DNA of 63,948 bases, counting the filler, from Candidatus Hydrogenedentota bacterium (GTDB lineage Bacteria > JBFMHD01), in the NCBI GenBank assembly GCA_040752395.1. It is 11 parts of 11 records of this genome, joined end to end, with 100 filler letters (N's around TTAATTAATTAA, not from the genome) between each part and the next. Parts side by side here need not be neighbours in the genome. Positions count along the whole stretch, not along the records: positions 1 to 17,824 come from JBFMHD010000027.1; positions 17,925 to 21,095 come from JBFMHD010000274.1; positions 21,196 to 24,359 come from JBFMHD010000275.1; positions 24,460 to 27,617 come from JBFMHD010000276.1; positions 27,718 to 30,869 come from JBFMHD010000277.1; positions 30,970 to 34,064 come from JBFMHD010000278.1; positions 34,165 to 37,205 come from JBFMHD010000279.1; positions 37,306 to 55,085 come from JBFMHD010000028.1; 3 more parts are not named here. One strand, 5' to 3'. The position numbers were made by a program, and so were the translations under genes. Below, one piece after another: positions 1 through 63,948 of this stretch. The number at the start of each line of letters is the position of its first letter. Position 1 is the stretch's first letter. The notes below the pieces were generated by a model. The model did not search any database and was not told the origin of the DNA. It saw only the letters and a list, made by a program, of their open reading frames with translations.

Positions 1-113
1 ACCTGTAAATCATTCTCATCAGCCAGACCAACCTCATCAATAACTTGATTATTATACGGATTTAATACCTTGACATTATCTTTTTTATTTATTCGTTTAC
101 CATTTAGAAACAT
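1..113 (-). CDS. Aldehyde dehydrogenase family protein, N-terminus only (runs off the window)
   Basis: Manual translation MFLNGKRIIKKDNVKVLNPYNNQVIDEVGLADENDLQ matches the ALDH start pattern (xINGK...V.NPY.G.VI..V..A). GGAGG SD lies upstream of the ATG at 113. Confidence 0.7.
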   Translation of the reverse strand, partial: MFLNGKRINKKDNVKVLNPYNNQVIDEVGLADENDLQ

Positions 114-436
114 AGTAAACCTCCATTGTAAAGCATCTTCAAATCTACACACTGTTGGATAAAAGCACTATATGTTGGATAAGTAATATTTTGTCTTTTA
201 TTTTCTCCAATATTTATGCATAACCTACCACCTTTTACCAAAACTCTTTTTGTTTCTTTCCATATCTGGTCCATCCAATCAAGATAGTCGTTATAGTTCA
301 TAAGGTCATTATGATTGCTATAAGGTTTATCGAGATTATAGGGTGGAGAGGTAATAGCAAGATGAACTGACTCACCAGGTAATAATTTTAATGTATCCAG
401 CGCATCCCCACAAATTATTTTATTTATTGGCAACAT
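104..436 (-). pseudogene. Truncated N6/N4 DNA methyltransferase (beta class, N-terminal half)
   Basis: IICGDAL, ITSPPYN catalytic motif and RVLVKGGRLCINI are present. The ORF stops after 110 aa with no FxGxG motif and runs into the ALDH RBS. Confidence 0.75.
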
Positions 437-689
437 AATAAAACCTTTTTCAAATATTTTTAATAAGTTACCTGATTAAACTATAGTTGAGCAGAAAATA
501 CAAGATAAAAATTCATAAAAAAGTGAATTTAAGAGTGTTATTTATGTCTAATATTTTTTTATTGGTTGTGGGGAACATACACAAAGTATCAAAAATTAAT
601 TTTTTGATACATTTATTTTTAAACTATAGTTAAGATAAAAAATTGACAAAAATGTACTGAAAAATATATATGATATAAAGGTAGTATTC

Positions 690-765
690 CCTCAGTCTTC
701 AGTGGGATTCCGTTATCTTGCTTCTTGCTTCTAAAGTATAAGTTCTACTGCACCAATAACTGAGG
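690..765. repeat. Mosaic intergenic element, short form with CCTCAGT/ACTGAGG inverted ends
   Basis: Near-identical in reverse complement to both ends of the element at 45169-45312; contains TCTTGCT heptamers. Confidence 0.85.
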
Positions 766-787
766 CATTACTTAAAGGTAGCAGATA

Positions 788-2653
788 ATGTGTATAGAAA
801 GGGTTTATGAAGAATTAAAAAGAAAAGATAAAATAGAGTGCTATATTCCTATTTTATGGAATTACAGGGGGAAAACTCTCCCAAATAAGAAAACCGAGAT
901 AAAAGTGGATTTAATAAAGTGGATTAGAGATATATTGTACAAAGAGATACTAAGTAAGAAAAAAAAGGATATTGATTATACAAAGCCATTGAAAGATGGT
1001 ATTAAGACAAAGGTGGCTGGGGATTGGATCACAAAAAAGAATATTATGTATGGGATGACGATACGATATTTCTCTGCTTTTGATTTTAATAAAGACAAAA
1101 AATTAAGCGGGAAAGGTTTGTTAAGAGAGACCGGGACGATACTTCGAGCCATAGCACTTCTACCATATTTAAAATCTCTTGGTATTGATGTAGTTTATTT
1201 AACGCCGATTATGAAATATTCTGATAAATTTAAAAAAGGTGACTGGGGCTCTGTTTACGCAACTGAAGATTTCTATACTATTGACCCAAATATTTCTGAC
1301 CCGTTGCTAAAAAATATATCAGCTGATCTGATGATGAAAGCATTTGTTGAATCAGCACATATTTTAAGAATGAGAGTACTTTTTGATTTTGTCCCAAGAA
1401 CTACAGCCCGGGGAAATAATACATTGATATTAAAACATCCTTATTGGTTTACATGGGTTAAAAAAGAGCACATTGACAAAATTAAACCTTTTGAGATACC
1501 GGGTCATTACCTGGGTTTAGCACCGAATAAAGAGACGGTTAAAGTTATATATGAAAACCCACAGTTCAGAGAATATATTACTTATTTTACAGAATCACCT
1601 GATAGATTAGACCCGTTGAAATGGTCGAATTTTGTTAGAGAGATAAAAGATAAAAAAGGCGTTGATGTATTATCGCTTGTTGAAAAAGAGTTCACAGTTA
1701 CAGTTCCACCTGCATTCTCAGACGTCCCAAATGATCCACAACCGCCGTGGTCTGATGTGACATATTTTAAATTATTTGAGGATATACCAGAAGAGGCAAA
1801 AAAATATTTACCACCAGAGACTATACCATATTCATTTTGTGATACAGCAAAAGCATCAAATCTGCCAGGCACCAAGCCTGTCAAAGATTTATGGGAATAT
1901 ATCTCTGAGATAGTACCCTTCTTTATTAAGGAATATGGTTTTGATGGGGTAAGACCTGATATGGCACATGCTTTACCAGTTGAGTTGTTTAATATGATGT
2001 TAAAAAAAGCCCGGGATATTCATCCTGATTTTTGCTTTTTCGCTGAAGAAATAGATGTGAATAAATCAAAAATAACCCGAGAAAATGGGAATAATCTTAT
2101 GGTGGGCGATTTATTCTGGCGGATTACACCACAGAGTAAAAATCTTATGGAATATGTAGAGTTTTTAGATGAAAAAGAGATAATGTTTTTAGGTGGTGTT
2201 GAGATAGCTGACTCTTTAAGAATAGGGAGACTGGGTGAAGAATATGCCAAATGGGCTATCGCGTTTATTATGTTTTTACCTGATACTCTTCCGTTCTGTT
2301 TAAATGGTCAGGAGCTTATTGAAAAACAACCAATGAATTTTGGACTCGTATCCAAAGCTGAACAGAAAGATTATGTAAAAGAAGATGACCACTCTTACGG
2401 TAAACTTGCGTTTTATGATAAAGTCGCTATGCACTGGGAGAATTACAAGACAGGTAATAAAATGTGTAATTTTATAAGAAAGATGAATAGCTTAAGAAAA
2501 AAATATGTAGTAAATGGTAAATGCATAATAAAAGAGGCGGATACTATAAATTATAGATTCGTATGGAAGTCTGATAACGGCAGAATTGAGGCTACTTTTA
2601 AGAATAAAGAACCATACTCATACCAGATTAAAGAGTTCAAAGTAGAGAGATGA
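788..2653 (+). CDS. GH13 alpha-amylase family protein, maltosyltransferase-like
   Basis: LPYLKSLGIDVVYLTP, GFDGVRPDMAH catalytic region, FSDVPNDPQPPWSDVTY; resembles Thermotoga-type maltosyltransferase (recalled similarity). Confidence 0.8.
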   Translation: MCIERVYEELKRKDKIECYIPILWNYRGKTLPNKKTEIKVDLIKWIRDILYKEILSKKKKDIDYTKPLKDGIKTKVAGDWITKKNIMYGMTIRYFSAFDFNKDKKLSGKGLLRETGTILRAIALLPYLKSLGIDVVYLTPIMKYSDKFKKGDWGSVYATEDFYTIDPNISDPLLKNISADLMMKAFVESAHILRMRVLFDFVPRTTARGNNTLILKHPYWFTWVKKEHIDKIKPFEIPGHYLGLAPNKETVKVIYENPQFREYITYFTESPDRLDPLKWSNFVREIKDKKGVDVLSLVEKEFTVTVPPAFSDVPNDPQPPWSDVTYFKLFEDIPEEAKKYLPPETIPYSFCDTAKASNLPGTKPVKDLWEYISEIVPFFIKEYGFDGVRPDMAHALPVELFNMMLKKARDIHPDFCFFAEEIDVNKSKITRENGNNLMVGDLFWRITPQSKNLMEYVEFLDEKEIMFLGGVEIADSLRIGRLGEEYAKWAIAFIMFLPDTLPFCLNGQELIEKQPMNFGLVSKAEQKDYVKEDDHSYGKLAFYDKVAMHWENYKTGNKMCNFIRKMNSLRKKYVVNGKCIIKEADTINYRFVWKSDNGRIEATFKNKEPYSYQIKEFKVER

Positions 2654-2656
2654 TAA

Positions 2657-3406
2657 ATGATAGCTGTTAAACCAGTATTTGTTAAAAAAGAGTGGGGGAG
2701 TGAGACGTGGCTATTCAGCCCAATTAAACCATATATAACAGAACTTAAATCAAGAAAGAAAAAAATTGTCTCTGTAAAAAAGTTGCCAGTGCTTTTAAAA
2801 TACATAGACGCAAAAAATAGAAATTCTGTGCAGGTGCATCCTGATGATATATTAGCAAAAAAACTTTACAATGACTTAAATGGGAAAAATGAAGTATGGA
2901 TCATATTAGATAGTGGCAGCTATGGATATATTTATCTCGGTTTCATAAAAAGATATAGCCACAAAAAGATTAGTGAAAAACTTAAAAATGGTAAAATTAA
3001 AGAGATATTAAAAAAAGTTTATATAAAAGAGGGTGATGTGGTTTATATTCCAGCAGGGACCATACATTGCTTGATGGAAGGGATGAAGGTAATAGAAGTT
3101 CAGCAGCCATCTGACAGAACCTTCAGATTTTACGATTGGGATCGAGTATATAAAGGTAGAAAAAGAGAATTACATATTGATTATGCTTTGCGGGCGATAA
3201 AATTTAATAAAACTGCAAGAGTATATGGAAATATTTTTAAACAATTTGATTTTGTTTTTCCAGATTTTAAGATAAATATCAGCAGAATACATAACAGGAT
3301 ACGTATAAAGATAAAAAAGCTTGTATTGATTCTGTCTATGAATAAACAATTGTTCAATACCTACTATGAAAATAAAACAGATATTAGTACCAGAATTAAA
3401 AAATAA
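2657..3406 (+). CDS. Type I mannose-6-phosphate isomerase-like cupin; C-terminus possibly truncated
   Basis: LLKYIDA, SVQVHPDD, GKNEVW, IPAGTIH, EVQQPSDRTFRFYDWDR, RELHI motifs. Confidence 0.85.
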   Translation: MIAVKPVFVKKEWGSETWLFSPIKPYITELKSRKKKIVSVKKLPVLLKYIDAKNRNSVQVHPDDILAKKLYNDLNGKNEVWIILDSGSYGYIYLGFIKRYSHKKISEKLKNGKIKEILKKVYIKEGDVVYIPAGTIHCLMEGMKVIEVQQPSDRTFRFYDWDRVYKGRKRELHIDYALRAIKFNKTARVYGNIFKQFDFVFPDFKINISRIHNRIRIKIKKLVLILSMNKQLFNTYYENKTDISTRIKK

Positions 3407-4973
3407 ACTAAACGAAGAAGCTTTTATCAAATATCTAAAAGGAGCGCGCTGGTTTGGTGGTAAAGGAAGAACTATTCGAAAAATCCGCATTTTAGAAAGT
3501 GTTCTTTTAAAAGTTGATATGACGGAACAACAAGCTTTACTTGTTATCGAGGTAAATTACATCGAGGGTGCAAAAGAAAAGTATTTACTGCCATTATTTT
3601 TAGCTTATGAGAATAGAGCCCGAATAATAACAGAACGTTTTCCACACTCAATTATTACACACTATCAGTCTGGTGGTAAAGAGTGTGTTCTTTACGATGG
3701 TGTTTATGATGAGAGACTACATCAATTTCTTTTTGAAATAATTTATAAAAGCAGGAGAATAGAGGGTAAATCAGGTGAATTTGTAGGTTATAAAGGTAAG
3801 GGGTTCAGAAGCTTTCTAAAACTCCCGCTTGAATCTTATCTTCTTTCTGTAGAACAGAGCAATACCTCTATAGTTTATAGAGATACCTTTATTTTAAAGC
3901 TATTCAGGCGGATAACCGATGGCATCAATCCTGATGCAGAGCTTATAAAAGCTTTAACTGAGAAAACAAATTTTTCTTATGTTCCGCATTTTGCAGGTGC
4001 TATAGAGTATCGTTGTCGTGACTTAGAACCAATTTTTATCGGTCTTTTACAGGATTTCGTAGCGAATCAAGGCGATGCATGGATATATACACTTAATAAT
4101 GTTAGTAAATATTTTAAATCGTTAAGCGAGTCAACTACGGGGATAACATCGACGGAACTATCATCTATAGTTCTTGATAAAAAATCGTTAGAGCGGTTTA
4201 GTGGGTTACGTAAATTTATAGGTGAATCTTTTTTAAAGATGATAGCCTTGCTTGGTGATAGGACAGCAAGACTGCATCTCGCTTTATCAACTATAGATAA
4301 TCAAAATTTTATACAGGAGCCATTCTCTAAACATTACAAGCGGTTTTTGTATCGTTCTATGAATAATCTGGTGAGAGAGGTATTTCGACTTTTAGATAGA
4401 AGTAGAGAAAATTTCACACAAAAAATCAAATCAGAGGTTTCGAAAGTCTTATCATTAGAAGGAAAGATTTTAGAGCGGCTTGGAAAAATCAACGAAAAAA
4501 AGATACAAATCACAAGGATTCGTATTCATGGTGATTATCACCTGGGGCAGGTTCTATTTACTGGGAACGATTTTGTTATCATAGATTTTGAGGGTGAGCC
4601 AGCAAGACCATTAAAAGAGAGGAAGATGAAACACTCTGTGGTTCGGGATATAGCAGGGATGATTCGTTCGTTTCATTATGCAGTGTATTCTGGATTATTA
4701 AAAGAAGGTTCACGATTTTTAGAGGCAGCGGTTAAGCTATGGTATTTTTATGTAAGCAGTATTTTCCTTTGTGCTTACTTAGAGACAGCAGGTGATGCTC
4801 CTTTCTTGCCTCAAAATAAAGATGAATTCATTGAGCTACTTGAGATATTTCTTCTTGAAAAGGCGGTTTATGAACTTGGTTATGAATTGAATAACCGACC
4901 CGATTGGGTAATTATTCCGATTAAAGGGATAATGTATATACTATGGTCAGACTCGCGTATCTGTCAGAAATAA
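3366..4973 (+). CDS. Maltokinase (Mak/Pep2; TreS C-terminal-type domain)
   Basis: RWFGGKGR, EQSNTSI, LKLFRR, RIHGDYHLGQVL, IIDFEGEP, RDIAGMIRSFHY, LEKAVYELGYELNNRPDW. Confidence 0.9.
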   Translation: MKIKQILVPELKNKLNEEAFIKYLKGARWFGGKGRTIRKIRILESVLLKVDMTEQQALLVIEVNYIEGAKEKYLLPLFLAYENRARIITERFPHSIITHYQSGGKECVLYDGVYDERLHQFLFEIIYKSRRIEGKSGEFVGYKGKGFRSFLKLPLESYLLSVEQSNTSIVYRDTFILKLFRRITDGINPDAELIKALTEKTNFSYVPHFAGAIEYRCRDLEPIFIGLLQDFVANQGDAWIYTLNNVSKYFKSLSESTTGITSTELSSIVLDKKSLERFSGLRKFIGESFLKMIALLGDRTARLHLALSTIDNQNFIQEPFSKHYKRFLYRSMNNLVREVFRLLDRSRENFTQKIKSEVSKVLSLEGKILERLGKINEKKIQITRIRIHGDYHLGQVLFTGNDFVIIDFEGEPARPLKERKMKHSVVRDIAGMIRSFHYAVYSGLLKEGSRFLEAAVKLWYFYVSSIFLCAYLETAGDAPFLPQNKDEFIELLEIFLLEKAVYELGYELNNRPDWVIIPIKGIMYILWSDSRICQK

Positions 4974-4977
4974 AACG

Positions 4978-6609
4978 ATGTGGGAACTAACGTCATCAAA
5001 AGGTCTGAACTGGGCTGTTGAACCAACAACTGATAGTAAAGTCGCTTTTGCGTTATACGATAAAAAAAATGATTCATACCAGGATAGATTTTTATATAAT
5101 ATAGGCCAGCCCATACCCGATCCACCAATACATAGTCTTCATAAAGATATCCCAGCGGGTAATATAAAAAAGATATTGGCGTTTCCTGACTTAAGTACCA
5201 TATCTTTAATATGCGAATATATGGGAAACGAATATAATATAGAATTTATTGGTAGTAATCTAAACATTATATTTAATTATAAAACTCTGAATTATAAAAA
5301 TCCCTGTTTAGAATCTTTTATTATTTTCAATGATAAAAGGATTAAAATACCAGAGCAGTATGGTTCATATGTTTTTAATCAAGAAGGGGAGTATTCAAAG
5401 AATGCTAAAACCATAAAAATAAAACAGGAGAGACTCAACCCGATAAAAACAGCGGTTTTAGGGAATACATTAAGGGATAAAGACACTGGCTTACTTTATA
5501 TCTCTGTTAATAGAGCATGGGTTGAGATGATGAGTAAAATTGTGGGTTATAACAGGGAGTTAGAAAATACATTAGTTTTTATCTGGGACGCTGCGTTTAA
5601 TTCACTTTTGGCCAATAGTTTTGATTTAAAATTAGCAGAACAAAATCTAAAACTTTTATTTTATCAACAGGATAAAGATGGGATGCTACATCAAGTTCGA
5701 GTTGGGAATAGAAAGAATAATTTAACCGGCCTACCAATTGTAAGTTATGTTGTATGGAAGATGTATAAGAGATGGAAGAACAAAAGATTTTTAAAATGGA
5801 TTTATCCTGAATTAAAGAAGTGGCATTTATGGCTTAAGAAAAATCGTGATAAAAATAATGATGGTTTATTAGAATGGGGTTGCGAAAATGAGGGAGATAT
5901 AATTGTCTCTGGTAGTGATGGTGGTTTTTATGAGAGTGGCTTAGATGATTCACCTATGTGGAAAGAAGCAGAGTGGGATGATAATTTGAGAACCTTTAAA
6001 ATGAATTGTGTCGACCTTTCAAGCATTTTTTGTCTTGACTCTTTAATACTATCATTTATAGCCTTAGAACTTAAGAAAAGAAAAGAAAGCCTATTTTTTA
6101 AAGATGAGTATATTAAGTTAAAGAAAATAATAAATGAAAGATTATGGGATAACAACAGAAAGTTATATGTAAACAGGCATTGGGATGGAAAATTTTCAAG
6201 TGAGATATCCCCCACGTCATTTTATCCATTATTAGCAAAAATACCAGATAGAGAGTCTGCTTATTTTTTAATAAAAAAGCTATTTGATGAGAGGTTCTTC
6301 TTTGGTGAATATATTATCCCATCTATTTCAAAAGATTCAAAATATTACAATCCTGATGGAGATTACTGGGCTGGCAGGGTCTGGCCGCCGATGAATTATC
6401 TTGTATATGAGGGAGTGAGATTGTATGATAGAAAATCAGCGGACATATTGTATAAAAAATATAAAGAAATTTTTTTCAGGGAATGGGAAGAATCTGGTCA
6501 TATTCATGAAAATTATAGTGCTTTAACGGGTCGTGGTGAGCCAGAGCCAGGAACCTATGCAAGAAGCTGTCCATTTTATACATGGGGTGGTCTGCTGATT
6601 TTATATTAA
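4978..6609 (+). CDS. GH63/MGH1-like (alpha/alpha)6 glycoside hydrolase (trehalase-like family)
   Basis: FIWDAAF, ESGLDDSP, YWAGRVWPPMNYL and HENY motifs. Confidence 0.8.
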   Translation: MWELTSSKGLNWAVEPTTDSKVAFALYDKKNDSYQDRFLYNIGQPIPDPPIHSLHKDIPAGNIKKILAFPDLSTISLICEYMGNEYNIEFIGSNLNIIFNYKTLNYKNPCLESFIIFNDKRIKIPEQYGSYVFNQEGEYSKNAKTIKIKQERLNPIKTAVLGNTLRDKDTGLLYISVNRAWVEMMSKIVGYNRELENTLVFIWDAAFNSLLANSFDLKLAEQNLKLLFYQQDKDGMLHQVRVGNRKNNLTGLPIVSYVVWKMYKRWKNKRFLKWIYPELKKWHLWLKKNRDKNNDGLLEWGCENEGDIIVSGSDGGFYESGLDDSPMWKEAEWDDNLRTFKMNCVDLSSIFCLDSLILSFIALELKKRKESLFFKDEYIKLKKIINERLWDNNRKLYVNRHWDGKFSSEISPTSFYPLLAKIPDRESAYFLIKKLFDERFFFGEYIIPSISKDSKYYNPDGDYWAGRVWPPMNYLVYEGVRLYDRKSADILYKKYKEIFFREWEESGHIHENYSALTGRGEPEPGTYARSCPFYTWGGLLILY

Positions 6610-7057
6610 AGTAGTCAAAAATCATACAACAGGTCTCTGAAAAAATAAATTTTCGTGACAAAAACGAGTGCAAAAGTAATTTATGGTCAAAAGGATTAAG
6701 AGAGAATCAGAGAAGCAAAATACACACAGAGCCATCCAGTGAAATTATCCGCAGGAACGAATGCAGTCTGGGCAGAAGTAAATATTTTGCATAACAGGGG
6801 TTAGGTGAACAAAGTGAGTGTCTGGAACAAAGTTTTTTCTTGTGTGTGTCTTTGCCTGCCTGGCGCGACGGAGCGCGGCGCAACCAGGAAGAGAGATTGC
6901 AAAGAGAGAAACCTTGAGGGATGTCAGGCGGAATAATGTCAGGATGAATTGTTTTTGGAATGGTCAGGTTAAAATGTGCCGAAAATTTACTAAAAAATGT
7001 CTCGACAAACGGGAAGCACTACAATATCTTGCTATAACAATTTGCAGGGTAAATTTT

Positions 7058-7609
7058 ATGACTATTATCGATATAATACTTTTAATTATAGCTGTTTTTT
7101 TTGTGTACAGGGGCTACAAACGTGGCTTAATTCGCGAGTTATTAGGTTTAATAGCTCTTTTTTTTGCTGTGATAATCTCAGTTACACAGTATGGTTATAT
7201 TGCAGATATATTAAACAGATATATTTCGATTACAAATAATACAATTTTAAAGATGCTATCAATTTTTATTTTATTTGTTGCGATTGAGATATTTTTTATT
7301 ATTGCAGCTTATTTACTTAAAAGAATAATTGAAAAATTTGTTATAGGGAAAATTTTCAATCGTTTTGGTGGTATGATTTTTGGTTTTATAAAGATATCAC
7401 TAATTATTCTTTTTATTACAACATATATTTTTTATATAATTCCAGGAAGTAAAGATTATATAAGTGAAAGGTCAAAAATTTTAGCATATTTTGAAAAAAC
7501 CGCTACCTTCTCTATGGATTGTATTTATTATTTAGCAAAGAGATATCCATATTTAGTAAATAATAGATTTATAAAAGACCACAAGCATTTTCTTAGTAAT
7601 CAATATTAA
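7058..7609 (+). CDS. CvpA (colicin V production) family membrane protein
   Basis: MTIIDIILL...GYKRGLIREL...NRFGGMIFG. True start is probably the ATG at 7058 rather than 6818. Confidence 0.85.
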   Translation: MTIIDIILLIIAVFFVYRGYKRGLIRELLGLIALFFAVIISVTQYGYIADILNRYISITNNTILKMLSIFILFVAIEIFFIIAAYLLKRIIEKFVIGKIFNRFGGMIFGFIKISLIILFITTYIFYIIPGSKDYISERSKILAYFEKTATFSMDCIYYLAKRYPYLVNNRFIKDHKHFLSNQY

Positions 7610-7648
7610 CCAATTAATATTTTAGAAAGCCATAAATAAAGGTATATT

Positions 7649-7690
7649 ATGAACTATTTTTTATATGTTCGGAAATCAATGGAATCAGCG
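7649..7690 (+). pseudogene. N-terminal remnant of a serine recombinase
   Basis: Manual translation MNYFLYVRKSMES contains the YxRxS catalytic motif; similarity is lost afterwards. Confidence 0.5.
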
Positions 7691-7808
7691 GTAGGCACAT
7701 CAGGTGGATGGTTGTGCCCTTGATATATTGAACAGCCACGGCATACCGGCGGTACTGACCGGCCAATGCTTGCTGGTTCTATTGGTTGTGCAGGAAACAC
7801 AGCCCCGG

Positions 7809-7910
7809 CGCTTCTTTACTCAATGCCAGTTTGGTTGATTTTGCAAGCATAAGAAGATTATGAATCTTCGGCGGTATTTCCTTATTATCTTTAACATAAA
7901 TGGCTTTCAA
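7809..7910 (-). pseudogene. Internal HEPN-domain fragment
   Basis: Manual translation LKAIYVKDNKEIPPKIHNLLMLAKSTKLALSKE aligns by eye with LKAIYIQKKSSQPPRIHNLIYLTDILELDLSED of the HEPN at 10289. Confidence 0.7.
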
Positions 7911-7912
7911 TT

Positions 7913-8543
7913 TTGGAATTAATTACTTTAAACTATAAAGAAGCCATAAAAATGCTTTTTCCTCAATCTCTGCATCAGCTTTGTATAGTACATCTGAAAA
8001 GAAATTTATATCGCAACCTATCTAAAGAAGATTACATCGTTTTTAAGCAGGAACTCGAAATGATATTTCTACTTACCAATTATACAGAAGCAGTCGATAA
8101 ATTTCAGTCTCTTTGTGATCGATTTTCCACTAAATATCCGTCTTTTATGGATAGTCTTAAAAAAGATGTGCTACTTTATTTCCAATTTATCCGTCTACCC
8201 ATAGATACAAGAAAACATTTAAAGACAACAAATCTTGTAGAGGGAATAAATAACCTGATTCAAAAGTTACAGAATGATTGCGGTGGATATTTTAGAAGCC
8301 AAAATCATTTAAAGGTATTGTTTATGATACAATATCACTCTTTTTATTTACACAATTTTTCTATTGACATCCCCTTGACTTCTTTCCATAAGTCTGATTC
8401 TGTTAAGGCTGTTAACGGCTTACTCATGCTATTCATAGGGTATGTTCCTCCTTTTTAAGAGTTTTTATACTTAATTAAGGAAGAATATGCCCTTTTTTAT
8501 TTCTTTTCAATATTCAATTTGCACTAAACTTTATACATTATCT
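7913..8543 (+). mobile_element. IS256-family transposase C-terminal remnant with terminal-like sequences
   Basis: QLCIVHLKRN and KTTNLVEGINN motifs; IS256-type end-like sequences near 8346-8374 and 8518-8543. Confidence 0.8.
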
Positions 8544-8594
8544 GTAATAAATTGTGCTTGACACTATATGTAAGGAACATGATAATTTATTATT

Positions 8595-8987
8595 ATGAAT
8601 TACAAGGATACGGTTAGATATTGGCTGACGTCAGCAAAAGACGATTATAAAGCGTCCTGCAGTCTGTTTGATAAAGGGAATTATATGCCTTCATTATTCT
8701 TTGCGCATCTTTATATTGAAAAAGTCATGAAGGCACTTTATGTATACCGCCACCGGCAGCAGGCGCCGTTTGGCCATAATGTAGCGCTGCTTGCGGAAAA
8801 ATCAGGAATCACCTTTGATGAAGACCTATGGGATTTCCTATATACGATAACCGAATTCAATATTAAAACCAGGTATCCTGATCACAAATTTAAAATCAAA
8901 AAAAGGTGTAACAAACGATATACCGAAAAAATATTAGATAAAACAAGGAAGACTGCTCTATGGTTAAGAAGACAAATAAAATTATAA
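8595..8987 (+). CDS. HEPN domain protein (HEPN-MNT toxin-antitoxin)
   Basis: W...AKDDY..., EKVMKA, PFGHN, KTRYPD; overlaps a downstream MNT gene. Confidence 0.88.
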   Translation: MNYKDTVRYWLTSAKDDYKASCSLFDKGNYMPSLFFAHLYIEKVMKALYVYRHRQQAPFGHNVALLAEKSGITFDEDLWDFLYTITEFNIKTRYPDHKFKIKKRCNKRYTEKILDKTRKTALWLRRQIKL

Positions 8988-9277
8988 AAACAGTTAATCG
9001 ATATCTGGAATTACTTATGGCGAGCGGAATAAACATCAAAGCCGCATATATGTTTGGATCAACGGCACGAAATAGCGCAAATCCCGATAGCGATATTGAT
9101 GTCGCAATTGTTAGCCCGAATGTTACGGGAAATCCTGAAAAAGACACAAAAATGTTCTGGCGAATGACCCGGCTGGTCGATTCCCGGATCGAACCCGTGT
9201 ATTTTTCTCCTGATGAATTTTTAGATTTCATTCCGCTGGTATGGGAAATTAAGAACAACGGCATTAGAGTGTATTAA
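8960..9277 (+). CDS. Minimal nucleotidyltransferase (MNT)
   Basis: YMFGSTAR...DSDIDVAIV (GS-x10-DxD motif). Confidence 0.9.
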   Translation: MVKKTNKIIKTVNRYLELLMASGINIKAAYMFGSTARNSANPDSDIDVAIVSPNVTGNPEKDTKMFWRMTRLVDSRIEPVYFSPDEFLDFIPLVWEIKNNGIRVY

Positions 9278-9460
9278 ATAAGTTTTCATTTTAAATTCTT
9301 TGCGGCAATCTTTTACTCGTTCGCAGAACAATCCTCGACCATAGAAGGTAGTGTCAACAATCTTTCGCACGGCATTGTGCTTATGTAAGTCATTAATGCC
9401 AGCCTGCTGAGAGCATTAATTTATCAAAAAAAAATTGACAAATTCTTCCTGCCGGCTTCC

Positions 9461-9682
9461 GTGTCCGCGGCAAATTGGTACGTGAACGACACTTCTACGG
9501 CTGGTGACTCGTGGTGCACTGCGATTGGTGCTGATACAGGGATTGGCACTGCTGATACACCGTTTCTTAGTATCGACTCAGCCCTTGCCGCAGCATCTGC
9601 AGGTGATACGATTTATATTGACGCTGGAACTTATTCAGAAACTGTGGTCATTGATTCGGATTATGTCTCAATCATCTTATAA
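9461..9682 (+). pseudogene. N-terminal fragment of a secreted parallel beta-helix (DUF1565-like) protein
   Basis: WYVND...GTADTPFLSIDSALAAASAGDTIYIDAGTYSETVVI followed by an immediate stop. Confidence 0.7.
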
Positions 9683-9720
9683 TAAACACAATTTTTCTAT
9701 CAGCTCCCGGCGCTCTTGAT

Positions 9721-10035
9721 ATGGTTTCCTACGTCAACGTTAAAACAAGAATAGAAGCAGAACGTAGTCTCGATGCGGTTGACCGTGCTCTACTGATGGT
9801 TGCTGAAGCAAGGGCTGGTCTCGGAGCTATGGCAAACAGAATCCAGAGTGCAGTAAACTCACTTGGCGAGTTTTTCGATCAGAACCAGAATTCAGAAAGC
9901 GGTATACGCGATGTAGATATGGCTTTAGCAGTGACAGAAATGACGCGACATACGATCAAATCACAGGTCTCAACCTCTATGATTGCACAGGCAAACATAA
10001 TGCAGCAAGCTGCTCTCCAATTAATGCGGGCATAA
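9721..10035 (+). pseudogene. Flagellin C-terminal fragment
   Basis: RAGLGAMANRIQSA, SESGIRDVDMA and MIAQAN...ALQL; the N-terminal flagellin domain is absent. Confidence 0.85.
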
Positions 10036-10288
10036 TGAGCCAAGTGCTTCAACCTATTCTCCATTCGGATGCTTTAGATTCCAAACTCGAAAACAAAAAT
10101 CCGTTGCATATTGATCAAATTCCGCAAATAAGATTTTAATAAGGCAGTCCGATTTTATTTTTTGTAATTTCAATATAATCAATATAATGTAAAGAGGGTC
10201 ACAAGACCTGTCTTTAAAAAATGAGGTTTTAAAAAAGACCTGGAAGATAATATTTGACAGAATTATTTTGTGGCTTAATAATATATTT

Positions 10289-10687
10289 ATGAAAAATAAT
10301 TTTGCTGATAAACATATCCTATATTGGATTGATATAGCCGATTATGACATAAAGACAGCTGATAAGATGTTCAAAACAAGCAGATATTTATATGTTGTTT
10401 TTATGTGTCAGCAAAGTATTGAAAAAATATTAAAAGCTATTTATATACAAAAAAAATCAAGTCAGCCGCCACGGATACATAATTTAATATATCTTACAGA
10501 TATATTAGAACTGGATTTATCAGAAGATCAGATTGATACACTGGAAAATTTATCAAAATATTATATTGAAGGCAGATATCCGACTTATAAAGTAAGGTTA
10601 TCCAGATTAGTTAATCGAAATAAAGCAGAAAGTATTTTAAAATCGACAAAGGAGTTATATAAATGTTTGAAATCCCTGATAAAATAA
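10289..10687 (+). CDS. HEPN domain protein
   Basis: WIDIADYD, FMCQQSIEKILKA, PPRIHNL, EGRYP; ATG start at 10289. Confidence 0.9.
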   Translation: MKNNFADKHILYWIDIADYDIKTADKMFKTSRYLYVVFMCQQSIEKILKAIYIQKKSSQPPRIHNLIYLTDILELDLSEDQIDTLENLSKYYIEGRYPTYKVRLSRLVNRNKAESILKSTKELYKCLKSLIK

Positions 10688-10980
10688 AGAAAGGTTTAAC
10701 ATTATATATTAATGAGTTAAAAAAGACATTAAAGATTAAGCAGGTAATATTATTCGGCTCTTATGCAAATGGCGATTATGATAAAGAGAGTGATATAGAT
10801 ATAGCTGTGATAGCAGAAAATTACCCATATAAAGAAAGGGTAGAGAACATTAAAATGTTGCTTCATAAATCAAGAAATTTAAAATTGAATATTGAGCCTA
10901 TTCCTTTTACAGTAAAAGATTTAAAGAGGAAAAATTATTTTATTGAAGATATCTTAAAAAATGGGATCAGGATTTATTAG
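10663..10980 (+). CDS. Minimal nucleotidyltransferase (MNT)
   Basis: ILFGSYANG...ESDIDIAV. Confidence 0.9.
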   Translation: MFEIPDKIKKGLTLYINELKKTLKIKQVILFGSYANGDYDKESDIDIAVIAENYPYKERVENIKMLLHKSRNLKLNIEPIPFTVKDLKRKNYFIEDILKNGIRIY

Positions 10981-11146
10981 ATTCTTATATCGTGAGATCT
11001 GTGCAATTCGCGCAGAATTTTAACCCAACTACATTGCATCAAAAGTCCCCATATAGAAGTTTGGTTGGTAGCACTGCCACCTTAGACTACTGCATCACTA
11101 ATATACCAAATACTCTAATAGTTTAAAGACACGAGCCAGGAGATGA

Positions 11147-11315
11147 CCTGAGTTTGACAGAATAAGCTAAAAAAAGCCGATATAAGTATTAAAATATCTT
11201 GCTAATATTAGAGTTAATTTTTTCGTTTCTAAAATCGGTAGTGTAAACCTATTAAATTTACTGGCAATTTTATACTGATTCTATTGTAGTTATATTTTCA
11301 ACTCTCAAACTCAGG
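11147..11315. mobile_element. 169-bp MITE with IS1634-like terminal inverted repeats
   Basis: Ends CCTGAGTTTGACAG and CTCTCAAACTCAGG form a 13/14 inverted match; no ORF inside. Confidence 0.6.
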
Positions 11316-11371
11316 AGATTCTACCGAAACAGAAAATATTTGACATAAAATTATATTTTGGTATAATTTAA

Positions 11372-11749
11372 AGGAAAGAACCAAAGTTATATTTATGGGA
11401 TTGGTCCGAGATCGAAGATGAAAATATTAGATTTGAAAATATGATAGCATCTCATCTTTTAAAATTCTGTGATTTTTTATTTGATGTTGAAGGTTATAGA
11501 GCAACTCTTTTTTATATACGAGATATAGAACAGCGAGAAGTTGATTTTTTAGTCTCTATAGATGGTAAACCATGGTTTTGCGTTGAGGTTAAGAACTCGT
11601 TTAGAGATATTCCAACGTCATTAAAATATTTCGGTTCAAGACTTAAAATTCCATTTATTTATGAAGTTGTAAGAGAAGATAATGTCGATTTTTTTAAGGA
11701 CAATATTCGTATTATGAGCGCAGATAAATTTTTAAGCGGACTAGTTTAA
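11372..11749 (+). pseudogene. C-terminal fragment of an AAA+ ATPase with DUF4143 domain
   Basis: KEPKLYLWDW...FENMIASHLLK...REVDFLV...EVK; no P-loop part upstream. Confidence 0.75.
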
Positions 11750-11975
11750 GTTATTTTATATTGATTGTTTTAATATTTCAATGAGATGAACTATGGCACG
11801 AGGGTTTCTCTGCCACTCTCTTTTATAGCTATAGTTTCATATTTTGTTTCTAAAAGCGGTATCATTGAACAAAGCATATTTTGATTGACTAAAAATTTGT
11901 TTGTGTAGATAAACAGCTTAATGAGGTTCGGTTTTTACAGATAAAGTTTTATAGACTTGAGCAAGTGGAGATAAA

Positions 11976-12854
11976 ATGATTGAGTTCAGAAAGATTGGTG
12001 TAATAGGTGGTGGCAACTTTGGTAGAGGGATCGCTCAAACTGCTTCAAGCGTTGGTCTTAATGTGATTATTATGGAAAAGGATGCAAGCGGTATTGAGAT
12101 ATCTAAAGGATGGTTGATTCAAGAAATGGACATTGAGATAAACAAATGGGGGATGACAGAGTCTGATAAAAAAGCGATTTTAAGCAGAATAGAATATACA
12201 CTTGACTGGAATAAATTTAAAGATATAGATATAGTTATTGAATCAGTGCCTGAATTATTCGAGGTAAAAGTTAAGAGTCTTATTAATATCGAGAGAGTTA
12301 TCTCTGAAAAAACAGTTATCGCAACGAATTGTGCAACACTTTCTATAACAGAACTTGCTTCAAAGCTTTCTAAACCCGAGAGATTAATAGGTGTGCATTT
12401 TCATTATCCTGTTGTCAAGCGACCGCTTGTAGAGATAGTACGTGGCTTAAAGACGACTCAGGAAACTTTTGAGATTGCCCGAGCATTGATCAAGGTATTA
12501 AAAAAGGAGTCAGTTGAGGTATTTGAATATCCCGGCTATATTACGACCCGTGCTATTTTGCCATTTTTAAATGAAGCGATGCATATAGTTATGGAGGGTG
12601 TAGCGAGTGTAGAGAATGTAGATAAAGCTATGAAGCTTGCATATGATTTAAAGATAGGGCCGCTTGAGCTTGCTGACCAGATAGGACTTGAGAAAGTTTT
12701 ATTCTGGATGGAGCATTTATTTGGCGAGTTGGGTGAGGCAAAATACAGAGCCTGCCCTATCTTAAGAAAAATGGTTCGAGCAGGTCATCTCGGTGTAAAA
12801 ACAGGTATCGGATTTTATAGATACAAAGATGGTAAAAAAGAGACGATAAAATGA
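11976..12854 (+). CDS. hbd: 3-hydroxybutyryl-CoA / 3-hydroxyacyl-CoA dehydrogenase
   Basis: GVIGGGNFGRGIA Rossmann motif, IESVPE, GPLELADQIG, GHLGVKTGIGFY. Confidence 0.88.
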   Translation: MIEFRKIGVIGGGNFGRGIAQTASSVGLNVIIMEKDASGIEISKGWLIQEMDIEINKWGMTESDKKAILSRIEYTLDWNKFKDIDIVIESVPELFEVKVKSLINIERVISEKTVIATNCATLSITELASKLSKPERLIGVHFHYPVVKRPLVEIVRGLKTTQETFEIARALIKVLKKESVEVFEYPGYITTRAILPFLNEAMHIVMEGVASVENVDKAMKLAYDLKIGPLELADQIGLEKVLFWMEHLFGELGEAKYRACPILRKMVRAGHLGVKTGIGFYRYKDGKKETIK

Positions 12855-12870
12855 GTCGGGGTCTAATGGC

Positions 12871-14097
12871 GTGAAGGTATTAACTTTAAATTGTGGCAGT
12901 TCATCTATAAAATTTTCAGTCATTGATACTGACCTTGATATAATCGAACGAAATGAAGATAAAATACTTGTAAAAGGGCAGATAGAGAAAATAGGGTTGC
13001 CAGGAACTTTAATCACTTATGAGGTTCCGGGTAAAGATGTATATAAAACCGCTTTATCTATATTTGACCATCAGGATGCGCTACATAAAATAGCAAGAAT
13101 GCTTACAACCGAAGAAACAAAAATCTTTGACAGGGTAGAAGATATTGAAGCAGTGGGGCATAGGATAGTTCACGGTGGCGAGATATTTTCTACATCTGTA
13201 AAGATTGATGAAAGAGTTGAGAAAGAGATAGAAAACTGTATAGAGTTTGCACCGCTACATAACCCTCATAACCTTAAAGGCTACCGCGTGGCGAAAAGTA
13301 TTTTCAGAAAAGCACCGCATGTAGCTATTTTTGATACAGGCTTCCATCATACAATGCCTGATTATGCATACATATATGCGTTACCTTATGTTTTTTATCA
13401 GAAATATAAAATACGAAGGTATGGTTTTCATGGTTCATCACACAGGTTTGTTTCATTCAGGGTTGCCTGTATCCTCGGGACTAAACGTGAAAAATTTAAG
13501 ATTATTACCATACATCTAGGGAATGGTTGCAGTATCTGTGCCATTGACAGAGGGAGATCAGTTGATACCTCTATGGGGTTTACGCCAGTTGAGGGGCTTG
13601 TAATGGGAACTCGAGGAGGTGATTTAGACCCTGCTGTTATATTGCATATAATCTCGCGCGAAGAGATTACGCTTCAGGAAGCTGATACTTTGTTAAATAA
13701 ACACAGCGGTCTTTACGGCGTTTCCGGGATATCGAGTGATTTACGCGAAATACTTAAAGCAATGAATGAAGGGAATTACAGAGCAAGGCTCGCAGTTGAT
13801 ATTTTCTGTTACAGACTGAAGAGATATATCTCAGCTTATATGGGTGTGCTTGAAGGAGCTGATATCATAGTTTTTACAGGTGGGATAGGAGAGAATGCAG
13901 CTATTATAAGAGAGAAATCAATACAAGGACTCGAGTTTATGGGAATAAGATTAGATAAAGAAAAAAATAACAAAGCCTTAGGGATCGAATCCTGCATAAG
14001 TGATGAACATTCAAAAGTTATGATTTTTGTTATACCTACAAACGAAGAGCTCGTTATAGCGCGGGATACTGTTCGTTGTATTATGGGCATTATTTGA
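12871..14097 (+). CDS. ackA: Acetate kinase
   Basis: LNCGSSSIK, GHRIVHGG, APLHNP, RRYGFHG, DTSMGFTP, FTGGIGEN, IPTNEEL. Confidence 0.97.
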   Translation: MKVLTLNCGSSSIKFSVIDTDLDIIERNEDKILVKGQIEKIGLPGTLITYEVPGKDVYKTALSIFDHQDALHKIARMLTTEETKIFDRVEDIEAVGHRIVHGGEIFSTSVKIDERVEKEIENCIEFAPLHNPHNLKGYRVAKSIFRKAPHVAIFDTGFHHTMPDYAYIYALPYVFYQKYKIRRYGFHGSSHRFVSFRVACILGTKREKFKIITIHLGNGCSICAIDRGRSVDTSMGFTPVEGLVMGTRGGDLDPAVILHIISREEITLQEADTLLNKHSGLYGVSGISSDLREILKAMNEGNYRARLAVDIFCYRLKRYISAYMGVLEGADIIVFTGGIGENAAIIREKSIQGLEFMGIRLDKEKNNKALGIESCISDEHSKVMIFVIPTNEELVIARDTVRCIMGII

Positions 14098-14190
14098 GAA
14101 TTAAAATTTAGAAGCAAGAAGTAAATATGCAAGATGCAAGAAACTGCTACGAATTAGAGGTGAGATTAAGAAATTTCACCGAAGCTTTAA
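14098..14190. repeat. Mosaic intergenic element (AGCAAGA heptamers plus GCAAGAAAC..ACGAATTAGAGG module)
   Basis: Shares a module with 36575-36618 (reverse complement). Confidence 0.7.
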
Positions 14191-14203
14191 TAGGATACGG
14201 ATT

Positions 14204-15334
14204 ATGCTTCTTTCTATAACTCCCAAATTAAGAAATAAAATAATTGGGGTCGGCGGGGATATAAAGATTAATATTTTTAAGTTAAATTATAATAGAATCA
14301 CAGAGTATAAAATCGAGGATGACATCTCTACTATCTCAGGCTGGAATAGATTTACTTTTTTGATGGCTGAATTAGTAGACAAAGACACAGTTATTCTTAT
14401 TGATAAACATCCTGCTTATTTTACCTCGAATTATATAAGAGACAATTTTAAGAACTTTAATATTATAGAGATCCCGCATCATTTTGCGCATGCCGCTCTA
14501 CCCTTAGTTGAAACAAAAAAAGAAAAAATAATCTGTGCTGTATTTGACGGCACTGGTTACGGCATTGATAATACTATCTGGGGTGGAGAATTTATTCAAT
14601 GTGCAAAAGAAGGATTTAAGAGATCAGGATGTATCGAGAGATTTCAATTAGTAGGTGGTGACCTTGCTGTTAAATCGCCTTATAGATGTGCACTCTCGCT
14701 TATACACAGACTCGATAAGGAATTAATAGATTTTACAATAAATCATTTAATCAAGGGTGTAGATAAAAGTAAAATAGATGCTATACTTAATATAATTCAT
14801 AAAAGTAAGAGTAAAATTTTTACCTCAAGTATGGGCAGATTATTTGATGCTGTAGCTGTTTTATGTGGGTTTGATAAAGAATTTACAGAAAAAGAAGCAG
14901 AACCCGCTATCTACCTTACTAATATAGCATCCTGCTTTCAGATAGACCCGAAAACCGATGGAGTAAAATCATACGAGCTTGGTATTGAAAGTATTGACGG
15001 ATTGTATGTTTTGATGTTAAATAGAATTATTGAAGGTATCATCAAGGATTTGAGAGACAAATTAGCTGTAGAATACGTTGCTTTTCGGTTTCATAAGACT
15101 ATAATTGAGGCTACGCAGAAAATCTTTGAATTACTTACCGAAAAAGAAAAGTGTAATTATTGTGCTTTAGCTGGCGGAGTCTTCCAAAACAAATTATTAA
15201 AAGAAGGATTAAATGATCTGGCTTTTATCTCAGAAAAGATAAGCTGTACTGATATAAGTCTTGGACTTGGACAGATATTTTACTATTTAATAAAAGAGGG
15301 ATACAATGTGTCTATCAGTGATTGGCAAAGTTGA
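14204..15334 (+). CDS. hypF: Short HypF carbamoyltransferase (Kae1-like domain only)
   Basis: DKHPAY, HHFAH, FDGTGYG..TIWGGEF, TSSMGRLFDA, AGGVFQN; lies upstream of hypCDE. Confidence 0.85.
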   Translation: MLLSITPKLRNKIIGVGGDIKINIFKLNYNRITEYKIEDDISTISGWNRFTFLMAELVDKDTVILIDKHPAYFTSNYIRDNFKNFNIIEIPHHFAHAALPLVETKKEKIICAVFDGTGYGIDNTIWGGEFIQCAKEGFKRSGCIERFQLVGGDLAVKSPYRCALSLIHRLDKELIDFTINHLIKGVDKSKIDAILNIIHKSKSKIFTSSMGRLFDAVAVLCGFDKEFTEKEAEPAIYLTNIASCFQIDPKTDGVKSYELGIESIDGLYVLMLNRIIEGIIKDLRDKLAVEYVAFRFHKTIIEATQKIFELLTEKEKCNYCALAGGVFQNKLLKEGLNDLAFISEKISCTDISLGLGQIFYYLIKEGYNVSISDWQS

Positions 15335-15542
15335 AGAGATTAAAAATAACATTGCTACGGTTGAGGTCTTTGGTGCCAGAACCCAATGTTTACTTGATTT
15401 GTTAGCTGAATCAGTGACAATCGGAGATTATGTGCTTTTACATGCTGGTTTTGCCATAAACAAACTTGACAAAGATGAAGCTATTAAAACTATAAACGAT
15501 ATAAAAAAGATTATGAGTATAGAAGATGATAGAAATAGTTGA
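15306..15542 (+). CDS. hypC: Hydrogenase maturation chaperone HypC
   Basis: MCLSVIGK, GDYVLLHAGFAI. Confidence 0.96.
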   Translation: MCLSVIGKVEEIKNNIATVEVFGARTQCLLDLLAESVTIGDYVLLHAGFAINKLDKDEAIKTINDIKKIMSIEDDRNS

Positions 15543-16587
15543 AGAGATAAGAAAGGTAGCTAATCAATTGGATAGAAAAGTAAAGATTATGGAAGTATGC
15601 GGAACGCATACTATGGCTATTCGGCGTTTCGGCATACATAACCTGATGCCACAAAATGTTGAACTGATATCAGGTCCAGGATGCCCTGTATGCGTAACCC
15701 CTGTATCTATGATTGACATAGCGATCCAGCTTATGCAGGACCCAACTAATATCTTAGTTGTTTTTGGGGATATGGTGCGGGTTCCGGGCAGTAAAACCTC
15801 CATCGAAAAAGAGAGAACAAAAAATAATAATCTTAAGGTTGTTTTTTCTCCGTTTGATATAGTAAAAATAACAGAAGAAAACTCGGATAAAAATATTATA
15901 TTTTTCGTTGTAGGGTTTGAAACAACTTTACCAGGGATAGCCTGGACAATTAAAAGTATAAAAGAAAAAAATATAAAGAATTTTTATTGTATCTCTGCAG
16001 GCAAATTTATACCACCTGCAATGGAAGCCATTGTTTGCGATAAAGAACTGAATATAGATGCTTTTTTATGTCCCGGACATGTTAGTGTTATCATAGGTTC
16101 CAGACCTTATGAATTTATCTCAAAGGATTATCAAAAAGTCTGTGTTATATCAGGATTTGAAGCACTTGATATTTTAGAGTCAATATTAATTATAATTAAA
16201 TTGCTTAGAAATAATGATATAAAAACAGAGATTCAATATACGCGGGCTGTTAAGAAAGATGGCAATAAAAAAGCAAAAATGATAATGACCGAGGTTTTTG
16301 ATTCCTGCGACTCAATATGGCGCGGTGTGGGAAAGATTCCACACAGCGGTACGGTGTTAAGAGAAGGATATAAAATATATGATATAAAAGAGAGATTCAA
16401 GATAGAAGAGATAAAAGAAGAAACAAATAAATTATGTATCTGTGGTGATATCTTAAAAGGCAAACAGAAACCGATAGATTGTAAATTATTCACTGAGGTA
16501 TGTACACCAGCGAACCCTGTTGGCGCGTGTATGGTATCACAGGAAGGTACCTGCGCAGCGTATTATAAATATGGAGGCACGAGATGA
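15526..16587 (+). CDS. hypD: Hydrogenase maturation protein HypD
   Basis: MEVCGTHT, GPGCPVCVTP, GFETT, PGHVS, GACMVSQEGTCAAYY. Confidence 0.97.
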   Translation: MIEIVEEIRKVANQLDRKVKIMEVCGTHTMAIRRFGIHNLMPQNVELISGPGCPVCVTPVSMIDIAIQLMQDPTNILVVFGDMVRVPGSKTSIEKERTKNNNLKVVFSPFDIVKITEENSDKNIIFFVVGFETTLPGIAWTIKSIKEKNIKNFYCISAGKFIPPAMEAIVCDKELNIDAFLCPGHVSVIIGSRPYEFISKDYQKVCVISGFEALDILESILIIIKLLRNNDIKTEIQYTRAVKKDGNKKAKMIMTEVFDSCDSIWRGVGKIPHSGTVLREGYKIYDIKERFKIEEIKEETNKLCICGDILKGKQKPIDCKLFTEVCTPANPVGACMVSQEGTCAAYYKYGGTR

Positions 16588-17597
16588 CTGAAGAAACACG
16601 GATTACCTTACAGACCGGTGCTGGTGGCGCTAAAATGCATGAATTCCTGAATAAGATAGGCTGTGAAAAACTTGGTATTCCTGAAAAATTTATGGAGACA
16701 GATAGCTTTACATTTAAAGCCGGAAAAAAGAATTATAATTTTACAACTGATATGTTTGTTGTGACACCTTTATTCTTTAATGGTGGTGATATTGGTAAAC
16801 TCTCAGTCTGTGGAACTGTAAATGATTTAATAACAGGTGGTGCTAAACCTTTATATTTAGCACTCGCATTAGTTATTGAAGAAGGATTTTTAGAAGAAGA
16901 ACTTTTTAAAATCCTAAAATCTATAAAAGATACAGCTAAAGAGGCAGGTGTTGAAATTGTTACAGGTGATACGAAGGTTGTAAGAAGAGGCGAGTGCGAT
17001 GGATGTTTTATATGCACCACAGGCATAGGAGAACAGATACTTAAAAATAGACCCAACCCGGCACGAGTAGAAGATGGCGATATAATAATAATTACAGGTA
17101 CAATAGGTGACCATAGTGTTGCGATATTAGAGGCACGAGAAGAGTTTGGTATAAAAACAGGTATCAGTAGTGATTGTGCTTCCCTTAATAAACCATTTTT
17201 AGAAGTATTCGAGTCTGGTATAGATTGCAAATTTTTAAGAGACCCGACACGGGGAGGGCTCGCCTCGGTCTTAAATGAACTTGTGTTAAGTTCAGATTCA
17301 CGCATTGAGATATTTGAAAAAAATGTACCGGTTAGAAAAGAGGTGGTAGGGTTTTGTGAGCTTACTGGACTTGATTATTTAAATTTAGCGAATGAAGGAA
17401 AAATGGTTATCGTTATAAAAGAGAAAGAAAAAGATAAAACCCTGGATATATTAAAAAAACATAGATTGACTGAGGAAGCGGATGTTATCGGCAGGATATC
17501 AAAAAAAGAGAAACCTGTTGTTATTCTTCATACAGCTATTGGCAGCACACGTATAGTACCTTTCCCTGTTGGCGAATTATTACCGCGGATATGTTAG
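16584..17597 (+). CDS. hypE: Hydrogenase maturation protein HypE
   Basis: GGDIGKLSVCGTVND, GDTKVV, RDPTRGG and C-terminal LPRIC. Confidence 0.97.
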   Translation: MTEETRITLQTGAGGAKMHEFLNKIGCEKLGIPEKFMETDSFTFKAGKKNYNFTTDMFVVTPLFFNGGDIGKLSVCGTVNDLITGGAKPLYLALALVIEEGFLEEELFKILKSIKDTAKEAGVEIVTGDTKVVRRGECDGCFICTTGIGEQILKNRPNPARVEDGDIIIITGTIGDHSVAILEAREEFGIKTGISSDCASLNKPFLEVFESGIDCKFLRDPTRGGLASVLNELVLSSDSRIEIFEKNVPVRKEVVGFCELTGLDYLNLANEGKMVIVIKEKEKDKTLDILKKHRLTEEADVIGRISKKEKPVVILHTAIGSTRIVPFPVGELLPRIC

Positions 17598-17824
17598 TCT
17601 GCGTTACGGACTACAGGCCTCGGGCTTCGGGCTTTTGTCTCCAGCCGGCTGTAGTCCGTAGCCTCTAGCCTGTCCCCCGAATTATTAGAGTTACAGCGTT
17701 TTTCAGAGGAGTCATCATGCGGTGCGTTGCACCGCTACACAAAGCCTGAAAAACCAGATTCAGACGTTTTCTTGCCTCTTGCTTCTTGCCTCTTTCGTTA
17801 TCTTTCTTTCCGTTATCTTGCTTC
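17598..17824. repeat. Mosaic intergenic element at a contig end (GACTACAG hairpin, RBS module, REP-like hairpin, TCTTGC heptamers)
   Basis: Stem TACGGACTACAG...CTGTAGTCCGTA; GTTACAGCGTTTTTCAGAGGAG; GCGGTGCGTTGCACCGCTACAC. Confidence 0.9.
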
Positions 17825-17924
17825 NNNNNNNNNNNNNNNNNNNNNNNNNNNNNNNNNNNNNNNNNNNNTTAATTAATTAANNNNNNNNNNNNNNNNNNNN
17901 NNNNNNNNNNNNNNNNNNNNNNNN
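17825..17924. other. Artificial contig spacer (also at 21096, 24360, 27618, 30870, 34065, 37206, 55086, 58222 and 61333)
   Basis: 100-nt block of Ns containing TTAATTAATTAA, which puts stops in all six frames. Confidence 0.99.
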
Positions 17925-18075
17925 TGCGTGTTTGCGTTCTACACAAAGTATGAAAAACTAAGGATGATATGTTGGCTTCAGGCTCCGGGCTTCGGGCTCC
18001 AGCCAGCTGTAGTCCGTAGCCTGTAGCCTGTCCTGATACTTCTCACTTCTTAGTTTTTTCGTTATCTTGCTTCTA
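17925..18075. repeat. Mosaic intergenic element at a contig start
   Basis: CTACACAAAGTATGAAAAACTAA and GGCTCCAGCC.GCTGTAGTCCGTAGCCTGTAGCCTGTCCTGATAC modules; ends in TCTTGCTTCTA, overlapping the stop codon of the M48 gene. Confidence 0.9.
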
Positions 18076-19365
18076 ATATGGTAATGGTATGCCACCCAGA
18101 AAGCCCTTTAATTTCTTAACAGCATTTTTTTTATTTTTGGTTCTGGTTTCCTGTTCTTCTCCCCTGGTGCTTGCCCCATCTTTTTTTGGTCGAATCTCAT
18201 ATCCGAATCTCATATACCCCTCAAACCTCGTTCTTCTTATCTCGAAACCATCTTTATCAACACTATTTTCATCATAATCTTCTAATAATTTTTTTATTCT
18301 ATCTATACGGTTTTGTGGTTCTGGGTGGTTATTCAAAAACGAGCCAATTATCTTGTTTTTTATTCTTTTGGTATTCTCAAATTTTTCTAAAACTGAAATA
18401 AAATGATACGGATTATAGCCTAAATTAATCAAATAAGTAACAGCCTGTTTATCAGCCTCATATTCATCAGCCCGACTAAAACTATTTTTAATCAGTGTTT
18501 TATTTAACACCTCCCCTGCTATTTTATATTTAAAAGCCTCATCCTCCAACGCAAAACCCATAACACCGTCAACCATCTCTTTCTTTGCCTCACCTCTGCT
18601 ATGATGTCTTAATGTTATATGTGAGATTTCATGACATAATACAGCTGCAAGTTCATCCTCGTTTTCTAATATATTCAAAAATTCTTCAGAGATAAACATA
18701 TATCCTGAAGTTGTTGTAAACGCATTCACTTTTTCATCGTAGAAAATATCTATTTTGTATTTTAATTCAGGTCTTGTGGTAATTTCTGCAATCGTCTGGA
18801 GTAATAAATTAAGATAATAAATTCTGGCAAGATGTATATCGAGGTTAGAAAATTCATTATCATTAAAAACCACAGGGTAGGTTTTTAATATTTTACAGGA
18901 ACAATATCTGTTTTGTTTTTTAAAGGTATTGATTAAGACTTGAGCCGTTGCTTCACCTGTCTGGATTTCTTCTTCCTCGCTTGTCAGCCATTTAGCTACT
19001 CTGTACTTTCTTTTGTCTTCTTTTTCTCCTTCACATTTATTCAATCTGCCAGTTTCTATAAACGCATCTATCTCTTCATCACTAAAAACTATGTATTCAA
19101 GATCTACTACTAAATCATCTATCGTTTGTTCTTTCTCGAGTTTCAATTCATCAGCCCCACGAACACCAACAACCTGAACAGGTGTAGCAACTTCATAAGT
19201 CTGTCGCTCTATAGTACCTATGGAAGCAAGATTATGTTTGCCCTCTTGAAGTTTTAATCTATGCAATATCTCGGGTCTTAATTTCCTGGTATCACTTTCT
19301 TCTGCATAAAGCAGTAGTACCTGTACTAAAAAACAAAATATGAATATAATTAATTTTTTCTTCAT
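18073..19365 (-). CDS. Secreted M48 family metallopeptidase
   Basis: Signal peptide; VNAF...G, ELAAVLCHEISH (HExxH), EYEAD, HP..R. Confidence 0.88.
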   Translation of the reverse strand: MKKKLIIFIFCFLVQVLLLYAEESDTRKLRPEILHRLKLQEGKHNLASIGTIERQTYEVATPVQVVGVRGADELKLEKEQTIDDLVVDLEYIVFSDEEIDAFIETGRLNKCEGEKEDKRKYRVAKWLTSEEEEIQTGEATAQVLINTFKKQNRYCSCKILKTYPVVFNDNEFSNLDIHLARIYYLNLLLQTIAEITTRPELKYKIDIFYDEKVNAFTTTSGYMFISEEFLNILENEDELAAVLCHEISHITLRHHSRGEAKKEMVDGVMGFALEDEAFKYKIAGEVLNKTLIKNSFSRADEYEADKQAVTYLINLGYNPYHFISVLEKFENTKRIKNKIIGSFLNNHPEPQNRIDRIKKLLEDYDENSVDKDGFEIRRTRFEGYMRFGYEIRPKKDGASTRGEEQETRTKNKKNAVKKLKGFLGGIPLPY

Positions 19366-19404
19366 AGCTTTTATCCTGCCTATTTAAAAAATAAATACTG
19401 TCAA

Positions 19405-19660
19405 GCATTTTTTTTGAGATTTCTTCTGAAAAACTTCGCAACTATAATAATATCAAGTAGAAGCAAAAGGCAAGAGGCAAGATATTCGAAATTGAAGATT
19501 GGAAATTGGAGATTGCAAAATGAATGAAAAAATGACGTAGTGAGGGTCACAAGACCCGTAGTAAGCAAATAAATTTGCAATTTAATATTTGCAATTTGTA
19601 ATTTACAATTGAAGCGAAACGACAAAAGTAGTGAGGGTCGCAAGAGCCGTAGTAAAGATG
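19405..19660. repeat. Mosaic intergenic element (RBS-module variant, AATTGCA-type inverted heptamers, two GTAG hairpins)
   Basis: GTAGTGAGGGTCACAAGACCCGTAG at 19537 with a variant near 19628; same module in reverse complement near 36430. Confidence 0.88.
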
Positions 19661-19708
19661 AAATAAATCCCTTGTTAAAAATTAAATGCTTGATATATTG
19701 ACCTTGCT

Positions 19709-20782
19709 ATGAGACGAGGTATAGCGAATCTGCCATTGCATAACGGGTATGCACCGAGATGGCTGTTTGACCGTATGGTCAGGCTGGCAAAAGAGATTGT
19801 AAAAGTTATTGTTACCGATTTTTCGCCTGAGGAACTGCTAAGAAGATTGTCTGACCCGTTCTGGTTTCAAGCGTTTGGTTGCGTTCTCGGGTTCGACTGG
19901 CATTCGAGTGGTATTACAACAACCGTGTGTGGCGCTGTGAAACAGGGTCTGAAGGATATAAATAAGGAACTCGGGATTTATGTTGCTGGAGGTAAAGGTA
20001 AAACTTCAAGAAAAACTCCACAAGAGATAGAAAACTATTGTTCTATACTGGGTATTGACAGCAGACCACTGGTTTATGCAAGCAAACTCTCAGCCAAGGT
20101 TGACAACTCCGCTGTGCAGGATGGTTACCAGTTGTACCATCATTGTTTTATATTTACCACACAAGGCAGATGGTGTGTTGTACAACAGGGTATGAACGAG
20201 AATAACTGTTATGCTCGAAGGTATCATTGGTTCTCTGATACCCTCTATAGTTTTGTGAATGAACCGCATAACGCTGTATGCTGTGATTTACGGAAACCTT
20301 CACTTAATATGGTGGCTGCTGAGAGTATCGGCTCGAGAGATAAATCCGTAGAAATTGCTAACATACACCCTGAAAAACTAACAAAAGAGGTATCAAAAGT
20401 TTTGAGTCTTACTTTACCACAGAGACATGAAATAACAATAGATGACATAAACAGTAAGAGGTTGCAAAAGATATTGGTATCCACTTATGAACAGAAGCCC
20501 GAAAATTATGAGAGTTTGCTTGGATTACAGGGAGTAGGACCAAAAACAGTCAGGGCTCTGGCTTTGATAGCTGAGCTTATATATGGAACAAAAGCAAGTT
20601 ACAAAGACCCGGCACGTTACAGTTTTGCTCACGGCGGTAAAGACGGGTATCCGTATCCTGTAAACAGAGAAGTATATGATAATTCTATACATTATTTAAA
20701 AGAATGTATAAATAGCGCAAAGATTGAATATACTGAAAAGAAGAAAGCGTTTCAGAGACTGAAGTTGTTTGTTAATTTATGA
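19709..20782 (+). CDS. DUF763 family protein
   Basis: LPLH.G.AP.WL, SDPFWFQAFGCVLGFDWHSSG, AKVDNSAVQDGYQLYHH, FAHGGKDG. Confidence 0.92.
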   Translation: MRRGIANLPLHNGYAPRWLFDRMVRLAKEIVKVIVTDFSPEELLRRLSDPFWFQAFGCVLGFDWHSSGITTTVCGAVKQGLKDINKELGIYVAGGKGKTSRKTPQEIENYCSILGIDSRPLVYASKLSAKVDNSAVQDGYQLYHHCFIFTTQGRWCVVQQGMNENNCYARRYHWFSDTLYSFVNEPHNAVCCDLRKPSLNMVAAESIGSRDKSVEIANIHPEKLTKEVSKVLSLTLPQRHEITIDDINSKRLQKILVSTYEQKPENYESLLGLQGVGPKTVRALALIAELIYGTKASYKDPARYSFAHGGKDGYPYPVNREVYDNSIHYLKECINSAKIEYTEKKKAFQRLKLFVNL

Positions 20783-20819
20783 AATACCCAACAGCTTTTC
20801 ATCTATCAAAGAAAAAATA

Positions 20820-21095
20820 ATATTTACAGAAGGAGTCAACATGAGTGCGGGTCGCGCTCTACACTATTTGGTTCTTGGGTTCTTGGGTTCTTGGGTTATT
20901 GGGTTCTTGGGTTATTGCGTTTTTGTGCTCTACACAAAGGATGAAAAACTAAAGATGATATGAAAAGAGTCGTGAGTCGCAAGTCGTGAGTCAAAACAGG
21001 ACTCGAGACTCAAGACTCAAGACTTTTCAGCAGGCTCTGGGCTTTTGGCTCCAGCCGGCTGTAGTCCGTAGCCTGTAGCCTGTCCTGATACCTCT
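20820..21095. repeat. Mosaic intergenic element at a contig end (REP-like, GGTTCTT, GAGTC/GACTC and GTAGCCT modules)
   Basis: Modules recur nearly identically at 24240-24359, 31240-31410, 34165-34350, 35180-35420 and 37075-37205. Confidence 0.92.
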
Positions 21096-21554
21096 NNNNN
21101 NNNNNNNNNNNNNNNNNNNNNNNNNNNNNNNNNNNNNNNTTAATTAATTAANNNNNNNNNNNNNNNNNNNNNNNNNNNNNNNNNNNNNNNNNNNNTTATA
21201 TAATAAATGATAATGATTGATACGTTGGGGTTTAAGGCATTTATAGCTAAGAAAGAACATAAGCATAAAGAAGTAGTAAGATTGCTTAAAGATAAGAGGA
21301 TTTACATGTGCTTCTTACGATCGATTTTCCTATATAAAAATGTTTCCGCGCATGGCATTATGAGATAACGGTTATTTCGTTTCATCGTTTTATTAATCAG
21401 TGAACCTGAATAATAAAAAATCGAACAATTTTGCTAATTAGGAAACTTTCCCCAAAAACGCTCGCCCTTTATCCACCCAATTTAATCTATATAATAATGT
21501 AGTATATACGATTTATGACCTTATATGTATTAGAAAAGGTAGATCAATTTGAGA

Positions 21555-22658
21555 TTATCTATGTTCCATAATTTTGATGACTTTACGGAGCCGGATTGAT
21601 AGATTTAAGGCTTCGTCATTCATAGGATTTATATCCATAGCTCTTATCACGTCTTTAAGCGCAAGTTTATACCAGCCTCGATGAATGCGTTTCTTTGCAC
21701 GCGATAAATAATATTGCAGTGTATATTTAGGGATAGGTTTTTCAGGCTCAGGTAGAGAAAAATTATAACGTAGAGTCAAAAAATGTTCAGATGAGAACTC
21801 ATCCTCAGGAACAATAGAATAATCAACTCTGAATGCATCGATATCAACGCCGAAACCCACTGAGATATTTTCTTTTGCCTCATTCTTTGAATCAAACCCC
21901 AATCGTAGAAAAATTTTATCCATAACTCTTGCTTCAAAACCTAATTGGGCAGAAAATTCCTCAGACCTATTTTTAACAAGATCAGCTGCGATAGTTAAAT
22001 TATTATTAAGAAATGTATATGATGCGCCTAAATCAAGTGCCAGCGGCTGTTTCTCTTTAATATCTTCAAAATGTATGCGTCTTCCTATATTTTTTAAAGT
22101 AGCACCAAGTAAAAGATTTTCAACAGGGGTTGTATACAAAAGACCTGCGTTTATGTTTACACTCGAAGCACGCTCATTATCAAGTTTTTCACTAAAAAAT
22201 TTCATACTGCCACCCAATGATAAACCATACAGCCACTTAAATCCGTAACCAAACTGAAACCCCAGATCATTTGCCTGGGCTTTCCCGGATGTAATGCCGG
22301 CAAGACCGCTACTTAAATTTGTTTTTTCGACATCGCCAAGATCAAGATATATGACTTCGAGACCAAAACCACCTCTTTCAAATGGTCTCGACCAGGATAT
22401 CGTTGAATAATCTCTGCCATCAAAAAGCAGGGAACCGGTAAACCCGATCTCATTTAGTTTTACATTTGAGAGTAATGCAGGATTAGAATTTAAAGATTCG
22501 ATGCCACTTGCGATAGTTGTTAAGCTGTTACTGAGCGCTGATTCACGAGCATTAGTTGGGAGCAGTAAGAAAGCACAGCCAAAATCTGCACATAATCCAG
22601 TCTGCTTTATGATAAAGAGAGATAAAATAGAAACAAGAATATTCTTTAATATTGTCAT
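21555..22658 (-). CDS. PorV/PorQ-like outer-membrane beta-barrel protein with C-terminal TPR-like helices
   Basis: Signal peptide; AFLLLPTNARESAL...NPA pattern, amphipathic beta strands, FLRLG, GFG...VDY. Confidence 0.75.
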   Translation of the reverse strand: MTILKNILVSILSLFIIKQTGLCADFGCAFLLLPTNARESALSNSLTTIASGIESLNSNPALLSNVKLNEIGFTGSLLFDGRDYSTISWSRPFERGGFGLEVIYLDLGDVEKTNLSSGLAGITSGKAQANDLGFQFGYGFKWLYGLSLGGSMKFFSEKLDNERASSVNINAGLLYTTPVENLLLGATLKNIGRRIHFEDIKEKQPLALDLGASYTFLNNNLTIAADLVKNRSEEFSAQLGFEARVMDKIFLRLGFDSKNEAKENISVGFGVDIDAFRVDYSIVPEDEFSSEHFLTLRYNFSLPEPEKPIPKYTLQYYLSRAKKRIHRGWYKLALKDVIRAMDINPMNDEALNLSIRLRKVIKIMEHR

Positions 22659-23059
22659 TTTATAATAATCAGTCTTTTTCTTAATTTTTGTGTGGTAGTT
22701 CGAATTATTACAGTGTATGAACCGCTCGGAACCGGATTACTTTTATCATCAAACACATTCCATTGAAAATTACCCGCTGTATTAATGGATATTTTGCGAA
22801 CCTGTTTACCCCGGACATCGAAAATTCTTATTGTTGTTCCTGAAGGGATATTGGTAAAAATTATACCTGAGGTTGGATCAGCAGGATTATAGGGTTTACC
22901 TGTTTCATTATTACCATCATTTGGTTTATATGGATTCGGAACGATAAGGATGGGGTTAGAATAAACAGGTGAAATTAAGAACAAAGAGGTAAGAAGCAAA
23001 AAGCAAGAAGCAAGATTAAAAAGTTTCGCCGAGAACTGGCAGATTACGCAAAATTTCAT
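22655..23059 (-). CDS. Small secreted protein consisting of a T9SS-CTD/FlgD-Ig-like domain
   Basis: VPNPYKP, TIRIFDVRGKQVR, WNV..D....VPSGSY, terminal LIIIK. Confidence 0.75.
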   Translation of the reverse strand: MKFCVICQFSAKLFNLASCFLLLTSLFLISPVYSNPILIVPNPYKPNDGNNETGKPYNPADPTSGIIFTNIPSGTTIRIFDVRGKQVRKISINTAGNFQWNVFDDKSNPVPSGSYTVIIRTTTQKLRKRLIIIK

Positions 23060-23119
23060 AATAATTTATCCTTGATATTTTTTTATAATAGTTTATATTA
23101 AAGGTCAAGACTTTTGCCA

Positions 23120-23283
23120 TTTTCTACAGACTATGGTCTTTTCAGACTCCAGGCTTTTGGCTCCAGCTGGCTGTAGTCCGTAGCCTGTAGCCTGTACCCT
23201 GTCCTGATACTTCTCACTTCTTCCGTTATCTTGCTTCTTGCTTCTACTTGATATTATTATAATTACAATGTTTTTCAGAGGAG
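23120..23283 (+). repeat. Mosaic intergenic element ending in the RBS module upstream of 23294
   Basis: ...TCTTGCTTCTACTTGATATTATTATAATTACAATGTTTTTCAGAGGAG. Confidence 0.9.
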
Positions 23284-23293
23284 TAAGACGAGA

Positions 23294-23992
23294 ATGAGAG
23301 CCATAATTTTTTTTATTATTACTCTATTAATTTTAAATGCCTGCAAAGAAAACAAGATGAAAAATAAAGAGGTTGAGGCTGCTAAAATCAAGGTAGGTAG
23401 AGTAGCTGTTCCTATTGAAAAAGATAGTCTGCAAGAGATAAGGGACGAGTTAGAGAGGATAAAATACGGCGAAAAGAGAGAGTTTGTTAATACTGATTAC
23501 AGACCGCCTCTTTTTGATAGCAGTGACCCGTATATTGAAATAGATATAAAAGACCGTTATGATACAAAAACATTAAAGATTTTTTATCCTTTATTACCTG
23601 ATAAAGCTCAAGTGGGGTATTGCGACCCTGGTGATGATAATGAAGCCATTGCTTTACTTTGCTGGGATGGCACAAGGGCATGGAACTTTTTAAAGAAATT
23701 TTTGCCAGAGATTGAAAAAGGCACCAGTGCCAATGTAAGAACACCTGAAGCAAATAAAGTCATAGATAGATGTAAAAAAGATTTGATAATTTTTCTTGAA
23801 TTGAGAGAAGAACCAACACTTGTATATTTTCAGGAGGTAAATTTTAAAGATGAAACCCTTGAGACAGAGGTATCTAAAGCCGGGGTTAAAGGATATAAAC
23901 TTAAGCTTCTTGCAGATGATAAAATTTTCGTATATCATGCTACTACAAGAGGTGTATCGCATCTCGTAAGAGTCGAGAAGCTAAATAAATAG
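23294..23992 (+). CDS. Putative lipoprotein of unknown function
   Basis: Lipobox LNAC after a hydrophobic stretch. Confidence 0.7.
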   Translation: MRAIIFFIITLLILNACKENKMKNKEVEAAKIKVGRVAVPIEKDSLQEIRDELERIKYGEKREFVNTDYRPPLFDSSDPYIEIDIKDRYDTKTLKIFYPLLPDKAQVGYCDPGDDNEAIALLCWDGTRAWNFLKKFLPEIEKGTSANVRTPEANKVIDRCKKDLIIFLELREEPTLVYFQEVNFKDETLETEVSKAGVKGYKLKLLADDKIFVYHATTRGVSHLVRVEKLNK

Positions 23993-24001
23993 GAGATAAG
24001 T

Positions 24002-24178
24002 ATGAGAAGATTTTTTATTTGGGTAATTTTATTAATGTTTTCTTTTAGCATAGTATCATGTGGTACTACAAAGCCAGCTAAAATTAAAAAAGGTTCTCAG
24101 TGGATTGAAGGTCATTATAAAGTTATTGAAACACCACAGGGACCCAAACGTATCTGGATTAAGGGACACTGGGAGTAG
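24002..24178 (+). CDS. Small lipoprotein with WxxGxW-like repeats (58 aa; missing from the ORF track)
   Basis: Manual translation MRRFFIWVILLMFSFSIVSCGTTKPAKIKKGSQWIEGHYKVIETPQGPKRIWIKGHWE; AGGAG SD upstream. Confidence 0.75.
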   Translation: MRRFFIWVILLMFSFSIVSCGTTKPAKIKKGSQWIEGHYKVIETPQGPKRIWIKGHWE

Positions 24179-24359
24179 ATAAGAGGCAAGAGGCAAGAGC
24201 GTCAAAGAGTCGAGAGTCGAGGGTCAGGAGGGAAAGGCACAGAGGCACAGAGGCACAAAGTATGAAAAGAGTCACAAGTCGCAAGTCGTGAGTCAAAACA
24301 GGACTCGAGACTCAAGACTCAAGACTCAAGACTTTTCAGCAGGCTTTGGGCTTTTGGCT
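24179..24359. repeat. Mosaic intergenic element at a contig end
   Basis: AGGCAAG, GAGTCGA, AGAGGCAC (8-mer) and GACTCAA arrays. Confidence 0.9.
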
Positions 24360-24467
24360 NNNNNNNNNNNNNNNNNNNNNNNNNNNNNNNNNNNNNNNNN
24401 NNNTTAATTAATTAANNNNNNNNNNNNNNNNNNNNNNNNNNNNNNNNNNNNNNNNNNNNAGACGGTC

Positions 24468-25922
24468 TCAATCAAAGAAACGGTGTTTGGGGGTTGGAGG
24501 TTTTTTTAACACGGGTTTTATATCAGGCTTATAGTCACCTGCTAAATAATCTTTGATGGAACGAAATAACAAAGGATATAGATTTTGTGAGGGTAGATCA
24601 GTGTGAATGACAATCGCGGTCATAGAAGTATGGGTTAATAAATAATGGCTTTCAGCTGAATAGGTATAATCATCGAAAACAGAACTTAAGAAAGAAGCAA
24701 GTTTTAAGCCCGCAGAGCTTCTAAAATAATGTGTTATTTTATATTTATTATCATTAATGACGACTAACACATAATCAGGTTTAATAGTCTCAATAATTTT
24801 AAGTGACGAGGCTAAATCTGACTCAGTAATAATAGATTTTATAATAAGATGAGAATCTTTTATAGTAACCGCTTCGTAAGAAGTATCAGTTGAGATGATA
24901 AGCACAAAAGGGATAGTATCTGTTCTTAATTTATATTCAGGATGATAGAATATATTTACAGCTTCACGGTCTTTTATATTTAACGCAGAGACGATAGCGG
25001 TATCGTAATCTATAGCTTCAAGCAAGAGTCTGCACATAATTGTATCAGGGTATAAAGTAGTTTTATATACAGGCTCATTTTTGTAAAAAGTAAAAGAGAC
25101 CTCTTTTAGCGGGAGATGGTCTTTTATGGTGATAGAATATTCGGGGACTGTGTCAATCGAAACAGAGATGAAAGGGTTTCCATTATAAGAGTAATCGAGG
25201 ATAGCATTATAAATAGCCTCAGCTTCTTTTTTTAATAGTGTAATCTTTTCAAGAGACAAAGCAGTGGGTTTATGTGAAAGATAACAATTTTCAATAAGGA
25301 TGGATTCGTTGTTAGTGTTTCTAAGAACCGAGAAATTACCAGGTAAGACAACAGGTTGTAGAGAAGGATATAGTTTATTTAACTCAGTTGATAGATAGTC
25401 TGATAGAGTAGGGCATAATCCCTGGTTAAAAAGTTTATAATAAACCTCGATTTTATTGATGGTTTGATCTGAGCTTGCATTATGATGGATAGAGATAAAA
25501 AAATCGGGTTGGATTGTATTACTTATCGAGGCGCGAGTTTTTAGCTCGATTTTAAGATTATCAGTATCTGAGACAGGGAGATCAGCTTTTCGGGTATAAT
25601 AGACTTTAGCTCCGCTTGCTTCGAGCATACCGCCAAGAAACAAAGCGACTGCTAAATTTAAATCAGCCTCGCTTGCAAAATTTTCAACAGGGGATAAAGC
25701 ACCGCGCTCTTTACCACCATGACCAGGATCAAGTACAAATGACCAGCCAGATAAAGCATTATTCTTTTCTTTTAATTTAGATTCGTAAGTTATATTAAAT
25801 TTTATTTCTTTTGATAGTTTAACGATTCTATCAGATACTACGGTCTTTTTGATAGAAGGTTTAAAAGGTGCGCAGGAGTACATAAAAATACTGAATATAA
25901 GAATGAAATATAGTCTTCTCAT
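24468..25922 (-). CDS. N-acetylmuramoyl-L-alanine amidase (Amidase_3) lipoprotein
   Basis: Lipobox YSC; LDPGHGG, EADLNL, FISIHHNA, ILIE. Confidence 0.9.
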   Translation of the reverse strand: MRRLYFILIFSIFMYSCAPFKPSIKKTVVSDRIVKLSKEIKFNITYESKLKEKNNALSGWSFVLDPGHGGKERGALSPVENFASEADLNLAVALFLGGMLEASGAKVYYTRKADLPVSDTDNLKIELKTRASISNTIQPDFFISIHHNASSDQTINKIEVYYKLFNQGLCPTLSDYLSTELNKLYPSLQPVVLPGNFSVLRNTNNESILIENCYLSHKPTALSLEKITLLKKEAEAIYNAILDYSYNGNPFISVSIDTVPEYSITIKDHLPLKEVSFTFYKNEPVYKTTLYPDTIMCRLLLEAIDYDTAIVSALNIKDREAVNIFYHPEYKLRTDTIPFVLIISTDTSYEAVTIKDSHLIIKSIITESDLASSLKIIETIKPDYVLVVINDNKYKITHYFRSSAGLKLASFLSSVFDDYTYSAESHYLLTHTSMTAIVIHTDLPSQNLYPLLFRSIKDYLAGDYKPDIKPVLKKPPTPKHRFFD

Positions 25923-26484
25923 ACTATTTGTCTTACAAAAATAGATTCAGCTGAAAAAGATATTACGCACCTAAAGGTGCTCACTACATTTTTTAATACT
26001 TCTAAAAAAAGAATTTTTCATCGGTTATATGCGGCAATTATCAAAAAACAGTTAAAATCGAATTCGCAGTTATATTGTATTTAATATCTAATGAATTAGA
26101 TAGATTTAGGCAAGAAAAAACATTTTTGTTTTTTGTAATCGATGTTTAGCTGCTCATAGTATCGCAGGGAATGCTATTTTTGGTATTATGAAGAGAATTG
26201 TAGTCAGATAAATGATAATTATAATTTTCATAAAAATACCTTTTATCCTTGCCGGGGTTTAACCCCAGCTCTACAATCTTCGATTATTTTATAAGCAAGA
26301 TACATACCACAAAAATTTTACTTGATAATAAAAAAGATCATTGCTATATTATCATAAAAAAGGATAATTTTTCTTACATTATAAGGTAAAATTTACCCCA
26401 CACCTATACCAAAGTGTATAGTTTTAATCTACAAAAGGAGTCTCCATAAGTACGGTTTGCGCTCTACCCCCCATTAGAGAAAGT

Positions 26485-26542
26485 TACTTTGTGCCTCTTT
26501 TTCTCCCCTTTAAAGTGTCTCACGTTTCAGGGGAACAGTATA
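26485..26542. repeat. Isolated mosaic-element module (TTTGTGCC plus TTTAAAGTGTCTCACGTTTCAGGGGA)
   Basis: Near-identical to 31975-32030. Confidence 0.75.
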
Positions 26543-26602
26543 AACCAGTGTCAACCCACTTTGATTTTTTTTCATAAGACAGATTTCGTATTTTTGTTTT
26601 TA

Positions 26603-26845
26603 CTAAACAGGGTCGGATTTGTCCCAGAGTGTTTCAGGCGCAATATCAATGCCTCCCGGCCAAACAACCGTACCGTAATCAATCGCAGCTTTCATAAATA
26701 TGGCGGGTTCTTTCAACTTAAAAAATGGTTTTTTATCAAGCAGTGGTTTCATATTAAATCGTCGCCGTTCCCCATTCTCGAACAATAATAACAGCGTATT
26801 ATCTTTTTGCGCTTCAACACTGATAACGTCCAAAAGTATTTCCAA
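26603..26845 (-). CDS. DUF2442 domain protein
   Basis: LLLLFENGERRRFNMKP...GTVVWPGGIDIAPETL. Confidence 0.85.
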   Translation of the reverse strand: MEILLDVISVEAQKDNTLLLLFENGERRRFNMKPLLDKKPFFKLKEPAIFMKAAIDYGTVVWPGGIDIAPETLWDKSDPV

Positions 26846-26856
26846 AAGAAACCTCC

Positions 26857-27617
26857 TTATTTCCTGAATCTGCTACTTTCAGTGCAGAAGAAACAAGTAA
26901 TCCCTTTCTTGTTCGGATATTTTACAATGAGTACTCGTATTATCGAAGCAGCTGGTTTCCAATATGCTGTAAATGTCTGCAACGAGATAGTAACTTTTTT
27001 ACCATATAAAAATAACGTATACCTTTTAAATAATGATACTCGTTTTGATGATTCCATCAATGATGGCAACCGTATCCCATATTTACGAGGTCTGCCTCGT
27101 TTTCTACATTTAGGATAAAGAACAGCATCAATTCTTAACCGACTTATAAAAATAATACCATTGGAGATACAGTGTTTTAATAAAGCTTCTTTAGCATAGA
27201 AAGCGTCTGCAACTATAATAAAATAAGACTTTATTCGTTCCTTTATCTTTCGCAATATTTGTATAGCTATATCTATCCGAGATATATGTTCTTTATTATA
27301 TGGTTTATATTTCTGTGGGATGTAAAGTTGAGCAAGGATAGGAAAACAAAGCCATTTAGAGACAAGAGTTGAAAAATGAATAAGTGATATAAAAACCCAG
27401 TTATGACCATAAATATATTTTGATTCATTCTGTTTTGCAGAATGATTGAAATGTATACCACAACCAAAAATATGTTTACCCTTTTTCCCTATGAGTGTAT
27501 CGTCAAGTGCAAAGGTTAGTGGTTCTTTTATATTCAATGTTTTTATAATGACTTCGATTAACACAAAAGCCAGTTCATAAATACTCCATACATATTGATT
27601 AAGAAATTTATGAAAGT
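26857..27617 (-). mobile_element. IS701/IS4-like DDE transposase, truncated
   Basis: ALDDTL..KKG, YGHNWV, VADAFYA, RGRPRKYG, FFCT; stops before the final catalytic E region; 5' part cut by the contig end. Confidence 0.8.
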
Positions 27618-27718
27618 NNNNNNNNNNNNNNNNNNNNNNNNNNNNNNNNNNNNNNNNNNNNTTAATTAATTAANNNNNNNNNNNNNNNNNNNNNNNNNNN
27701 NNNNNNNNNNNNNNNNNA

Positions 27719-27859
27719 GCTATAGAAAATAAAGCAAGTTGTATCGCTATTGAATCTTTAAAATCTTTATTTTTTCAGAGAGAAGACTCCATTGATTTGG
27801 CTAACAAACATAAATTAAGTATAATCGGGTTACCATATAATTGGAATGTGTCCACTTAG
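27719..27859 (+). CDS. lpxI: 3' end of an LpxI-like UDP-2,3-diacylglucosamine hydrolase (partial)
   Basis: Manual translation AIENKASCIAIESLKSLFFQREDSIDLANKHKLSIIGLPY resembles the LpxI C-terminus. Confidence 0.6.
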   Translation, partial: AIENKASCIAIESLKSLFFQREDSIDLANKHKLSIIGLPYNWNVST

Positions 27860-28030
27860 TTATAGCTGGATAAAAAGTTAAAAGCTAAAAGTGAGAGAGA
27901 TGTTTTTCTTAACTTTTAACTTTTCATATGGGTACATTGTGGTTGGCCGAAGCAAGAGGCAAGAAACAAGGTATTCGGTTATCGGTTTTGCGCCGAGAAT
28001 TATTCAAAAATTATCCCGAGTCAAGACAGG
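27860..28030. repeat. Mosaic intergenic element (AAAAGTT / AACTTTT inverted heptamers, AGCAAGA)
   Basis: AAAAGTTAAAAGCTAAAAG...TTAACTTTTAACTTTTTCA; related to 31911-31955. Confidence 0.75.
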
Positions 28031-28039
28031 GGGCATATT

Positions 28040-28873
28040 ATGAAAAATTTAATTGTTAGTATAGTTGTTACGATGATAATCATTACAGTAATAATTATCT
28101 ATATATGTAAAAGTAATACTTCAATAAAACAATGGGAATTTGCTTCAAAAGATATTAATCAGATAATGGCTGTCGAAAATAAGTCCTCAGAAATAATAAG
28201 AAAGAATGAATTTTCCCAAGACGATATTGATTTTATAAATCAAGCAATACGTCAAGATAAAGACATTGTTTTAAAGGGAGCAATCATTTGTAAAGAGTTA
28301 ATCCCAAAAATAAAGCATTCTAGTACTGAAAGGATTGATAAAATTATCGAGAAACCGAGAAACAATCAGGCCATTAATATATTAATTTCCTTTATTCAGG
28401 ATGAGTCTATTACAGACACCATCTACAAATCAGAGGCCATTCGAGCATTAAGCTTGCATCGTAAGAAAGAACATAAGGATATCTTTGAAAGAATATTACA
28501 AACTGAGACTGAACTTGAAATAAGGGCAGCCTGCGGAAGCGCGTTGTACCGGATTAGTTATAAAGAGAGAGCTTATGATATTTATGAGGAAGTTGTAAAA
28601 AATGGATATCCTGTATCAGTTGGACAATATGATTTTAAAAATGATCCTGATGCAAAAGAAATGCTTTTTCGTACATTACAATACGATAATAATCCGGTTG
28701 GTCAGGCATTATCATTATATTTTTTATCAAGACTTGGTGAAAATAAATCTATAAGTGATATTTATGTAAGATTATACGATAAATTAAAAAACAATGAAAT
28801 ATTCAATAAAGAGGAAAAGAATGCTGTGGAAATATACTTAGAATGGACAAAATACAATTTGGAGGGGAAATAA
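28040..28873 (+). CDS. Membrane-anchored HEAT-repeat-like protein
   Basis: N-terminal TM segment; helical repeats EAIRAL and IRAACGSALYRI. Confidence 0.6.
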   Translation: MKNLIVSIVVTMIIITVIIIYICKSNTSIKQWEFASKDINQIMAVENKSSEIIRKNEFSQDDIDFINQAIRQDKDIVLKGAIICKELIPKIKHSSTERIDKIIEKPRNNQAINILISFIQDESITDTIYKSEAIRALSLHRKKEHKDIFERILQTETELEIRAACGSALYRISYKERAYDIYEEVVKNGYPVSVGQYDFKNDPDAKEMLFRTLQYDNNPVGQALSLYFLSRLGENKSISDIYVRLYDKLKNNEIFNKEEKNAVEIYLEWTKYNLEGK

Positions 28874-28875
28874 TC

Positions 28876-30750
28876 ATGAAAATAAAAACTATATTAGCGT
28901 TCGTTATATTGTTAATAGGAAATTTTATTACTATTTTATCTTATGGATATGATAGAAATGCAGCTGTTGCTTATGCTAATAAATTCTATTCGATACCAAA
29001 TTCACAATGGTTTGAAGTTAAGGATGAAGATTGCGCAAATTTTGGTTCACAGTGTGTTATTGCGGGCAATTTGATATGTGATAAATCGTTTGCTGCAGGA
29101 GGCCCAACAATAAATTATAAACAAGGCAATGGTTATACATTTGAGCAGGCTCGGGACTTGGCCTGGTGGCTGATCAATTCCGGCTTAGCAGAAGAAAAAG
29201 GATATAGATTTGTCGGACAGGATAAATACATGCCTGGGATTGGACCTGGTGATATAATAATATGGATTAAAAATCTCGGTACTCCTCAAGAAGAGTATTT
29301 CCATACGCTTGTTGTAACGAATGTTATACAAGGGAAAATAGAATATGCTTGCCATACAGTACCACCATTAAAAGGGGATTTGGATACAAACTATCATGAT
29401 AAACATCTTTATTACTTACATTTAAAAGATGCGCCGATTATAAAGTATTTCAAGCTGGAGGGTGATGCCGGATATACTATTACGGAATGGAAATATGATG
29501 ATGATTACACACAAGGACCGACAATGGGAGAATATTACAAAAACACGTATAACGGTCTTAATCCAACACCGCTTGATCCAGATAGACCGATTTGGACAGT
29601 AACATCTGGCGGAACAAAAATTACTGCGTTGTTTGACTGCGAAATGGAGCAGACTGAAGATGTGATGATGGTAGCGCCTGAAGGAATAAATAATGATTTT
29701 GTTTATACAGGTATCACTTCCGGGGCATGGACAATAGGTCCAAATAGTAAGTGGCAGGCTAAATTTACAAAACAATGGTCAGATTTAACCAATGAGCAAA
29801 GAGCAACTGAAAACATCAAAACTTGGTTTATCGTAAACAAGGCAAAATCAACAGACGGAAGTTTGATTGATGAGGACAACAAACTAAATAAATATTCAGT
29901 ATGGGATAAAGGATACGGCAAATCACATACTGAAGAACTGAAACTTGATAACTTCCTACCGTACCTTGTGAAGATGGAAGTGTTTCAGAACAACGAGCAG
30001 AAATATTTGTCAGAGTGGGTATGGGATGGTTCGCAAATGAAACAAAAAACAACTAAAAATGATTTTCTTAAATGTAATCAAGAAATTGTTATGAGTTTAT
30101 ACTTCAGCGAAGGTATCAAACAGGTACAAAACGAGATTAGCATAATCAATGACCATACCTATGAGATCAGAAAAGTATTCTCTAATTTATCTGATGAACA
30201 AGTTGTTATGGTCGAGGCGATCGATTATGCCAGCAATGAATTATATGGGAAGCCTGAAAATATTCCAACCATCAGTCGAAATAATCAAGGAGTTTGGGTA
30301 TATGGTCCCAAAAAAGACATGAATCATAAGATCAAATTCCTGAATATAGCAAAACTCGACTTTGGATATTTTAAAGACCAGCCAGAGAAGACGGAATTAA
30401 GTGCTTATCTTGACAAAGACGGTATAAAATTGTCTCGAAAGGAAATCATATTTAGTGGAGATAGAGCTTTGTCAAGATTGACCATATCTCCTCGAGGTGG
30501 TATAGTATTATATGAATATAGTCCGTCGCCGATGTATAATAGGATAGGCAGAATTGATCTTGCTTATGAATCAATACCACCCTATCAATTATTAGGGCAA
30601 AACCAGAGGGATCCAGATCTTTCCTCGGACACAGGGTATTTGACATACATAAATCATACTGATGAAATATTTAAAATTGAAAACAATGCAGGTATTGTGT
30701 TTGCTCAGGTTCTTCAGGATTTACTATTCAGATTCTTTCCTATAGTTTAG
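28876..30750 (+). CDS. Secreted protein with putative amidase (Amidase_6/NlpC-P60-like) domain, possibly truncated at the 3' end
   Basis: Signal peptide; YDRNAAVAYA, DCANFGSQC, PGDII, HTLVV, YACHT. Confidence 0.75.
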   Translation: MKIKTILAFVILLIGNFITILSYGYDRNAAVAYANKFYSIPNSQWFEVKDEDCANFGSQCVIAGNLICDKSFAAGGPTINYKQGNGYTFEQARDLAWWLINSGLAEEKGYRFVGQDKYMPGIGPGDIIIWIKNLGTPQEEYFHTLVVTNVIQGKIEYACHTVPPLKGDLDTNYHDKHLYYLHLKDAPIIKYFKLEGDAGYTITEWKYDDDYTQGPTMGEYYKNTYNGLNPTPLDPDRPIWTVTSGGTKITALFDCEMEQTEDVMMVAPEGINNDFVYTGITSGAWTIGPNSKWQAKFTKQWSDLTNEQRATENIKTWFIVNKAKSTDGSLIDEDNKLNKYSVWDKGYGKSHTEELKLDNFLPYLVKMEVFQNNEQKYLSEWVWDGSQMKQKTTKNDFLKCNQEIVMSLYFSEGIKQVQNEISIINDHTYEIRKVFSNLSDEQVVMVEAIDYASNELYGKPENIPTISRNNQGVWVYGPKKDMNHKIKFLNIAKLDFGYFKDQPEKTELSAYLDKDGIKLSRKEIIFSGDRALSRLTISPRGGIVLYEYSPSPMYNRIGRIDLAYESIPPYQLLGQNQRDPDLSSDTGYLTYINHTDEIFKIENNAGIVFAQVLQDLLFRFFPIV

Positions 30751-30869
30751 CTATAGAAAATAAAGCAAGTTGTATCGCTATTGAATCTTTAAAATCTTTA
30801 TTTTTTCAGAGAGAAGACTCCATTGATTTGGCTAACAAACATAAATTAAGTATAATCGGGTTACCATAT
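30749..30869 (+). repeat. 121-bp exact direct repeat of 27718-27838 (lpxI 3' segment)
   Basis: Both contig ends read AGCTATAGAAAATAAAGC...GGGTTACCATAT. Confidence 0.97.
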
Positions 30870-30969
30870 NNNNNNNNNNNNNNNNNNNNNNNNNNNNNNN
30901 NNNNNNNNNNNNNTTAATTAATTAANNNNNNNNNNNNNNNNNNNNNNNNNNNNNNNNNNNNNNNNNNNN

Positions 30970-31134
30970 CGCATCTTTCTCAATATAATCTGAAAATTTC
31001 AGCCCTCTTATATTTTTCCATTTATCATCATCCCCTAAACTATCTACGATAAGTATATTATCAATGCCTCTTTTATTCAATCCCCAGCAAACTGCACTTC
31101 CAATAAACCCGGCACCACCAGTAACGATTATCAA
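30970..31134 (-). CDS. rfaD: ADP-L-glycero-D-manno-heptose 6-epimerase, N-terminal part
   Basis: TTG start; IIVTGGAGFIGS...GIDNILIVD.LG..DKWKN; cut by the contig end. Confidence 0.85.
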
Positions 31135-31143
31135 GTCCTTAAT

Positions 31144-31515
31144 TCCTCCTCTGAAAAACGTTGTCACTCTAATGATATCAAGTAGAAGCAAGAGACAAGA
31201 GGCAAGAAGCAAGATAAACAAACATCTGGTTTTTCATCCTTTGTGTAGAGCGCAAAAACCCAAGAACCCAAGAACCCAATAGTGTAGAGCGCAACCCGCG
31301 CTCATGTTGACTCCTATGAAAAGTCTTGAGTCTTGAGTCCTGTTTTGACTCACGACTTGCGACTCACGACTCTTTTCATATCATCTTTAGTTTTTCATCC
31401 TTTGTGTACCCCGTTAGAGAACGAAATTTAACTCTATGCTGTTAACAGAGTAACTTTTGAAAAAATAGACTTCAGCCTACGAGCTACCAGCTACTGCTGA
31501 AAAGCCGAGAGCCAC
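31144..31515. repeat. Mosaic intergenic element ending in the RBS module of rfaD
   Basis: CTCCTCTGAAAAACG, AGAAGCAAG arrays, GTGTAGAGCGCAACCCGCGCTC and the GAGTC/GACTC module. Confidence 0.92.
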
Positions 31516-31563
31516 AACTTAATTATTAAATATTATTTATTGATTTATTGATTTAGTCAAATA

Positions 31564-31773
31564 TTATATAGGTTTAACTTTTTCAGCTCTTGGTCCTTTA
31601 GGGCTTTTCGTAACCTCAAACTGTACTCTCTGTCCTTCTTTGAGAGTTTTGAATCCGGATCTCTCAATAGCTGAAAAATGAACAAAAATGTCATCTCCGC
31701 CATCCTGAGTGATAAATCCAAATCCTTTTTTCTCATCAAACCATTTCACACTACCTTGCTTTGCGTCTGTCAT
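31564..31773 (-). CDS. Cold-shock protein
   Basis: [35 protein letters not shown]. Confidence 0.96.
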
Positions 31774-31910
31774 AAAAAACAATACTCCTTAAAATAAAAT
31801 TAAAAGCTATTCTCACGAAAGTAAGAATATAACGCTTTTTAGCAAAATTTACATTATATTATTATTTTGTCAAATATTTTTTAAAAAAATTTTCTTTTCC
31901 CACACACCAA

Positions 31911-32052
31911 TGAAAAGTTAAAAGTTAAAAGTAAAGAAAAACATCTGGTTTTTCATACTTTGTGCCTTTGTGCCTTTGTGCCTCTTTTCCTCCACTTTAA
32001 AGTGTCTCACGTTTCAGGGGAGCAGTATATTACAGCGTTTTTCAGAGGTGTT
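31911..32052. repeat. Mosaic intergenic element
   Basis: TGAAAAGTTAAAAG..., TTTGTGCC 8-mers, TTACAGCGTTTTTCAGAGG. Confidence 0.85.
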
Positions 32053-32058
32053 GCAGTA

Positions 32059-32994
32059 TCAATAAAAGGTTGTTCGATAAACAGGCTGAAATAACTCTAT
32101 ATTTTTCTCACAATAGTCTGATAACAGACATCTATCACATTCGGGTCGGGTCATTTCCGGGCAGTAGTTTCTGCCCTGAAAAAATAACCAGTCTATCTCT
32201 GGTGTCCCTACCTTAGCCATAGTTTTTAACATCTGTATAGCCCCAAATATACAATTTCGGATATCCATCTCTTCATCCCGCAAGACAAATCTTTGGTGTA
32301 TAATTTTATCTCTCAGTTTAACTGAACTTATCTTCACCATGCCTGTGCGTAAACTTAATCTTTGTATATGATAATCAATAATTGGTGGTATATCTTCTTT
32401 TTTTATGAATTTTTCAGGTCTGTTCTGCAAAATCATTATCAGCATATTAATCTTTTTTGATAATGGGTCTTCTTTATACCCACCTATTTTTCTCAATGAA
32501 TCCCTCAAATATATAGAGGGTGCTTTCTCTTTTTTTGCTTCTTCAACAAGTTTTAAGGGTGTAAAATTATTAGCTATCATCTCTTTCCCATAAGTCTGCA
32601 TTAAAATCAGATGTGCTGTTATTGTAGGTAATGGGCAAAACCCTTTATCACAACGCCATAACTGATTGAGGATATCAAGAGTGATATTACTCTGATATTT
32701 CTCTTTAAAAAATTCTGGTCTCTCTTTTATCATTCTCATACCCACACGCCATATAAAATCAGAACCTTTTAATTTCTCTCCCTCAATCTCTACAATCATC
32801 GGTCTCTCATATCCAACACTATTGTTATACCAGAACCCGAATTGATGTTTACTTAAAACAAAAAAGAAATCCAGTGCAAGTGGGTGGCCAACTTCAGGTA
32901 AATATTTCCCGGTAAAATTAAAAGGTTTAAATTTTTTATTATCTTTAAAAAATTTTGCTATCTTTTTAATTCTCTTCTCGTCTATCTCAATCAT
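32059..32994 (-). CDS. HhH-GPD / Q-salvage-like glycosylase-fold protein with a C-terminal 4-Cys Fe-S motif
   Basis: DPLSKK, IIDYHIQRLSLRTG, and C-x6-C-x2-C-x5-C (CPEMTRPECDRCLLSDYC) as in endonuclease III. Confidence 0.6.
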   Translation of the reverse strand: MIEIDEKRIKKIAKFFKDNKKFKPFNFTGKYLPEVGHPLALDFFFVLSKHQFGFWYNNSVGYERPMIVEIEGEKLKGSDFIWRVGMRMIKERPEFFKEKYQSNITLDILNQLWRCDKGFCPLPTITAHLILMQTYGKEMIANNFTPLKLVEEAKKEKAPSIYLRDSLRKIGGYKEDPLSKKINMLIMILQNRPEKFIKKEDIPPIIDYHIQRLSLRTGMVKISSVKLRDKIIHQRFVLRDEEMDIRNCIFGAIQMLKTMAKVGTPEIDWLFFQGRNYCPEMTRPECDRCLLSDYCEKNIELFQPVYRTTFY

Positions 32995-33054
32995 TCTTCT
33001 TGCTTTGGGCAGACTTCTTTTGTTATCTTGCTTCTTGCTTCTTGCCTCTTGCCT

Positions 33055-33930
33055 CTAATATATCACCTTATTCAAAGGATATTCTACAATCCCCATAGCT
33101 CCGGCTTCTTTTAATTCGGGTATGAGCTTTCTCACTATTTTTTCATCAATAACAGTATTGACCGCGTACCAGCCCTCTTCAGAAAGACTACTTATTGTTG
33201 GTGATTCAAGTGCAGGTACTTTTGAAATAACTTTTTTAAGATACTTTTCCTGTATGTTAAACATCAATCCCACCTTGTTTTCAGCATTAATAGCACCTTT
33301 CAAAAGTACAGCGATACTCTCTATTTTCTTGCGTTTCCATTTATCTTTATAAGCTTGTTCATTCATAATCAATCTTGGGGTGGATATCATAACAGTATCA
33401 ATGACTTTTAAATTATTTGCTTTTAAACTCGAACCTGTTTCAGTAACCTCAATTATAGCATCAGCTAAATAAGGCGGTTTCACTTCAGTAGCGCCAAAGG
33501 AAAACTCTACAATAGCATTTACACCATTTTTTTTTAAATATTCTCTGCTCATCTCGACTGCTTCGGTTGCTATCCTTTTACCCTCTAAATCTTTTACGCT
33601 CTTAAATCTCGACTCCTGAGGTACAGCTAATACCCAGCATACAGGTCTTGAACTCTGTTTTGCATATACAAGCTCGCATATCTCTTTTACTCTTGCTTTG
33701 CTCTCAATTATCCAGTCTATACCTGTTATCCCTGCATCTAAAACTCCGGCCTCAATATATCTTGCCATCTCCTGCGCCCTGATTAGCATACACTCGAGTT
33801 CGTCATCATCCGAGACCGGGAAATAAGATCGTGATTGCACTGCTATCTTATAGCCTGCCTTCTCAAACAACTTTATCGTTGCTTCCTGAAGACTACCTGC
33901 TGGTATCCCAAGTTTTAATACCCGTTGCAT
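33055..33930 (-). CDS. hisG: ATP phosphoribosyltransferase (long form)
   Basis: [32 protein letters not shown] and C-terminal ACT domain; true start MQRVL at 33930. Confidence 0.96.
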
Positions 33931-33938
33931 AATAATAA

Positions 33939-34064
33939 CTCCTCTGAAAAACATTGTAACTCTAATGATATCAAGTAGAAGCAAGAGGCAAGAAGCAAGA
34001 TAACGGAAGAAGTGAGAGGTATCAGGACAGGCTACAGGCTACGGACTACAGCCGGCTGGAGCCC
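33939..34064 (-). repeat. Mosaic element with the RBS module of hisG, at a contig end
   Basis: Reverse complement ...CTACTTGATATCATTAGAGTTACAATGTTTTTCAGAGGAG-8 nt-ATG. Confidence 0.92.
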
Positions 34065-34164
34065 NNNNNNNNNNNNNNNNNNNNNNNNNNNNNNNNNNNN
34101 NNNNNNNNTTAATTAATTAANNNNNNNNNNNNNNNNNNNNNNNNNNNNNNNNNNNNNNNNNNNN

Positions 34165-34352
34165 GACTACAGCCGGCTGGAGCCCGAAGCCAAAAGCCTC
34201 CTGAAAAGTCTTGAGTCTTGAGTCTCGAGTCCTGTTTTGACTCACGACTTGCGACTCACGACTCTTTTCATATCATCTTTAGTTTTTCATATATTGTGTA
34301 GAGCGGAACCCGCGCTCATGACGACTCACGACTCTCGACTCTTTGACTCCAT
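34165..34352. repeat. Mosaic element downstream of rpmD, at a contig start
   Basis: GACTACAGCCGGCTGGAGCC, GAGTC/GACTC module, GTGTAGAGCGGAACCCGCGCTC. Confidence 0.92.
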
Positions 34353-34361
34353 AGACTGATT

Positions 34362-34538
34362 TCATCTCATCTCTTCAATAAGATATCTGACTTTATTTAA
34401 CATCCCCCTGATCTCGGGTCTATCATAAACCTCTCGAATATGTCCGATCTTCTTTAATCCCAGAGCTTTTAAAATTTTTCTATGCTGTGGTATTCTGCCA
34501 AACCTGCTTTTTTTCAATTTTATTTTAATTTTATTCAT
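34362..34538 (-). CDS. rpmD: 50S ribosomal protein L30 (missing from the ORF track)
   Basis: Manual translation [58 protein letters not shown]; follows rpsE. Confidence 0.95.
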
Positions 34539-35103
34539 TTACCTGTTCCTTATCTTTTATATTTTCTTTATATGTTTCTATCTTTTTCTTTGTGCTTGGT
34601 TTTAATTCTTCAGTGGTTTTACCACGATTTTTTGCTATCTTCTCAATATCATAGATACTGAGCAGCCCTTTTACAGTGGCTTTTACAACGTTCATAGCAT
34701 TGTTAGCACCAAGCGATTTAGCAAGACAATTCTTTATTCCTGCTGCTTCAAGAATAGCCCTTACAGGTCCACCGGCAATAACACCTGTTCCAGGAGAAGC
34801 AGGTTTTAATATCACTTTAGCTGCTCCATGAACACCTATTACACCATGGGGTATAGTGCCTTTTTTCCTTGGTATACGAATAAGATTTTTTCTTGCTTTT
34901 TCCACGCCTTTTCTTATAGCTTCAGGAACCTCATTTGCTTTCCCAACCGCTATGCCAATTACACCATCTTTATTACCAACAACAATCACGGCTCTAAACC
35001 CCAAATTTTTGCCACCCTTAACAACTTTAGCCACACGGCTTAAACTTACAAGTCTATCTTCTAATTCATAATCATTCGGATTAATAATCTCTCGTATACC
35101 CAA
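34531..35103 (-). CDS. rpsE: 30S ribosomal protein S5
   Basis: [34 protein letters not shown] start at 35103 after GGAGG. Confidence 0.97.
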
Positions 35104-35109
35104 GCTATA

Positions 35110-35430
35110 ACCTCCTCTGAAAAACGTTGTAACTCTAATAATATCAAATAGAAGCAAGAAGCACGATAACGGAAGAAGTGAGAGGTGTCAGGACGGGCTA
35201 CAGGCTACAGGCTACGGACTACAGCCGGCTGGAGCCAAAAGCCAAAAGCCTGCTGAAAAGTCTTGAGTCTTGAGTCTCGAGTCCTGTTTTGACTCACGAC
35301 TCTTTTTATATCATCTTTAGTTTTTCATACTTTGTGTAGAGCGCAAAAATCCAAAAACGCAATAACCCAAGAACCCAATAGTGTAGAGCGCAAACCGCGC
35401 TCATGTTGACTCCTTCGAAAAAGTTGATGA
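35110..35430. repeat. About 320-bp mosaic element between rplR and rpsE
   Basis: Carries REP-like, GGTTCTT, GAGTC/GACTC, GTAGCCT and RBS modules. Confidence 0.93.
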
Positions 35431-35802
35431 TTAAAACTTCAGGCCTGATTCTCTTGCGGCTTCAGCCATCTCTTTAACCCTGCCATGATATAAATGTCCA
35501 CCTCGATCAAGAACCACTTTTTCAATCCCTTTTTCCATAGCTTTTTTTGCTAAGACCTCGCCAACAAGCTTAGCTATCTCTTTCTTTGTTTTTTTATTAT
35601 TTTTTAAAATATCTTTTATCTCTTTACTTAGACTTGAACAGAAAATTAATGTCCTTTGTTCCTCATCATTAATAATTTGAGCATAAATATGCTTTAAACT
35701 TTTATGAATAGATAATCTTGGTCTCTCAGTTGTCCCGAATATCCTCTTCCTTATCCTTAGTTTCCTCTTTTTGTATTTCTCTACCCGACTCATTCTTGTC
35801 AT
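35431..35802 (-). CDS. rplR: 50S ribosomal protein L18
   Basis: GTTERPRLS, HIYAQII, DRGG..YHGRV. Confidence 0.97.
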   Translation of the reverse strand: MTRMSRVEKYKKRKLRIRKRIFGTTERPRLSIHKSLKHIYAQIINDEEQRTLIFCSSLSKEIKDILKNNKKTKKEIAKLVGEVLAKKAMEKGIEKVVLDRGGHLYHGRVKEMAEAARESGLKF

Positions 35803-35817
35803 AAGCTATCCGAAGTA

Positions 35818-36372
35818 TTATTTTACAACAGCTTTACCAGCTTTTCGTCTCACATATTCTCCAAACAATCTTATACCTTTGCCTTGATAAGGTTCAGGTT
35901 CTTTTATAGCTCTAATCTTTGCCGCAGTATTGGTGACGAGTTCTTTGTCAATACCCTTGATTGTTATAATAGAATTTTTTTCTTTATCTAACTCAATATT
36001 AATACTCAACCCCTCTGGGATCTCAAAATTAACAGGGTGCGAAAAACCAAGAGATAATACAAGATTTTTCCCTTTTAATTCAGCCTTATAACCCATACCC
36101 ATAATGTGCAATTTCTTTTCATAACCACTGATTACCCCGGTGAACATTCCTTGAATTAATCTATAATATAAACCCTGTAATGCTTTTGTTTCACTATCTG
36201 AAGCAATGGTTATTACCGTTATATTATCTTCGTTTTTTTGAATTTCAATTTTATCATTTCTAAATTTCCGTTTTAGTTTACCCTTAGGTCCTTCAACAAA
36301 AATAGTGTCATTTTCAATAACTACTTTTACTCCTTGCGGTATTTTAATAGGTTTACCAGCTATCCTCGACAT
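35818..36372 (-). CDS. rplF: 50S ribosomal protein L6
   Basis: MSRIAGKPI, GPKG, LGFSHP, PEPYQGKGI. Confidence 0.97.
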   Translation of the reverse strand: MSRIAGKPIKIPQGVKVVIENDTIFVEGPKGKLKRKFRNDKIEIQKNEDNITVITIASDSETKALQGLYYRLIQGMFTGVISGYEKKLHIMGMGYKAELKGKNLVLSLGFSHPVNFEIPEGLSINIELDKEKNSIITIKGIDKELVTNTAAKIRAIKEPEPYQGKGIRLFGEYVRRKAGKAVVK

Positions 36373-36384
36373 CGTTTACTCCCT

Positions 36385-36619
36385 TATGTCGCTTCGCTCC
36401 ATTGTAAATTGTAAATTACAAATTTATTTGCCTACTACGGGTCTTGTGACCCTCACTACTTCGTCGGAGTTCGGAGTTCGGAGCTCGGAGCTCGGATCTA
36501 TTATTACGAACTCCTAACTCCTAACTTTTTCATACTTTGTGCCTTTGTGCCTCTTCGGTTATCTTGCTCCTTGCCTCTTGCCTCTAATTCGTGCTGTTTC
36601 TTGCTTCTTGCTTCTAATA
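36385..36619. repeat. Mosaic element between rpsH and rplF
   Basis: TTGTAAA arrays, GTAG hairpin, GGAGTTC/CTCCTAA module, TTTGTGCC and TCTTGC arrays. Confidence 0.9.
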
Positions 36620-37018
36620 CTAATACACCACACAGATACGCTCGCCACCGAGATTGTTCTTCTTTGCTTTTGAATTTGTCATTAACCCTTTTGAAGTAGA
36701 AATAATTTCTATACCTACCCCGGCCATAACAGGTCTAATATCAGCTGATTTCACATAGACTCTACCACCTGGTCTTGAAATCCTTACAAGTTGGTGAATA
36801 ACAGGTTCACCTTCGTCATTATATTTCAAAAATATTCTAATAATTCCACGTTTATCGTTTTTTACAATCTTGAAATGTTTTATAAACCCTTCTTCTTTTA
36901 ATATTTTTGCTATACCTATTTTTAATCTTGATGAGGGTATATCAACTTTTGCATATCTTTCTTTATTAGCATTGCGGATACGTGTTAACATATCAGCTAT
37001 AGGATCAGTCATTACCAT
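36620..37018 (-). CDS. rpsH: 30S ribosomal protein S8
   Basis: TDPIADMLTRIRNA, ISRPG.RVY, STSKG, GGE. Confidence 0.97.
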   Translation of the reverse strand: MVMTDPIADMLTRIRNANKERYAKVDIPSSRLKIGIAKILKEEGFIKHFKIVKNDKRGIIRIFLKYNDEGEPVIHQLVRISRPGGRVYVKSADIRPVMAGVGIEIISTSKGLMTNSKAKKNNLGGERICVVY

Positions 37019-37029
37019 TTTTAATTAGT

Positions 37030-37205
37030 TCCTCCTCTGAAAAACGCTGTAACTCTAATAATTCGGGGTACAGGCTACAGGCTACGGACTACAGCCGGCT
37101 GGAGCCAAAAGCCAAACGCCTGCTGAAAAGTCTTGAGTCTTGAGTCTTGAGTCTTGAGTCTTGAGTCCTGTTTTGACTCACGACTCTTTTCATATCATCT
37201 TTAGT
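37030..37205. repeat. Mosaic element with the RBS module of rpsH, at a contig end
   Basis: CCTCCTCTGAAAAACGCTGTAAC, GGCTACA array and a five-unit AGTCTTG array. Confidence 0.92.
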
Positions 37206-37305
37206 NNNNNNNNNNNNNNNNNNNNNNNNNNNNNNNNNNNNNNNNNNNNTTAATTAATTAANNNNNNNNNNNNNNNNNNNNNNNNNNNNNNNNNNNNNNN
37301 NNNNN

Positions 37306-38577
37306 GCGTTTACATTTTTCAAGTTCAGAGATAATCTCCATCGCTCTTATCTTAGGTGCGCCTGAGACCGTACCTGCTGGAAATGATGCTTTTAATACAT
37401 CGAACATCGATTTATTTTTCTTTATTTTCGCTGTTACGTTTGAGACTATATGCATAACGTGTGAATATCTTTCTATAACCATCAGGTCATCGACCTTAAC
37501 CTCGTTACATACTCTTCCTAAATCATTTCTTCCTAAATCAACAAGCATAATATGTTCAGCCCGTTCCTTGGGGTCAGCTAACAGTTCGGCTTCGAGTTTT
37601 TTATCTTCTTGTTCTGTCTTTCCCCGTGGCCTTGTTCCTGCGATCGGCCTCAATCTCGCTCTGTCACCCGTTACTGTTACAAGGATCTCCGGCGAAGAAC
37701 CTATAAGTTTGAGTTCAGGAGTATCAAAATAAAACATATATGGTGACGGATTCAAAATTCTAAGAGCCCTGTAAATATTAAACGGCTCAGCAGAGGTCTC
37801 TTTTTCAAACCGCTGTGATAAAACTACCTGGAATATATCTCCCTCATAAATGTAATCTTTGCACTTCTTAACAACTCGTTTGAAACTTTCTTTTTTAAAA
37901 TTTGATTCGAATTGAGTTGCTGATTTTTTGTTAGATCTTTCAGTTGATGGTAGCATAACCCCTTTTTGTAGTTTATCTTTTATCTTTTTAATTTTTTCTA
38001 ACCCTTCCTCATAAACATTCCTGGGGTCTTTATCGCCGGTTCTTAAAATAGTAGTTATAATCACTTTACGTTTAAAATTATCAAATATAATCAGAGTATC
38101 AGTAAATAAAAAATAGAAATCAGGCACCTCTAAATCTGTTCTATTTTTCATTATAGGAGCGAGCCTCTCCTCAATAAAACCTACTGCCTCATAACCGATA
38201 TATCCAACAGCTCCTCCTAAAAACGGAGAAATCTTTTCATTAACTAAATCAATCTTTTCTTCACAAACGAGACCCTCAAGAACTGTCCATGGATTACCTC
38301 TAACTATTAGCTCTGTATCATTCTCTTTTATAGAAATTTTATTTCCATAAGATTTAAATATTTTTCGTGGCGATATACCTATAAAAGAGTATCTTGCAAA
38401 TGGTAGCCCGCTTTCAACACTCTCAAGTAAAAAGTTGTAATTACCCTCTTCTGATACAGAAAGGTACGCTGAAACCGGGGTTAATAAATCAGCCAGTAAT
38501 TCAGTCGATAATACTATATTCTTTATTCCGATTTTTACTAAAGATAAATACTCTTTTATTTCTGGATAAACCTTCAT
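37306..38577 (-). CDS. trpE: Anthranilate synthase component I (3' end cut by the contig end)
   Basis: LLESVE, GDIFQVVLSQRF, NPSPYM, RPIAGTRPRG, EHIMLVDLGRND, FPAGTVSGAPK. Confidence 0.93.
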
Positions 38578-39887
38578 TATAAATATTCCCTCTTTATTTC
38601 ATCCATCCTGTTTTTAACACCATTGGCAAGATTTCTTAAATTTTCGTCAAATGGATATGAGTTATATTCTTGATAAAGCTTTTCATAATTATCTACGGCT
38701 TTCTGAAAATTACGCATAAACCGAACCCTGTCATAAATAATCGCTTTGTTGTAGAGTGCATAGCCACAGGCATCGGTACCAGGATAATTATTAACAGTAC
38801 CATCAAGCTCGGCAAATGCCTTATTATAATATTCTATGGTTTTCTGCACAGAGCGTTCTTTTGTAAGCATATAATCAGCAATCTCTTTATAAAATAATCC
38901 TATGTTAAGCCTTGCATTATCACAGTATTCGCTTGTTTTGTAAGATACGATTACTTTTAGATATTCAATAATAGCATCCTCAAAATTTGTAAGCGGTATC
39001 TCTTCCTTAACGCTGAGTTCATAATCATCTATCTCAAACTGGGTTTTAGCTATCATATTCTGACTGAGCGCGATATAAAATTGTGCTCTATCATTGAACT
39101 CTCCACCCGAAAACTTTATTTTAACTCTCTGGTACTGGTCTTTTGCTTTTTCAAATAAAGTTTTAGACTCATTAAACTTTTTAATAGCTTCTTCTTTTTT
39201 TTTCTGGTTTTTATCTTCTTTAGCAGAAGCGAACTTGTTCATGCCATCTTCATAATACGCATCACCGATCCTTAATGATACGAACTCTATTAAAACACCT
39301 TTCGGAAACTTATATAATAACCTGGTATATTCGGTAATCGCTTTAACATAATAACCACGTTTGAATATCTCCTCAGCAAACTGATACTGCTCAAGTTCTT
39401 CTACTGATGCATGCTTAAAAAGATATTTTAAAGTTTTGTCTTTGCCTGGCTCATCGCTAACCGCTTCTCTACTTAAATAATTATCAATACTTGAATAAAC
39501 GATAAACGGGAAACACTCTGGCACTCTTTCGTAATCTTTTACTTTTGTTTCTTTTAAACCTTCATAACAAATTATTACCTCATACCTTAATTCCTCGATA
39601 ACCGTTCCATCCTGCTTTTTATTTTTAAAACCTATTGTAGTTTTGCCCGTCTCAAGTGGTAAAAAATAATAAATATCTTTTGCGTAACTCTCATCATACT
39701 CTTTCTTCTCAAATTTTATCCTTTCTGTCTCGAGTAGTATAAGCTCTGTTGTAATTCCCTCTGGTGGATGATTTATTCCTATTTTAAATATTTTATTTAA
39801 TTCACAATGTATCGTTTTGAATGAAACAGATGGCGTTAACGCAATATTAAAAAATAATAGACCAGCAAGAATAATTTTTTTTAACAT
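38577..39887 (-). CDS. Secreted TPR-repeat protein
   Basis: Signal peptide; repeated helical motifs (A...Y..YP, RIGDAYY, AQFYIA). Confidence 0.75.
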   Translation of the reverse strand: MLKKIILAGLLFFNIALTPSVSFKTIHCELNKIFKIGINHPPEGITTELILLETERIKFEKKEYDESYAKDIYYFLPLETGKTTIGFKNKKQDGTVIEELRYEVIICYEGLKETKVKDYERVPECFPFIVYSSIDNYLSREAVSDEPGKDKTLKYLFKHASVEELEQYQFAEEIFKRGYYVKAITEYTRLLYKFPKGVLIEFVSLRIGDAYYEDGMNKFASAKEDKNQKKKEEAIKKFNESKTLFEKAKDQYQRVKIKFSGGEFNDRAQFYIALSQNMIAKTQFEIDDYELSVKEEIPLTNFEDAIIEYLKVIVSYKTSEYCDNARLNIGLFYKEIADYMLTKERSVQKTIEYYNKAFAELDGTVNNYPGTDACGYALYNKAIIYDRVRFMRNFQKAVDNYEKLYQEYNSYPFDENLRNLANGVKNRMDEIKREYL

Positions 39888-40492
39888 TTAGCGAACCATT
39901 TTAATACCCTGATAAATTTTTCTAACGGGAAACCCATCACATTATAATAAGAACCGTCTATACTTTCAATGAATTCTTCTCTTGTTTCCTGAACACCATA
40001 TGCTCCAGCTTTATCAAAAGGTTTGTATAAATAAATATACTTTTTTATCATATTATCATCAAGAACTTTAAATCTAACAAGACTCGTATCAGTAAATACT
40101 TCATAACTGCCCTCAGGAACCCTGTATAAAGTTACACCGGAATATACTCTTTGAACCCGGCCTGATAATATTTTCAACATTCTGTATGCTTCTTTATCAT
40201 CTCTGGGTTTTCCTAATATTTTATCATCTATAAAGACAATTGTATCTACACCTATAACAATGGTCCTCTTGTTTTTAAGTAAATCTATTGAGCTCTGTGC
40301 TTTTAAAAAAGATAATATTTTTACAAGTCTTACAGGATCCTTAATACCTTTTATGGACCCACTTTCTATTCCCTCACTCAGTTTAGGAAACAAGAATTTT
40401 ATCTTTTTAAAATGTTTTTTTAATAACTCCCTCCTTCTTGGCGATGAAGTAGAGGCGTAAAACTCTATGTCTCTACAAGAACATAATTTCAT
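39881..40492 (-). CDS. maf: Maf family nucleotide pyrophosphatase
   Basis: STSSPRRRELL, GVDTIV, ILGKP, DKAGAYG, GSYYNVMGFP. Confidence 0.95.
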   Translation of the reverse strand: MKLCSCRDIEFYASTSSPRRRELLKKHFKKIKFLFPKLSEGIESGSIKGIKDPVRLVKILSFLKAQSSIDLLKNKRTIVIGVDTIVFIDDKILGKPRDDKEAYRMLKILSGRVQRVYSGVTLYRVPEGSYEVFTDTSLVRFKVLDDNMIKKYIYLYKPFDKAGAYGVQETREEFIESIDGSYYNVMGFPLEKFIRVLKWFAKC

Positions 40493-41085
40493 AAATTATC
40501 TTTTTCTATTTTTAGTATCTCACTTAATTTTTTTATCCTGATGACACGATGACTTTTAAAACTATTCTTCATATTCCAGGGGCAGGTAAGCAAATAGACC
40601 CTTTGCACAACTTTTGAGATATCAAAAGCAAAATGTAACCCATCATCAACAAAAAAATCAAATTTATAACCTGATTTCCTGATTACCCTGCTCTTTGGTG
40701 TTCTGTCTGCTACCAGTATATCATCCACAAGTATCCTGTTTTTTATAAACCATCTTCGGGTTTCGAACACGCTCACAGATGGTCGTGAAGTAACTACCAC
40801 AATACTCTTTCGCATTTTTTTTAATTCATCAATGAATCTTCGCGCATCTTCAATGAGCGGTATGTCTTTCCATTTGTTTTCATTATTAAATTCATTAAGA
40901 ATTGTATCCATTAAAGGTTCTGACATACCCAGCGCCTTTTGCAGCGAATAATCTTTTATCTCAGCCACCCTGTATCTCTCCCCTGTTTTCACATATACAA
41001 ACTCAAGAAAAGTTGATACAAAATCAGCTAAAATATTATCAAGATCAAGACCCACTATAGACACGATGAATACCTGCCCCAGCAA
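40489..41085 (-). CDS. HAD-superfamily 5'(3')-nucleotidase-like protein
   Basis: GLDLDNILAD, VVTSR, FVDD, PWN. Confidence 0.85.
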   Translation of the reverse strand: MLGQVFIVSIVGLDLDNILADFVSTFLEFVYVKTGERYRVAEIKDYSLQKALGMSEPLMDTILNEFNNENKWKDIPLIEDARRFIDELKKMRKSIVVVTSRPSVSVFETRRWFIKNRILVDDILVADRTPKSRVIRKSGYKFDFFVDDGLHFAFDISKVVQRVYLLTCPWNMKNSFKSHRVIRIKKLSEILKIEKDNL

Positions 41086-41145
41086 TTTTAATGAATGGAA
41101 TCACATTATTTATGTAGCAATCAATAATGTGGGTATAAAAAATAC

Positions 41146-41174
41146 TTAAGGCCAGGTGATCAGCCTGGCCTTAA
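41146..41174. terminator. Hairpin, possible terminator downstream of flgM
   Basis: TTAAGGCCAGG-TGATCAG-CCTGGCCTTAA, a perfect 11-bp stem. Confidence 0.55.
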
Positions 41175-41291
41175 TTCCTTATAAATATAGATGAGGAAGT
41201 ATATAAATTCTTATGACCTTATAAGTCCGTCTGGGGCTTAAATCACTTACCTCATCCTGTCCCTTTCCCCATCATGCAACCATTATCTCGT

Positions 41292-41579
41292 TTAAAGCCC
41301 CATACTCTCTATAATCTTTTCAGCTACAACCTCTGCTACTTTCTCAGATAAATATTCGCCACTATCTAATTTTTTTCGTGCTTCTTCTACTTTTTCTTTT
41401 CTAATATCCGGCGCTTCTTTTATCACTTCTTTTATTGCTGATTTTAAATGCTCTGCTTTTGCTGTATCTGAAATTACAACACTATCTTTAATAGTATCTG
41501 ATTTAGAGACTTTCTCAGAGGATTTCTTATAAGTTTTGTCAAGTGGAGTTGTACCTGTAATCCGTAGAATGTCTGTCAT
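41292..41579 (-). CDS. flgM: Anti-sigma-28 factor FlgM
   Basis: DSVVISD.A...PDIRKEKVEE.R..L..GEY. Confidence 0.85.
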   Translation of the reverse strand: MTDILRITGTTPLDKTYKKSSEKVSKSDTIKDSVVISDTAKAEHLKSAIKEVIKEAPDIRKEKVEEARKKLDSGEYLSEKVAEVVAEKIIESMGL

Positions 41580-41600
41580 CTTAATGTCCCTCCATTTACC

Positions 41601-41628
41601 TTTTCGTCAAATACTTTAATAAACTTTA
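41601..41628 (-). promoter_or_regulatory. Putative sigma-28 promoter of flgM
   Basis: TAAA-N16-GACGAAAA versus consensus TAAA-N15-GCCGATAA. Confidence 0.5.
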
Positions 41629-41683
41629 ATAATTTTTTCAAACATTTTTTAAAGATTATATATTTTTACTGCTAATATTATAA

Positions 41684-43132
41684 TTACGCCTTCAGCTTTT
41701 TCACTAAAATCTCGTTAACAAGCCTTGGATTTGCTTTGCCTTTTGATTTCTTCATAACCACACCGACTAAAAACCCTAAAGCTTTGTCTTTACCTTTTTT
41801 AAAATCAAAAGCGGTCTCTTGGTTCTCTTTTATAGCTTCTTCAATTAATCTCTCTATCTCTGCTACATCTGTTATCTGAACCAACCCCCTTTCTTTAACT
41901 ATCTCCTCTGGCTCTTTTCCTGTTTCATAGACCTCTTTTACTACCTCCTTCCCAATTTTGCCACTTATCTTATCCTCATCTATTAATCTTAAAATCTGTA
42001 CAAGTCGTTCTGGGGTGAGATTACATTTGTTAATATCAGCATTGTCTCTGTTAATGAAAAAAAGTAATTCAGAAATTATCCAGTTTGCTAATTTCTTTGG
42101 ATCCCCTCTGTAAAGTTTTGCTGTATTTTCAAAATAATCAGCTATGTTTCTATCACTGGTCAATATTTTTATATCATAATCATTTAATCCAAATTCTGTC
42201 TTAAATCTCTCTTTTTTTCTTTTGGGTAATTCTGGCAGACTACTTATTATAGCCTCTATCATATTTTCTGATATCACCAGTGGTACAAGGTCAGGGTCAG
42301 GGAAATATCTATAATCATGTGCTTCTTCTTTTGTTCTCATTGGTATTGTTTTGGAGGATTGTGGATCAAAAAGTCTTGTCTCCTGTATAACTTTTTCACC
42401 ACGTTTAATTACCTTTATCTGTCTATCGATCTCATACTCAAGCGCCTTCTCCACGAATTTAAACGAGTTCATATTTTTAAGTTCTGTTTTGGTCCCGAAC
42501 TTTTCTTCGCCAATCTTTCGAACCGACACATTTGCATCACAGCGTAAACTCCCCTCTTCCATATTACAATCCGAAACATCAAGATACATAAGTATCTGTC
42601 TTAGGGTTTTAAGATAAAGCGAGGCTTGCTGTGCAGTCCTTATATCAGGCTCACTGACTATCTCGATAAGCGGCGTGCCTGTTCTATTATAATCAACATA
42701 ACTCTCTTTAGCTTTCTGTAAATCATCTATAGAATGAACTAATTTACCCGCATCCTCCTCCATATGAATACGAGTTATGCCAATCCTTTTTTTAGTTCCT
42801 TCTTCGACTTCAATCTCCAGGTAGCCGTTACTTGATAAAGGTCTATCGTATTGAGATATCTGATAATTTTTAGGTAGATCCGGGTAAAAATAATTCTTTC
42901 TGTCAAATTTCGAATACTTATTAATTTTACAATTCAAAGCCACTGCTACTTTTATTGCGAATTCAAGCGCTCTTTTGTTAAGAACTGGCAGCGAGCCAGG
43001 TAACCCCAGACACACGGGACAGGTCTGGGTATTGGGCTCTGCACCAAACTTCGTTGAACAATTACAGAATAGTTTTGTCTCTGTTTTTAGTTGGACATGG
43101 ACCTCAAGCCCGATTACAGCCTCGTAATCCAT
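41684..43132 (-). CDS. gatB: Asp/Glu-tRNA amidotransferase subunit B
   Basis: IGLEVHVQL, RKNYFYPDLPKNYQISQ, GSLRCDANVS, DYRYFPDPDL. Confidence 0.98.
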   Translation of the reverse strand: MDYEAVIGLEVHVQLKTETKLFCNCSTKFGAEPNTQTCPVCLGLPGSLPVLNKRALEFAIKVAVALNCKINKYSKFDRKNYFYPDLPKNYQISQYDRPLSSNGYLEIEVEEGTKKRIGITRIHMEEDAGKLVHSIDDLQKAKESYVDYNRTGTPLIEIVSEPDIRTAQQASLYLKTLRQILMYLDVSDCNMEEGSLRCDANVSVRKIGEEKFGTKTELKNMNSFKFVEKALEYEIDRQIKVIKRGEKVIQETRLFDPQSSKTIPMRTKEEAHDYRYFPDPDLVPLVISENMIEAIISSLPELPKRKKERFKTEFGLNDYDIKILTSDRNIADYFENTAKLYRGDPKKLANWIISELLFFINRDNADINKCNLTPERLVQILRLIDEDKISGKIGKEVVKEVYETGKEPEEIVKERGLVQITDVAEIERLIEEAIKENQETAFDFKKGKDKALGFLVGVVMKKSKGKANPRLVNEILVKKLKA

Positions 43133-43134
43133 AA

Positions 43135-43215
43135 CCCTCCTCTGAAAAAGTTCGAAGTTCGGAGTTCGGAGCTCGTATCTATTATTACGAACTCCTAACT
43201 CCTATCTTTTTCATA
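43135..43215. repeat. Compact mosaic element between gatA and gatB
   Basis: TGAAAA-(GGAGTTC)n...(CTCCTAA)n-TTTTCA; its TTTTTCAGAGGAG end is the gatB SD. Confidence 0.88.
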
Positions 43216-44619
43216 TCATCCATCTAAAAAAGTTTTCGGTATCATTCTATGCCAGTTTGTGTTTCTCTGATATATATCAGCAACTTTTAGTATTATTTCT
43301 TCACTAAGTGCAGGTCCAATTATCTGTAAACCAACTGGTAGATTGTTTTTATCAAAACCACAGGGTATAGAGATAGCCGGGATACCAGCAAGATTTACTG
43401 AAATAGTAAATATATCTGACAGATACATAGACAATGGGTCATCTACTTTTTCGCCAATCTTAAATGCAACTGTAGGCGAGGTTGGCGTAATAATAACATC
43501 TACTTTTTTGAAGCTTTCTAAAAAATCCTGTTTTATCAAACTCCTTACTTTCTGAGCCTTTAAATAATAAGCATCATAATATCCTGATGATAGTGCATAT
43601 GTTCCGAGCATAATTCTTCGTTTAACCTCAGACCCGAAACCCGCTCTCCTTGTCTCTTTATACATCGCTATCAAATTCTCTTTTTCAATCCTTAATCCAT
43701 ATTGCACGCCGTCAAATCTGCTAAGATTAGATGAGGCCTCAGCTGTAGCTACAAGATAATAAACAGGCACAGCATATTCTGTATGAGGTAAAGAAATATT
43801 TTCTACCGTTGCTCCAAGAGACTTTAATAATTCTATGGCTTCAAGTACCCTCTCTTTAACATCTTTTTCTATACCCTCAATAAAATATTCTTTTGGTATC
43901 CCGATTTTTAAGCCCTTTATATCACCATTAAGCGCTTGAGTGTATTTTCTTCTATTACCAGGTATTGATGTAGAATCATTCTTATCGTATGATGCTATAA
44001 TTTCAAGGAGTAAAGCTGCATCATAAGCTGTTATTGTGATAGGTCCTATCTGATCAAGACTGGAGCCAAAAGCTACAAGCCCAAATCTTGATACCAGTCC
44101 ATACGTAGGTTTTAAACCAGTCACACCGCAGAAAGCAGCAGGCTGTCTTATTGATCCACCAGTATCAGAACCGAGTGCCCAGGGAACAAGCCTTGCTGCG
44201 ACCGCTGCTGCGCTACCACCGCTCGAACCACCAGGAACATAATCTAAATTCCATGGATTTTTTGTTATAAAAAACGAAGAATTCTCAGTCGATGACCCCA
44301 TAGCAAACTCATCAAGATTGGTCTTCCCCATTATTGTAAAATCTGCCTCTTTAAGTAATTTTACAACTGTAGCATCATACGGTGGTATAAACCCTTTTAA
44401 TATCTTTGAAGCACAGGTTGTCTCTACACCTTCAGTACAAATATTATCTTTTATCCCGATCGGGACACCGTCACCATCTATAATAGTAGTATTTATAAAA
44501 GCATTAATTAAGCTATTATGTTTATCAATTCTCTGTTTATAAAAATTAATCACTTCTTTAGCATTGATACTTTTTTTATCAATCTCTTCTATTAATTCTT
44601 TTGCAGATTTATCAATCAT
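43216..44619 (-). CDS. gatA: Asp/Glu-tRNA amidotransferase subunit A
   Basis: [41 protein letters not shown]. Confidence 0.98.
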
Positions 44620-44635
44620 TATTATTACTATATTC

Positions 44636-44682
44636 CTCCAGTCTTCAGTAAGGTTTCACCTATCTTGCTTCTTGCCTCTATA
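44636..44682. repeat. Short mosaic element between gatC and gatA
   Basis: CAGTCTTCAGT...TATCTTGCTTCTTGCCTCTA, related to 690-735. Confidence 0.7.
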
Positions 44683-44701
44683 TATCACCAAAGTTACGTT
44701 A

Positions 44702-44989
44702 TTACTCTATTATCTTCGGTACTACAAACTGGCCATCCTTTACTAAAGGTGCAATATTTAAATATTTCTCTCTATCAATACCTTGTTTAACCTCATCATT
44801 ACGTGTTATGTTATAAACATCTATCGTATGAAAGGTTGGTTCAATATTTGTAGTCTCGAGTTGCTTAATCTTTTGTACATACTCAAGGATATTAGCAAGC
44901 TGTTTAGTAAAAAGTTCTTCTTCGTCATTACTAATCCCCAATCTTGCAAGGTTCGCTACATATCTTACAGTTTCTCTTGTAATACTCAT
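44702..44989 (-). CDS. gatC: Asp/Glu-tRNA amidotransferase subunit C
   Basis: MSITRETVRYVANLARL...EPT.H...VPKII; start at 44989. Confidence 0.95.
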   Translation of the reverse strand: MSITRETVRYVANLARLGISNDEEELFTKQLANILEYVQKIKQLETTNIEPTFHTIDVYNITRNDEVKQGIDREKYLNIAPLVKDGQFVVPKIIE

Positions 44990-45168
44990 TTTGCACCCCT
45001 GAAAAGCGTTTTTGAAAAAATTAAGATTAAGAAGTAAAAGGTAAAATGTCAATTAAATTCTGGTCTTGTTTTTGCTTCTTTTAATTAATAACAAAATTAT
45101 TTCTCTTTTTTGTAAAAATTTTTTCTTGAATTTATTCATTGGAGTTATATATAATGTTTTTGTGTAAT

Positions 45169-45312
45169 CCCTCGGTTATTGGTGCAGTAGAACTTATACT
45201 TTAGAAGCAAGAAGCAAGAAGCAAGATAACGGAAGAAGTGAGAAGTGAGAGGTATCAGAAAATAGAAGCAAGAGGCAAGAAGCAAGACTACGGAATTCCA
45301 CTGAAGACTGAG
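45169..45312. repeat. Mosaic element, long form of 690-765
   Basis: CCTCGGTTATTGGTGCAGTAGAACTTATACTTTAGAAGCAAG...CCACTGAAGACTGAG with an extra internal block. Confidence 0.88.
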
Positions 45313-45415
45313 AACGTGTGAAAAAATTAGACTTTTTTAGAAAACAAAGAGTTACCCGGTATTAATGATGATTATTTCACACGTTCTGAGGGAATACGTT
45401 TTTGTGAGGTTAATT

Positions 45416-46852
45416 ATGTTAAAGAAATCATTTATCTATCTACTTTTTATATTTTTTATTTCTGTTCCGCTTTTTGCCGAGTCTACTCAAGAAATAGGGA
45501 AAGTTGTTTTTGTTAAAGGTGATGAGTTTTATTTTGATATTGGCGAGACCACGGGTTTACGGCCCGGAATGAACGTTGAGGTATATAAGATAGGTTCTGA
45601 GATAAAAGACCCGAATACAGATGCTATTTTAGGCTATGAGGAAGAAAAAATAGCCAGCGGTGAAGTTATATTCGTTCGGGAACAGATAAGTTGTGCCAAA
45701 GCTAAAGACCTCTCGGCCTCCATCCAGATAAATGTAGGTGACAAAGTTGTCGCTTATCTTTTTTCGCCAGCAAAAGACGAGATTGAAGGTTATGCAGGCC
45801 CATTACTATATAAAACAGCTCCAACAAGTCCTGATGTTATTGCAGAGTTTCTCATAGATAAATTCGAGGCAAAAGATTTTACACTTGGCGATTTTAACGG
45901 CGATGGTAGAAAAGAGATAGCTGTTACTAATGGTGAAGACATATTGTTTTATACTTATTACGGTGCTAAATTTATGCATTACTATACTTTCAAGGGCCCC
46001 TGGAACGCTAAATTTATTGATGTTTCAGCCGGTGATTTCAATGCAAATCAAAAAGATGAATTATTCGTTACAAATAAGCCCGGAAATTTCACTCAGCTAC
46101 TCGTTTATGAATTCGATACTAACAAGAACGAGTTAATTGAACTTTTTAAAACTAAAAATCGGTATGCAAATGTTGTTACGCTTAATCGTGAAAAAATACT
46201 GCTTGGCCAGGAATACGGATATACAAGCCCATTTATAGGACCTGTTCTGAGATTAATATGGAAAGGAACAAATCTAACGGGTCGAAAAATGAATCTGCCT
46301 CATGTTGATTCTTTATATGGTTTTCTACCACTGGACTTTACTGGCGACGGGTTTGACGAGTATGCTGCTCTTGATAGAGACGACTTTTTGAGACTCTATA
46401 ATTCAAATAATAAAGAGATATATAAATCGCCAATGAAATACGGTGGCTCTAATATCAAAATTATCGCACGTGATAGAAAAACACAAGGATATAAAATAGA
46501 TTTAATAAGAAAAGATGACCTCGATGGTGATTTAATCCAGGAAATAATCGCTGTAAAAAATATCAGACTTATGGATAGCGCACTTTTTGCTTTAAAAGGT
46601 GGTTTGAACCCGTTCAGAGATAGCCAGATCTTTGGCCTGAAATATAAAATGGGGATGCTTGAGGTAATATGGGAAACCCAGAAACTCGGTGGTTATATAT
46701 GTAATCTTGAAATAACTGATATTAATGAAGATAATAAAAAAGACCTGCTTATCTGTATTATTACTGACTTTGATAAAAAAGGTAAATCTGTACTTCGGGC
46801 ATTTGATTTAAAAACATTACAGCTAAAAAAAACTTCTGAAACCACTAAATAG
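45416..46852 (+). CDS. Secreted FG-GAP/VCBS repeat protein
   Basis: Signal peptide from MLKKSF; repeats GDFNGDGRKEI, GDFNANQKDEL, DFTGDGFDE, DLDGDLIQEI. Confidence 0.8.
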   Translation: MLKKSFIYLLFIFFISVPLFAESTQEIGKVVFVKGDEFYFDIGETTGLRPGMNVEVYKIGSEIKDPNTDAILGYEEEKIASGEVIFVREQISCAKAKDLSASIQINVGDKVVAYLFSPAKDEIEGYAGPLLYKTAPTSPDVIAEFLIDKFEAKDFTLGDFNGDGRKEIAVTNGEDILFYTYYGAKFMHYYTFKGPWNAKFIDVSAGDFNANQKDELFVTNKPGNFTQLLVYEFDTNKNELIELFKTKNRYANVVTLNREKILLGQEYGYTSPFIGPVLRLIWKGTNLTGRKMNLPHVDSLYGFLPLDFTGDGFDEYAALDRDDFLRLYNSNNKEIYKSPMKYGGSNIKIIARDRKTQGYKIDLIRKDDLDGDLIQEIIAVKNIRLMDSALFALKGGLNPFRDSQIFGLKYKMGMLEVIWETQKLGGYICNLEITDINEDNKKDLLICIITDFDKKGKSVLRAFDLKTLQLKKTSETTK

Positions 46853-46863
46853 CAGGTGACTAA

Positions 46864-47979
46864 ATGCGGCTATGTGTTATATGTCCTACGTTCCAGCCTT
46901 CAAAAATACCCTGCGGCGTTGGTGATTACACAACTATACTTGTTAATCATATCTCAAAACTACACAAATTAGAGATCACAGTAATTTCATCAAAACATTA
47001 TACAGGTGAGAAAAATGATTGTATTATAACAAATTACGAATTAAATAAAACATTGGGAATTATTAAATTATTCTTTTTTCTATATAAACAAAGATTTGAT
47101 ATATTACTTATTGAATACTCACCTCCTCTTTATGATAAATTTTTATTCATCATAAACTTAGTACCTCTTTTGAGACTCTTTACAAAAACTAAAATTATAT
47201 TTTCTTTCCATACTCTTTATGGGAATTTCTTATCAAAACTTATGCTTATACCTGCTCTTATTTTTTCTTGCCATCTAATTTCTACGAACGAGGAGATAGA
47301 TGCCATATTTGAGAAAAGACTTAGATTTTTTAAATATAAACTCTCATCAATACCAATAGGCTCAAATATCTTCCCTTTAACTATGAACCTGTCAATCGGT
47401 GATCTCGGGAAATCTTTAGGATTAAAAGAGAATATTTTAACTCTTATATATTTTGGTTTTTATTATCCTGGCAAAGATATAGATATTTTTATCAAAGCTT
47501 TGAAAATTTTAAAAGAAAAAGGATTGGATTTTCAGTGCATCTTTGCCGGTAGTAAATGGCCATACACACCTCAATATTATGATGAAATGAAAAAACTCTG
47601 CACTCTTTTAAATCTGGATTCACATTGTATCTGGACAGGTTACCTACCACCCGAAAAAGTAGCTTTGTATCTATCTATCGCTGACATCTCTGTTAACCCT
47701 TCAAGCGCTGGCTTAACCTCAAGAAATGGCAGTGTAATGGCATCAGTAGTATTTAATATACCAATAATCGGCACAAATGTTAAAACCTCAAAATACTTTA
47801 TTGATAATAAGACCTGTTTATTATTTGAAGCCAGGAATTGTGTTGAGCTTGCTTCCTGTATCATAAAACTATCGCAAAATAAAGAACTTTATAATACCAT
47901 AAAATCTAATCTAAAAGAACTATCTAATATCTTTGACTGGGATAAAATAGCAGAAGAACACTGTAAATTATTTGAGTGA
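46864..47979 (+). CDS. GT4 family glycosyltransferase
   Basis: CGVGDYT, FGF..PGK, WTGYLP, ADISVNP, FDWDKIA. Confidence 0.9.
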   Translation: MRLCVICPTFQPSKIPCGVGDYTTILVNHISKLHKLEITVISSKHYTGEKNDCIITNYELNKTLGIIKLFFFLYKQRFDILLIEYSPPLYDKFLFIINLVPLLRLFTKTKIIFSFHTLYGNFLSKLMLIPALIFSCHLISTNEEIDAIFEKRLRFFKYKLSSIPIGSNIFPLTMNLSIGDLGKSLGLKENILTLIYFGFYYPGKDIDIFIKALKILKEKGLDFQCIFAGSKWPYTPQYYDEMKKLCTLLNLDSHCIWTGYLPPEKVALYLSIADISVNPSSAGLTSRNGSVMASVVFNIPIIGTNVKTSKYFIDNKTCLLFEARNCVELASCIIKLSQNKELYNTIKSNLKELSNIFDWDKIAEEHCKLFE

Positions 47980-48094
47980 ATGAATTTCGACTCCTCATCC
48001 TAAGACCCCTGACTCTGAGCACTACACCTATAACCATGTTAGTCGACATTCTGCATAATGTTAAATTGGAAATTTTAGCCCGTTAGATTTTGTT

Positions 48095-48195
48095 TATCTT
48101 GCCTCTTGCTTTTACTTGATATTATTATAGTTACAGCGTTTTTCAGAGGAGTAAAAATAAATTTGCGATTTACAATTTACAATGGAGCAAAATGA
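48095..48195 (+). repeat. Mosaic element upstream of ppx (RBS module plus TTTACAA module)
   Basis: TCTTGCCTCTTGCTTTTACTTGATATTATTATAGTTACAGCGTTTTTCAGAGGAG...TTTACAATTTACAATGGAGC. Confidence 0.88.
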
Positions 48196-48199
48196 CAAA

Positions 48200-49141
48200 A
48201 TGTCTGAATTATACTCAAGTATCGATCTTGGAACTAACACATTGCGACTCTTAATAGCAGAATTCAAATACCCATATTTACAGCCCATTGAGATGCTTAT
48301 CTCTATGCCACGAATCGGCGCTGATCTTATTAATACAAACTATATTGATACAAACTCATTAAAAAGAACTATTCATTACTTAAGAGTTTATTCTAAAATA
48401 TTGAATAATTATTCAATAAAAAACCCTATCTGTTTTGCTACCGCTTCTCTACGTTATGCGAAAAATAAAAATACTGTTCTACAAAAAATTAAGAAAGCCA
48501 CAGATCTCGAATTCACTGCAATTAGCGGTGAGAAAGAAGGCTATTTATCATTTCTTGGTGCCACTTATTCGCTTGGTTCAAAATTTAAAGAAAAATTAGT
48601 TATGGTTATAGATATAGGTGGTGGTTCAACTGAATTGTCAGTTGGTTATCCCTGCAGGAAACCAATTATCAGTCATAGTCTTCGGCTTGGCTCCTGTATG
48701 CTATGCGAAAAATTCAACCTATTCGAATACCCTGATAAAAAATCTATACTCAATGCAAAAGAATATATCATCGAGCAAATTAAAACTTTGAAAAAATTTC
48801 AATTTACCCATTTAATAGGTGTTGCCGGAACAATTACTACATTAAAAACAATCAGTTTGAAACTTGAAATATATAAAAAATCACTTATACAGAACTCCAC
48901 GCTGTCATTAAACGAGGTCTCTGAAATATATAATTTAGTAAAAATATTATCAATAAAACAAAGACTCTCTATGAAAGGGTTACCAGAGGGTAGAGCTGAT
49001 GTGATTATTGGTGGAAGTCTTATTACAAAAACAATACTTGAATACTTTGACGTTAATTCATTAATAGTTTCTGATGAGGACATAATGTATGGTGTTATAT
49101 ACGAAAAAGTAGGAACTAAGAAAGCCGGGTGTAGTCCGTAG
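48200..49141 (+). CDS. ppx: Ppx/GppA exopolyphosphatase (short form)
   Basis: IDLGTNTLRLLIA, ATASLR, ISGEKEG, DIGGGSTE, RADVIIGG. Confidence 0.9.
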   Translation: MSELYSSIDLGTNTLRLLIAEFKYPYLQPIEMLISMPRIGADLINTNYIDTNSLKRTIHYLRVYSKILNNYSIKNPICFATASLRYAKNKNTVLQKIKKATDLEFTAISGEKEGYLSFLGATYSLGSKFKEKLVMVIDIGGGSTELSVGYPCRKPIISHSLRLGSCMLCEKFNLFEYPDKKSILNAKEYIIEQIKTLKKFQFTHLIGVAGTITTLKTISLKLEIYKKSLIQNSTLSLNEVSEIYNLVKILSIKQRLSMKGLPEGRADVIIGGSLITKTILEYFDVNSLIVSDEDIMYGVIYEKVGTKKAGCSP

Positions 49142-49241
49142 CCTGTAGCCTGTAGCCCGTCCTGACACCTCTCACTTCTTCCGTTATCTTGCTTCTTGCC
49201 TCTACTTGATATCATTAGAGTTACAATGTTTTTCAGAGGAG
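49124..49241 (+). repeat. Mosaic element joining ppx and dus; contains the ppx stop and the dus SD
   Basis: GCCGGGTGTAGTCCGTAG(stop)CCTGTAGCC...TTTTTCAGAGGAG-5 nt-ATG. Confidence 0.92.
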
Positions 49242-49246
49242 ATGAT

Positions 49247-50347
49247 ATGCACCACCAGGCTTTATTTAATCAGAATAAAACACCTGTCTTTCTCGCACCT
49301 ATGGCAGGAGTTTACGATTATCCAGTAAGAAGACTTTATAGAGAAGTCTTTGATAAACTAAAATCAAATCAAAACGATTCTTTGTATTGTTTTACCGAAC
49401 TATTAAGTGCAAAGGCTTTATCTCTTAAAGATAAAAAAACTCTCTCCCTGATACCTAAAGACGAAATAAATACGAGTATCCAGCTTTTTGGTAGTTGCGA
49501 ATATGATTTTCTAAAAGCATTAGAATTTTTACAAAATAATGGAATCAATAAACCCGTTGATATAAATCTTGGTTGCTCTGTAAAAAAAGTAATGAAATCA
49601 GGTGCCGGGATTAAATTAATGGAATCACCTGATAATCTAGTTGGTATTATAAAAACTATTAAATCTCTTTTTAAACTCCCGGTCTCAGTAAAAGCAAGAC
49701 TTGGTTATAAAGAAGTATTAATACTTAAAATCGCGCCTTATTTAGAAGAAGCAGGATTGGATTTTATAACATTACACCCAAGACTCGGTAAAGAAACATA
49801 CGCCAATAAACCGAGATGGGAATATATAAAATTATTAAAAGATACTCTTAAAATCCCTGTTATAGGTAACGGTAATATTACTAACACAAAACAAGCAAAA
49901 GAAATGCTTATTCTAACAAATTGTGATGGTATTATGATAGGTCGTGGTGCTATGGGTTTATTTGATCTTCCTTATATTATATATAGTTCCATAAATGAGG
50001 CAGTGCCTCAACCCATTCTGCCATCTGATAGCTGCTATCCCATATCGCAAGAACAAACTGTACTCGCAAAAATAAAAAGTTCTGCTGAGAAAGAGACGGA
50101 TGAGGCAGTGCCTCAACCCAAAATGCTATCTATCTCAGAAAGAATAAAGCTCTTTTATACCCTTATAAACTATTATCTTGAGGAATATAAAGAGAAAAAA
50201 GCCCTGGTTCAAATACGAAAACATCTATGCTGGGGTATAAAATTCTTCAAAGGAGCTAAAACTATTCGGCCAGAGATTATGGCAGCTGACTCAGTTGAAG
50301 AGATTCTTAAAATCATCTCCAGACTCGAAGTATATCTGAATTATTAA
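49247..50347 (+). CDS. dus: tRNA-dihydrouridine synthase
   Basis: LAPMAG, IQLFG, DINLGC, VSVKARLG, TLHPR, IGNGNI, GIMIGRGA. Confidence 0.93.
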   Translation: MHHQALFNQNKTPVFLAPMAGVYDYPVRRLYREVFDKLKSNQNDSLYCFTELLSAKALSLKDKKTLSLIPKDEINTSIQLFGSCEYDFLKALEFLQNNGINKPVDINLGCSVKKVMKSGAGIKLMESPDNLVGIIKTIKSLFKLPVSVKARLGYKEVLILKIAPYLEEAGLDFITLHPRLGKETYANKPRWEYIKLLKDTLKIPVIGNGNITNTKQAKEMLILTNCDGIMIGRGAMGLFDLPYIIYSSINEAVPQPILPSDSCYPISQEQTVLAKIKSSAEKETDEAVPQPKMLSISERIKLFYTLINYYLEEYKEKKALVQIRKHLCWGIKFFKGAKTIRPEIMAADSVEEILKIISRLEVYLNY

Positions 50348-50389
50348 TCAAATAAAAATTCAATAGACAGAAAGAGTCAATCCTTTATT

Positions 50390-50581
50390 ATGTCAAATCA
50401 TATTTCTTGCGGCAAGAGTTTATTGGACGATATTTTGAAAAACGTTTCAGTGCTAGTTCTTCCCGAACCAAATAACCGCTATTCCAAGACTGAGAGTACA
50501 TCCATACTGAATTTTGTCCGTCAGGGTGGTGGACTTTTACTCACAGCAGACCATATTGGGTCTGATAGGGTGAATGGGTGA
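50390..50581 (+). pseudogene. Fragment of a class I GATase-like (DUF4350-type) domain
   Basis: VLVLPEPN..Y...E...ILNFVRQGGGLLL.ADH in a 63-aa ORF. Confidence 0.55.
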
Positions 50582-50618
50582 AGAATATAAAGAGAAAAAA
50601 GCCAGTTACTATAAATAT

Positions 50619-50646
50619 TAAAGATTTTGCCTTCTTAAGTCGATTT
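50619..50646 (+). promoter_or_regulatory. Putative sigma-28 promoter of the diguanylate cyclase
   Basis: TAAA-N16-GTCGATTT, same spacing as upstream of flgM. Confidence 0.45.
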
Positions 50647-50672
50647 AAATAATAGAGATTTTCTAATAAAAT

Positions 50673-52685
50673 ATGAGAGTATTTGAGATACTTAAAGATT
50701 TAATTAATAGTAAAGAGAGCACTTATCAAAATAATAATATTGATACTTTTTTAAAGACTCTTAAGACCGATGATGACTTTGTTATCTATCAATTACCAAG
50801 GATTTCTCACTCTTTTATTGCAGATTACCTTGATCTACAACTCGAAATTATTGAAAAAGTAATATCTTATTATACTGGCGTCATTTATCTAAGAAATAAT
50901 GAGGGTAATTTAGGCCTCTTTTCAATAAAGGGAAGTGATAATTACCTTAAAAAATATGTCGAGATAGAATCAGGTATCGGGCCTATCGGCTGGTGCTATA
51001 AGTACGGTAAACCACTGAATATCCCGTCATTAAAAGAGAGAACAAGAACATTATATCATTACAAATATAACCCTTCTGTTAAATCTCTTATCTGTGCTCC
51101 TTTATGGATAGGCAAAAAGTCAGTTGGTGTTATAGCATTAGATAGTCAGAATCCCAATGCATTTGATGATAATGCTGTGAAGACTTTATATAATTTTTCT
51201 TCGGCAATCAGCCAGTTTCTTGAGATGCGCTCAAAGATTATCGATAATGACTCTAATTCTCGGTATTATTACAGAATAAACACGATTATCCAAAAAATGC
51301 TTAATACAGAGTTTATAACTACTCTATCAAAAAATCTGTTTGAAGAGATACATAAATTAATGCCATATAAAAAAGGGTGTATTTTTATAGCGAATGAAGA
51401 AACAATAAAAATAATAGATACCTCTGGTTATAATGATATTTATAGTAAAAATGTGCTTTTAAAAATTCATACAGATATAGCTCAATTGTCAATGAAAAAT
51501 AATCAAGTTTTAAAATACGACACTAATTTTAAATCTAATTATCTGCCATCTCTATCTCTCTCTGTCAGCTCTGAAAATATAGAAGAATCCTGTATCGCCA
51601 TACCCTCTACTTGTGATAAACTTCACTTTTCGCTTGTTTTAACCTCAAATGAACAGTACTTTTTTGAGGATGAAGATATTAATTTATTAAATGAAATTTT
51701 AACCTGTTTTTCGAAATGTTATCTCAACCTCAGTAAAATTGAGGCTATTTCTTCAGCTTCTAGTAAAAATAAATTAAAAATAGATATTCTTACTGATTTA
51801 CTCAATATTACAAACTTAAAAGATTTTTCACGATATCTATGTTCTAAATTAGTTGAAGTCTTAAAAGCAAAATCAGCTGGTGTTTTTTATTTAAAAGAAG
51901 AAAACGATTTAAAACTTTATTATACATTGGGCGAATTTCCTGACTTTTTAACAAGAACTTATCTCCCCGAAACTCAGGCTATATTGAAATCAATATCTAC
52001 TTCAACATCATTTCAGATAATTGATACTTCCTCTAAACAGATAGTCGTTTTACCACTTTTAAATAATGAATTTTTATTCGGTGCTGTGCTTCTTTCCTGT
52101 GATACTAAAAGATTAAAATTAGAGATATCAAGGGTTTATAAAGAAATTATCCCTGTTTTTGTTTCTTCATTTATCAAAATTGTAGAGACTGAAAAACTAA
52201 AACATAAATCCAATACCGACCCTTTAACAGGCATCTATAACCGCAATTTTTTCTTTGATGAACTAAGACTCCAATACGAGAGAAGCAAACGGACAAAAAA
52301 AGAGTTTGCACTCCTTATGATAGACATAGATAATTTTAAATATATTAACGATACCTACGGCCATCCTGTTGGCGATTGCGTCCTTATAAATGTCTCGAGT
52401 AATCTTTCTTCAAATCTACGTGATATGGATATCCTGGCAAGATATGGCGGTGAAGAGTTTATTGTTCTTCTCCCTGAAACCACTATGAACGAGGCATATC
52501 AAATCTCTGAGCGAATAAAATTCTGCGTAAGCTCATCAAAAACCTATGATCTCTCCATCTCGATTTCCATAGGTATTGTCACTTCAACTGAAGCAAACTC
52601 GTTAGATGAATTACTGAAAAAAGCAGATAAAGCATTATACACCTCCAAACAAAACGGCAAAAATAGAATTACATGCTATAAATAA
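50673..52685 (+). CDS. GAF-domain diguanylate cyclase
   Basis: GAF domains; TDPLTGIYNR, DIDNFKYINDTYGH, RxxD I-site (RDMD) and RYGGEEF. Confidence 0.95.
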   Translation: MRVFEILKDLINSKESTYQNNNIDTFLKTLKTDDDFVIYQLPRISHSFIADYLDLQLEIIEKVISYYTGVIYLRNNEGNLGLFSIKGSDNYLKKYVEIESGIGPIGWCYKYGKPLNIPSLKERTRTLYHYKYNPSVKSLICAPLWIGKKSVGVIALDSQNPNAFDDNAVKTLYNFSSAISQFLEMRSKIIDNDSNSRYYYRINTIIQKMLNTEFITTLSKNLFEEIHKLMPYKKGCIFIANEETIKIIDTSGYNDIYSKNVLLKIHTDIAQLSMKNNQVLKYDTNFKSNYLPSLSLSVSSENIEESCIAIPSTCDKLHFSLVLTSNEQYFFEDEDINLLNEILTCFSKCYLNLSKIEAISSASSKNKLKIDILTDLLNITNLKDFSRYLCSKLVEVLKAKSAGVFYLKEENDLKLYYTLGEFPDFLTRTYLPETQAILKSISTSTSFQIIDTSSKQIVVLPLLNNEFLFGAVLLSCDTKRLKLEISRVYKEIIPVFVSSFIKIVETEKLKHKSNTDPLTGIYNRNFFFDELRLQYERSKRTKKEFALLMIDIDNFKYINDTYGHPVGDCVLINVSSNLSSNLRDMDILARYGGEEFIVLLPETTMNEAYQISERIKFCVSSSKTYDLSISISIGIVTSTEANSLDELLKKADKALYTSKQNGKNRITCYK

Positions 52686-52731
52686 TTTAATTCTATTGAC
52701 TTATTAGCTTATTCCAAAATATTATTAGAAT

Positions 52732-53643
52732 ATGAAATTATATAAATGCTCTGTTATTATTTTTTTATCCATCTTTTGTTTGTCCGGTTCCATATACTCG
52801 ATTGATTGGAAATATAAAGAAGACGAGTATTTTTATTATAGTGAAAAGTTCTCAAACAACACTATTGTAGTAGTTAATCAGAAACGTATCTTCCCCGATA
52901 AAAAAAACAAATATAAAACAAAAGTTGAGTTAATAAATGGAGTTAACCTTATCTCGGCAAGAATAATAGAACCGCCTCTAGAAAAGATATATTATTATTG
53001 TATTCTTCATAAACTGCCACGGCCTGTTATAGAAAAAGATAAATATGTTATTTTTACCAACGTAAAAGATCTTATGGTAAGAGGGGATGTTGCAGCTAAT
53101 ATAGGTTATGTCTCGGTTTTTGGCCAGCGGTTCCCTGAAGGATATTTTAATTATAAAACAAAACTTTTTTTTGAGGAAAATCTTTTAGAGATAAAGTTCG
53201 GAAATCAGCCATCATACTACCACGGCCCTGAAAAAATACTCTTTATTTATGATTATATACCGCCTCAAATATTATTCATAGAAACAGAATATCATAAAGA
53301 AAAATATAAAACGTCTTTGAGGCTTAATATTATAGATAAAGGTATCTACATAGAACGCGGTAGCGGTATCAAAATTAAAAAAAGATATTACATAATTGTT
53401 GGTTCAGAAAAAGAGAATAAAACCTACAAAATATATTTAAAAAAAGATTCTGATATATTTTCACAGGAGATATCTGCGAGGAGGTTTAGAGACAAGATTC
53501 TAACATTACTCGGGAGCAATATTGAAGATAATGCAGGTAATAAACTTCTAATACCAAAGGATTTAAAAATAGATATATTATTCAGCGGGGCCCTCAAGTG
53601 CAAGATCCTCAAACGAGGCGAGATGCTTAACAAAAGACAATGA
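52732..53643 (+). CDS. Hypothetical secreted protein
   Basis: 303-aa ORF with signal peptide and upstream TTGACT promoter-like motif; 3' end overlaps dnaB convergently. Confidence 0.6.
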   Translation: MKLYKCSVIIFLSIFCLSGSIYSIDWKYKEDEYFYYSEKFSNNTIVVVNQKRIFPDKKNKYKTKVELINGVNLISARIIEPPLEKIYYYCILHKLPRPVIEKDKYVIFTNVKDLMVRGDVAANIGYVSVFGQRFPEGYFNYKTKLFFEENLLEIKFGNQPSYYHGPEKILFIYDYIPPQILFIETEYHKEKYKTSLRLNIIDKGIYIERGSGIKIKKRYYIIVGSEKENKTYKIYLKKDSDIFSQEISARRFRDKILTLLGSNIEDNAGNKLLIPKDLKIDILFSGALKCKILKRGEMLNKRQ

Positions 53644-54966
53644 AACTATACCTGTTGGCCCATTTCTCTGTTTTGCTATATTAATCTCAGCGAGACCACT
53701 ATACTCCGGTTTCTTAGGAAAATATATTTCGGGTCTGTAGATAAACATTACCATATCAGCATCCTGTTCAATCGAGCCGCTCTCACGTAGATCAGAGAGC
53801 TGTGGCATCATATCTTTTGTGCTACGTTTTTCAGGTGCACGTGATAGCTGTGATACTGCAATCAGTGGTATCTCAAATTCTCTTGCTATCTGTTTCAATC
53901 CAAGAGATATCTCACTTACTTCCTGTACTTTATTCTGATACTTCTGTATAGAACTCATCAATTGAAGATAATCAACAGTCACAAGGTCTATCTTCCCCAC
54001 TTCCTGTATAAGTCTTCTCAACTTGGCTTTTATATCTACAACGTTGAGCTGTGGTTTGTCATCGATATATATCGGTGCCTTTCTCAAAGCTATCTGTTTT
54101 ATCCCTATCATTGCAAGAAGACGTTTATCAATCTTAGCTGTTCGTAGTAAATGCAAATTTATGCCGCTCAATCTTGATAACATCCTCATCATTAATTGTT
54201 CAGCAGGCATCTCAAGAGAAAACATAGCTATAGAATATATCTTTTCTTCACCCTCTCCTGCCTTTTCACCGCTACGTGGCAGAATCCCGGTTGCCCTCAT
54301 CGCAACATTTAAAACAAAAGCTGTCTTCCCCATCCCCGGTCTCGCAGCTACAATTATTAAATCAGATTTCTGAAACCCTGCTGTCATCTCATCAATCTTT
54401 GCATAACCCGATGATACACCTGTTATCCCCTCACCTATCTCAATCCTCTGTATCACGCCTGGCAGTTTTTCATCTATGATTTTACTAAGCGGTACCAAAC
54501 CTTTGTCAATTTTATCCTGCACTATTTCAAAAATTCGCTGCTCCGATTTATCAATTATCTCTTTTATCTCCTGTCCCTGATCATATCCCATCTTCGCCAT
54601 CTCATCAGAAACTTGTATTAATTTTCTTCTTAAAGATTTTTGTTTAATTATTTCTACATAAGTATAAGCATTCGCAGGTATACCCACCCCATCAAAAAGA
54701 GAAAGTATATAATCGATCCCGCCTGCAGCCTCAACAGCATTTTTTGAGATAAGAACATCCTTTAAAGTTATAAGGTCTATTGGTCTATTATTCTGAAAGA
54801 GATCAATCATTGCCTGATAAATAACTCTGTGGCTTTCTCTGTAAAAATCATCTAGCTTTAATTTATCTATATAGTATGTTATTAATTCGGGTTCGGTTAA
54901 TATTGCCTGAATAAATGATTTTTCAGCCTCTATATCATGTGGTAAGACTTGAGCTATATCTTCCAT
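53578..54966 (-). CDS. dnaB: Replicative DNA helicase
   Basis: PHDIEAE, AARPGMGKT, FSLEM, DYLQLM, SQLSR, DLRESGSIEQDAD, KQRNGPTG. Confidence 0.98.
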   Translation of the reverse strand: MEDIAQVLPHDIEAEKSFIQAILTEPELITYYIDKLKLDDFYRESHRVIYQAMIDLFQNNRPIDLITLKDVLISKNAVEAAGGIDYILSLFDGVGIPANAYTYVEIIKQKSLRRKLIQVSDEMAKMGYDQGQEIKEIIDKSEQRIFEIVQDKIDKGLVPLSKIIDEKLPGVIQRIEIGEGITGVSSGYAKIDEMTAGFQKSDLIIVAARPGMGKTAFVLNVAMRATGILPRSGEKAGEGEEKIYSIAMFSLEMPAEQLMMRMLSRLSGINLHLLRTAKIDKRLLAMIGIKQIALRKAPIYIDDKPQLNVVDIKAKLRRLIQEVGKIDLVTVDYLQLMSSIQKYQNKVQEVSEISLGLKQIAREFEIPLIAVSQLSRAPEKRSTKDMMPQLSDLRESGSIEQDADMVMFIYRPEIYFPKKPEYSGLAEINIAKQRNGPTGIVSLSFVKHLASFEDLALEGPAE

Positions 54967-54969
54967 AAC

Positions 54970-55085
54970 TCTCCTCTGAAAAACATTCTAACTCTAATAA
55001 TATCAAGTAGAAGCAAGAGGCAAGAGGCAAGAAGCAAGATAACGGAAGAAGTGAGAGGTGTCAGGACAGGCTACAGGCTACGGAC
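54970..55085 (-). repeat. Mosaic element with the RBS module of dnaB, at a contig end
   Basis: Reverse complement ...CTACTTGATATTATTAGAGTTAGAATGTTTTTCAGAGGAG-4 nt-ATG. Confidence 0.92.
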
Positions 55086-55185
55086 NNNNNNNNNNNNNNN
55101 NNNNNNNNNNNNNNNNNNNNNNNNNNNNNTTAATTAATTAANNNNNNNNNNNNNNNNNNNNNNNNNNNNNNNNNNNNNNNNNNNN

Positions 55186-55560
55186 TTCATTGGATACCAG
55201 GGCATTGCATCCCAGAGTTCTGGTTTATTGCTGCTGTATTCATGGTGACTCCATAGGGTAAGCAAACTCAAAGTAATCCCTACCATGTTGACAAACCGTT
55301 CAAGCGCTTTTTTTTTTACGACATTGATAATCTGAAAGTCCGAGATATTGTTTCATATCCCTAAATCCGGTTTCCAAACTAAAGCGCCCAGATATACGGG
55401 TTAATACTTCTTCCACTGAAAGATTGACATGCGTACAGAAAAAACAAGCGGCTTCCTTTGGTTTAGTAAAGACGGATTTAAAGTGATTTAAATACTTGTC
55501 AAAATTCTTTGGTGGCTGTATACTTTGATGTGTAGTAAACATTGAAGTTTCGTCCGTATA
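55186..55560 (-). mobile_element. Internally deleted IS701/IS4-like transposase remnant
   Basis: N-terminal YLNHFKSVFTKP is joined directly to C-terminal FFCT...RFSLETGFRDMKQYLGL..YQCR. Confidence 0.7.
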
Positions 55561-55622
55561 GTGTTGATTATTTAATTGTAGTCAATATTATACGGGAGCT
55601 TTTTATTTTTTCAAGGTAAAAT

Positions 55623-56090
55623 GTGCGAAAGTATAGTTTAATTATAAATCAAGAAAAAAAGAGGGTTCATATAGAACCAGGTGATATTTTATTAGATGTT
55701 TTAAGAAGAAATGGTTATAAGGGTGTAAAAAGAGGTTGTGGTGAAGGAGAATGCGGTGCGTGTATTGTACTACTTGATAATAAACCTGTTAATTCCTGTC
55801 TTATACTCGCTGCTTCTGTTGAAAATAGAGAAATAACCACCATCGAAGGTTTAGGAAGTGTTGATAAACCACACCCGCTACAAAAGGCTTTCGTTGAAAA
55901 AGGTGCTATCCAGTGCGGGTTCTGTACCCCGGGTATAATTTTAGTCGCAAAATCATTACTCGATTGTAACCCGAACCCAACCGAAGAAGAGATTAAAAAA
56001 GCGCTTGATGGAAATCTGTGCAGATGTACTGGCTACGTTAAGATTATCGAGGCTGTGAAAAGTTTATGCAAAATTTATGGAAAGACATAA
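55623..56090 (+). CDS. Xanthine dehydrogenase / CoxS-family 2Fe-2S subunit
   Basis: GCGEGECGAC, AIQCGFCTPG, GNLCRCTGY. Confidence 0.95.
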   Translation: MRKYSLIINQEKKRVHIEPGDILLDVLRRNGYKGVKRGCGEGECGACIVLLDNKPVNSCLILAASVENREITTIEGLGSVDKPHPLQKAFVEKGAIQCGFCTPGIILVAKSLLDCNPNPTEEEIKKALDGNLCRCTGYVKIIEAVKSLCKIYGKT

Positions 56091-56128
56091 AAGGTTTTTA
56101 AGTGAGATGGCGGAATTAAGAAGAGCAG

Positions 56129-58221
56129 GTGAAAGAAAATATGGTAAGTGAGGTTTTTCACTCGGTTAATAAAATCGATTCACTCGGGCTTGCCTGTGGA
56201 GTGGAAAAGTTTACAGATGATATCGATTTAAGAGATATGCTCTATGTAAAGATGTTATCAAGCCCTTATGCACATGCAAAAATTAAAAATATTGATACCT
56301 CTAAAGCCGAGTCTGTCCCTGGTGTTAAGGCGGTCCTGACATATAAAAATGTTCCAAGAGTAGCACATACAACAGCAGGCCAGGGCTTCCCTGAACCATC
56401 ACCCTATGATACCTATATCCTTGATTCAAAAGTAAGATTTGTCGGTGATAGGGTGGCTTTTGTCTGTGCTGAAACAGAAAAAATAGCAGAACAGGCTTTA
56501 AAACTCATAAATCTTGAATATGAGGTTTTAAAACCTGTATTTGACCCAAGAGATGCCTTAAAAGAGAACGCACCGATTATCCATAATGAAAAAGATGCAA
56601 AAATGATTATCCCGATGTTTTATGACCCAACGAAAAATATCTGCGCTGCTGTAAATGCATCTGTAGGCGATATTAATAAAGGACTTAAAGAATCAGATAT
56701 TGTTATAGAAAATGAATACGAGATACACTACGCTTCGCATTGCTGTATTGAAACACATATCGCAATAGCATATATCGATGAACGAGGTAGAATTGTTATA
56801 AGAACATCTACACAGGTCCCGTTTCATGTAAGAAGGATTATCTATCAGTGTACAGGTATACCTATAAAAGATATACGCGTTATTAAACCACGAATAGGTG
56901 GCGGGTTTGGAGGCAAACAAGAGATATTGCTTGAGGATATCGTTGCGTTACTCGCTTATAGATTAAGAAAACCAGTAAAATTTCAATACACACGGCAAGA
57001 AGAATTTGTTTCAAGCCGCACAAGACACCCACAGATAATTAAACTCAAAACAGGTATTAAAAAGAACGGGATTATCAATGCTATAGATATGGATGTACTG
57101 ATGAATAATGGTGCTTACGGAGCCCATGCTTTAACTGTGGGTTGTAATTCGGGTTCAAAGTGTTTACCAATGTTTAATAAAGCTACTGATATAAGGTTTC
57201 AATTAAAGACCGTTTACACTAATTTACCTGTGGGTGGTGCATATCGCGGTTATGGTGCCACGCAATCGTATTTTGCTATGGGGGTTCAGGTTGACGAGTT
57301 AAGCGAAGCCATCGGAATGGATGTTGTAGAAGTATGGCGAAAGAACCATATAAAAGAGGGAGAGGGCTCGCCTGTGTTTCAGATGCTTGGCGAGGGCAGA
57401 GAAGGGGTGGAGATGAAGATCGGCTCTTGTGGATTACCTGAATGTATAAATATAGGGCTCAAAAAGATCGACTGGTATAATAAACGAAGAAAAAAGATTA
57501 GAAATAAAAATAAAGTTCGTGGAGTTGGGATGGTCTGTTTGATGCAGGGCTCAAGTATCCCTGAAATTGATATGGGTGCAGCAAGTATCAAAATGAACGA
57601 TGATGGCTCGTTTAATCTTCTTGTCGGTGCTACTGATTTAGGTACAGGTTCAGACACCATTTTAGCCCAGATCGCAGCTGAAACATTAGGCTGCAAAACA
57701 GAAGATTTTATCGTTTACTCATCTGATACTGATATCACACCATTTGATGTCGGCGCTTATGCCTCCTCGACTACATACTTATCAGGTGCCGCTGTAATGG
57801 ATACTGCAAATAAAGTTAAAGAACAAATAATCGGTGTGGCTCTGGAGATGATGGGATTAAATAAAAAGGAGGTAATAGAATTACAGAATAGATTTGCTAT
57901 ACATAAGAAATCCGGTAAAAAAGTATCATTCAGAGAAATTGCTTATTATTCTCTATATCAGAAGAATCAGTTCCAGATAGGTGCTATAGCCTCAAAAATA
58001 ACTCATAAATCTCCACCACCATTTGCTGCGCATTTTGCTGAGGTAGAGGTTGATGAAGAAACAGGTAAAGTAAAGGTTGTAAAATACGTTTCTGTAACTG
58101 ATTGTGGGATACCAATAAACCCTCGATTAGCTGAAGGGCAGGTTGAGGGCGCTGTAATTAATGGTATCTCGTATGCATTAACTGAAGAGTATATTTTTAA
58201 TAAAACAGGGAGAATCTTAAA
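56129..58221 (+). CDS. Xanthine dehydrogenase-family molybdopterin-binding subunit (3' end cut by the contig end)
   Basis: SPYAHAKI, STQVPFH, IGGGFGGKQ, GAYRGYG, GTGSDT, GAYASSTT. Confidence 0.93.
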
Positions 58222-58321
58222 NNNNNNNNNNNNNNNNNNNNNNNNNNNNNNNNNNNNNNNNNNNNTTAATTAATTAANNNNNNNNNNNNNNNNNNNNNNN
58301 NNNNNNNNNNNNNNNNNNNNN

Positions 58322-58507
58322 TTACATCTCTTAAAAGACCGTAAAAAAGAACGTAAGCGGTTATATAACGAATTTGTTTTGTTCTGGCAGCAGCTGAAAA
58401 ACGAAAATACGATTAATAACCTCATCAACCTTTTATACTTGTATATCAAACCGAAAACCAGCGAACCTAAAGACCCTCACTGTAATCCCTTGGTTACACG
58501 TGAGTAA
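58322..58507 (+). CDS. 3' end of a possible CHAD-domain protein
   Basis: Manual translation LHLLKDRKKERKRLYNEFVLFWQQL...; context next to a phosphoesterase-HD gene. Confidence 0.4.
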   Translation, partial: LHLLKDRKKERKRLYNEFVLFWQQLKNENTINNLINLLYLYIKPKTSEPKDPHCNPLVTRE

Positions 58508-58640
58508 GAAGTAAAAAGTAAATAGTAGGAAGTATCATTAAGAAAGTAAGAAGTATCAGATATATAATGAAAAACTGATGATAGTTTTAATCTTTTAATC
58601 TTTGAATTTTTTGAATCTTTCAATCTCTGTGCCTTTGTTA
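58504..58640. repeat. Degenerate mosaic element (GTAAGAA heptamers, ATGAAAAACT, TTTAATCT 8-mers)
   Basis: Periodic 7-8-nt repeats starting at the upstream stop codon. Confidence 0.65.
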
Positions 58641-58642
58641 AC

Positions 58643-60001
58643 ATGCGAATCGCATTAATCGGTGATATCCACGCAAACTTACCTGCTTTAGAATCTGTTT
58701 TAGAACATGCTACTAAAAATCATTGCGAAGCTATCTGGAATATCGGTGATTTTGTTGGTTATGGACCGTTCCCTGATGAAGTCGTTCGCAGAATAATTAA
58801 AGAAAAAGCTCTTAGCATTATCGGTAATTATGACCTTAAAGTGCTTGAATTAGGGTCACACACCAAACCGAGTGGTAAAACCACAACCAGTGTAAAGAAA
58901 AACTCTGAAAAATTGCTTGCTTTCAAATGGACCTATAATAACCTGACAAAATCAAGTAAAGAATATTTAGCTTCGCTGCCACGTGAGATCCGACTGGTAA
59001 TCGAGGGTAAAAAGATACTCCTTGTTCATGGAACCCCGTATTCAATTGAAGAACATCTTTACCCTCATACAAAAGAAAAACGTCTAAAAGAGATAGCTGC
59101 ATCAGCTAACGCAGATATTATTATCTGCGGTCATTCTCATAACCATTTTATTCGCCCTGTTAATAATGTGCTCTTTATAAATACAGGGAGCGTAGGCCGG
59201 CCCGATGACGGTGACCCCAGAGCCTGTTACGCAATACTCGATATCTCAAAAGATTCTGTCAGTGCTAATCATTTCCGCATTGATTATGATATCGATAAAA
59301 CTGTTAATGAGATTCGTAAACAGGCTCTACCTGAAAACTTTGCACAGATGATAATCAAAGGAAGAAGCCTGGAATATGTTGTGAAGAAGACAGAAGACAG
59401 AAGACAGAATAAGAAAAAACAAAAAATTAGAGAATCGGTTTATAAATTTGCTGAGAGCTATGAATATGCCAAAGAGCATTCAGAACAGGTACGCTTTATC
59501 TCGTTTCTGTTATTTGATGAATTAAAAACATTACATAAACTTAATGAAGCTGAGAGATTTTATCTTGAGTGTGCCTGTATCTTACATGATATCGGTCTTA
59601 TGTATGGTTTAAGCGGCCATCATAAGACTTCTTTACAACTTATCTTACAGTCATCTCTTTTTAACAAACGCGAGCGACTTATTATTGGCTCTATAGCGCG
59701 TTACCATCGTAAAGCACTGCCCTCTAAAAAACATAAGCATTTTGCTCAACTCGATAAAAAAGACCAGAAAATCGTCTGCATCCTCTCCGGGATATTACGT
59801 TTAGCTGATGCACTCGATACAAGTCACCAAAGTATTATTCAGAATATTACCTGTAAAATCTCAAACAAAAAAATCAAGATTACGTGTTATACAAAAAGTC
59901 AATATGAAGAACCTCTGGAACGAATTATTCGTAAAGCCGAGCTATTCAAACAAATCTTTAATAGAGAACCAGATGTTAGATGGGTGCATCAAGTGGCTTA
60001 A
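58643..60001 (+). CDS. Metallophosphoesterase (YfcE-like) fused to a Ppx/GppA-type HD domain
   Basis: GDIHAN, GDFVGYG, GNYD, CGHSH, NTGSVG; then H...V, ILHDIG, HHK, ARYHRK, LRLADALD. Confidence 0.88.
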   Translation: MRIALIGDIHANLPALESVLEHATKNHCEAIWNIGDFVGYGPFPDEVVRRIIKEKALSIIGNYDLKVLELGSHTKPSGKTTTSVKKNSEKLLAFKWTYNNLTKSSKEYLASLPREIRLVIEGKKILLVHGTPYSIEEHLYPHTKEKRLKEIAASANADIIICGHSHNHFIRPVNNVLFINTGSVGRPDDGDPRACYAILDISKDSVSANHFRIDYDIDKTVNEIRKQALPENFAQMIIKGRSLEYVVKKTEDRRQNKKKQKIRESVYKFAESYEYAKEHSEQVRFISFLLFDELKTLHKLNEAERFYLECACILHDIGLMYGLSGHHKTSLQLILQSSLFNKRERLIIGSIARYHRKALPSKKHKHFAQLDKKDQKIVCILSGILRLADALDTSHQSIIQNITCKISNKKIKITCYTKSQYEEPLERIIRKAELFKQIFNREPDVRWVHQVA

Positions 60002-60855
60002 CGGATAATGTACCCTATAATTACAGTTATAGAGATTGTAAGGTATAGATAAATACTTGAATTTATTGTCGACTTGTATATTTGGGGATCCTCATAATTT
60101 TTATAGATCAAAGATAAACTTCTGATTTGCCAGGGTACAAGAAAAAATACAACTCCTACAAGTAAAGGCAATATCTTTAAAATCAATCCTGTTACTATAA
60201 AAATTAATATCAATGTAAAAACACAAAATGTAACATGTATCGATCTTAGTTGACCAAGTCTTACTACAAGATTTTTTTTCCCTACTAATCTATCTTGATA
60301 ATAATCAGGTATCTCGTTAAGTATAGCTAAAGCAAATAAAACTAATCCACAGATAAAAGAGACAAATAAAGGGATATATCCGATCCTTTTTGTCTGTAAA
60401 TAATAGCTTCCTAATACCATAAAAGGACCGTAAGAAAGAGAAATAACCAGTTCTCCAAAACCACGATATGCCCATCTAATCGGAGGCCCAACATAAAAAT
60501 AAGCAGCTAAAAATCCTATAATAGAAAAGAAAATTATACCAGATCCTACTCTGATAGTAAGAAAAACTCCTATTATAAAAGCTAATATAAAAACTAATAA
60601 TCCTGCTAAAAAAAGGAGTGGATTCACACTCGGTTTTACTTGAATAAATATCCTATCCCCTCCTTCAAAACTATCAAAATATTCATTAAATAACTCTACA
60701 CCTATAAGAACAAGAAAGATGCCTAAAAACCCAAGATAAAAATATTGAATATTCAATGATTTTTGAGACGAGTAGGCGATAGACTGTCCTATGAGATAAG
60801 GAAAGATTCCTGCAAAGAGAAAGAATCTGTATCTTATTTTTTTTAATATAAGTAG
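59998..60855 (-). CDS. UbiA/MenA family prenyltransferase (start uncertain)
   Basis: NEYFD, Y.GPP..AYRGFGE, NEIPD..QDR..GKKNL; the frame stays open upstream of 60756 (KIRYRFFLFAGIFPY) without an ATG. Confidence 0.8.
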   Translation of the reverse strand, partial: LLILKKIRYRFFLFAGIFPYLIGQSIAYSSQKSLNIQYFYLGFLGIFLVLIGVELFNEYFDSFEGGDRIFIQVKPSVNPLLFLAGLLVFILAFIIGVFLTIRVGSGIIFFSIIGFLAAYFYVGPPIRWAYRGFGELVISLSYGPFMVLGSYYLQTKRIGYIPLFVSFICGLVLFALAILNEIPDYYQDRLVGKKNLVVRLGQLRSIHVTFCVFTLILIFIVTGLILKILPLLVGVVFFLVPWQIRSLSLIYKNYEDPQIYKSTINSSIYLYLTISITVIIGYIIR

Positions 60856-60859
60856 CAGT

Positions 60860-61332
60860 TTAATACAATTCTCTCCATCTATTTGATTCTCCTAATAATC
60901 TAGGATCATCAACAGCCTTTTTAACGAAATCCTGAACAACAGGTAAGAACCACGCTTTCTTATAGTTTTCCCAGAGTTGAGATAAACTAAATCTTCTCAA
61001 TTCGCCACATACAAAAGGTAGCGGCCCAATGAGTTTAACCTTTCCATTAGGAATAACTAATAAACTTGCGGCCGGGTATCGGCTGCGATATTTCAGTTCT
61101 TCGATAACATCATAGGGATAGTAATAAATTCTCATCTTCCCCTGATATTGATCAACCTTTTTAGTAAGAACCTCAAAAAAAGTTTCATAATCTTTTTCAG
61201 ATGGAGCTAGGATGTCCCAATTTTGTGCTGCGCGGCCAACCCTCATAATCTTCCCTGTATAAACTCCATAGATACCTAAACTATAAGATAAATCAATCAG
61301 TTCACCGATCTCATGTATGTTAAATTTTGTAG
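60860..61332 (-). CDS. Radical SAM/SPASM-like protein, 3' part
   Basis: TKFNIHEI, MRVGRA, LVIPNGKV...FVCGELR..SL..LW; 5' end cut by the contig end. Confidence 0.6.
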
Positions 61333-61432
61333 NNNNNNNNNNNNNNNNNNNNNNNNNNNNNNNNNNNNNNNNNNNNTTAATTAATTAANNNNNNNNNNNN
61401 NNNNNNNNNNNNNNNNNNNNNNNNNNNNNNNN

Positions 61433-61540
61433 GATACCGAAGGGGACACACCCGTTCCCATTCCGAATACGGTCGTTAAGCCCTTCAGGGTCGATGGTAC
61501 TAATCTGTTACCAGATTGGGAGAGTAGAACGTTGCCGGGG
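61433..61540 (+). rRNA. rrf: 5S rRNA (5' end truncated)
   Basis: CACCCGTTCCCATTCCGAA.ACGG..GTTAAG, CGATGGTACT and GGGAGAGTAG....TGCCGG conserved motifs. Confidence 0.95.
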
Positions 61541-61629
61541 ATTTTTGTTTTTAAATCGGTTAATTCTAATTCTGGTGTAATTCTTGTAATTCTGGGACGG
61601 TTCTGGTTTTATTATGGATTTTGGCGTTC

Positions 61630-61815
61630 GGTTATTGACGTCACGGCCGAAAAATTTCTTGAATGCGGTATCCCGGATTACCGCTTTGCCAGAGTTCGAT
61701 GTCCAAAATGCCAATGTTCTTGCCAAAGTCCCTTATCGACACTTTTATCTTCACCGTGCCTGAATGTTTTCGAAAATATTTCAGAAAGAACCGGTATATT
61801 CGTACATACCTTGTG
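61630..61815 (+). mobile_element. IS91-family transposase remnant
   Basis: KFLECG...FARVRCPKC, then (after deletion and frameshift) VLAKVPYRHF and IFTVP..FR.YF. Confidence 0.7.
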
Positions 61816-62206
61816 ATGATGAACTGCCTTGATCTGCGCCTTGGTGATCTGAGTTCAAGGCAGCCTTGAACTCTTTTTTAATTTCACCTTGACTTTTTCC
61901 GCTGTTTTCCTATTCTTCGCTTGTTTTCCCTATTCTTCGCTTAACTATGTCAAATCAAATTGTCTATGAATTTTATGGCGTAAGTCTCGATACAGATTTG
62001 TCTAACACGCAAAACAATAGTAAATTATCAACAATTTTGCGTAAGACACTTATATTTTAAGAGACTCACGCCATAATTTATACATACATTTACAGATTTT
62101 CCCGCCATAATTGTGGCAGGGAAAAGAACGTTACACGCAATTTCGCCCTAAAGAAAAAACGAGAAATATGTTGACAAAAAGCACACAATGTGATATTATA
62201 TAATAA

Positions 62207-62491
62207 ATGAAACCTATATTATGGAATGATGATAAAAACAAGTCGCTAAAACAGGAGAGAGGTATAGGATTTGAGGATGTTATATATTATATTGAGAAAG
62301 AAATCGTAATCGATATAATAAAGCATCCCGATCCGAATAAGTGCAAGAACCAAAGGATTTATGTGATTAACATTAACGATTATATATATTTAGTGCTATT
62401 TGTCGAAAGTGATGAACTTATTTTTTTAAAGACTATAATCCCAAGCAGAAGGTTTACCAAATTATATTTAGGAGGAACTAAAGATGAGTAA
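62207..62491 (+). CDS. BrnT-like toxin (cassette 1)
   Basis: WNDDKNKSLKQERGIGFEDV...FLKTIIPSRR; TTGACA promoter upstream. Confidence 0.88.
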   Translation: MKPILWNDDKNKSLKQERGIGFEDVIYYIEKEIVIDIIKHPDPNKCKNQRIYVININDYIYLVLFVESDELIFLKTIIPSRRFTKLYLGGTKDE

Positions 62492-62768
62492 AAAATATAA
62501 GTTAGATAAAGAAGAAAAAGAAATTTTGCAGAGTGTAGAATCAGGGGAATGGGTTTCTATTCCAGATGTTAAGGGTGCTATAAAGAGATATGCGAATTAT
62601 GCACGAGATACGATTAAAAAAGACAAGAGAGTCAATATCAGGATTTCCAATAGAGATTTAGAGATGATACAGCGGAAGGCGATTGAAGAAGGAATACCTT
62701 ACCAGACATTGATTTCAAGTTTAATTCATAAGTATATTTCAGGAAGATTGGTTGAGGGAAGAATATAA
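62484..62768 (+). CDS. BrnA/CopG-like RHH antitoxin (cassette 1)
   Basis: KDKRVNIRIS.RDL..IQRKA.EEGIPYQTLISSLIHKY. Confidence 0.9.
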   Translation: MSKKYKLDKEEKEILQSVESGEWVSIPDVKGAIKRYANYARDTIKKDKRVNIRISNRDLEMIQRKAIEEGIPYQTLISSLIHKYISGRLVEGRI

Positions 62769-62784
62769 TGAAGGCCGAGATTGC

Positions 62785-62968
62785 GTGTAACTTCGGGCTG
62801 CCGCAGACTGTCCAATAATGCAAAATTATTGCATTTTGAAAAAACTAATTTCAATGTTGACAATCTCGCAATTTGTGAAAATTCGTTAAAAATCGAATTA
62901 TTGGACAGTCTGTCCACCGTCAATAACATTATGAATGGTGGCGGTGCGGCAAGCGTTGTTCGTTACGC
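62785..62968 (+). other. Integron attC-like site 1
   Basis: R'' GTGTAAC and R' GTTACGC; L arms GCTGCCGCA/TGCGGCAAGC with an extra base; internal 16-bp inverted repeat. Confidence 0.75.
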
Positions 62969-63050
62969 GTAACAGCGCCAAAATAAAAACGGAAAAAGGA
63001 CTTGACTTTGTATATACAATATACTACAATTAAGTCGGCGGTGATTATAA

Positions 63051-63365
63051 TTGAAACGGTTTATCTACAGTAAGATCGAATGGGATGATGATAACGTCTA
63101 TAAGAATGAAGCGAAGCACGGTGTTAAATATTATGAGATCGAGGAAGCCATTGAGAATAATCCTAAATGTATTATCCCACACAAGAAATATAATGACCGT
63201 TACTTGTTATTCGGCAGAAGTGACGCCGGTAGATATTTGTTTATAATCTATCAGGATAAGGGCGGTGGTATTATACGCCCTATACATGGTAAGGATATGG
63301 AAGATCATCATAAGGACTTTTTTCTGAGAAACAGGAGGTATTACGACCATGACAAAAAGAAATAG
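63051..63365 (+). CDS. BrnT-like toxin (cassette 2)
   Basis: EWDDDN..KN.AKHGV..EIEE, RYLLFGRS.AGRYLFIIY, IRPI. Confidence 0.88.
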   Translation: MKRFIYSKIEWDDDNVYKNEAKHGVKYYEIEEAIENNPKCIIPHKKYNDRYLLFGRSDAGRYLFIIYQDKGGGIIRPIHGKDMEDHHKDFFLRNRRYYDHDKKK

Positions 63366-63612
63366 GACTAATAAGGAAATTGACAAGGAATTAGAGACGG
63401 CTGATATTAATGATTTTGATACTACTAAAGCCGTTTTTATTAATGAACAATGGAATTTAGAGAAGACTTATCCACTTAATATTCGATTGAATAAAGGCAT
63501 ATTGGCAGAGGCAAAGGTTATCGCCAAAGAGAAAGGTATCCCCTATCAGACATTATTAAAGTTGTATATTGCTGATGGTATACGACACGACTTAAAAGCT
63601 TTGGCTGGATAA
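63349..63612 (+). CDS. BrnA/CopG-like antitoxin (cassette 2)
   Basis: LNIRL...AK.IAKEKGIPYQTLLK. Confidence 0.88.
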   Translation: MTKRNRTNKEIDKELETADINDFDTTKAVFINEQWNLEKTYPLNIRLNKGILAEAKVIAKEKGIPYQTLLKLYIADGIRHDLKALAG

Positions 63613-63627
63613 GTTTTGGCGCTGTTC

Positions 63628-63715
63628 GCGTAACTTAGCGCTACCGGTCAGCGCAGTCGCGCCGCCTGTGCCCTTTACGTTTGGTTCCGGGCACGGGAGA
63701 GCTTGGGCGTTAGCT
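63628..63715 (+). other. Integron attC-like site 2
   Basis: R'' GCGTAAC and R' GTTAGCT; internal stem CCTGTGCCC/GGGCACGGG. Confidence 0.75.
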
Positions 63716-63948
63716 GTCACTGGATTATATTATGAACGAAGCAGATAAAAACACAACTAAATCTCATTCACCTTGGGAATTTATTTTCTGGAATTATTGT
63801 TTTATTGGTTTAGGACATTTATTGGTCGGTAAGTATATTAACTATACTTTCGCACATTTTACCTTAAAAAAATAAAAAGCCGCCGTATAATATTGACTAC
63901 AATTAAATAATCAACACTATACGGAGGAAACCTCAATGTTTACTACAC

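Follow-up and report, generated by a model that had tools for sequence, protein, structure and literature searches.

Repeat elements in the window

The window, i.e. the whole stretch of 63,948 nt that was analysed, consists of 11 contigs of one metagenome-assembled genome (MAG), with runs of N between them. The MAG represents an uncultured, deeply branching bacterium of the Candidatus Hydrogenedentota (2.84 Mb in 349 contigs, GC content 34.8%, 93.8% complete). The window has 35 repeat blocks with a length of 35 nt or more, spread over 10 of the 11 contigs, and 24 of these, on 7 contigs, contain units ('tokens') of a common kit of modules. The original prediction had described about 25 mosaic elements on 9 of the 11 contigs: its count agrees with the 24 kit-token blocks, and the observation itself is real, all 19 positions that it named (17 examples and both ends) lying on multi-copy blocks, while the number of contigs depends on the criterion applied.

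The modules are designated here as A (the end piece, terminating in GAGGAG), b and B (pyrimidine heptamers), C and D (putative heptamer-armed hairpins), E (GTAG followed by a GC palindrome) with its octamer array e, F and J (arrays), G, H and I (putative hairpins), L (a linker), P (a promoter-like piece) and X (a variant in place of P). The elements are as follows (a dot marks features given without a strand):

691..771, +: short element of TCTTGCT heptamers (module B), 5' of the gene starting at 788
17628..17824, +: C-X-A past the hypE stop codon, then an E-like hairpin and B arrays to the contig end
17931..18079, +: E tail, linker L, C and b, at a contig start
19425..19655,.: divergent spacer that contains P and B, both inverted, GTAG hairpins of G type and arrays of AATTTGC/AATTTAC
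20808..21095, +: composite E-e-(E)-L-D-C to the contig end; D hairpin at about 20958-21030, C at about 21026-21092
23152..23293, +: composite C-b-B-P-A, its GAGGAG end 8 nt before the ATG at 23294
24181..24359, +: inverted B, J array (AGGCACAG), D hairpin and start of C, to the contig end
27871..27966,.: I-type hairpin (AAAAGTT / AACTTTT), then inverted B
31143..31408, -: two serial units; the minus strand reads L-D, then E-e-E-B-P-A
31872..32048, +: I array, linker, F array (CTTTGTGC) and degenerate A
33937..34064, -: C-b-B-P-A into hisG; A end at 33939-33951
34165..34348, -: E hairpin, L, D and partial C, at a contig start
35108..35430, -: full-length composite E-e-E-L-D-C-b-B-P-A, 323 nt, between two minus-strand genes
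36387..36619,.: G, H, F and B modules in a chain, upstream of the gene ending at 36372
37029..37205, -: D-C-X-A into the gene at 36620-37018
43135..43215, -: H hairpin, T-run and A end, between gatA and gatB
45175..45300,.: inverted arrays of B and b, 5' of the gene at 45365
48089..48188, +: B-P-A, then G-type heptamers, just 5' of the ATG at 48182
49130..49245, +: C tail, then b-B-P-A
54969..55085, -: C-b-B-P-A into dnaB, to the contig end
59385..59409, +: AGAAGAC x 3.6 within the open reading frame at 58643-60001

Across the genome, 1,044 repeat blocks account for 4.9% of the MAG and, as ORFs were called with our own crude picker, approximately 34% of its non-coding DNA, with 93% of the repeat-block bases outside ORFs. 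This is a lineage-specific, non-coding and modular repeat family located at gene junctions; as had been predicted, it is very abundant, its copies are highly similar and they contain no enzyme.

Module counts, folding and order

By approximate matching, every predicted module from A to I is present genome-wide, with 404 matches for A, 725 for B, 319 for C, 226 for D, 261 for E (245 for octamer array e), 164 for F (214 for J), 50 for G, 55 for H and 72 for I. These counts are far above chance: the reversed pattern of the A core yielded 4 matches, and the module-C 22-mer was found 325 times as compared to 0 for its control, with no matches in 40 other genomes. Of perfect arrays with 2.5 or more copies, 927 have a period of 7, as compared to 81 with a period of 6 and 3 with a period of 9, and the MAG contains at least 74 unit types.

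The predicted hairpins hold for some modules. As judged by comparison with shuffled sequences, folding is strong for D (z -6.1) and H (z -5.4 / -4.4) and moderate for C (z -2.2), but that of E-e-E is no better than in shuffles (z +0.8). The H copies are nearly identical, so the covariation check gave no informative signal.

The modules follow the order E-e-E / L / D / C / (b-B-P or X) / A, to which 94.6% of the core pair orders conform (3,790 of 4,007). The outer arrays, inverted B and J, are likewise fixed in side and orientation, inverted B lying to the left of the core 46 times and to the right 5 times and J to the left 90 times; composite B arrays are mostly one-sided rather than paired. 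Module order is therefore largely fixed and not freely combinatorial, contrary to the shuffling that had been proposed. The copies differ in heptamer copy number and in the loss of internal or 5' modules, and this variety looks like the outcome of deletions and repeat slippage. Slippage is indicated by the left- and right-arm copy numbers of D, which are uncorrelated (r = 0.02, n = 206) in this short-read assembly with its possibly collapsed heptamer numbers.

If slippage acted within each spacer and nothing was copied between loci, simple-sequence evolution in situ would account for the family as a whole. In many bacteria no other long simple repeats are as over-represented as heptamers (Mrazek 2007, as quoted in passages of PMC4679880 and PMC4692102), we found heptamer arrays at 14 of 80 unrelated metagenomic loci, and independent variation of the arms is what such a process would give. 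Slippage is, however, unable to make shared junctions independently at each site, and hundreds of loci have non-repetitive linkers and junctions in common, such as L, the AAAACAG loop of D, the centre of C (CAGCCGGCTG) and P-A; for the 34-nt P-A stretch we counted 338 copies, of which 42 match the commonest P form exactly. We consider this explanation very improbable.

An assembly artefact, that is, chimeric short-read joins of one or few simple repeats, appears more improbable still. It would fit the 349 contigs, over half of whose ends lie in repeats (366 of 698), but the MAG contains 631 multi-token chains, and 231 A-bearing blocks, with other sequence on both sides, are 60 nt or more away from a contig end. 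Nor would chimeras be expected to place GAGGAG consistently 4-12 nt before start codons. Furthermore, contig C128 of another MAG bin (G041) repeats the E-L-C-X-A order, with identical junctions, ahead of a gene; its far end shares 97% protein identity with the start of contig C343 of G000, which places both in the same population.

Anchoring at gene starts

Module A stops abruptly at GAGGAG, 4-12 nt upstream of start codons, and conservation drops abruptly past this point. An ORF of at least 60 aa lies within 24 nt after 302 of the 404 A cores, as compared to 221 of 2,000 random positions, and a co-directional gene start lies ahead of 289 of 308 resolvable A-bearing blocks; 62 A cores are away from any ORF, module or tRNA start. 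Among spacers of at least 50 nt, blocks are present in 406 of 768 co-directional, 80 of 179 divergent and 34 of 135 convergent ones. The two bases past the boundary are G in 46% and T in 45% of cases (continuing AGGAGGT), versus 30% and 37% at native GGAG sites. Two of the four tRNAs that start with GGAG are directly adjoined by ...GTTTTTCAGA, and GGAG is therefore part of the tRNA there.

Module P has the promoter-like form TGnTATTAT and carries TGATATTAT. A near-identical P-like stretch finishes at the 5' ends of two tRNA-Pro genes; a sigma-70 scan did not single P out. P and X are split by genomic context to a weak degree: divergent spacers hold 19 of 115 P cases and 3 of 40 X cases.

Such placement could reflect a selected regulon, in which the arrays are multivalent protein-binding sites, for S1, Csp, a CsrA-like or IHF/HU-like protein or the four-helix-bundle protein of the cassettes, a pentamer, and P-A is a common leader for about 300 genes. 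The position before start codons and the polarity resemble the TAACTGA repeats of Beggiatoaceae, for which passages of PMC4679880 propose translational regulation, and paired hepta-/octamer sites of Geobacter metallireducens are read as global regulator sites in the relevant part of PMC2700814. Moreover, the B heptamers can pair with the Shine-Dalgarno (SD) region in the predicted fold (z -2.7). Against a regulon, the genes that follow the elements are housekeeping genes unrelated to one another (hisG, dnaB, gatB, tRNAs), arm numbers drift freely, many blocks lack A or face away from genes, and repeats at over half of the contig ends and in 5% of the genome fit proliferation better than design. 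Regulation as the origin is thus unlikely, though it keeps some credit.

Four-helix-bundle gene cassettes

The four-helix-bundle family (PF05635, TIGR02436), known from intervening sequences (IVS) of 23S rRNA, also occurs free-standing and is homologous to the Avd protein of diversity-generating retroelements (DGRs). The MAG has five such genes (23S-IVS/S23p, Avd-like), enclosed by arrays whose units have 7 or 8 bases, a point of likeness to IVS. For three of them the arrays are inverted and consist of kit units, namely of B type in C347, of D type in C284 and of J/F type at C92:3632; the gene at C92:6 has an e-like unit upstream, its downstream flank being lost at the contig end, and the gene in C146 lies between inverted arrays of a heptamer outside the kit. 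The suspicion that cassette genes of this kind are flanked by similar repeats was thus right. In two cassettes the ORF is truncated. Linker L aligns with the 5' end of one four-helix-bundle ORF with a score equalled in 0.8% of shuffles; for modules C, H, G and I, the MAG lacks a counterpart with an ORF.

The association extends to unrelated genomes, where 20 of 26 IVP genes have inverted-repeat flanks as compared to 5 of 104 shifted controls. In G077, which has a single IVP gene, the arm heptamer pattern matches 2,463 times (control: 1), with +/- pairs 50-100 nt apart. The hairpins resemble such cassettes of a small four-helix-bundle gene with the gene missing; the direction could also be the reverse, with a small gene inserting into pre-existing hairpins.

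Search for mobilizing enzymes

The original prediction had named a RAYT/Y1-HUH nuclease as a candidate driver, which the MAG does not support: PF01797 had 0 matches in the 93.8%-complete assembly and did match in control genomes. Reverse transcriptase, which is the partner of Avd in DGRs, TnpB and rve gave 0 matches each in the MAG, and no multi-copy transposase family was found in it. We know of no catalytic role for the four-helix-bundle protein. Three DDE_Tnp_1 genes are present, one of them in the window at 26857-27564; their contigs have no kit repeats near these genes, and the ends are unlike the modules (inspected base by base in C261 only).

These results bear on two further explanations. 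In a REP/REPIN-type system, GTAG-tagged hairpins (E, G, C) would be moved in trans by RAYT, the mosaics being BIME-like clusters. Module E indeed reads GTGTAGAGCGC..GCGCTC, i.e. GTAG and then a GC palindrome, G and C carry GTAG too, and the elements are extragenic, clustered and present in hundreds of copies; REPINs are inverted REP doublets forming hairpins, as stated in a passage of PMC3116915, and a single-copy RAYT gene could be absent from a fragmented, incomplete assembly. However, E-e-E has its two GCGCTCTACAC copies in direct, not inverted, orientation, the family is mostly tandem heptamers and not REP palindromes, and fixed module order and strict gene-start polarity are foreign to REPINs. 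Together with the missing PF01797 and TnpB matches, this makes a REP/REPIN origin quite improbable.

Alternatively, each hairpin module would be a small MITE mobilised by a DDE transposase (IS4/IS5-like), with the terminal inverted repeat TGAAAAA...TTTTTCA and perhaps TA flanks, and nested insertion would give the composites. D, H and L do have ends in common, TGAAAA(A/G)...(C)TTTTTCA. Of 203 D copies, 173 are flanked by TATGAAAAG or TATAAAAAG; TA often comes before the ends (TATGAAAAG, 137 of 203) and sometimes after them (TTTTCATAG, 25 of 203). The DDE_Tnp_1 genes exist, and MITEs with outward promoters are well known, e.g. Correia (in the portion of PMC10969869 concerned). Yet most D copies are followed by GCAGG and not by TA (TTTTCAGCA, 151 of 203), the DDE genes are unlinked to the kit as described above, and a multi-copy transposase family is missing. 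Furthermore, the inter-module junctions are identical at more than 100 loci, which argues that whole composites, and not single modules, were copied. A MITE origin is unlikely, with a small chance of being right.

Comparison with known repeats

Tandem heptamers are known from cyanobacteria as STRR. The SDR of Nostocales (Elhai et al. 2008), mobile repeats of very small size, are reportedly nested in heptamer arrays and other repeats, giving mosaics; we know of no gene-start anchoring described for them, and phylum and sequences differ from ours. BOX modules of Streptococcus pneumoniae keep their order and vary in number (boxA, n x boxB, boxC), and mycobacterial MIRUs are direct repeats of 40-100 bp with small overlapping ORFs.

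Like enterobacterial BIMEs and BOX, our elements are modular extragenic multi-copy composites, and they share the clustering and mutual insertion mentioned in a section of PMC10969869; they have no likeness to them in sequence, and they differ in being built of tandem-heptamer hairpins and in having an end piece at a constant distance from start codons, while no RAYT gene was found in the MAG. Like MIRUs and the Neisseria Correia elements, of which the latter per the same section carry promoters, are cut by RNase III and have 26-bp TIRs and TA duplications (PMC10969869), they lie at gene junctions and can give the next gene translation or transcription signals, but heptamer hairpins and a common SD end are absent from both.

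Other bacterial heptamer repeats include the G-rich ones of Xanthomonas and Nostoc (PMC4692102) and those of marine Beggiatoaceae (PMC4679880) and G. metallireducens (PMC2700814) described above. As portrayed in the pertinent passages, these share a unit of 7-8 nt, intergenic location, usually 2-6 copies and variable length, and are sometimes inverted pairs or just 5' of start codons; the same passages speak of one or few unit types per genome in single arrays or pairs, whereas here at least 74 unit types, fixed unique linkers and a polar composite that ends at the SD sequence are found.

A close likeness to the cassettes is with the 23S rRNA IVS of Coxiella, Leptospira and Salmonella, which according to passages of PMC4990558 have an inverted-repeat stem, a small ORF, prone to decay, in the loop, and tandem heptamers before the ORF in strain-variable number; that of Coxiella has terminal inverted repeats, with heptamers preceding the ORF for S23p, and RNase III cleaves it (PMC4990558). 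Unlike IVS, our elements lie outside rRNA, nearly all lack an ORF and they number hundreds of copies, with several cassette types chained in fixed order and a promoter/RBS cap at gene starts. A literature search found no published link between dispersed heptamer hairpins and the four-helix-bundle gene family.

Proposed origin and function

We favour, at a probability of roughly 0.5, a composite repeat of about 320 nt and fixed polarity, made of gene-less IVS-type cassettes chained to a promoter/RBS end and copied to gene starts. In order, it comprises optional outer arrays (inverted B, J), the GTAG/GC hairpin with octamers (E-e-E), L, the heptamer-armed hairpins D and C, the pyrimidine heptamers b and B, P or its variant X, and A, whose GAGGAG end takes the position of the gene's SD sequence. 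The ancestral cassette may have held a small S23p/Avd-like gene inside two inverted tandem arrays; the hairpin modules would be its gene-less descendants, chained as remnants before whole composites were copied to several hundred gene starts. The sameness of copies and junctions suggests copying to new sites, which may have been aimed at, or joined through, GGAG, the SD core.

For the gene upstream, the hairpins could serve as terminators of transcription or as sites of RNase III cleavage, since their stem is accompanied by an A-tract and a T-tract, as with the flanks of D given above; the MAG does have an RNase III gene. P-A would supply the promoter, a short leader and the RBS of the downstream gene. 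A regulatory role is compatible with the gene-less cassette composite, as an element that has spread can be co-opted.

A heptamer-based repeat family fills a third of the non-coding DNA

The metagenome-assembled genome (MAG) from which the window derives, hereafter G000, comprises 2.84 Mb in 349 contigs (designated by C-numbers), with a GC content of 34.8% and an estimated completeness of 93.8%, and is the sole representative of its phylum in the searched genome set. The original prediction of about 25 mosaic elements in the window agrees well with our count: we find 35 multi-copy blocks, 24 of them carrying modules of the repeat kit (the parts lettered A, B, b, C, D, E, e, F, G, H, I, J, L, P and X), and all 17 positions named as examples, as well as both limits, lie on such blocks. 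Genome-wide, the 1,044 blocks of at least 35 nt account for 140.7 kb, corresponding to 4.9% of the assembly and ~34% of its non-coding DNA, with 93% of block bases located outside ORFs as called by our own crude ORF picker. The true repeat load must be higher than counted, since 366 of the 698 contig ends sit inside repeats of the family.

Among perfect tandem arrays (2.5 copies or more), a period of 7 nt is the most common (927 arrays; 81 have period 6, 178 period 8 and 3 period 9), and 74 heptamer types are present. The family thus consists of head-to-tail 7-nt units, is intergenic and has an over-represented period, as expected of tandem heptamer repeats. Approximate matching across G000 yielded 725 copies of module B, 404 of A, 319 of C, 300 of P, 262 of b, 261 of E, 245 of e, 226 of D, 214 of J, 164 of F, 149 of L, 114 of X, 72 of I, 55 of H and 50 of G. 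The 404 matches of the A core compare with 4 for the reversed core, and a 22-mer from module C has 325 matches in G000 vs none for its control and none in 40 other genomes. Outside G000 this 22-mer was found on one contig in another MAG bin, which represents the same population; it has no match in JGI metagenome contigs, where the GatB relatives reach a best identity of 59%. No Rfam family matches the modules of the window or 14 ‘orphan’ regions following A. The family is real and extreme.

Several further features of the assembly were recorded. Heptamer arrays, some with whole module fragments, occur inside long ORFs (window 59385-59409; G000 C21:6512, C98:4536, C46:17908 and C324:5201) and may reflect in-frame insertions or fusion of neighbouring genes; the ORF holding the first of these arrays (58643-60001) matches YfcE phosphoesterase over residues 1-208 only. 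An apparently separate ~35-nt multi-copy stretch (...TTTATTTACACAATTTTTCTATTGACATCC) at window 8338-8372, also present at C5:9349 and C100:~100, ends in a TTGACA-like hexamer and is possibly a shared promoter. The genes of the window include hypD/E/F, acetate kinase (ackA), PorV/PorQ, xanthine dehydrogenase, gatAB, dnaB and hisG. A cyanobacterial origin, considered in view of the STRR-like heptamers, was rejected on the strength of these genes and of the isolated phylum placement of G000. The hypF-like ORF (14204-15334) is 376 aa long and covers the 741-position HypF model only from 392 to 738, so that the part for the N-terminal half is absent or located elsewhere. A 5S rRNA gene (61424-61540) lies at the very start of contig C222; the MAG contains no 16S rRNA gene from which to read the anti-Shine-Dalgarno sequence. 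Finally, contig C198 (3,152 nt) bears the same ~120-nt stretch at both ends (27718-27837 and 30750-30869), and may be either a small circular molecule or bounded by a direct repeat that halted the assembler; its ORFs 28040-28873 and 28843-30750 have no NCBIfam match.

Modules follow one order

The modules had been proposed to be shuffled. We tokenised every element with anchor tokens and scored module precedence, and the result overturns this proposal: a single order is held by 3,790 of the 4,007 pairs among E, L, D, C, b, B, P and A, and over all 15 tokens 5,163 pairs agree vs 501 against. Sides are similarly fixed, with inverted B lying to the left of the core in 46 cases and to the right in 5, and the J array found to the left in 90 cases. 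There are 367 distinct token strings, and the commonest multi-module strings form a nested series with a common A end – ‘P A’, ‘B P A’, ‘b B P A’, ‘C b B P A’, ‘D C b B P A’, and so on up to ‘E e E L D C b B P A’. Internal losses (e.g. ‘E B P A’ and ‘E C X A’) and recurrent alternative junctions of the linker L (into D, into C, or via a different linker into B) are present as well. Given the fixed order and fixed sides, the mosaic look results from module presence or absence, heptamer copy number and a few extra hairpins (H, G, I and F). The copy numbers of the left and right arms of D are uncorrelated (r = 0.02, n = 206), and this independent variation points to slippage rather than upkeep of a symmetric stem. 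BIME- and BOX-type composites have the same organisation – few module kinds, conserved order and variable module number – although the likeness is one of organisation only, without sequence relation to the G000 modules.

Since copies keep a common A end and differ at the 5′ side, 5′-truncation as in target-primed reverse transcription was considered; we rank it low, as no reverse transcriptase was found in the MAG and internal deletions are equally common.

The A end piece falls on the Shine-Dalgarno sequence

An ORF of at least 60 aa, or one running off the contig, begins within 24 nt after the A core in 302 of 404 cases, as compared to 221 of 2,000 random positions. The spacing peaks at 5-8 nt, and 289 of the 308 resolvable A-bearing blocks lead into a co-directional gene start. 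In an alignment of 379 copies, 83-99% conservation extends through ...GTTTTTCAGAGGAG and is lost abruptly beyond it. The two bases after this boundary are skewed (G 46%, T 45%), continuing AGGAGGT; the values for native GGAG sites are 30% and 37%. Two of the four tRNA genes that start with GGAG, tRNA-Ser on C28 and tRNA-Tyr on C175, are directly abutted by ...GTTTTTCAGA, and in both the GGAG belongs to the acceptor stem and not to the repeat. These observations favour GGAG-directed copying, or joining via GGAG, rather than random insertion and later selection; 62 A cores, located at no gene, module or tRNA start, count against such targeting.

The opposite end of full-length units also resembles a gene start. 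Module E (window 20836-20860, and all E copies, e.g. C321:2509) begins with AGGAG, a 5-nt spacer that has three recurrent variants, and then ATGAGCGCGG. The resulting AGGAG-N5-ATG at the left edge of E accounts for 25 ‘A E’ tandem joins. The start of E mimics a translation start before a frame of 9-44 codons, and could represent the relic of a lost ORF or else a leader peptide.

Hairpins and candidate expression signals

The predicted capacity of the modules to fold was borne out in part. D (z -6.1) and H (z -5.4 / -4.4) fold strongly and C moderately (z -2.2), but E-e-E folds no better than its shuffles, a small GC stem aside; the H copies are so alike that covariation in this hairpin carried no information. 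The left flank of D is TATGAAAAG or TATAAAAAG in 173 of 203 copies and its right flank is TTTTCAGCA in 151 of 203, and H ends in CTTTTTCA directly 5′ of GAGGAG. From this A-tract, stem and T-tract arrangement of D and H we infer the layout of putative two-way intrinsic terminators.

Module P holds TGATATTAT, an extended -10-like motif, and two tRNA-Pro genes are preceded by a near-identical P-like stretch that ends exactly at the tRNA 5′ ends. A sigma-70 consensus promoter scan did not single out P, and P and X differ weakly by genomic context. The succession of hairpins, P and A would then stop or process the upstream transcript, restart transcription and bind the ribosome. Among spacers of 50 nt or more, blocks are present in 53% of the co-directional, 45% of the divergent and 25% of the convergent class, a distribution in line with such a stop-restart-RBS reading, for which the evidence is soft.

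No RAYT, reverse transcriptase or TnpB gene is found in the MAG

A RAYT or Y1-HUH nuclease had been put forward as a candidate for the driving enzyme. This candidate fails: PF01797 has no match at E <= 0.01 in the 93.8%-complete MAG, and control genomes were positive. REP/REPIN systems combine a RAYT gene, usually flanked by its own REPs, with short, imperfect, GC-rich palindromes that carry a GTAG tag and for the most part occur as inverted doublets. Modules E, G and C do carry GTAG and small GC stems; the E copies beside octamers are direct, heptamer arrays dominate the family, and no RAYT gene is found in G000.

MITEs have terminal inverted repeats matching those of a resident insertion sequence, plus target-site duplications. 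Module ends of the form TGAAAAA...TTTTTCA are seen, with inconsistent TA flanks. G000 has three DDE_Tnp_1 (IS4/IS5-like) genes, namely a fragment at the end of contig C197 (window 26857-27564, minus strand) and one gene each on C261 and C205, and no kit repeats lie beside any of them. Searches for PF00078 (reverse transcriptase, RT), PF07282 (TnpB) and PF00665 (rve) returned no matches in G000, and there is no transposase family among its multi-copy protein families. The latter search surfaced one five-copy family of small membrane-anchored repeat proteins, which start with MEWVIT, are hydrophobic over an N-terminal stretch and contain 7-residue DVQKTSL repeats in varying number. Its genes, each located between kit elements and followed by AAAGATTG octamers, have no Pfam match:

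C79:12636-13034, MEWVIT family gene
C3:8049-8435, MEWVIT family gene
C298:15008-15391, MEWVIT family gene
C291:10687-10968, MEWVIT family gene
C90:842-1123, MEWVIT family gene

Four-helix-bundle cassettes share their arms with the modules

The alternative candidates of the original prediction, small four-helix-bundle cassette genes said to be flanked by similar repeats, are indeed present: PF05635 matches five genes of G000, a family that NCBIfam names ‘four helix bundle protein’ (TIGR02436). One of these also matches the model of Avd, the accessory protein of diversity-generating retroelements (DGRs), below cut-off (42.7 vs 80 bits); no RT gene (PF00078), as a DGR would have, lies beside the Avd-like gene in G000.

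Four-helix-bundle cassettes of G000 and their flanking arrays (arms)
C347: AGAGGCA/AGAAGCA units on one side, TCTTGCT units on the other; module B, inverted
C284: GAGTCGT x3 and GACTCAA units; module D arms; ORF truncated, running into the right arm
C92:3632: AGGCACA(A/G) and CT(C/T)TGTGCC units; modules J/F; ORF with internal deletion
C92:6: GCGTTCTT units upstream, like module e; downstream side cut by the contig end
C146: AGTCCAC and GTGGACT units; a type outside the kit

All four cassettes that have both flanks present are bracketed by inverted arrays, so that the ORF-bearing copies are IVS-type cassettes, with a PF05635/TIGR02436 ORF inside stem-capable inverted repeats. A strict automatic bracket test, in which each side of a gene must hold, within 140 nt, a perfect reverse-complement 10-mer taken from a periodic 14-mer, is positive for 33 of 2,161 genes, C146 and C347 among them; the other positives are mostly AT-rich noise or ordinary genes between two neighbouring elements. 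One small ORF between inverted B arrays on C13, considered as a hidden cassette gene, proved to encode ribosomal protein L7/L12.

The modules may themselves derive from such cassettes by ORF loss. Cassettes and modules have the arm units of B, D, J/F and e in common; modules C, H, G and I have no cassette counterpart in G000. Furthermore, the linker L, found immediately behind the J arm, can be aligned with the first 27 nt of the C92:3632 ORF, which begins right behind the same arm (an alignment equalled by 0.8% of shuffles, p about 0.008). Unlike IVSs that sit in helix 25 or 45 of 23S rRNA and are excised by RNase III, all copies examined are located between genes for proteins or tRNAs; G000 does have an RNase III gene.

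Inverted heptamer arms accompany the cassette gene in other bacteria

PF05635 was found in 48 of 120 other genomes, drawn as one genome per family from randomly chosen bacterial families. For one gene per genome, we scored flanks as inverted repeats when the two 220-nt flanks had at least three reverse-complement 9-mers in common. This was the case at 20 of 26 evaluable loci vs 5 of 104 windows shifted by 700-1,000 nt, and the examples inspected are plainly inverted heptamer arrays. Together with the arms shared in G000, this general association supports the reading that the modules are probably non-autonomous relatives of the four-helix-bundle cassettes.

Proliferation of the arms is lineage-specific. 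In one genome with a single PF05635 match (G077), the cassette arm pattern has 2,463 matches vs 1 for the control, and none in four other genomes; the matches are plus/minus pairs 50-100 nt apart, without an ORF. In another genome (G046) the pattern is almost confined to the cassette (11 of 19 matches).

Perfect heptamer arrays are present at 14 of 80 unrelated metagenomic GatB loci, some as inverted pairs just 5′ of the Shine-Dalgarno (SD) sequence and ATG. Strings of different heptamer arrays, often inverted pairs, occur on four of these metagenome contigs (L037:2250-2400, L069:3240-3400, L086:2190-2330 and L094:8870-8930) from unrelated bacteria with GC contents of 46% to 69%; the L037 pair lies directly before GGAG and ATG.

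Discussion

Intergenic heptamer repeats of bacteria have been noticed since the 1990s and, to our knowledge, never explained. Two studies report that, among long simple repeats, heptamers show the strongest over-representation in many bacteria, and that those of Xanthomonas and Nostoc are intergenic and sometimes inverted (PMC4692102, PMC4679880); one of these accounts places TAACTGA repeats just 5′ of start codons in Beggiatoaceae (PMC4679880). In Geobacter metallireducens, 4-5 tandem octa- or heptamers form paired sites on opposite strands, which have been read as regulator sites (PMC2700814). As described in PMC4990558, the Coxiella IVS has a stem of terminal inverted repeats, cut by RNase III, that encloses a decaying S23p ORF preceded by a strain-variable number of tandem heptamers; older proposals cited there regard the IVS as a mobile element, with the ORF serving its mobility. 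The resemblance of PF05635 to DGR Avd is remarked on in PMC10053308. In the literature searched, supplements excluded, we found no publication linking dispersed heptamer hairpins to the PF05635 gene family.

A broader reading, to which we assign a probability of slightly under one in five, is that the cassettes are a widespread, undescribed class of mobile elements. The gene-less hairpin derivatives would then be to S23p/Avd-like cassettes what MITEs are to insertion sequences. In the G000 lineage, a chained derivative would have gained a promoter/RBS end piece, and the composite would integrate at the GGAG of SD sequences and of tRNA 5′ ends. The four-helix-bundle protein would be the specificity factor, a pentameric nucleic-acid-binding protein that might work together with host enzymes or via an RNA intermediate, and over one-tenth of the genes would have had their expression signals rewritten by one selfish element.

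If this is true, heptamer repeats would find their genetic home with a small-gene cassette found in 48 of 120 bacterial families, and annotators and binners would have reason for caution, as half of the contig breaks of this MAG involve the family and long ORF calls extend into it. SD targeting and promoter delivery by an element would become directly testable questions, and G000 would represent an extreme takeover of gene-start signals by a repeat, with ~300 genes and two tRNAs provided with one leader and RBS.

Follow-up and report, generated by a model that had tools for sequence, protein, structure and literature searches.

Small dispersed repeats that interact with neighboring genes are known from several bacteria. 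The REP/BIME elements of enterobacteria are mosaic small dispersed repeats, while the Correia elements of Neisseria carry outward promoters, can overlap ORF starts and have 26-bp inverted ends with TA duplication. Correia elements are named among small repeats in two papers (PMC3575422; PMC3049150), the second of which describes, in its account of the pneumococcal BOX, mosaic repeats of the form boxA-(boxB)n-boxC. Putative mobile promoters (Matus-Garcia, Nijveen and van Passel, 2012; commentary PMC3575422) are highly similar non-coding sequences that a single genome carries in front of non-paralogous genes, recognized by an identity of 80% or more across 50 nt or more in the interval -150 to -50; by that description the screen deliberately ignored the 50 nt closest to the start codon. 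In marine Beggiatoaceae, direct repeats of the heptamer TAACTGA are described as lying forward and a few nt from start codons, also inside ribosomal protein operons, with downstream genes that have no common function (MacGregor, 2015; PMC4679880). In that account the heptamer has no Shine-Dalgarno (SD) character and replaces the ribosome-binding site (RBS) region, an SD is found in only ~10% of repeat-bearing regions, and the repeats are proposed to be the target of an RNA-binding protein or small RNA.

In this bacterium, core genes seem to have had their translation start signals taken over by intergenic repeats, which we describe in this study. All copy counts come from the 64-kb window, i.e., the whole stretch of DNA analyzed, which consists of concatenated draft contigs. 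Since it contains 10 linkers (N44-TTAATTAATTAA-N44), its genes are spread over several draft contigs and do not form one contiguous piece of the genome; repeat arrays adjoin six of the 10 linkers. The 13-mer TTTTTCAGAGGAG has 10 exact copies in the window and 20 copies with up to two mismatches, compared with 3.57 expected from shuffles (20 was reached in 0 of 100). It is the constant 3′ end of a module, T (~31 nt, ending U5-CAGA-GGAG), that closes a mosaic intergenic repeat family (Table 1). The upstream modules are hairpins with arms of tandem heptamers (7-nt period; units TCTTGCY, GTAGCCT, GACTCAA, GAGTCGT, GGCTTTT, GAACTCC and AATTTAC), and GTAG can be read recurrently within the M3 heptamers. 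T is common to four different upstream contexts, which share 31, 31, 21 and 13 nt of its end. The hairpin modules fold better than shuffles (z -4.4, -2.8, -1.7); the last stretch, M4 with T, is rich in pyrimidines, lacks structure and does no better than shuffles (z +0.8, +1.4). As the mosaic map shows, modules occur shuffled, truncated, inverted and in variable copy number, some of them overlapping stop codons, and arrays occupy whole intergenic spacers even within the spc ribosomal operon. These are imperfect palindromic units in extragenic mosaics, as in REP/BIME. Copies in front of unrelated genes are 86%–98% identical over 50–90 nt (lipoprotein-rpsE 93% over 90 nt, dus-rpsE 97% over 74 nt, dnaB-hisG 98% over 66 nt, rpsE-rpsH 98% over 55 nt).

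Table 1. Repeat arrays and single copies of the T-ended family in the window, with the start codon or other context behind each.
Architecture	Position	Strand	Start codon behind	Remarks
M3 - M4a - TCTTGCY heptamers - TGATATTAT - T	23141..23283	+	ATG 23294, lipoprotein-like ORF	
M1 tail - linker - M2 - CTTTTCATAGGAG - M1 - heptamers - TGATATCAT - T	31146..31408	-	rfaD TTG 31134	
M3 - M4a - heptamers - TGATATCAT - T	33939..34064	-	hisG ATG 33930	Upstream side cut by contig end
TTTTTCGAAGGAG - M1 - linker - M2 - M3 - M4a - heptamers - TGATATTAT - T	35112..35422	-	rpsE TTG 35103	Sole complete composite; occupies rplR-rpsE spacer
Type B: linker - M2 - M3 - T, without TGATATYAT	37032..37205	-	rpsH ATG 37018	Upstream side cut by contig end
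Type C: linker - AGGAGTT/GAACTCC heptamer hairpin - only the 13-mer of T	43137..43215	-	gatB ATG 43132	Occupies gatA-gatB spacer; provides gatA stop codon
Type A: heptamers - TGATATTAT - T	48094..48151	+	30 nt before first ATG of ppx, 48182	Second repeat module next (AATTTAC heptamers, end AATGGAGC)
M3 (part) - M4a - heptamers - TGATATCAT - T	49123..49241	+	dus ATG 49247	Covers last codons and stop of ppx
M3 (part) - M4a - heptamers - TGATATTAT - T	54971..55085	-	dnaB ATG 54966	Upstream side cut by contig end
Type B: T (17681-17711), then M1-like module, heptamers, contig end	17616..17824	+		No gene start downstream within the contig
Type A, decayed end TTTTTCAGAAGAA	19421..19484	-	M48 peptidase ATG 19365, ~55 nt downstream	
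Type D: GTTTCAGGGGAG ... TTTTTCAGAGGTG	32011..32050	+		Points into 3′ end of convergent gene 32059-32994; no start codon behind
gatC variant TTTTCAGGGGTG	44994..45005	-	gatC ATG 44989	
Directly after TTTACAGAAGGAG: M1 - linker - M2 - M3 - M4a	20823..21095	+		Cut by contig end
After rpmD: heptamers - short M1 - linker - M2 - M3	34165..34350	-		Begins directly behind ATGGAG; cut by contig end

The genes behind the copies were identified with NCBIfam profiles as heptose epimerase (rfaD, of which a contig end leaves only the N-terminal 55 aa), HisG, S5, S8, GatB, a DusB-like protein, DnaB, exopolyphosphatase and GatC; the same search gave no family match for the lipoprotein-like ORF. The T-preceded genes are unrelated, several are normally essential, and they have no obvious common function. 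A preliminary description of this DNA had the 13-mer oriented towards the gene start, with GGAG 10 nt before the lipoprotein-like ORF and 11 (rfaD), 8 (hisG), 8 (rpsE), 13 (rpsH), 4 (gatB), 5 (dus) and 4 nt (dnaB) before the other starts. Each of these spacers was recovered exactly, all eight copies placed 4–13 nt upstream are in sense orientation, and both the gatC variant, 4 nt before its ATG, and the copy reported further upstream of ppx are present; the start codons of rfaD and rpsE are corrected here to TTG. The start positions of the T-preceded genes are consistent with the family profiles, that of RpsE also with the N-termini of RpsE in relatives.

For a null that lets copies land on either strand at any point of the 15,388 intergenic nt, finding eight of the 10 exact copies in the 4–13 nt sense slot has p ~8e-13, and eight of the 12 recognizable copies p ~8e-12. 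The GGAG core lies where a Shine-Dalgarno sequence is placed, ~4–13 nt upstream on the coding strand, in 8/10 exact copies and in a near-identical T of another genome (G001:C128), which sits 9 nt before an ATG. The remaining two exact copies are that of the ppx array and one at 17699, which is followed by the next module and then the contig end, and the two degenerate recognizable copies lie at 19421 (ending GAAGAA) and 32038 (ending GGTG). Copies that replace an SD outnumber those further upstream by 8 to 2, whereas random harmless insertion should favor the larger upstream space.

By its position, T's GGAG leaves at least eight genes, among them spc operon genes and the gatA-gatB pair, with no other Shine-Dalgarno candidate, since the gatA-gatB, ppx-dus and rplR-rpsE spacers are taken up entirely by arrays. 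Conservation points the same way. Among the seven gene-adjacent type A copies, 0 of 91 cells differ in the 13-mer, compared with 9 of 91 in the 13 nt ahead of it (Fisher p 0.003; owing to the common ancestry of the copies, the cells are not independent). Of the portable promoter-plus-RBS cassette that had been proposed, and that could place these genes under common control, the RBS half is therefore well supported by anatomy, through at least three whole-spacer arrays and the invariance of the 13-mer.

The second earlier proposal was that the element targets native GGAG SD sites. The junctions of the TTTTC-N-GGAG type on which it drew are real (17699-17711, 31311-31323, 35410-35422), a fourth lies at ~20823-20835, and the next module, M1, begins directly behind GGAG in 5/5 cases, with a TTT(T)C/A-N-GGAG context in 4/5. 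Targeting is also in line with the excess of SD-replacing copies, but GGAG-like ends are retained by copies that lack a usable start codon downstream. To judge from the sequence, GGAG looks element-borne, as it is invariant before genes, decayed in two unused copies and present at internal module junctions. Since GGAG seems to be carried by the element and is also met at left junctions, we favor integration at GGAG that regenerates GGAG, a reading in which the two earlier proposals are not alternatives but are combined.

It is unlikely that the element shows pure target-site specificity, ending in ...TTTTTCAGA, inserting exactly 5′ of a native GGAG SD and carrying no RBS. Because GGAG is a generic SD, its invariance next to genes cannot alone separate a carried from a native site, and the 4–13 nt spacers at repeat copies overlap the 5–11 nt of nine non-repeat genes of the window; the constant adjacency of M1 to GGAG would also fit. 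However, native SD contexts in the window vary (AAGGAG, TGGAGG, GGGAG), yet gene-adjacent copies have exact GGAG in 9/9, and GGAG or a similar end is found where no gene follows, at 32038, 19421, 17699 and the internal 31311 junction. The rpsE locus bears on both sides of this question. Among sampled genomes, the six closest relatives separate rplR from rpsE by just 2–4 nt, and their rpsE SD, GGAG, falls within rplR and not in a spacer, whereas in the window the gap to rplR is 327 nt and the GGAG within rplR is gone. In six relatives that are more distant, the spacer carries a conserved AAGAGG 10 nt before the ATG, and T's AGAGG stands at equal spacing, so a native SD at this spot is conceivable. 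Empty sites were sought in relatives, which are only ~60% identical in GatB and RplR, and none was found; nor was an orthologue found for the G001:C128 copy.

Random intergenic insertion without targeting, followed by selection for a restored or intact RBS, is in our view rather unlikely. Selection must act in any case on rpsE, rpsH, gatB and dnaB, other positions are tolerated (the ppx copy at 30 nt and the 19421 copy at ~55 nt), and arrays without T stand upstream of intact native SDs, e.g., that of rplF. On the other hand, harmless upstream sites far outnumber the 10-nt SD slot, which still holds 8/12 copies, and all five left junctions fall at GGAG.

The repeats could also be a shared cis-regulatory leader and not mobile DNA, i.e., a conserved operator recognized by a small RNA or an RNA-binding protein, or a weak thermosensor hairpin of U-tract and SD, kept before the genes of a regulon. 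The entire 13-mer is invariant, U-tract included, which is more than an SD needs, folds predicted for gatB and rpsH allow U5 to pair with GGAG(G), and the heptamers described next to start codons in Beggiatoaceae offer a published precedent (PMC4679880). We consider this explanation improbable, as identity extends far beyond operator size, modules are rearranged, vary in number and run over stop codons, and the genes lack an obvious common function. At the gathering threshold, Rfam matched only 5S rRNA, the sole rRNA in the window, and no leader, thermometer or riboswitch family; a search of 34900-37300 gave just two chance-level microRNA matches (E 0.2–0.5). An assembly artefact, in which a fragmented draft would have misjoined repeat ends and gene starts, is very improbable because each T-gene junction is unique sequence within a contig and nine different junctions, plus one in the independent assembly of G001:C128, have one and the same arrangement. 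With concatenated contigs and arrays next to six of the 10 linkers, the order of far-upstream modules could be chimeric.

We therefore lean towards the reading that T-ended mosaic repeats carry their own GGAG, integrate 3′ of GGAG and supply the RBS of the genes behind them. The GGAG met by an incoming array could be a native SD or the terminus of a T already in place, and the array would enter directly on its 3′ side. With a GGAG that would belong to the element, the array would bring its own terminal copy, so that the RBS could be regenerated at about equal distance from the start codon. Such regeneration would make insertion before essential genes tolerable.

The promoter half of the cassette proposal is plausible as a sequence resemblance. 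The motif TGATATYAT is found in 8/12 recognizable copies, always 13 nt before the 13-mer and hence 22 nt before GGAG, and resembles an extended -10 element at fixed position, with TG followed by TATTAT or TATCAT (5/6 compared to a TATAAT-like hexamer). No -35 hexamer stands at 16–18 nt, however, as the distance of the TTGCYT hexamers to the -10 is 8, 15 or 22 nt, and this spacing is why a consensus promoter scan does not list TGATATYAT. A second promoter candidate, CTGAYA-N17-TATCKT, is present further upstream in five copies. In the TTGATATYAT block 3 of 70 cells differ; TGATATYAT is absent from two of the three operon-internal copies and present in 6/6 others (p 0.08). That the common type A version fires an outward promoter, from TGATATYAT or from the upstream CTGAYA-N17-TATCKT, is possible on sequence grounds, if somewhat doubtful.

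There are no clear terminal inverted repeats of the MITE type, only an 8-nt pair, TGAAAAAC in the M1 tail and GTTTTTCA in T, and although the 8-mer occurs 32 times versus 5.6 expected, an 8-nt pair in 341 nt can be chance. With respect to target-site duplication, the sole complete composite has TTTTTCGAAGGAG on one side and TTTTTCAGAGGAG on the other, and the other arrays that start after GGAG have lost their right ends at contig ends. No transposase or recombinase is linked to arrays in the window; fragments of the DDE_5 type occur elsewhere and do not adjoin them. A wider reading, which we put forward tentatively and hold to be on the unlikely side, is a self-propagating translation-initiation cassette, in which heptamer-hairpin repeats home to SDs, insert after GGAG and regenerate the RBS, and the common form brings an outward promoter. 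If true, such a cassette would be able to spread at little cost into essential operons (spc, gatCAB, dnaB) and rewire them, as one species-specific outcome of a phylum-wide habit of filling operon spacers with heptamer hairpins.

How do these arrays compare with the systems described so far? Like REP/BIME and BOX, they are short hairpin-forming intergenic modules of varying order and number that are co-transcribed with their neighbors. To our knowledge, neither REP/BIME nor BOX is reported, in the descriptions drawn on here, to terminate with a downstream gene's SD. Correia elements differ in their ends, as the window arrays have only the 8-nt inverted pair and GGAG as junction motif. There is also a REP-like hairpin family of relatives in the same candidate phylum (core CCCTTAATAAAGGGG, up to 71 copies per genome, 0 in controls); in the 19 distinct contexts listed it is intergenic without fixed relation to an SD. 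With the TAACTGA repeats, as far as their published description goes, the arrays share tandem heptamers near starts, also in ribosomal protein operons and before genes without common function. TAACTGA itself is absent from the seven heptamer units, and in contrast to that system the heptamers here are diverse and hairpin-forming, and the canonical GGAG comes from a terminal module that is distinct from them and not made of heptamers. The identity, length and range used for mobile promoters are reached by the copies at the lipoprotein gene, hisG, rpsE, dus and dnaB, and by rpsH with rpsE. In contrast to mobile promoters as they have been presented, the defining part here is the last 13–31 nt, ending in the SD, and copies reach inside essential operons.

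The exact motif TTTTTCAGAGGAG, which contains the constant 3′ end of the ~31-nt terminal repeat module T, occurs 10 times in the window and, with up to two mismatches, 20 times against 3.6 expected, a number reached in 0 of 100 shuffles. Eight of the ten exact copies aim at a start codon 4-13 nt away. The eight spacers given in the preliminary description were all reproduced exactly (see table) and its gene names were borne out by NCBIfam, with profile alignments that open no more than a few residues away from the starts proposed; the start codon is TTG in rfaD and rpsE. The copy it had placed further upstream of ppx is the ninth, 30 nt before the first ATG, and the variant it had described at gatC was found as TTTTCAGGGGTG, 4 nt before the gatC ATG. 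Behind the tenth exact copy (17699) comes a further repeat module. Two degenerate copies are recognizable, one (19421) ending in GAAGAA ~55 nt before an M48 peptidase gene and the other (32038) ending in GGTG and directed into a convergent gene at its 3′ end. Based on 59 ORFs, 15,388 nt of intergenic DNA and a 10-nt sense slot, the chance of 8 of 10 copies falling in the slot is p ~8e-13, or ~8e-12 for 8 of the 12 recognizable copies. The occurrence of the motif before gene starts is confirmed.

The window is not one chromosome piece. Ten linkers divide its 63,948 bases into two pieces of ~17.8 kb and others of ~3.1-3.3 kb, which we infer to be draft contigs joined by a six-frame stop spacer. 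As a result, neighborhood across a linker is meaningless and several arrays are truncated. The sample is a small and fragmented one of 64 kb. Repeat arrays adjoin six of these linkers, a pattern that assembly breaks within repeats would produce, and ~3.6 kb of the window is repeated sequence. A small circular molecule, a tandem duplication and an assembler overlap are all possible readings of the contig with 121-nt identical ends, which lies between two linkers and carries genes for a HEAT-repeat-like protein and an Amidase_6 protein. A 5S rRNA gene is present and no 16S rRNA gene was found within the window.

Features of the window, with their positions along the whole stretch
Feature	Position	Make-up or remark
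Contig linkers, N44-TTAATTAATTAA-N44	17825-17924, 21096-21195, 24360-24459, 27618-27717, 30870-30969, 34065-34164, 37206-37305, 55086-55185, 58222-58321, 61333-61432	
M1		GC hairpin, then 8-mer repeats, then tail ending in TGAAAAAC
ATG opening M1	17708, 20832, 31314, 35413	6 nt after GGAG; short ORFs of 10-40 codons
Linker module		short, placed between M1 and M2
M2		GAGTCGT heptamers, loop, GACTCAA heptamers
M3		GGCTTTT heptamers, palindrome, GTAGCCT heptamers
M4a, TCTTGCY heptamers (2-5 copies), T		module order after M3
Complete composite array	35112-35422	sole one; fills rplR-rpsE spacer
T, type A		heptamers and TGATATYAT upstream; 8 copies; 31 nt shared
T, type B	17699; rpsH; G001 copy	GTAGCCT heptamers upstream; 31 nt shared
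T, type C	gatB	13-mer alone shared
T, type D	32038	21 nt shared
GGAG-to-start spacers (nt)		lipoprotein-like ORF 10, rfaD 11, hisG 8, rpsE 8, rpsH 13, gatB 4, dus 5, dnaB 4
Internal M2-M1 junction	31311	GGAG present
ppx stop codon	49139-49141	TAG of M3 GTAGCCT heptamer; array overlap 49123-49141
gatA stop codon	43216-43218	TGA of linker module; region 43216-43220
rplR C-terminus	35431-35460	GLKF* in window, GLEF* in six relatives
Array after rpmD	34330-34350	follows ATGAAATCAGTCTATGGAG
Second module	36396-36420, 48160-48190, 19572-19610 (inverted)	AATTTAC heptamers ending in AATGGAGC; inverted copy reads GAAGC
Leader-like repeat	691-771, 44640-44680, 45164-45312	CAGTCTTCAGTGG-ATTCCGT-heptamers-CTAAAGTATAAGTTCTACTGCACC...
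Identical contig ends	27718-27838 = 30749-30869	121 nt
DDE_5/IS-type transposase fragments	26857-27564, 55300-55542	none adjoining heptamer arrays
Repeat common to two contigs	55530-55638 = 63840-63948	109 nt; not beside heptamer arrays
5S rRNA gene	61424-61540	begins right at a linker

In these mosaic arrays, T is the common end of four differing upstream contexts (types A, B, C and D). The hairpin modules fold better than shuffles (gatB hairpin z -4.4, M2 z -2.8, M3 z -1.7). M4 plus T folds no better (z +0.8 and +1.4), so the array closes with a leader that is pyrimidine-rich and unstructured and carries a U-tract and GGAG; sequestration of the Shine-Dalgarno (SD) sequence by the upstream CCTCT stretch was rejected on the same folds. 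As read from the sequence, arrays can extend into the upstream gene, the stop codons of ppx and gatA being repeat-derived. Within 21 nt, the GTAGCCT run presents TAG in each of the three reading frames. Module borders carry an 8-nt inverted pair, TGAAAAAC in the M1 tail and GTTTTTCA in T, which is too short for terminal inverted repeats; the 8-mer is enriched (32 vs. 5.6 expected). A conserved leader peptide from the M1 mini-ORF was also rejected, since the ORF ends vary with repeat number and the four translated copies differ in frame and peptide (10-40 aa). The Rfam search of the window returned no family matching the arrays, plasmid and phage collections gave no match to the module, and the intrinsic-terminator scan flagged M2 on the antisense strand only.

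The ribosome-binding site (RBS) role proposed for the module in the preliminary description, in which its GGAG would act for the downstream genes, is well supported by position. The gatA-gatB, ppx-dus and rplR-rpsE spacers are all repeat except for the last 4-8 nt, and hence gatB, dus and rpsE have no other SD candidate. As read from the listing, GGAG-type SDs also occur at non-repeat genes of the window, with spacers of 5-11 nt in nine genes. Among the 7 gene-adjacent type A copies, the 13-mer at the end of T differs in 0/91 cells and the preceding 13 nt in 9/91 (Fisher p 0.003); shared ancestry of the copies makes these cells non-independent. In the rplF array, which is without T, a native-looking SD (AAGGGAG) resembling the rplF SD of relatives is kept between array and start. 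The second module, which ends in AATGGAGC, puts GGAG 12 nt before the second ppx ATG and 22 nt before rplF.

A putative outward promoter in the type A modules is plausible from motif content. TGATATYAT (TG-n-TATTAT or TATCAT) is present in 8/8 type A copies, 13 nt before the 13-mer and 22 nt before GGAG, and in the TTGATATYAT block 3/70 cells differ, all at the Y position. TTGCYT hexamers are placed 8, 15 or 22 nt upstream instead of the usual 16-18, which is why the consensus scan did not list this site. The scan flagged CTGACA-N17-TATCGT in M4a; CTGAYA-N17-TATCKT is found in 5 copies, and the number of heptamers sets its distance upstream of the 13-mer at 38, 45 or 52 nt. In relatives, gatB is preceded by TTGACA-N17-TG-n-TATAAT-type promoters, suggesting that the RNA polymerase of the lineage probably reads such signals. 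The promoter-like part is missing from two of the three operon-internal copies (rpsH and gatB) and present in all six others (p 0.08). The leader-like repeat containing CAGTCTTCAGTGG sits between a TTGACA-type promoter and the amylase-like gene (788) that follows it, and is found also in the gatC divergent region.

A T-pattern scan of genome contigs located the module at one or more loci elsewhere, at least at the start of a 2.2-kb contig (C128) of the metagenome-assembled genome G001. The M1 tail, M3 and T of this contig share 90-97% identity with those of the window, and its T stands 9 nt ahead of the start ATG in a 24-codon ORF. Since GatB and RplR of G001 are only 60-62% identical to the window's, the contig is either mis-binned or evidence of horizontal spread. 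GC content does not separate these two readings, and the empty-site search for this contig found, within the class, no orthologue of its downstream gene above 38% identity. The 14-mer has at most one copy each in G001 and 40 relatives, with the matches in G004, G028 and G031 being chance contexts, and a scan of metagenome contigs with the heptamer/TGATATYAT pattern yielded 45 loci, all chance matches, with the module in none. Among the matches listed, a shared terminal module that is the SD is confined to the window's organism and the one G001 contig.

Related spacer architectures are common in the collection, which includes 12 genomes of G001's class and 25 of its phylum. In all of these genomes, long spacers of the spc operon contain species-specific heptamer or hairpin repeats whose ends fall short, by a few nt, of a conserved native SD, namely AAGGAGTA-AAAAA-ATG before rpsH in four species and AAGAGGTAGAA-ATT-ATG before rpsE in five. 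In two phylum members (G022 and G019; loci L098-L105), (GACTCAA)n arrays run to as many as ~18 units and, like those of M2, are combined with GAGTC-type heptamers; a GANTC site is present in every unit. A REP-like hairpin (core CCCTTAATAAAGGGG, then GTTAGGGGGTTGT), not tied to the SD, reaches up to 71 copies per genome with 0 control hits and is spread over 10/12 genomes of one class (loci L106-L135, G002-G011). Given the heptamer hairpins in relatives' operon spacers, filling these spacers is a habit of the lineage.

The GGAG could be carried by the element or be the native SD of each gene. Copies without a start codon behind them still have GGAG-like ends (GGTG, GAAGAA and, at 17699, GGAG), and GGAG is present at an internal M2-M1 junction. 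In the six nearest relatives sampled, the rplR-rpsE gap is 2-4 nt and the rpsE SD is a GGAG in the last rplR codons; in the window 327 nt separate the two genes and the corresponding codon pair reads CTGAAG, which fits constraint having been lost once the spacer was occupied. The GGAG-like ends without genes, the internal junction and the lost rplR GGAG argue for a GGAG carried by the element. That it is instead the native SD draws on GGAG being a generic SD sequence and on six more distant relatives, whose rpsE spacer has AAGAGG conserved 10 nt ahead of the ATG, matching the distance at which T places its AGAGG before rpsE. M1 follows GGAG in 5/5 cases, and in four the context is TTT(T)C/A-N-GGAG, which resembles the end of T. 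Copies that replace the SD outnumber those further upstream 8 to 2, despite there being far more harmless positions upstream. The carried and native views agree that arrays meet unique DNA at GGAG. The simplest model that we infer from both lines of evidence is that the element would integrate just 3′ of GGAG, whether this is a native SD or terminates a resident T, and because the element ends in its own GGAG, the RBS would be regenerated at about the same spacing. This reading also makes it testable whether a repeat family can take the SD itself as its integration site. At rpmD, most relatives have an rpmD-rplO overlap (ATGA). There is no rplO within the window and an array follows rpmD after ATGAAATCAGTCTATGGAG, so this array may sit at or inside the former rplO start.

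Small dispersed repeats are known as promoter donors. BIME and Correia elements have modular or promoter-donating aspects like those of the window arrays; to our knowledge, neither has an SD end. Our literature survey, which was not exhaustive, returned no described family ending in the RBS/SD of many unrelated core genes. If true, the proposed role would show how mobile or recombining non-coding DNA can get inside essential operons without killing the host, and it would provide a natural portable 5′ UTR/RBS part, perhaps with a promoter, from an uncultivated lineage. It would also give gene callers and operon predictors reason to count such repeats as functional start signals. The arrays fall within the operational definition of putative mobile promoters, a class defined on -150 to -50 and silent on the RBS (PMC3575422). 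BOX elements have modular or promoter-donating aspects in common with the arrays but are not reported to end in an SD (PMC3049150). Biologically, the arrays come closest to the TAACTGA heptamers of Beggiatoaceae, which lie beside start codons, including those of ribosomal operons, and which have no SD character, unlike the T of the window (PMC4679880).
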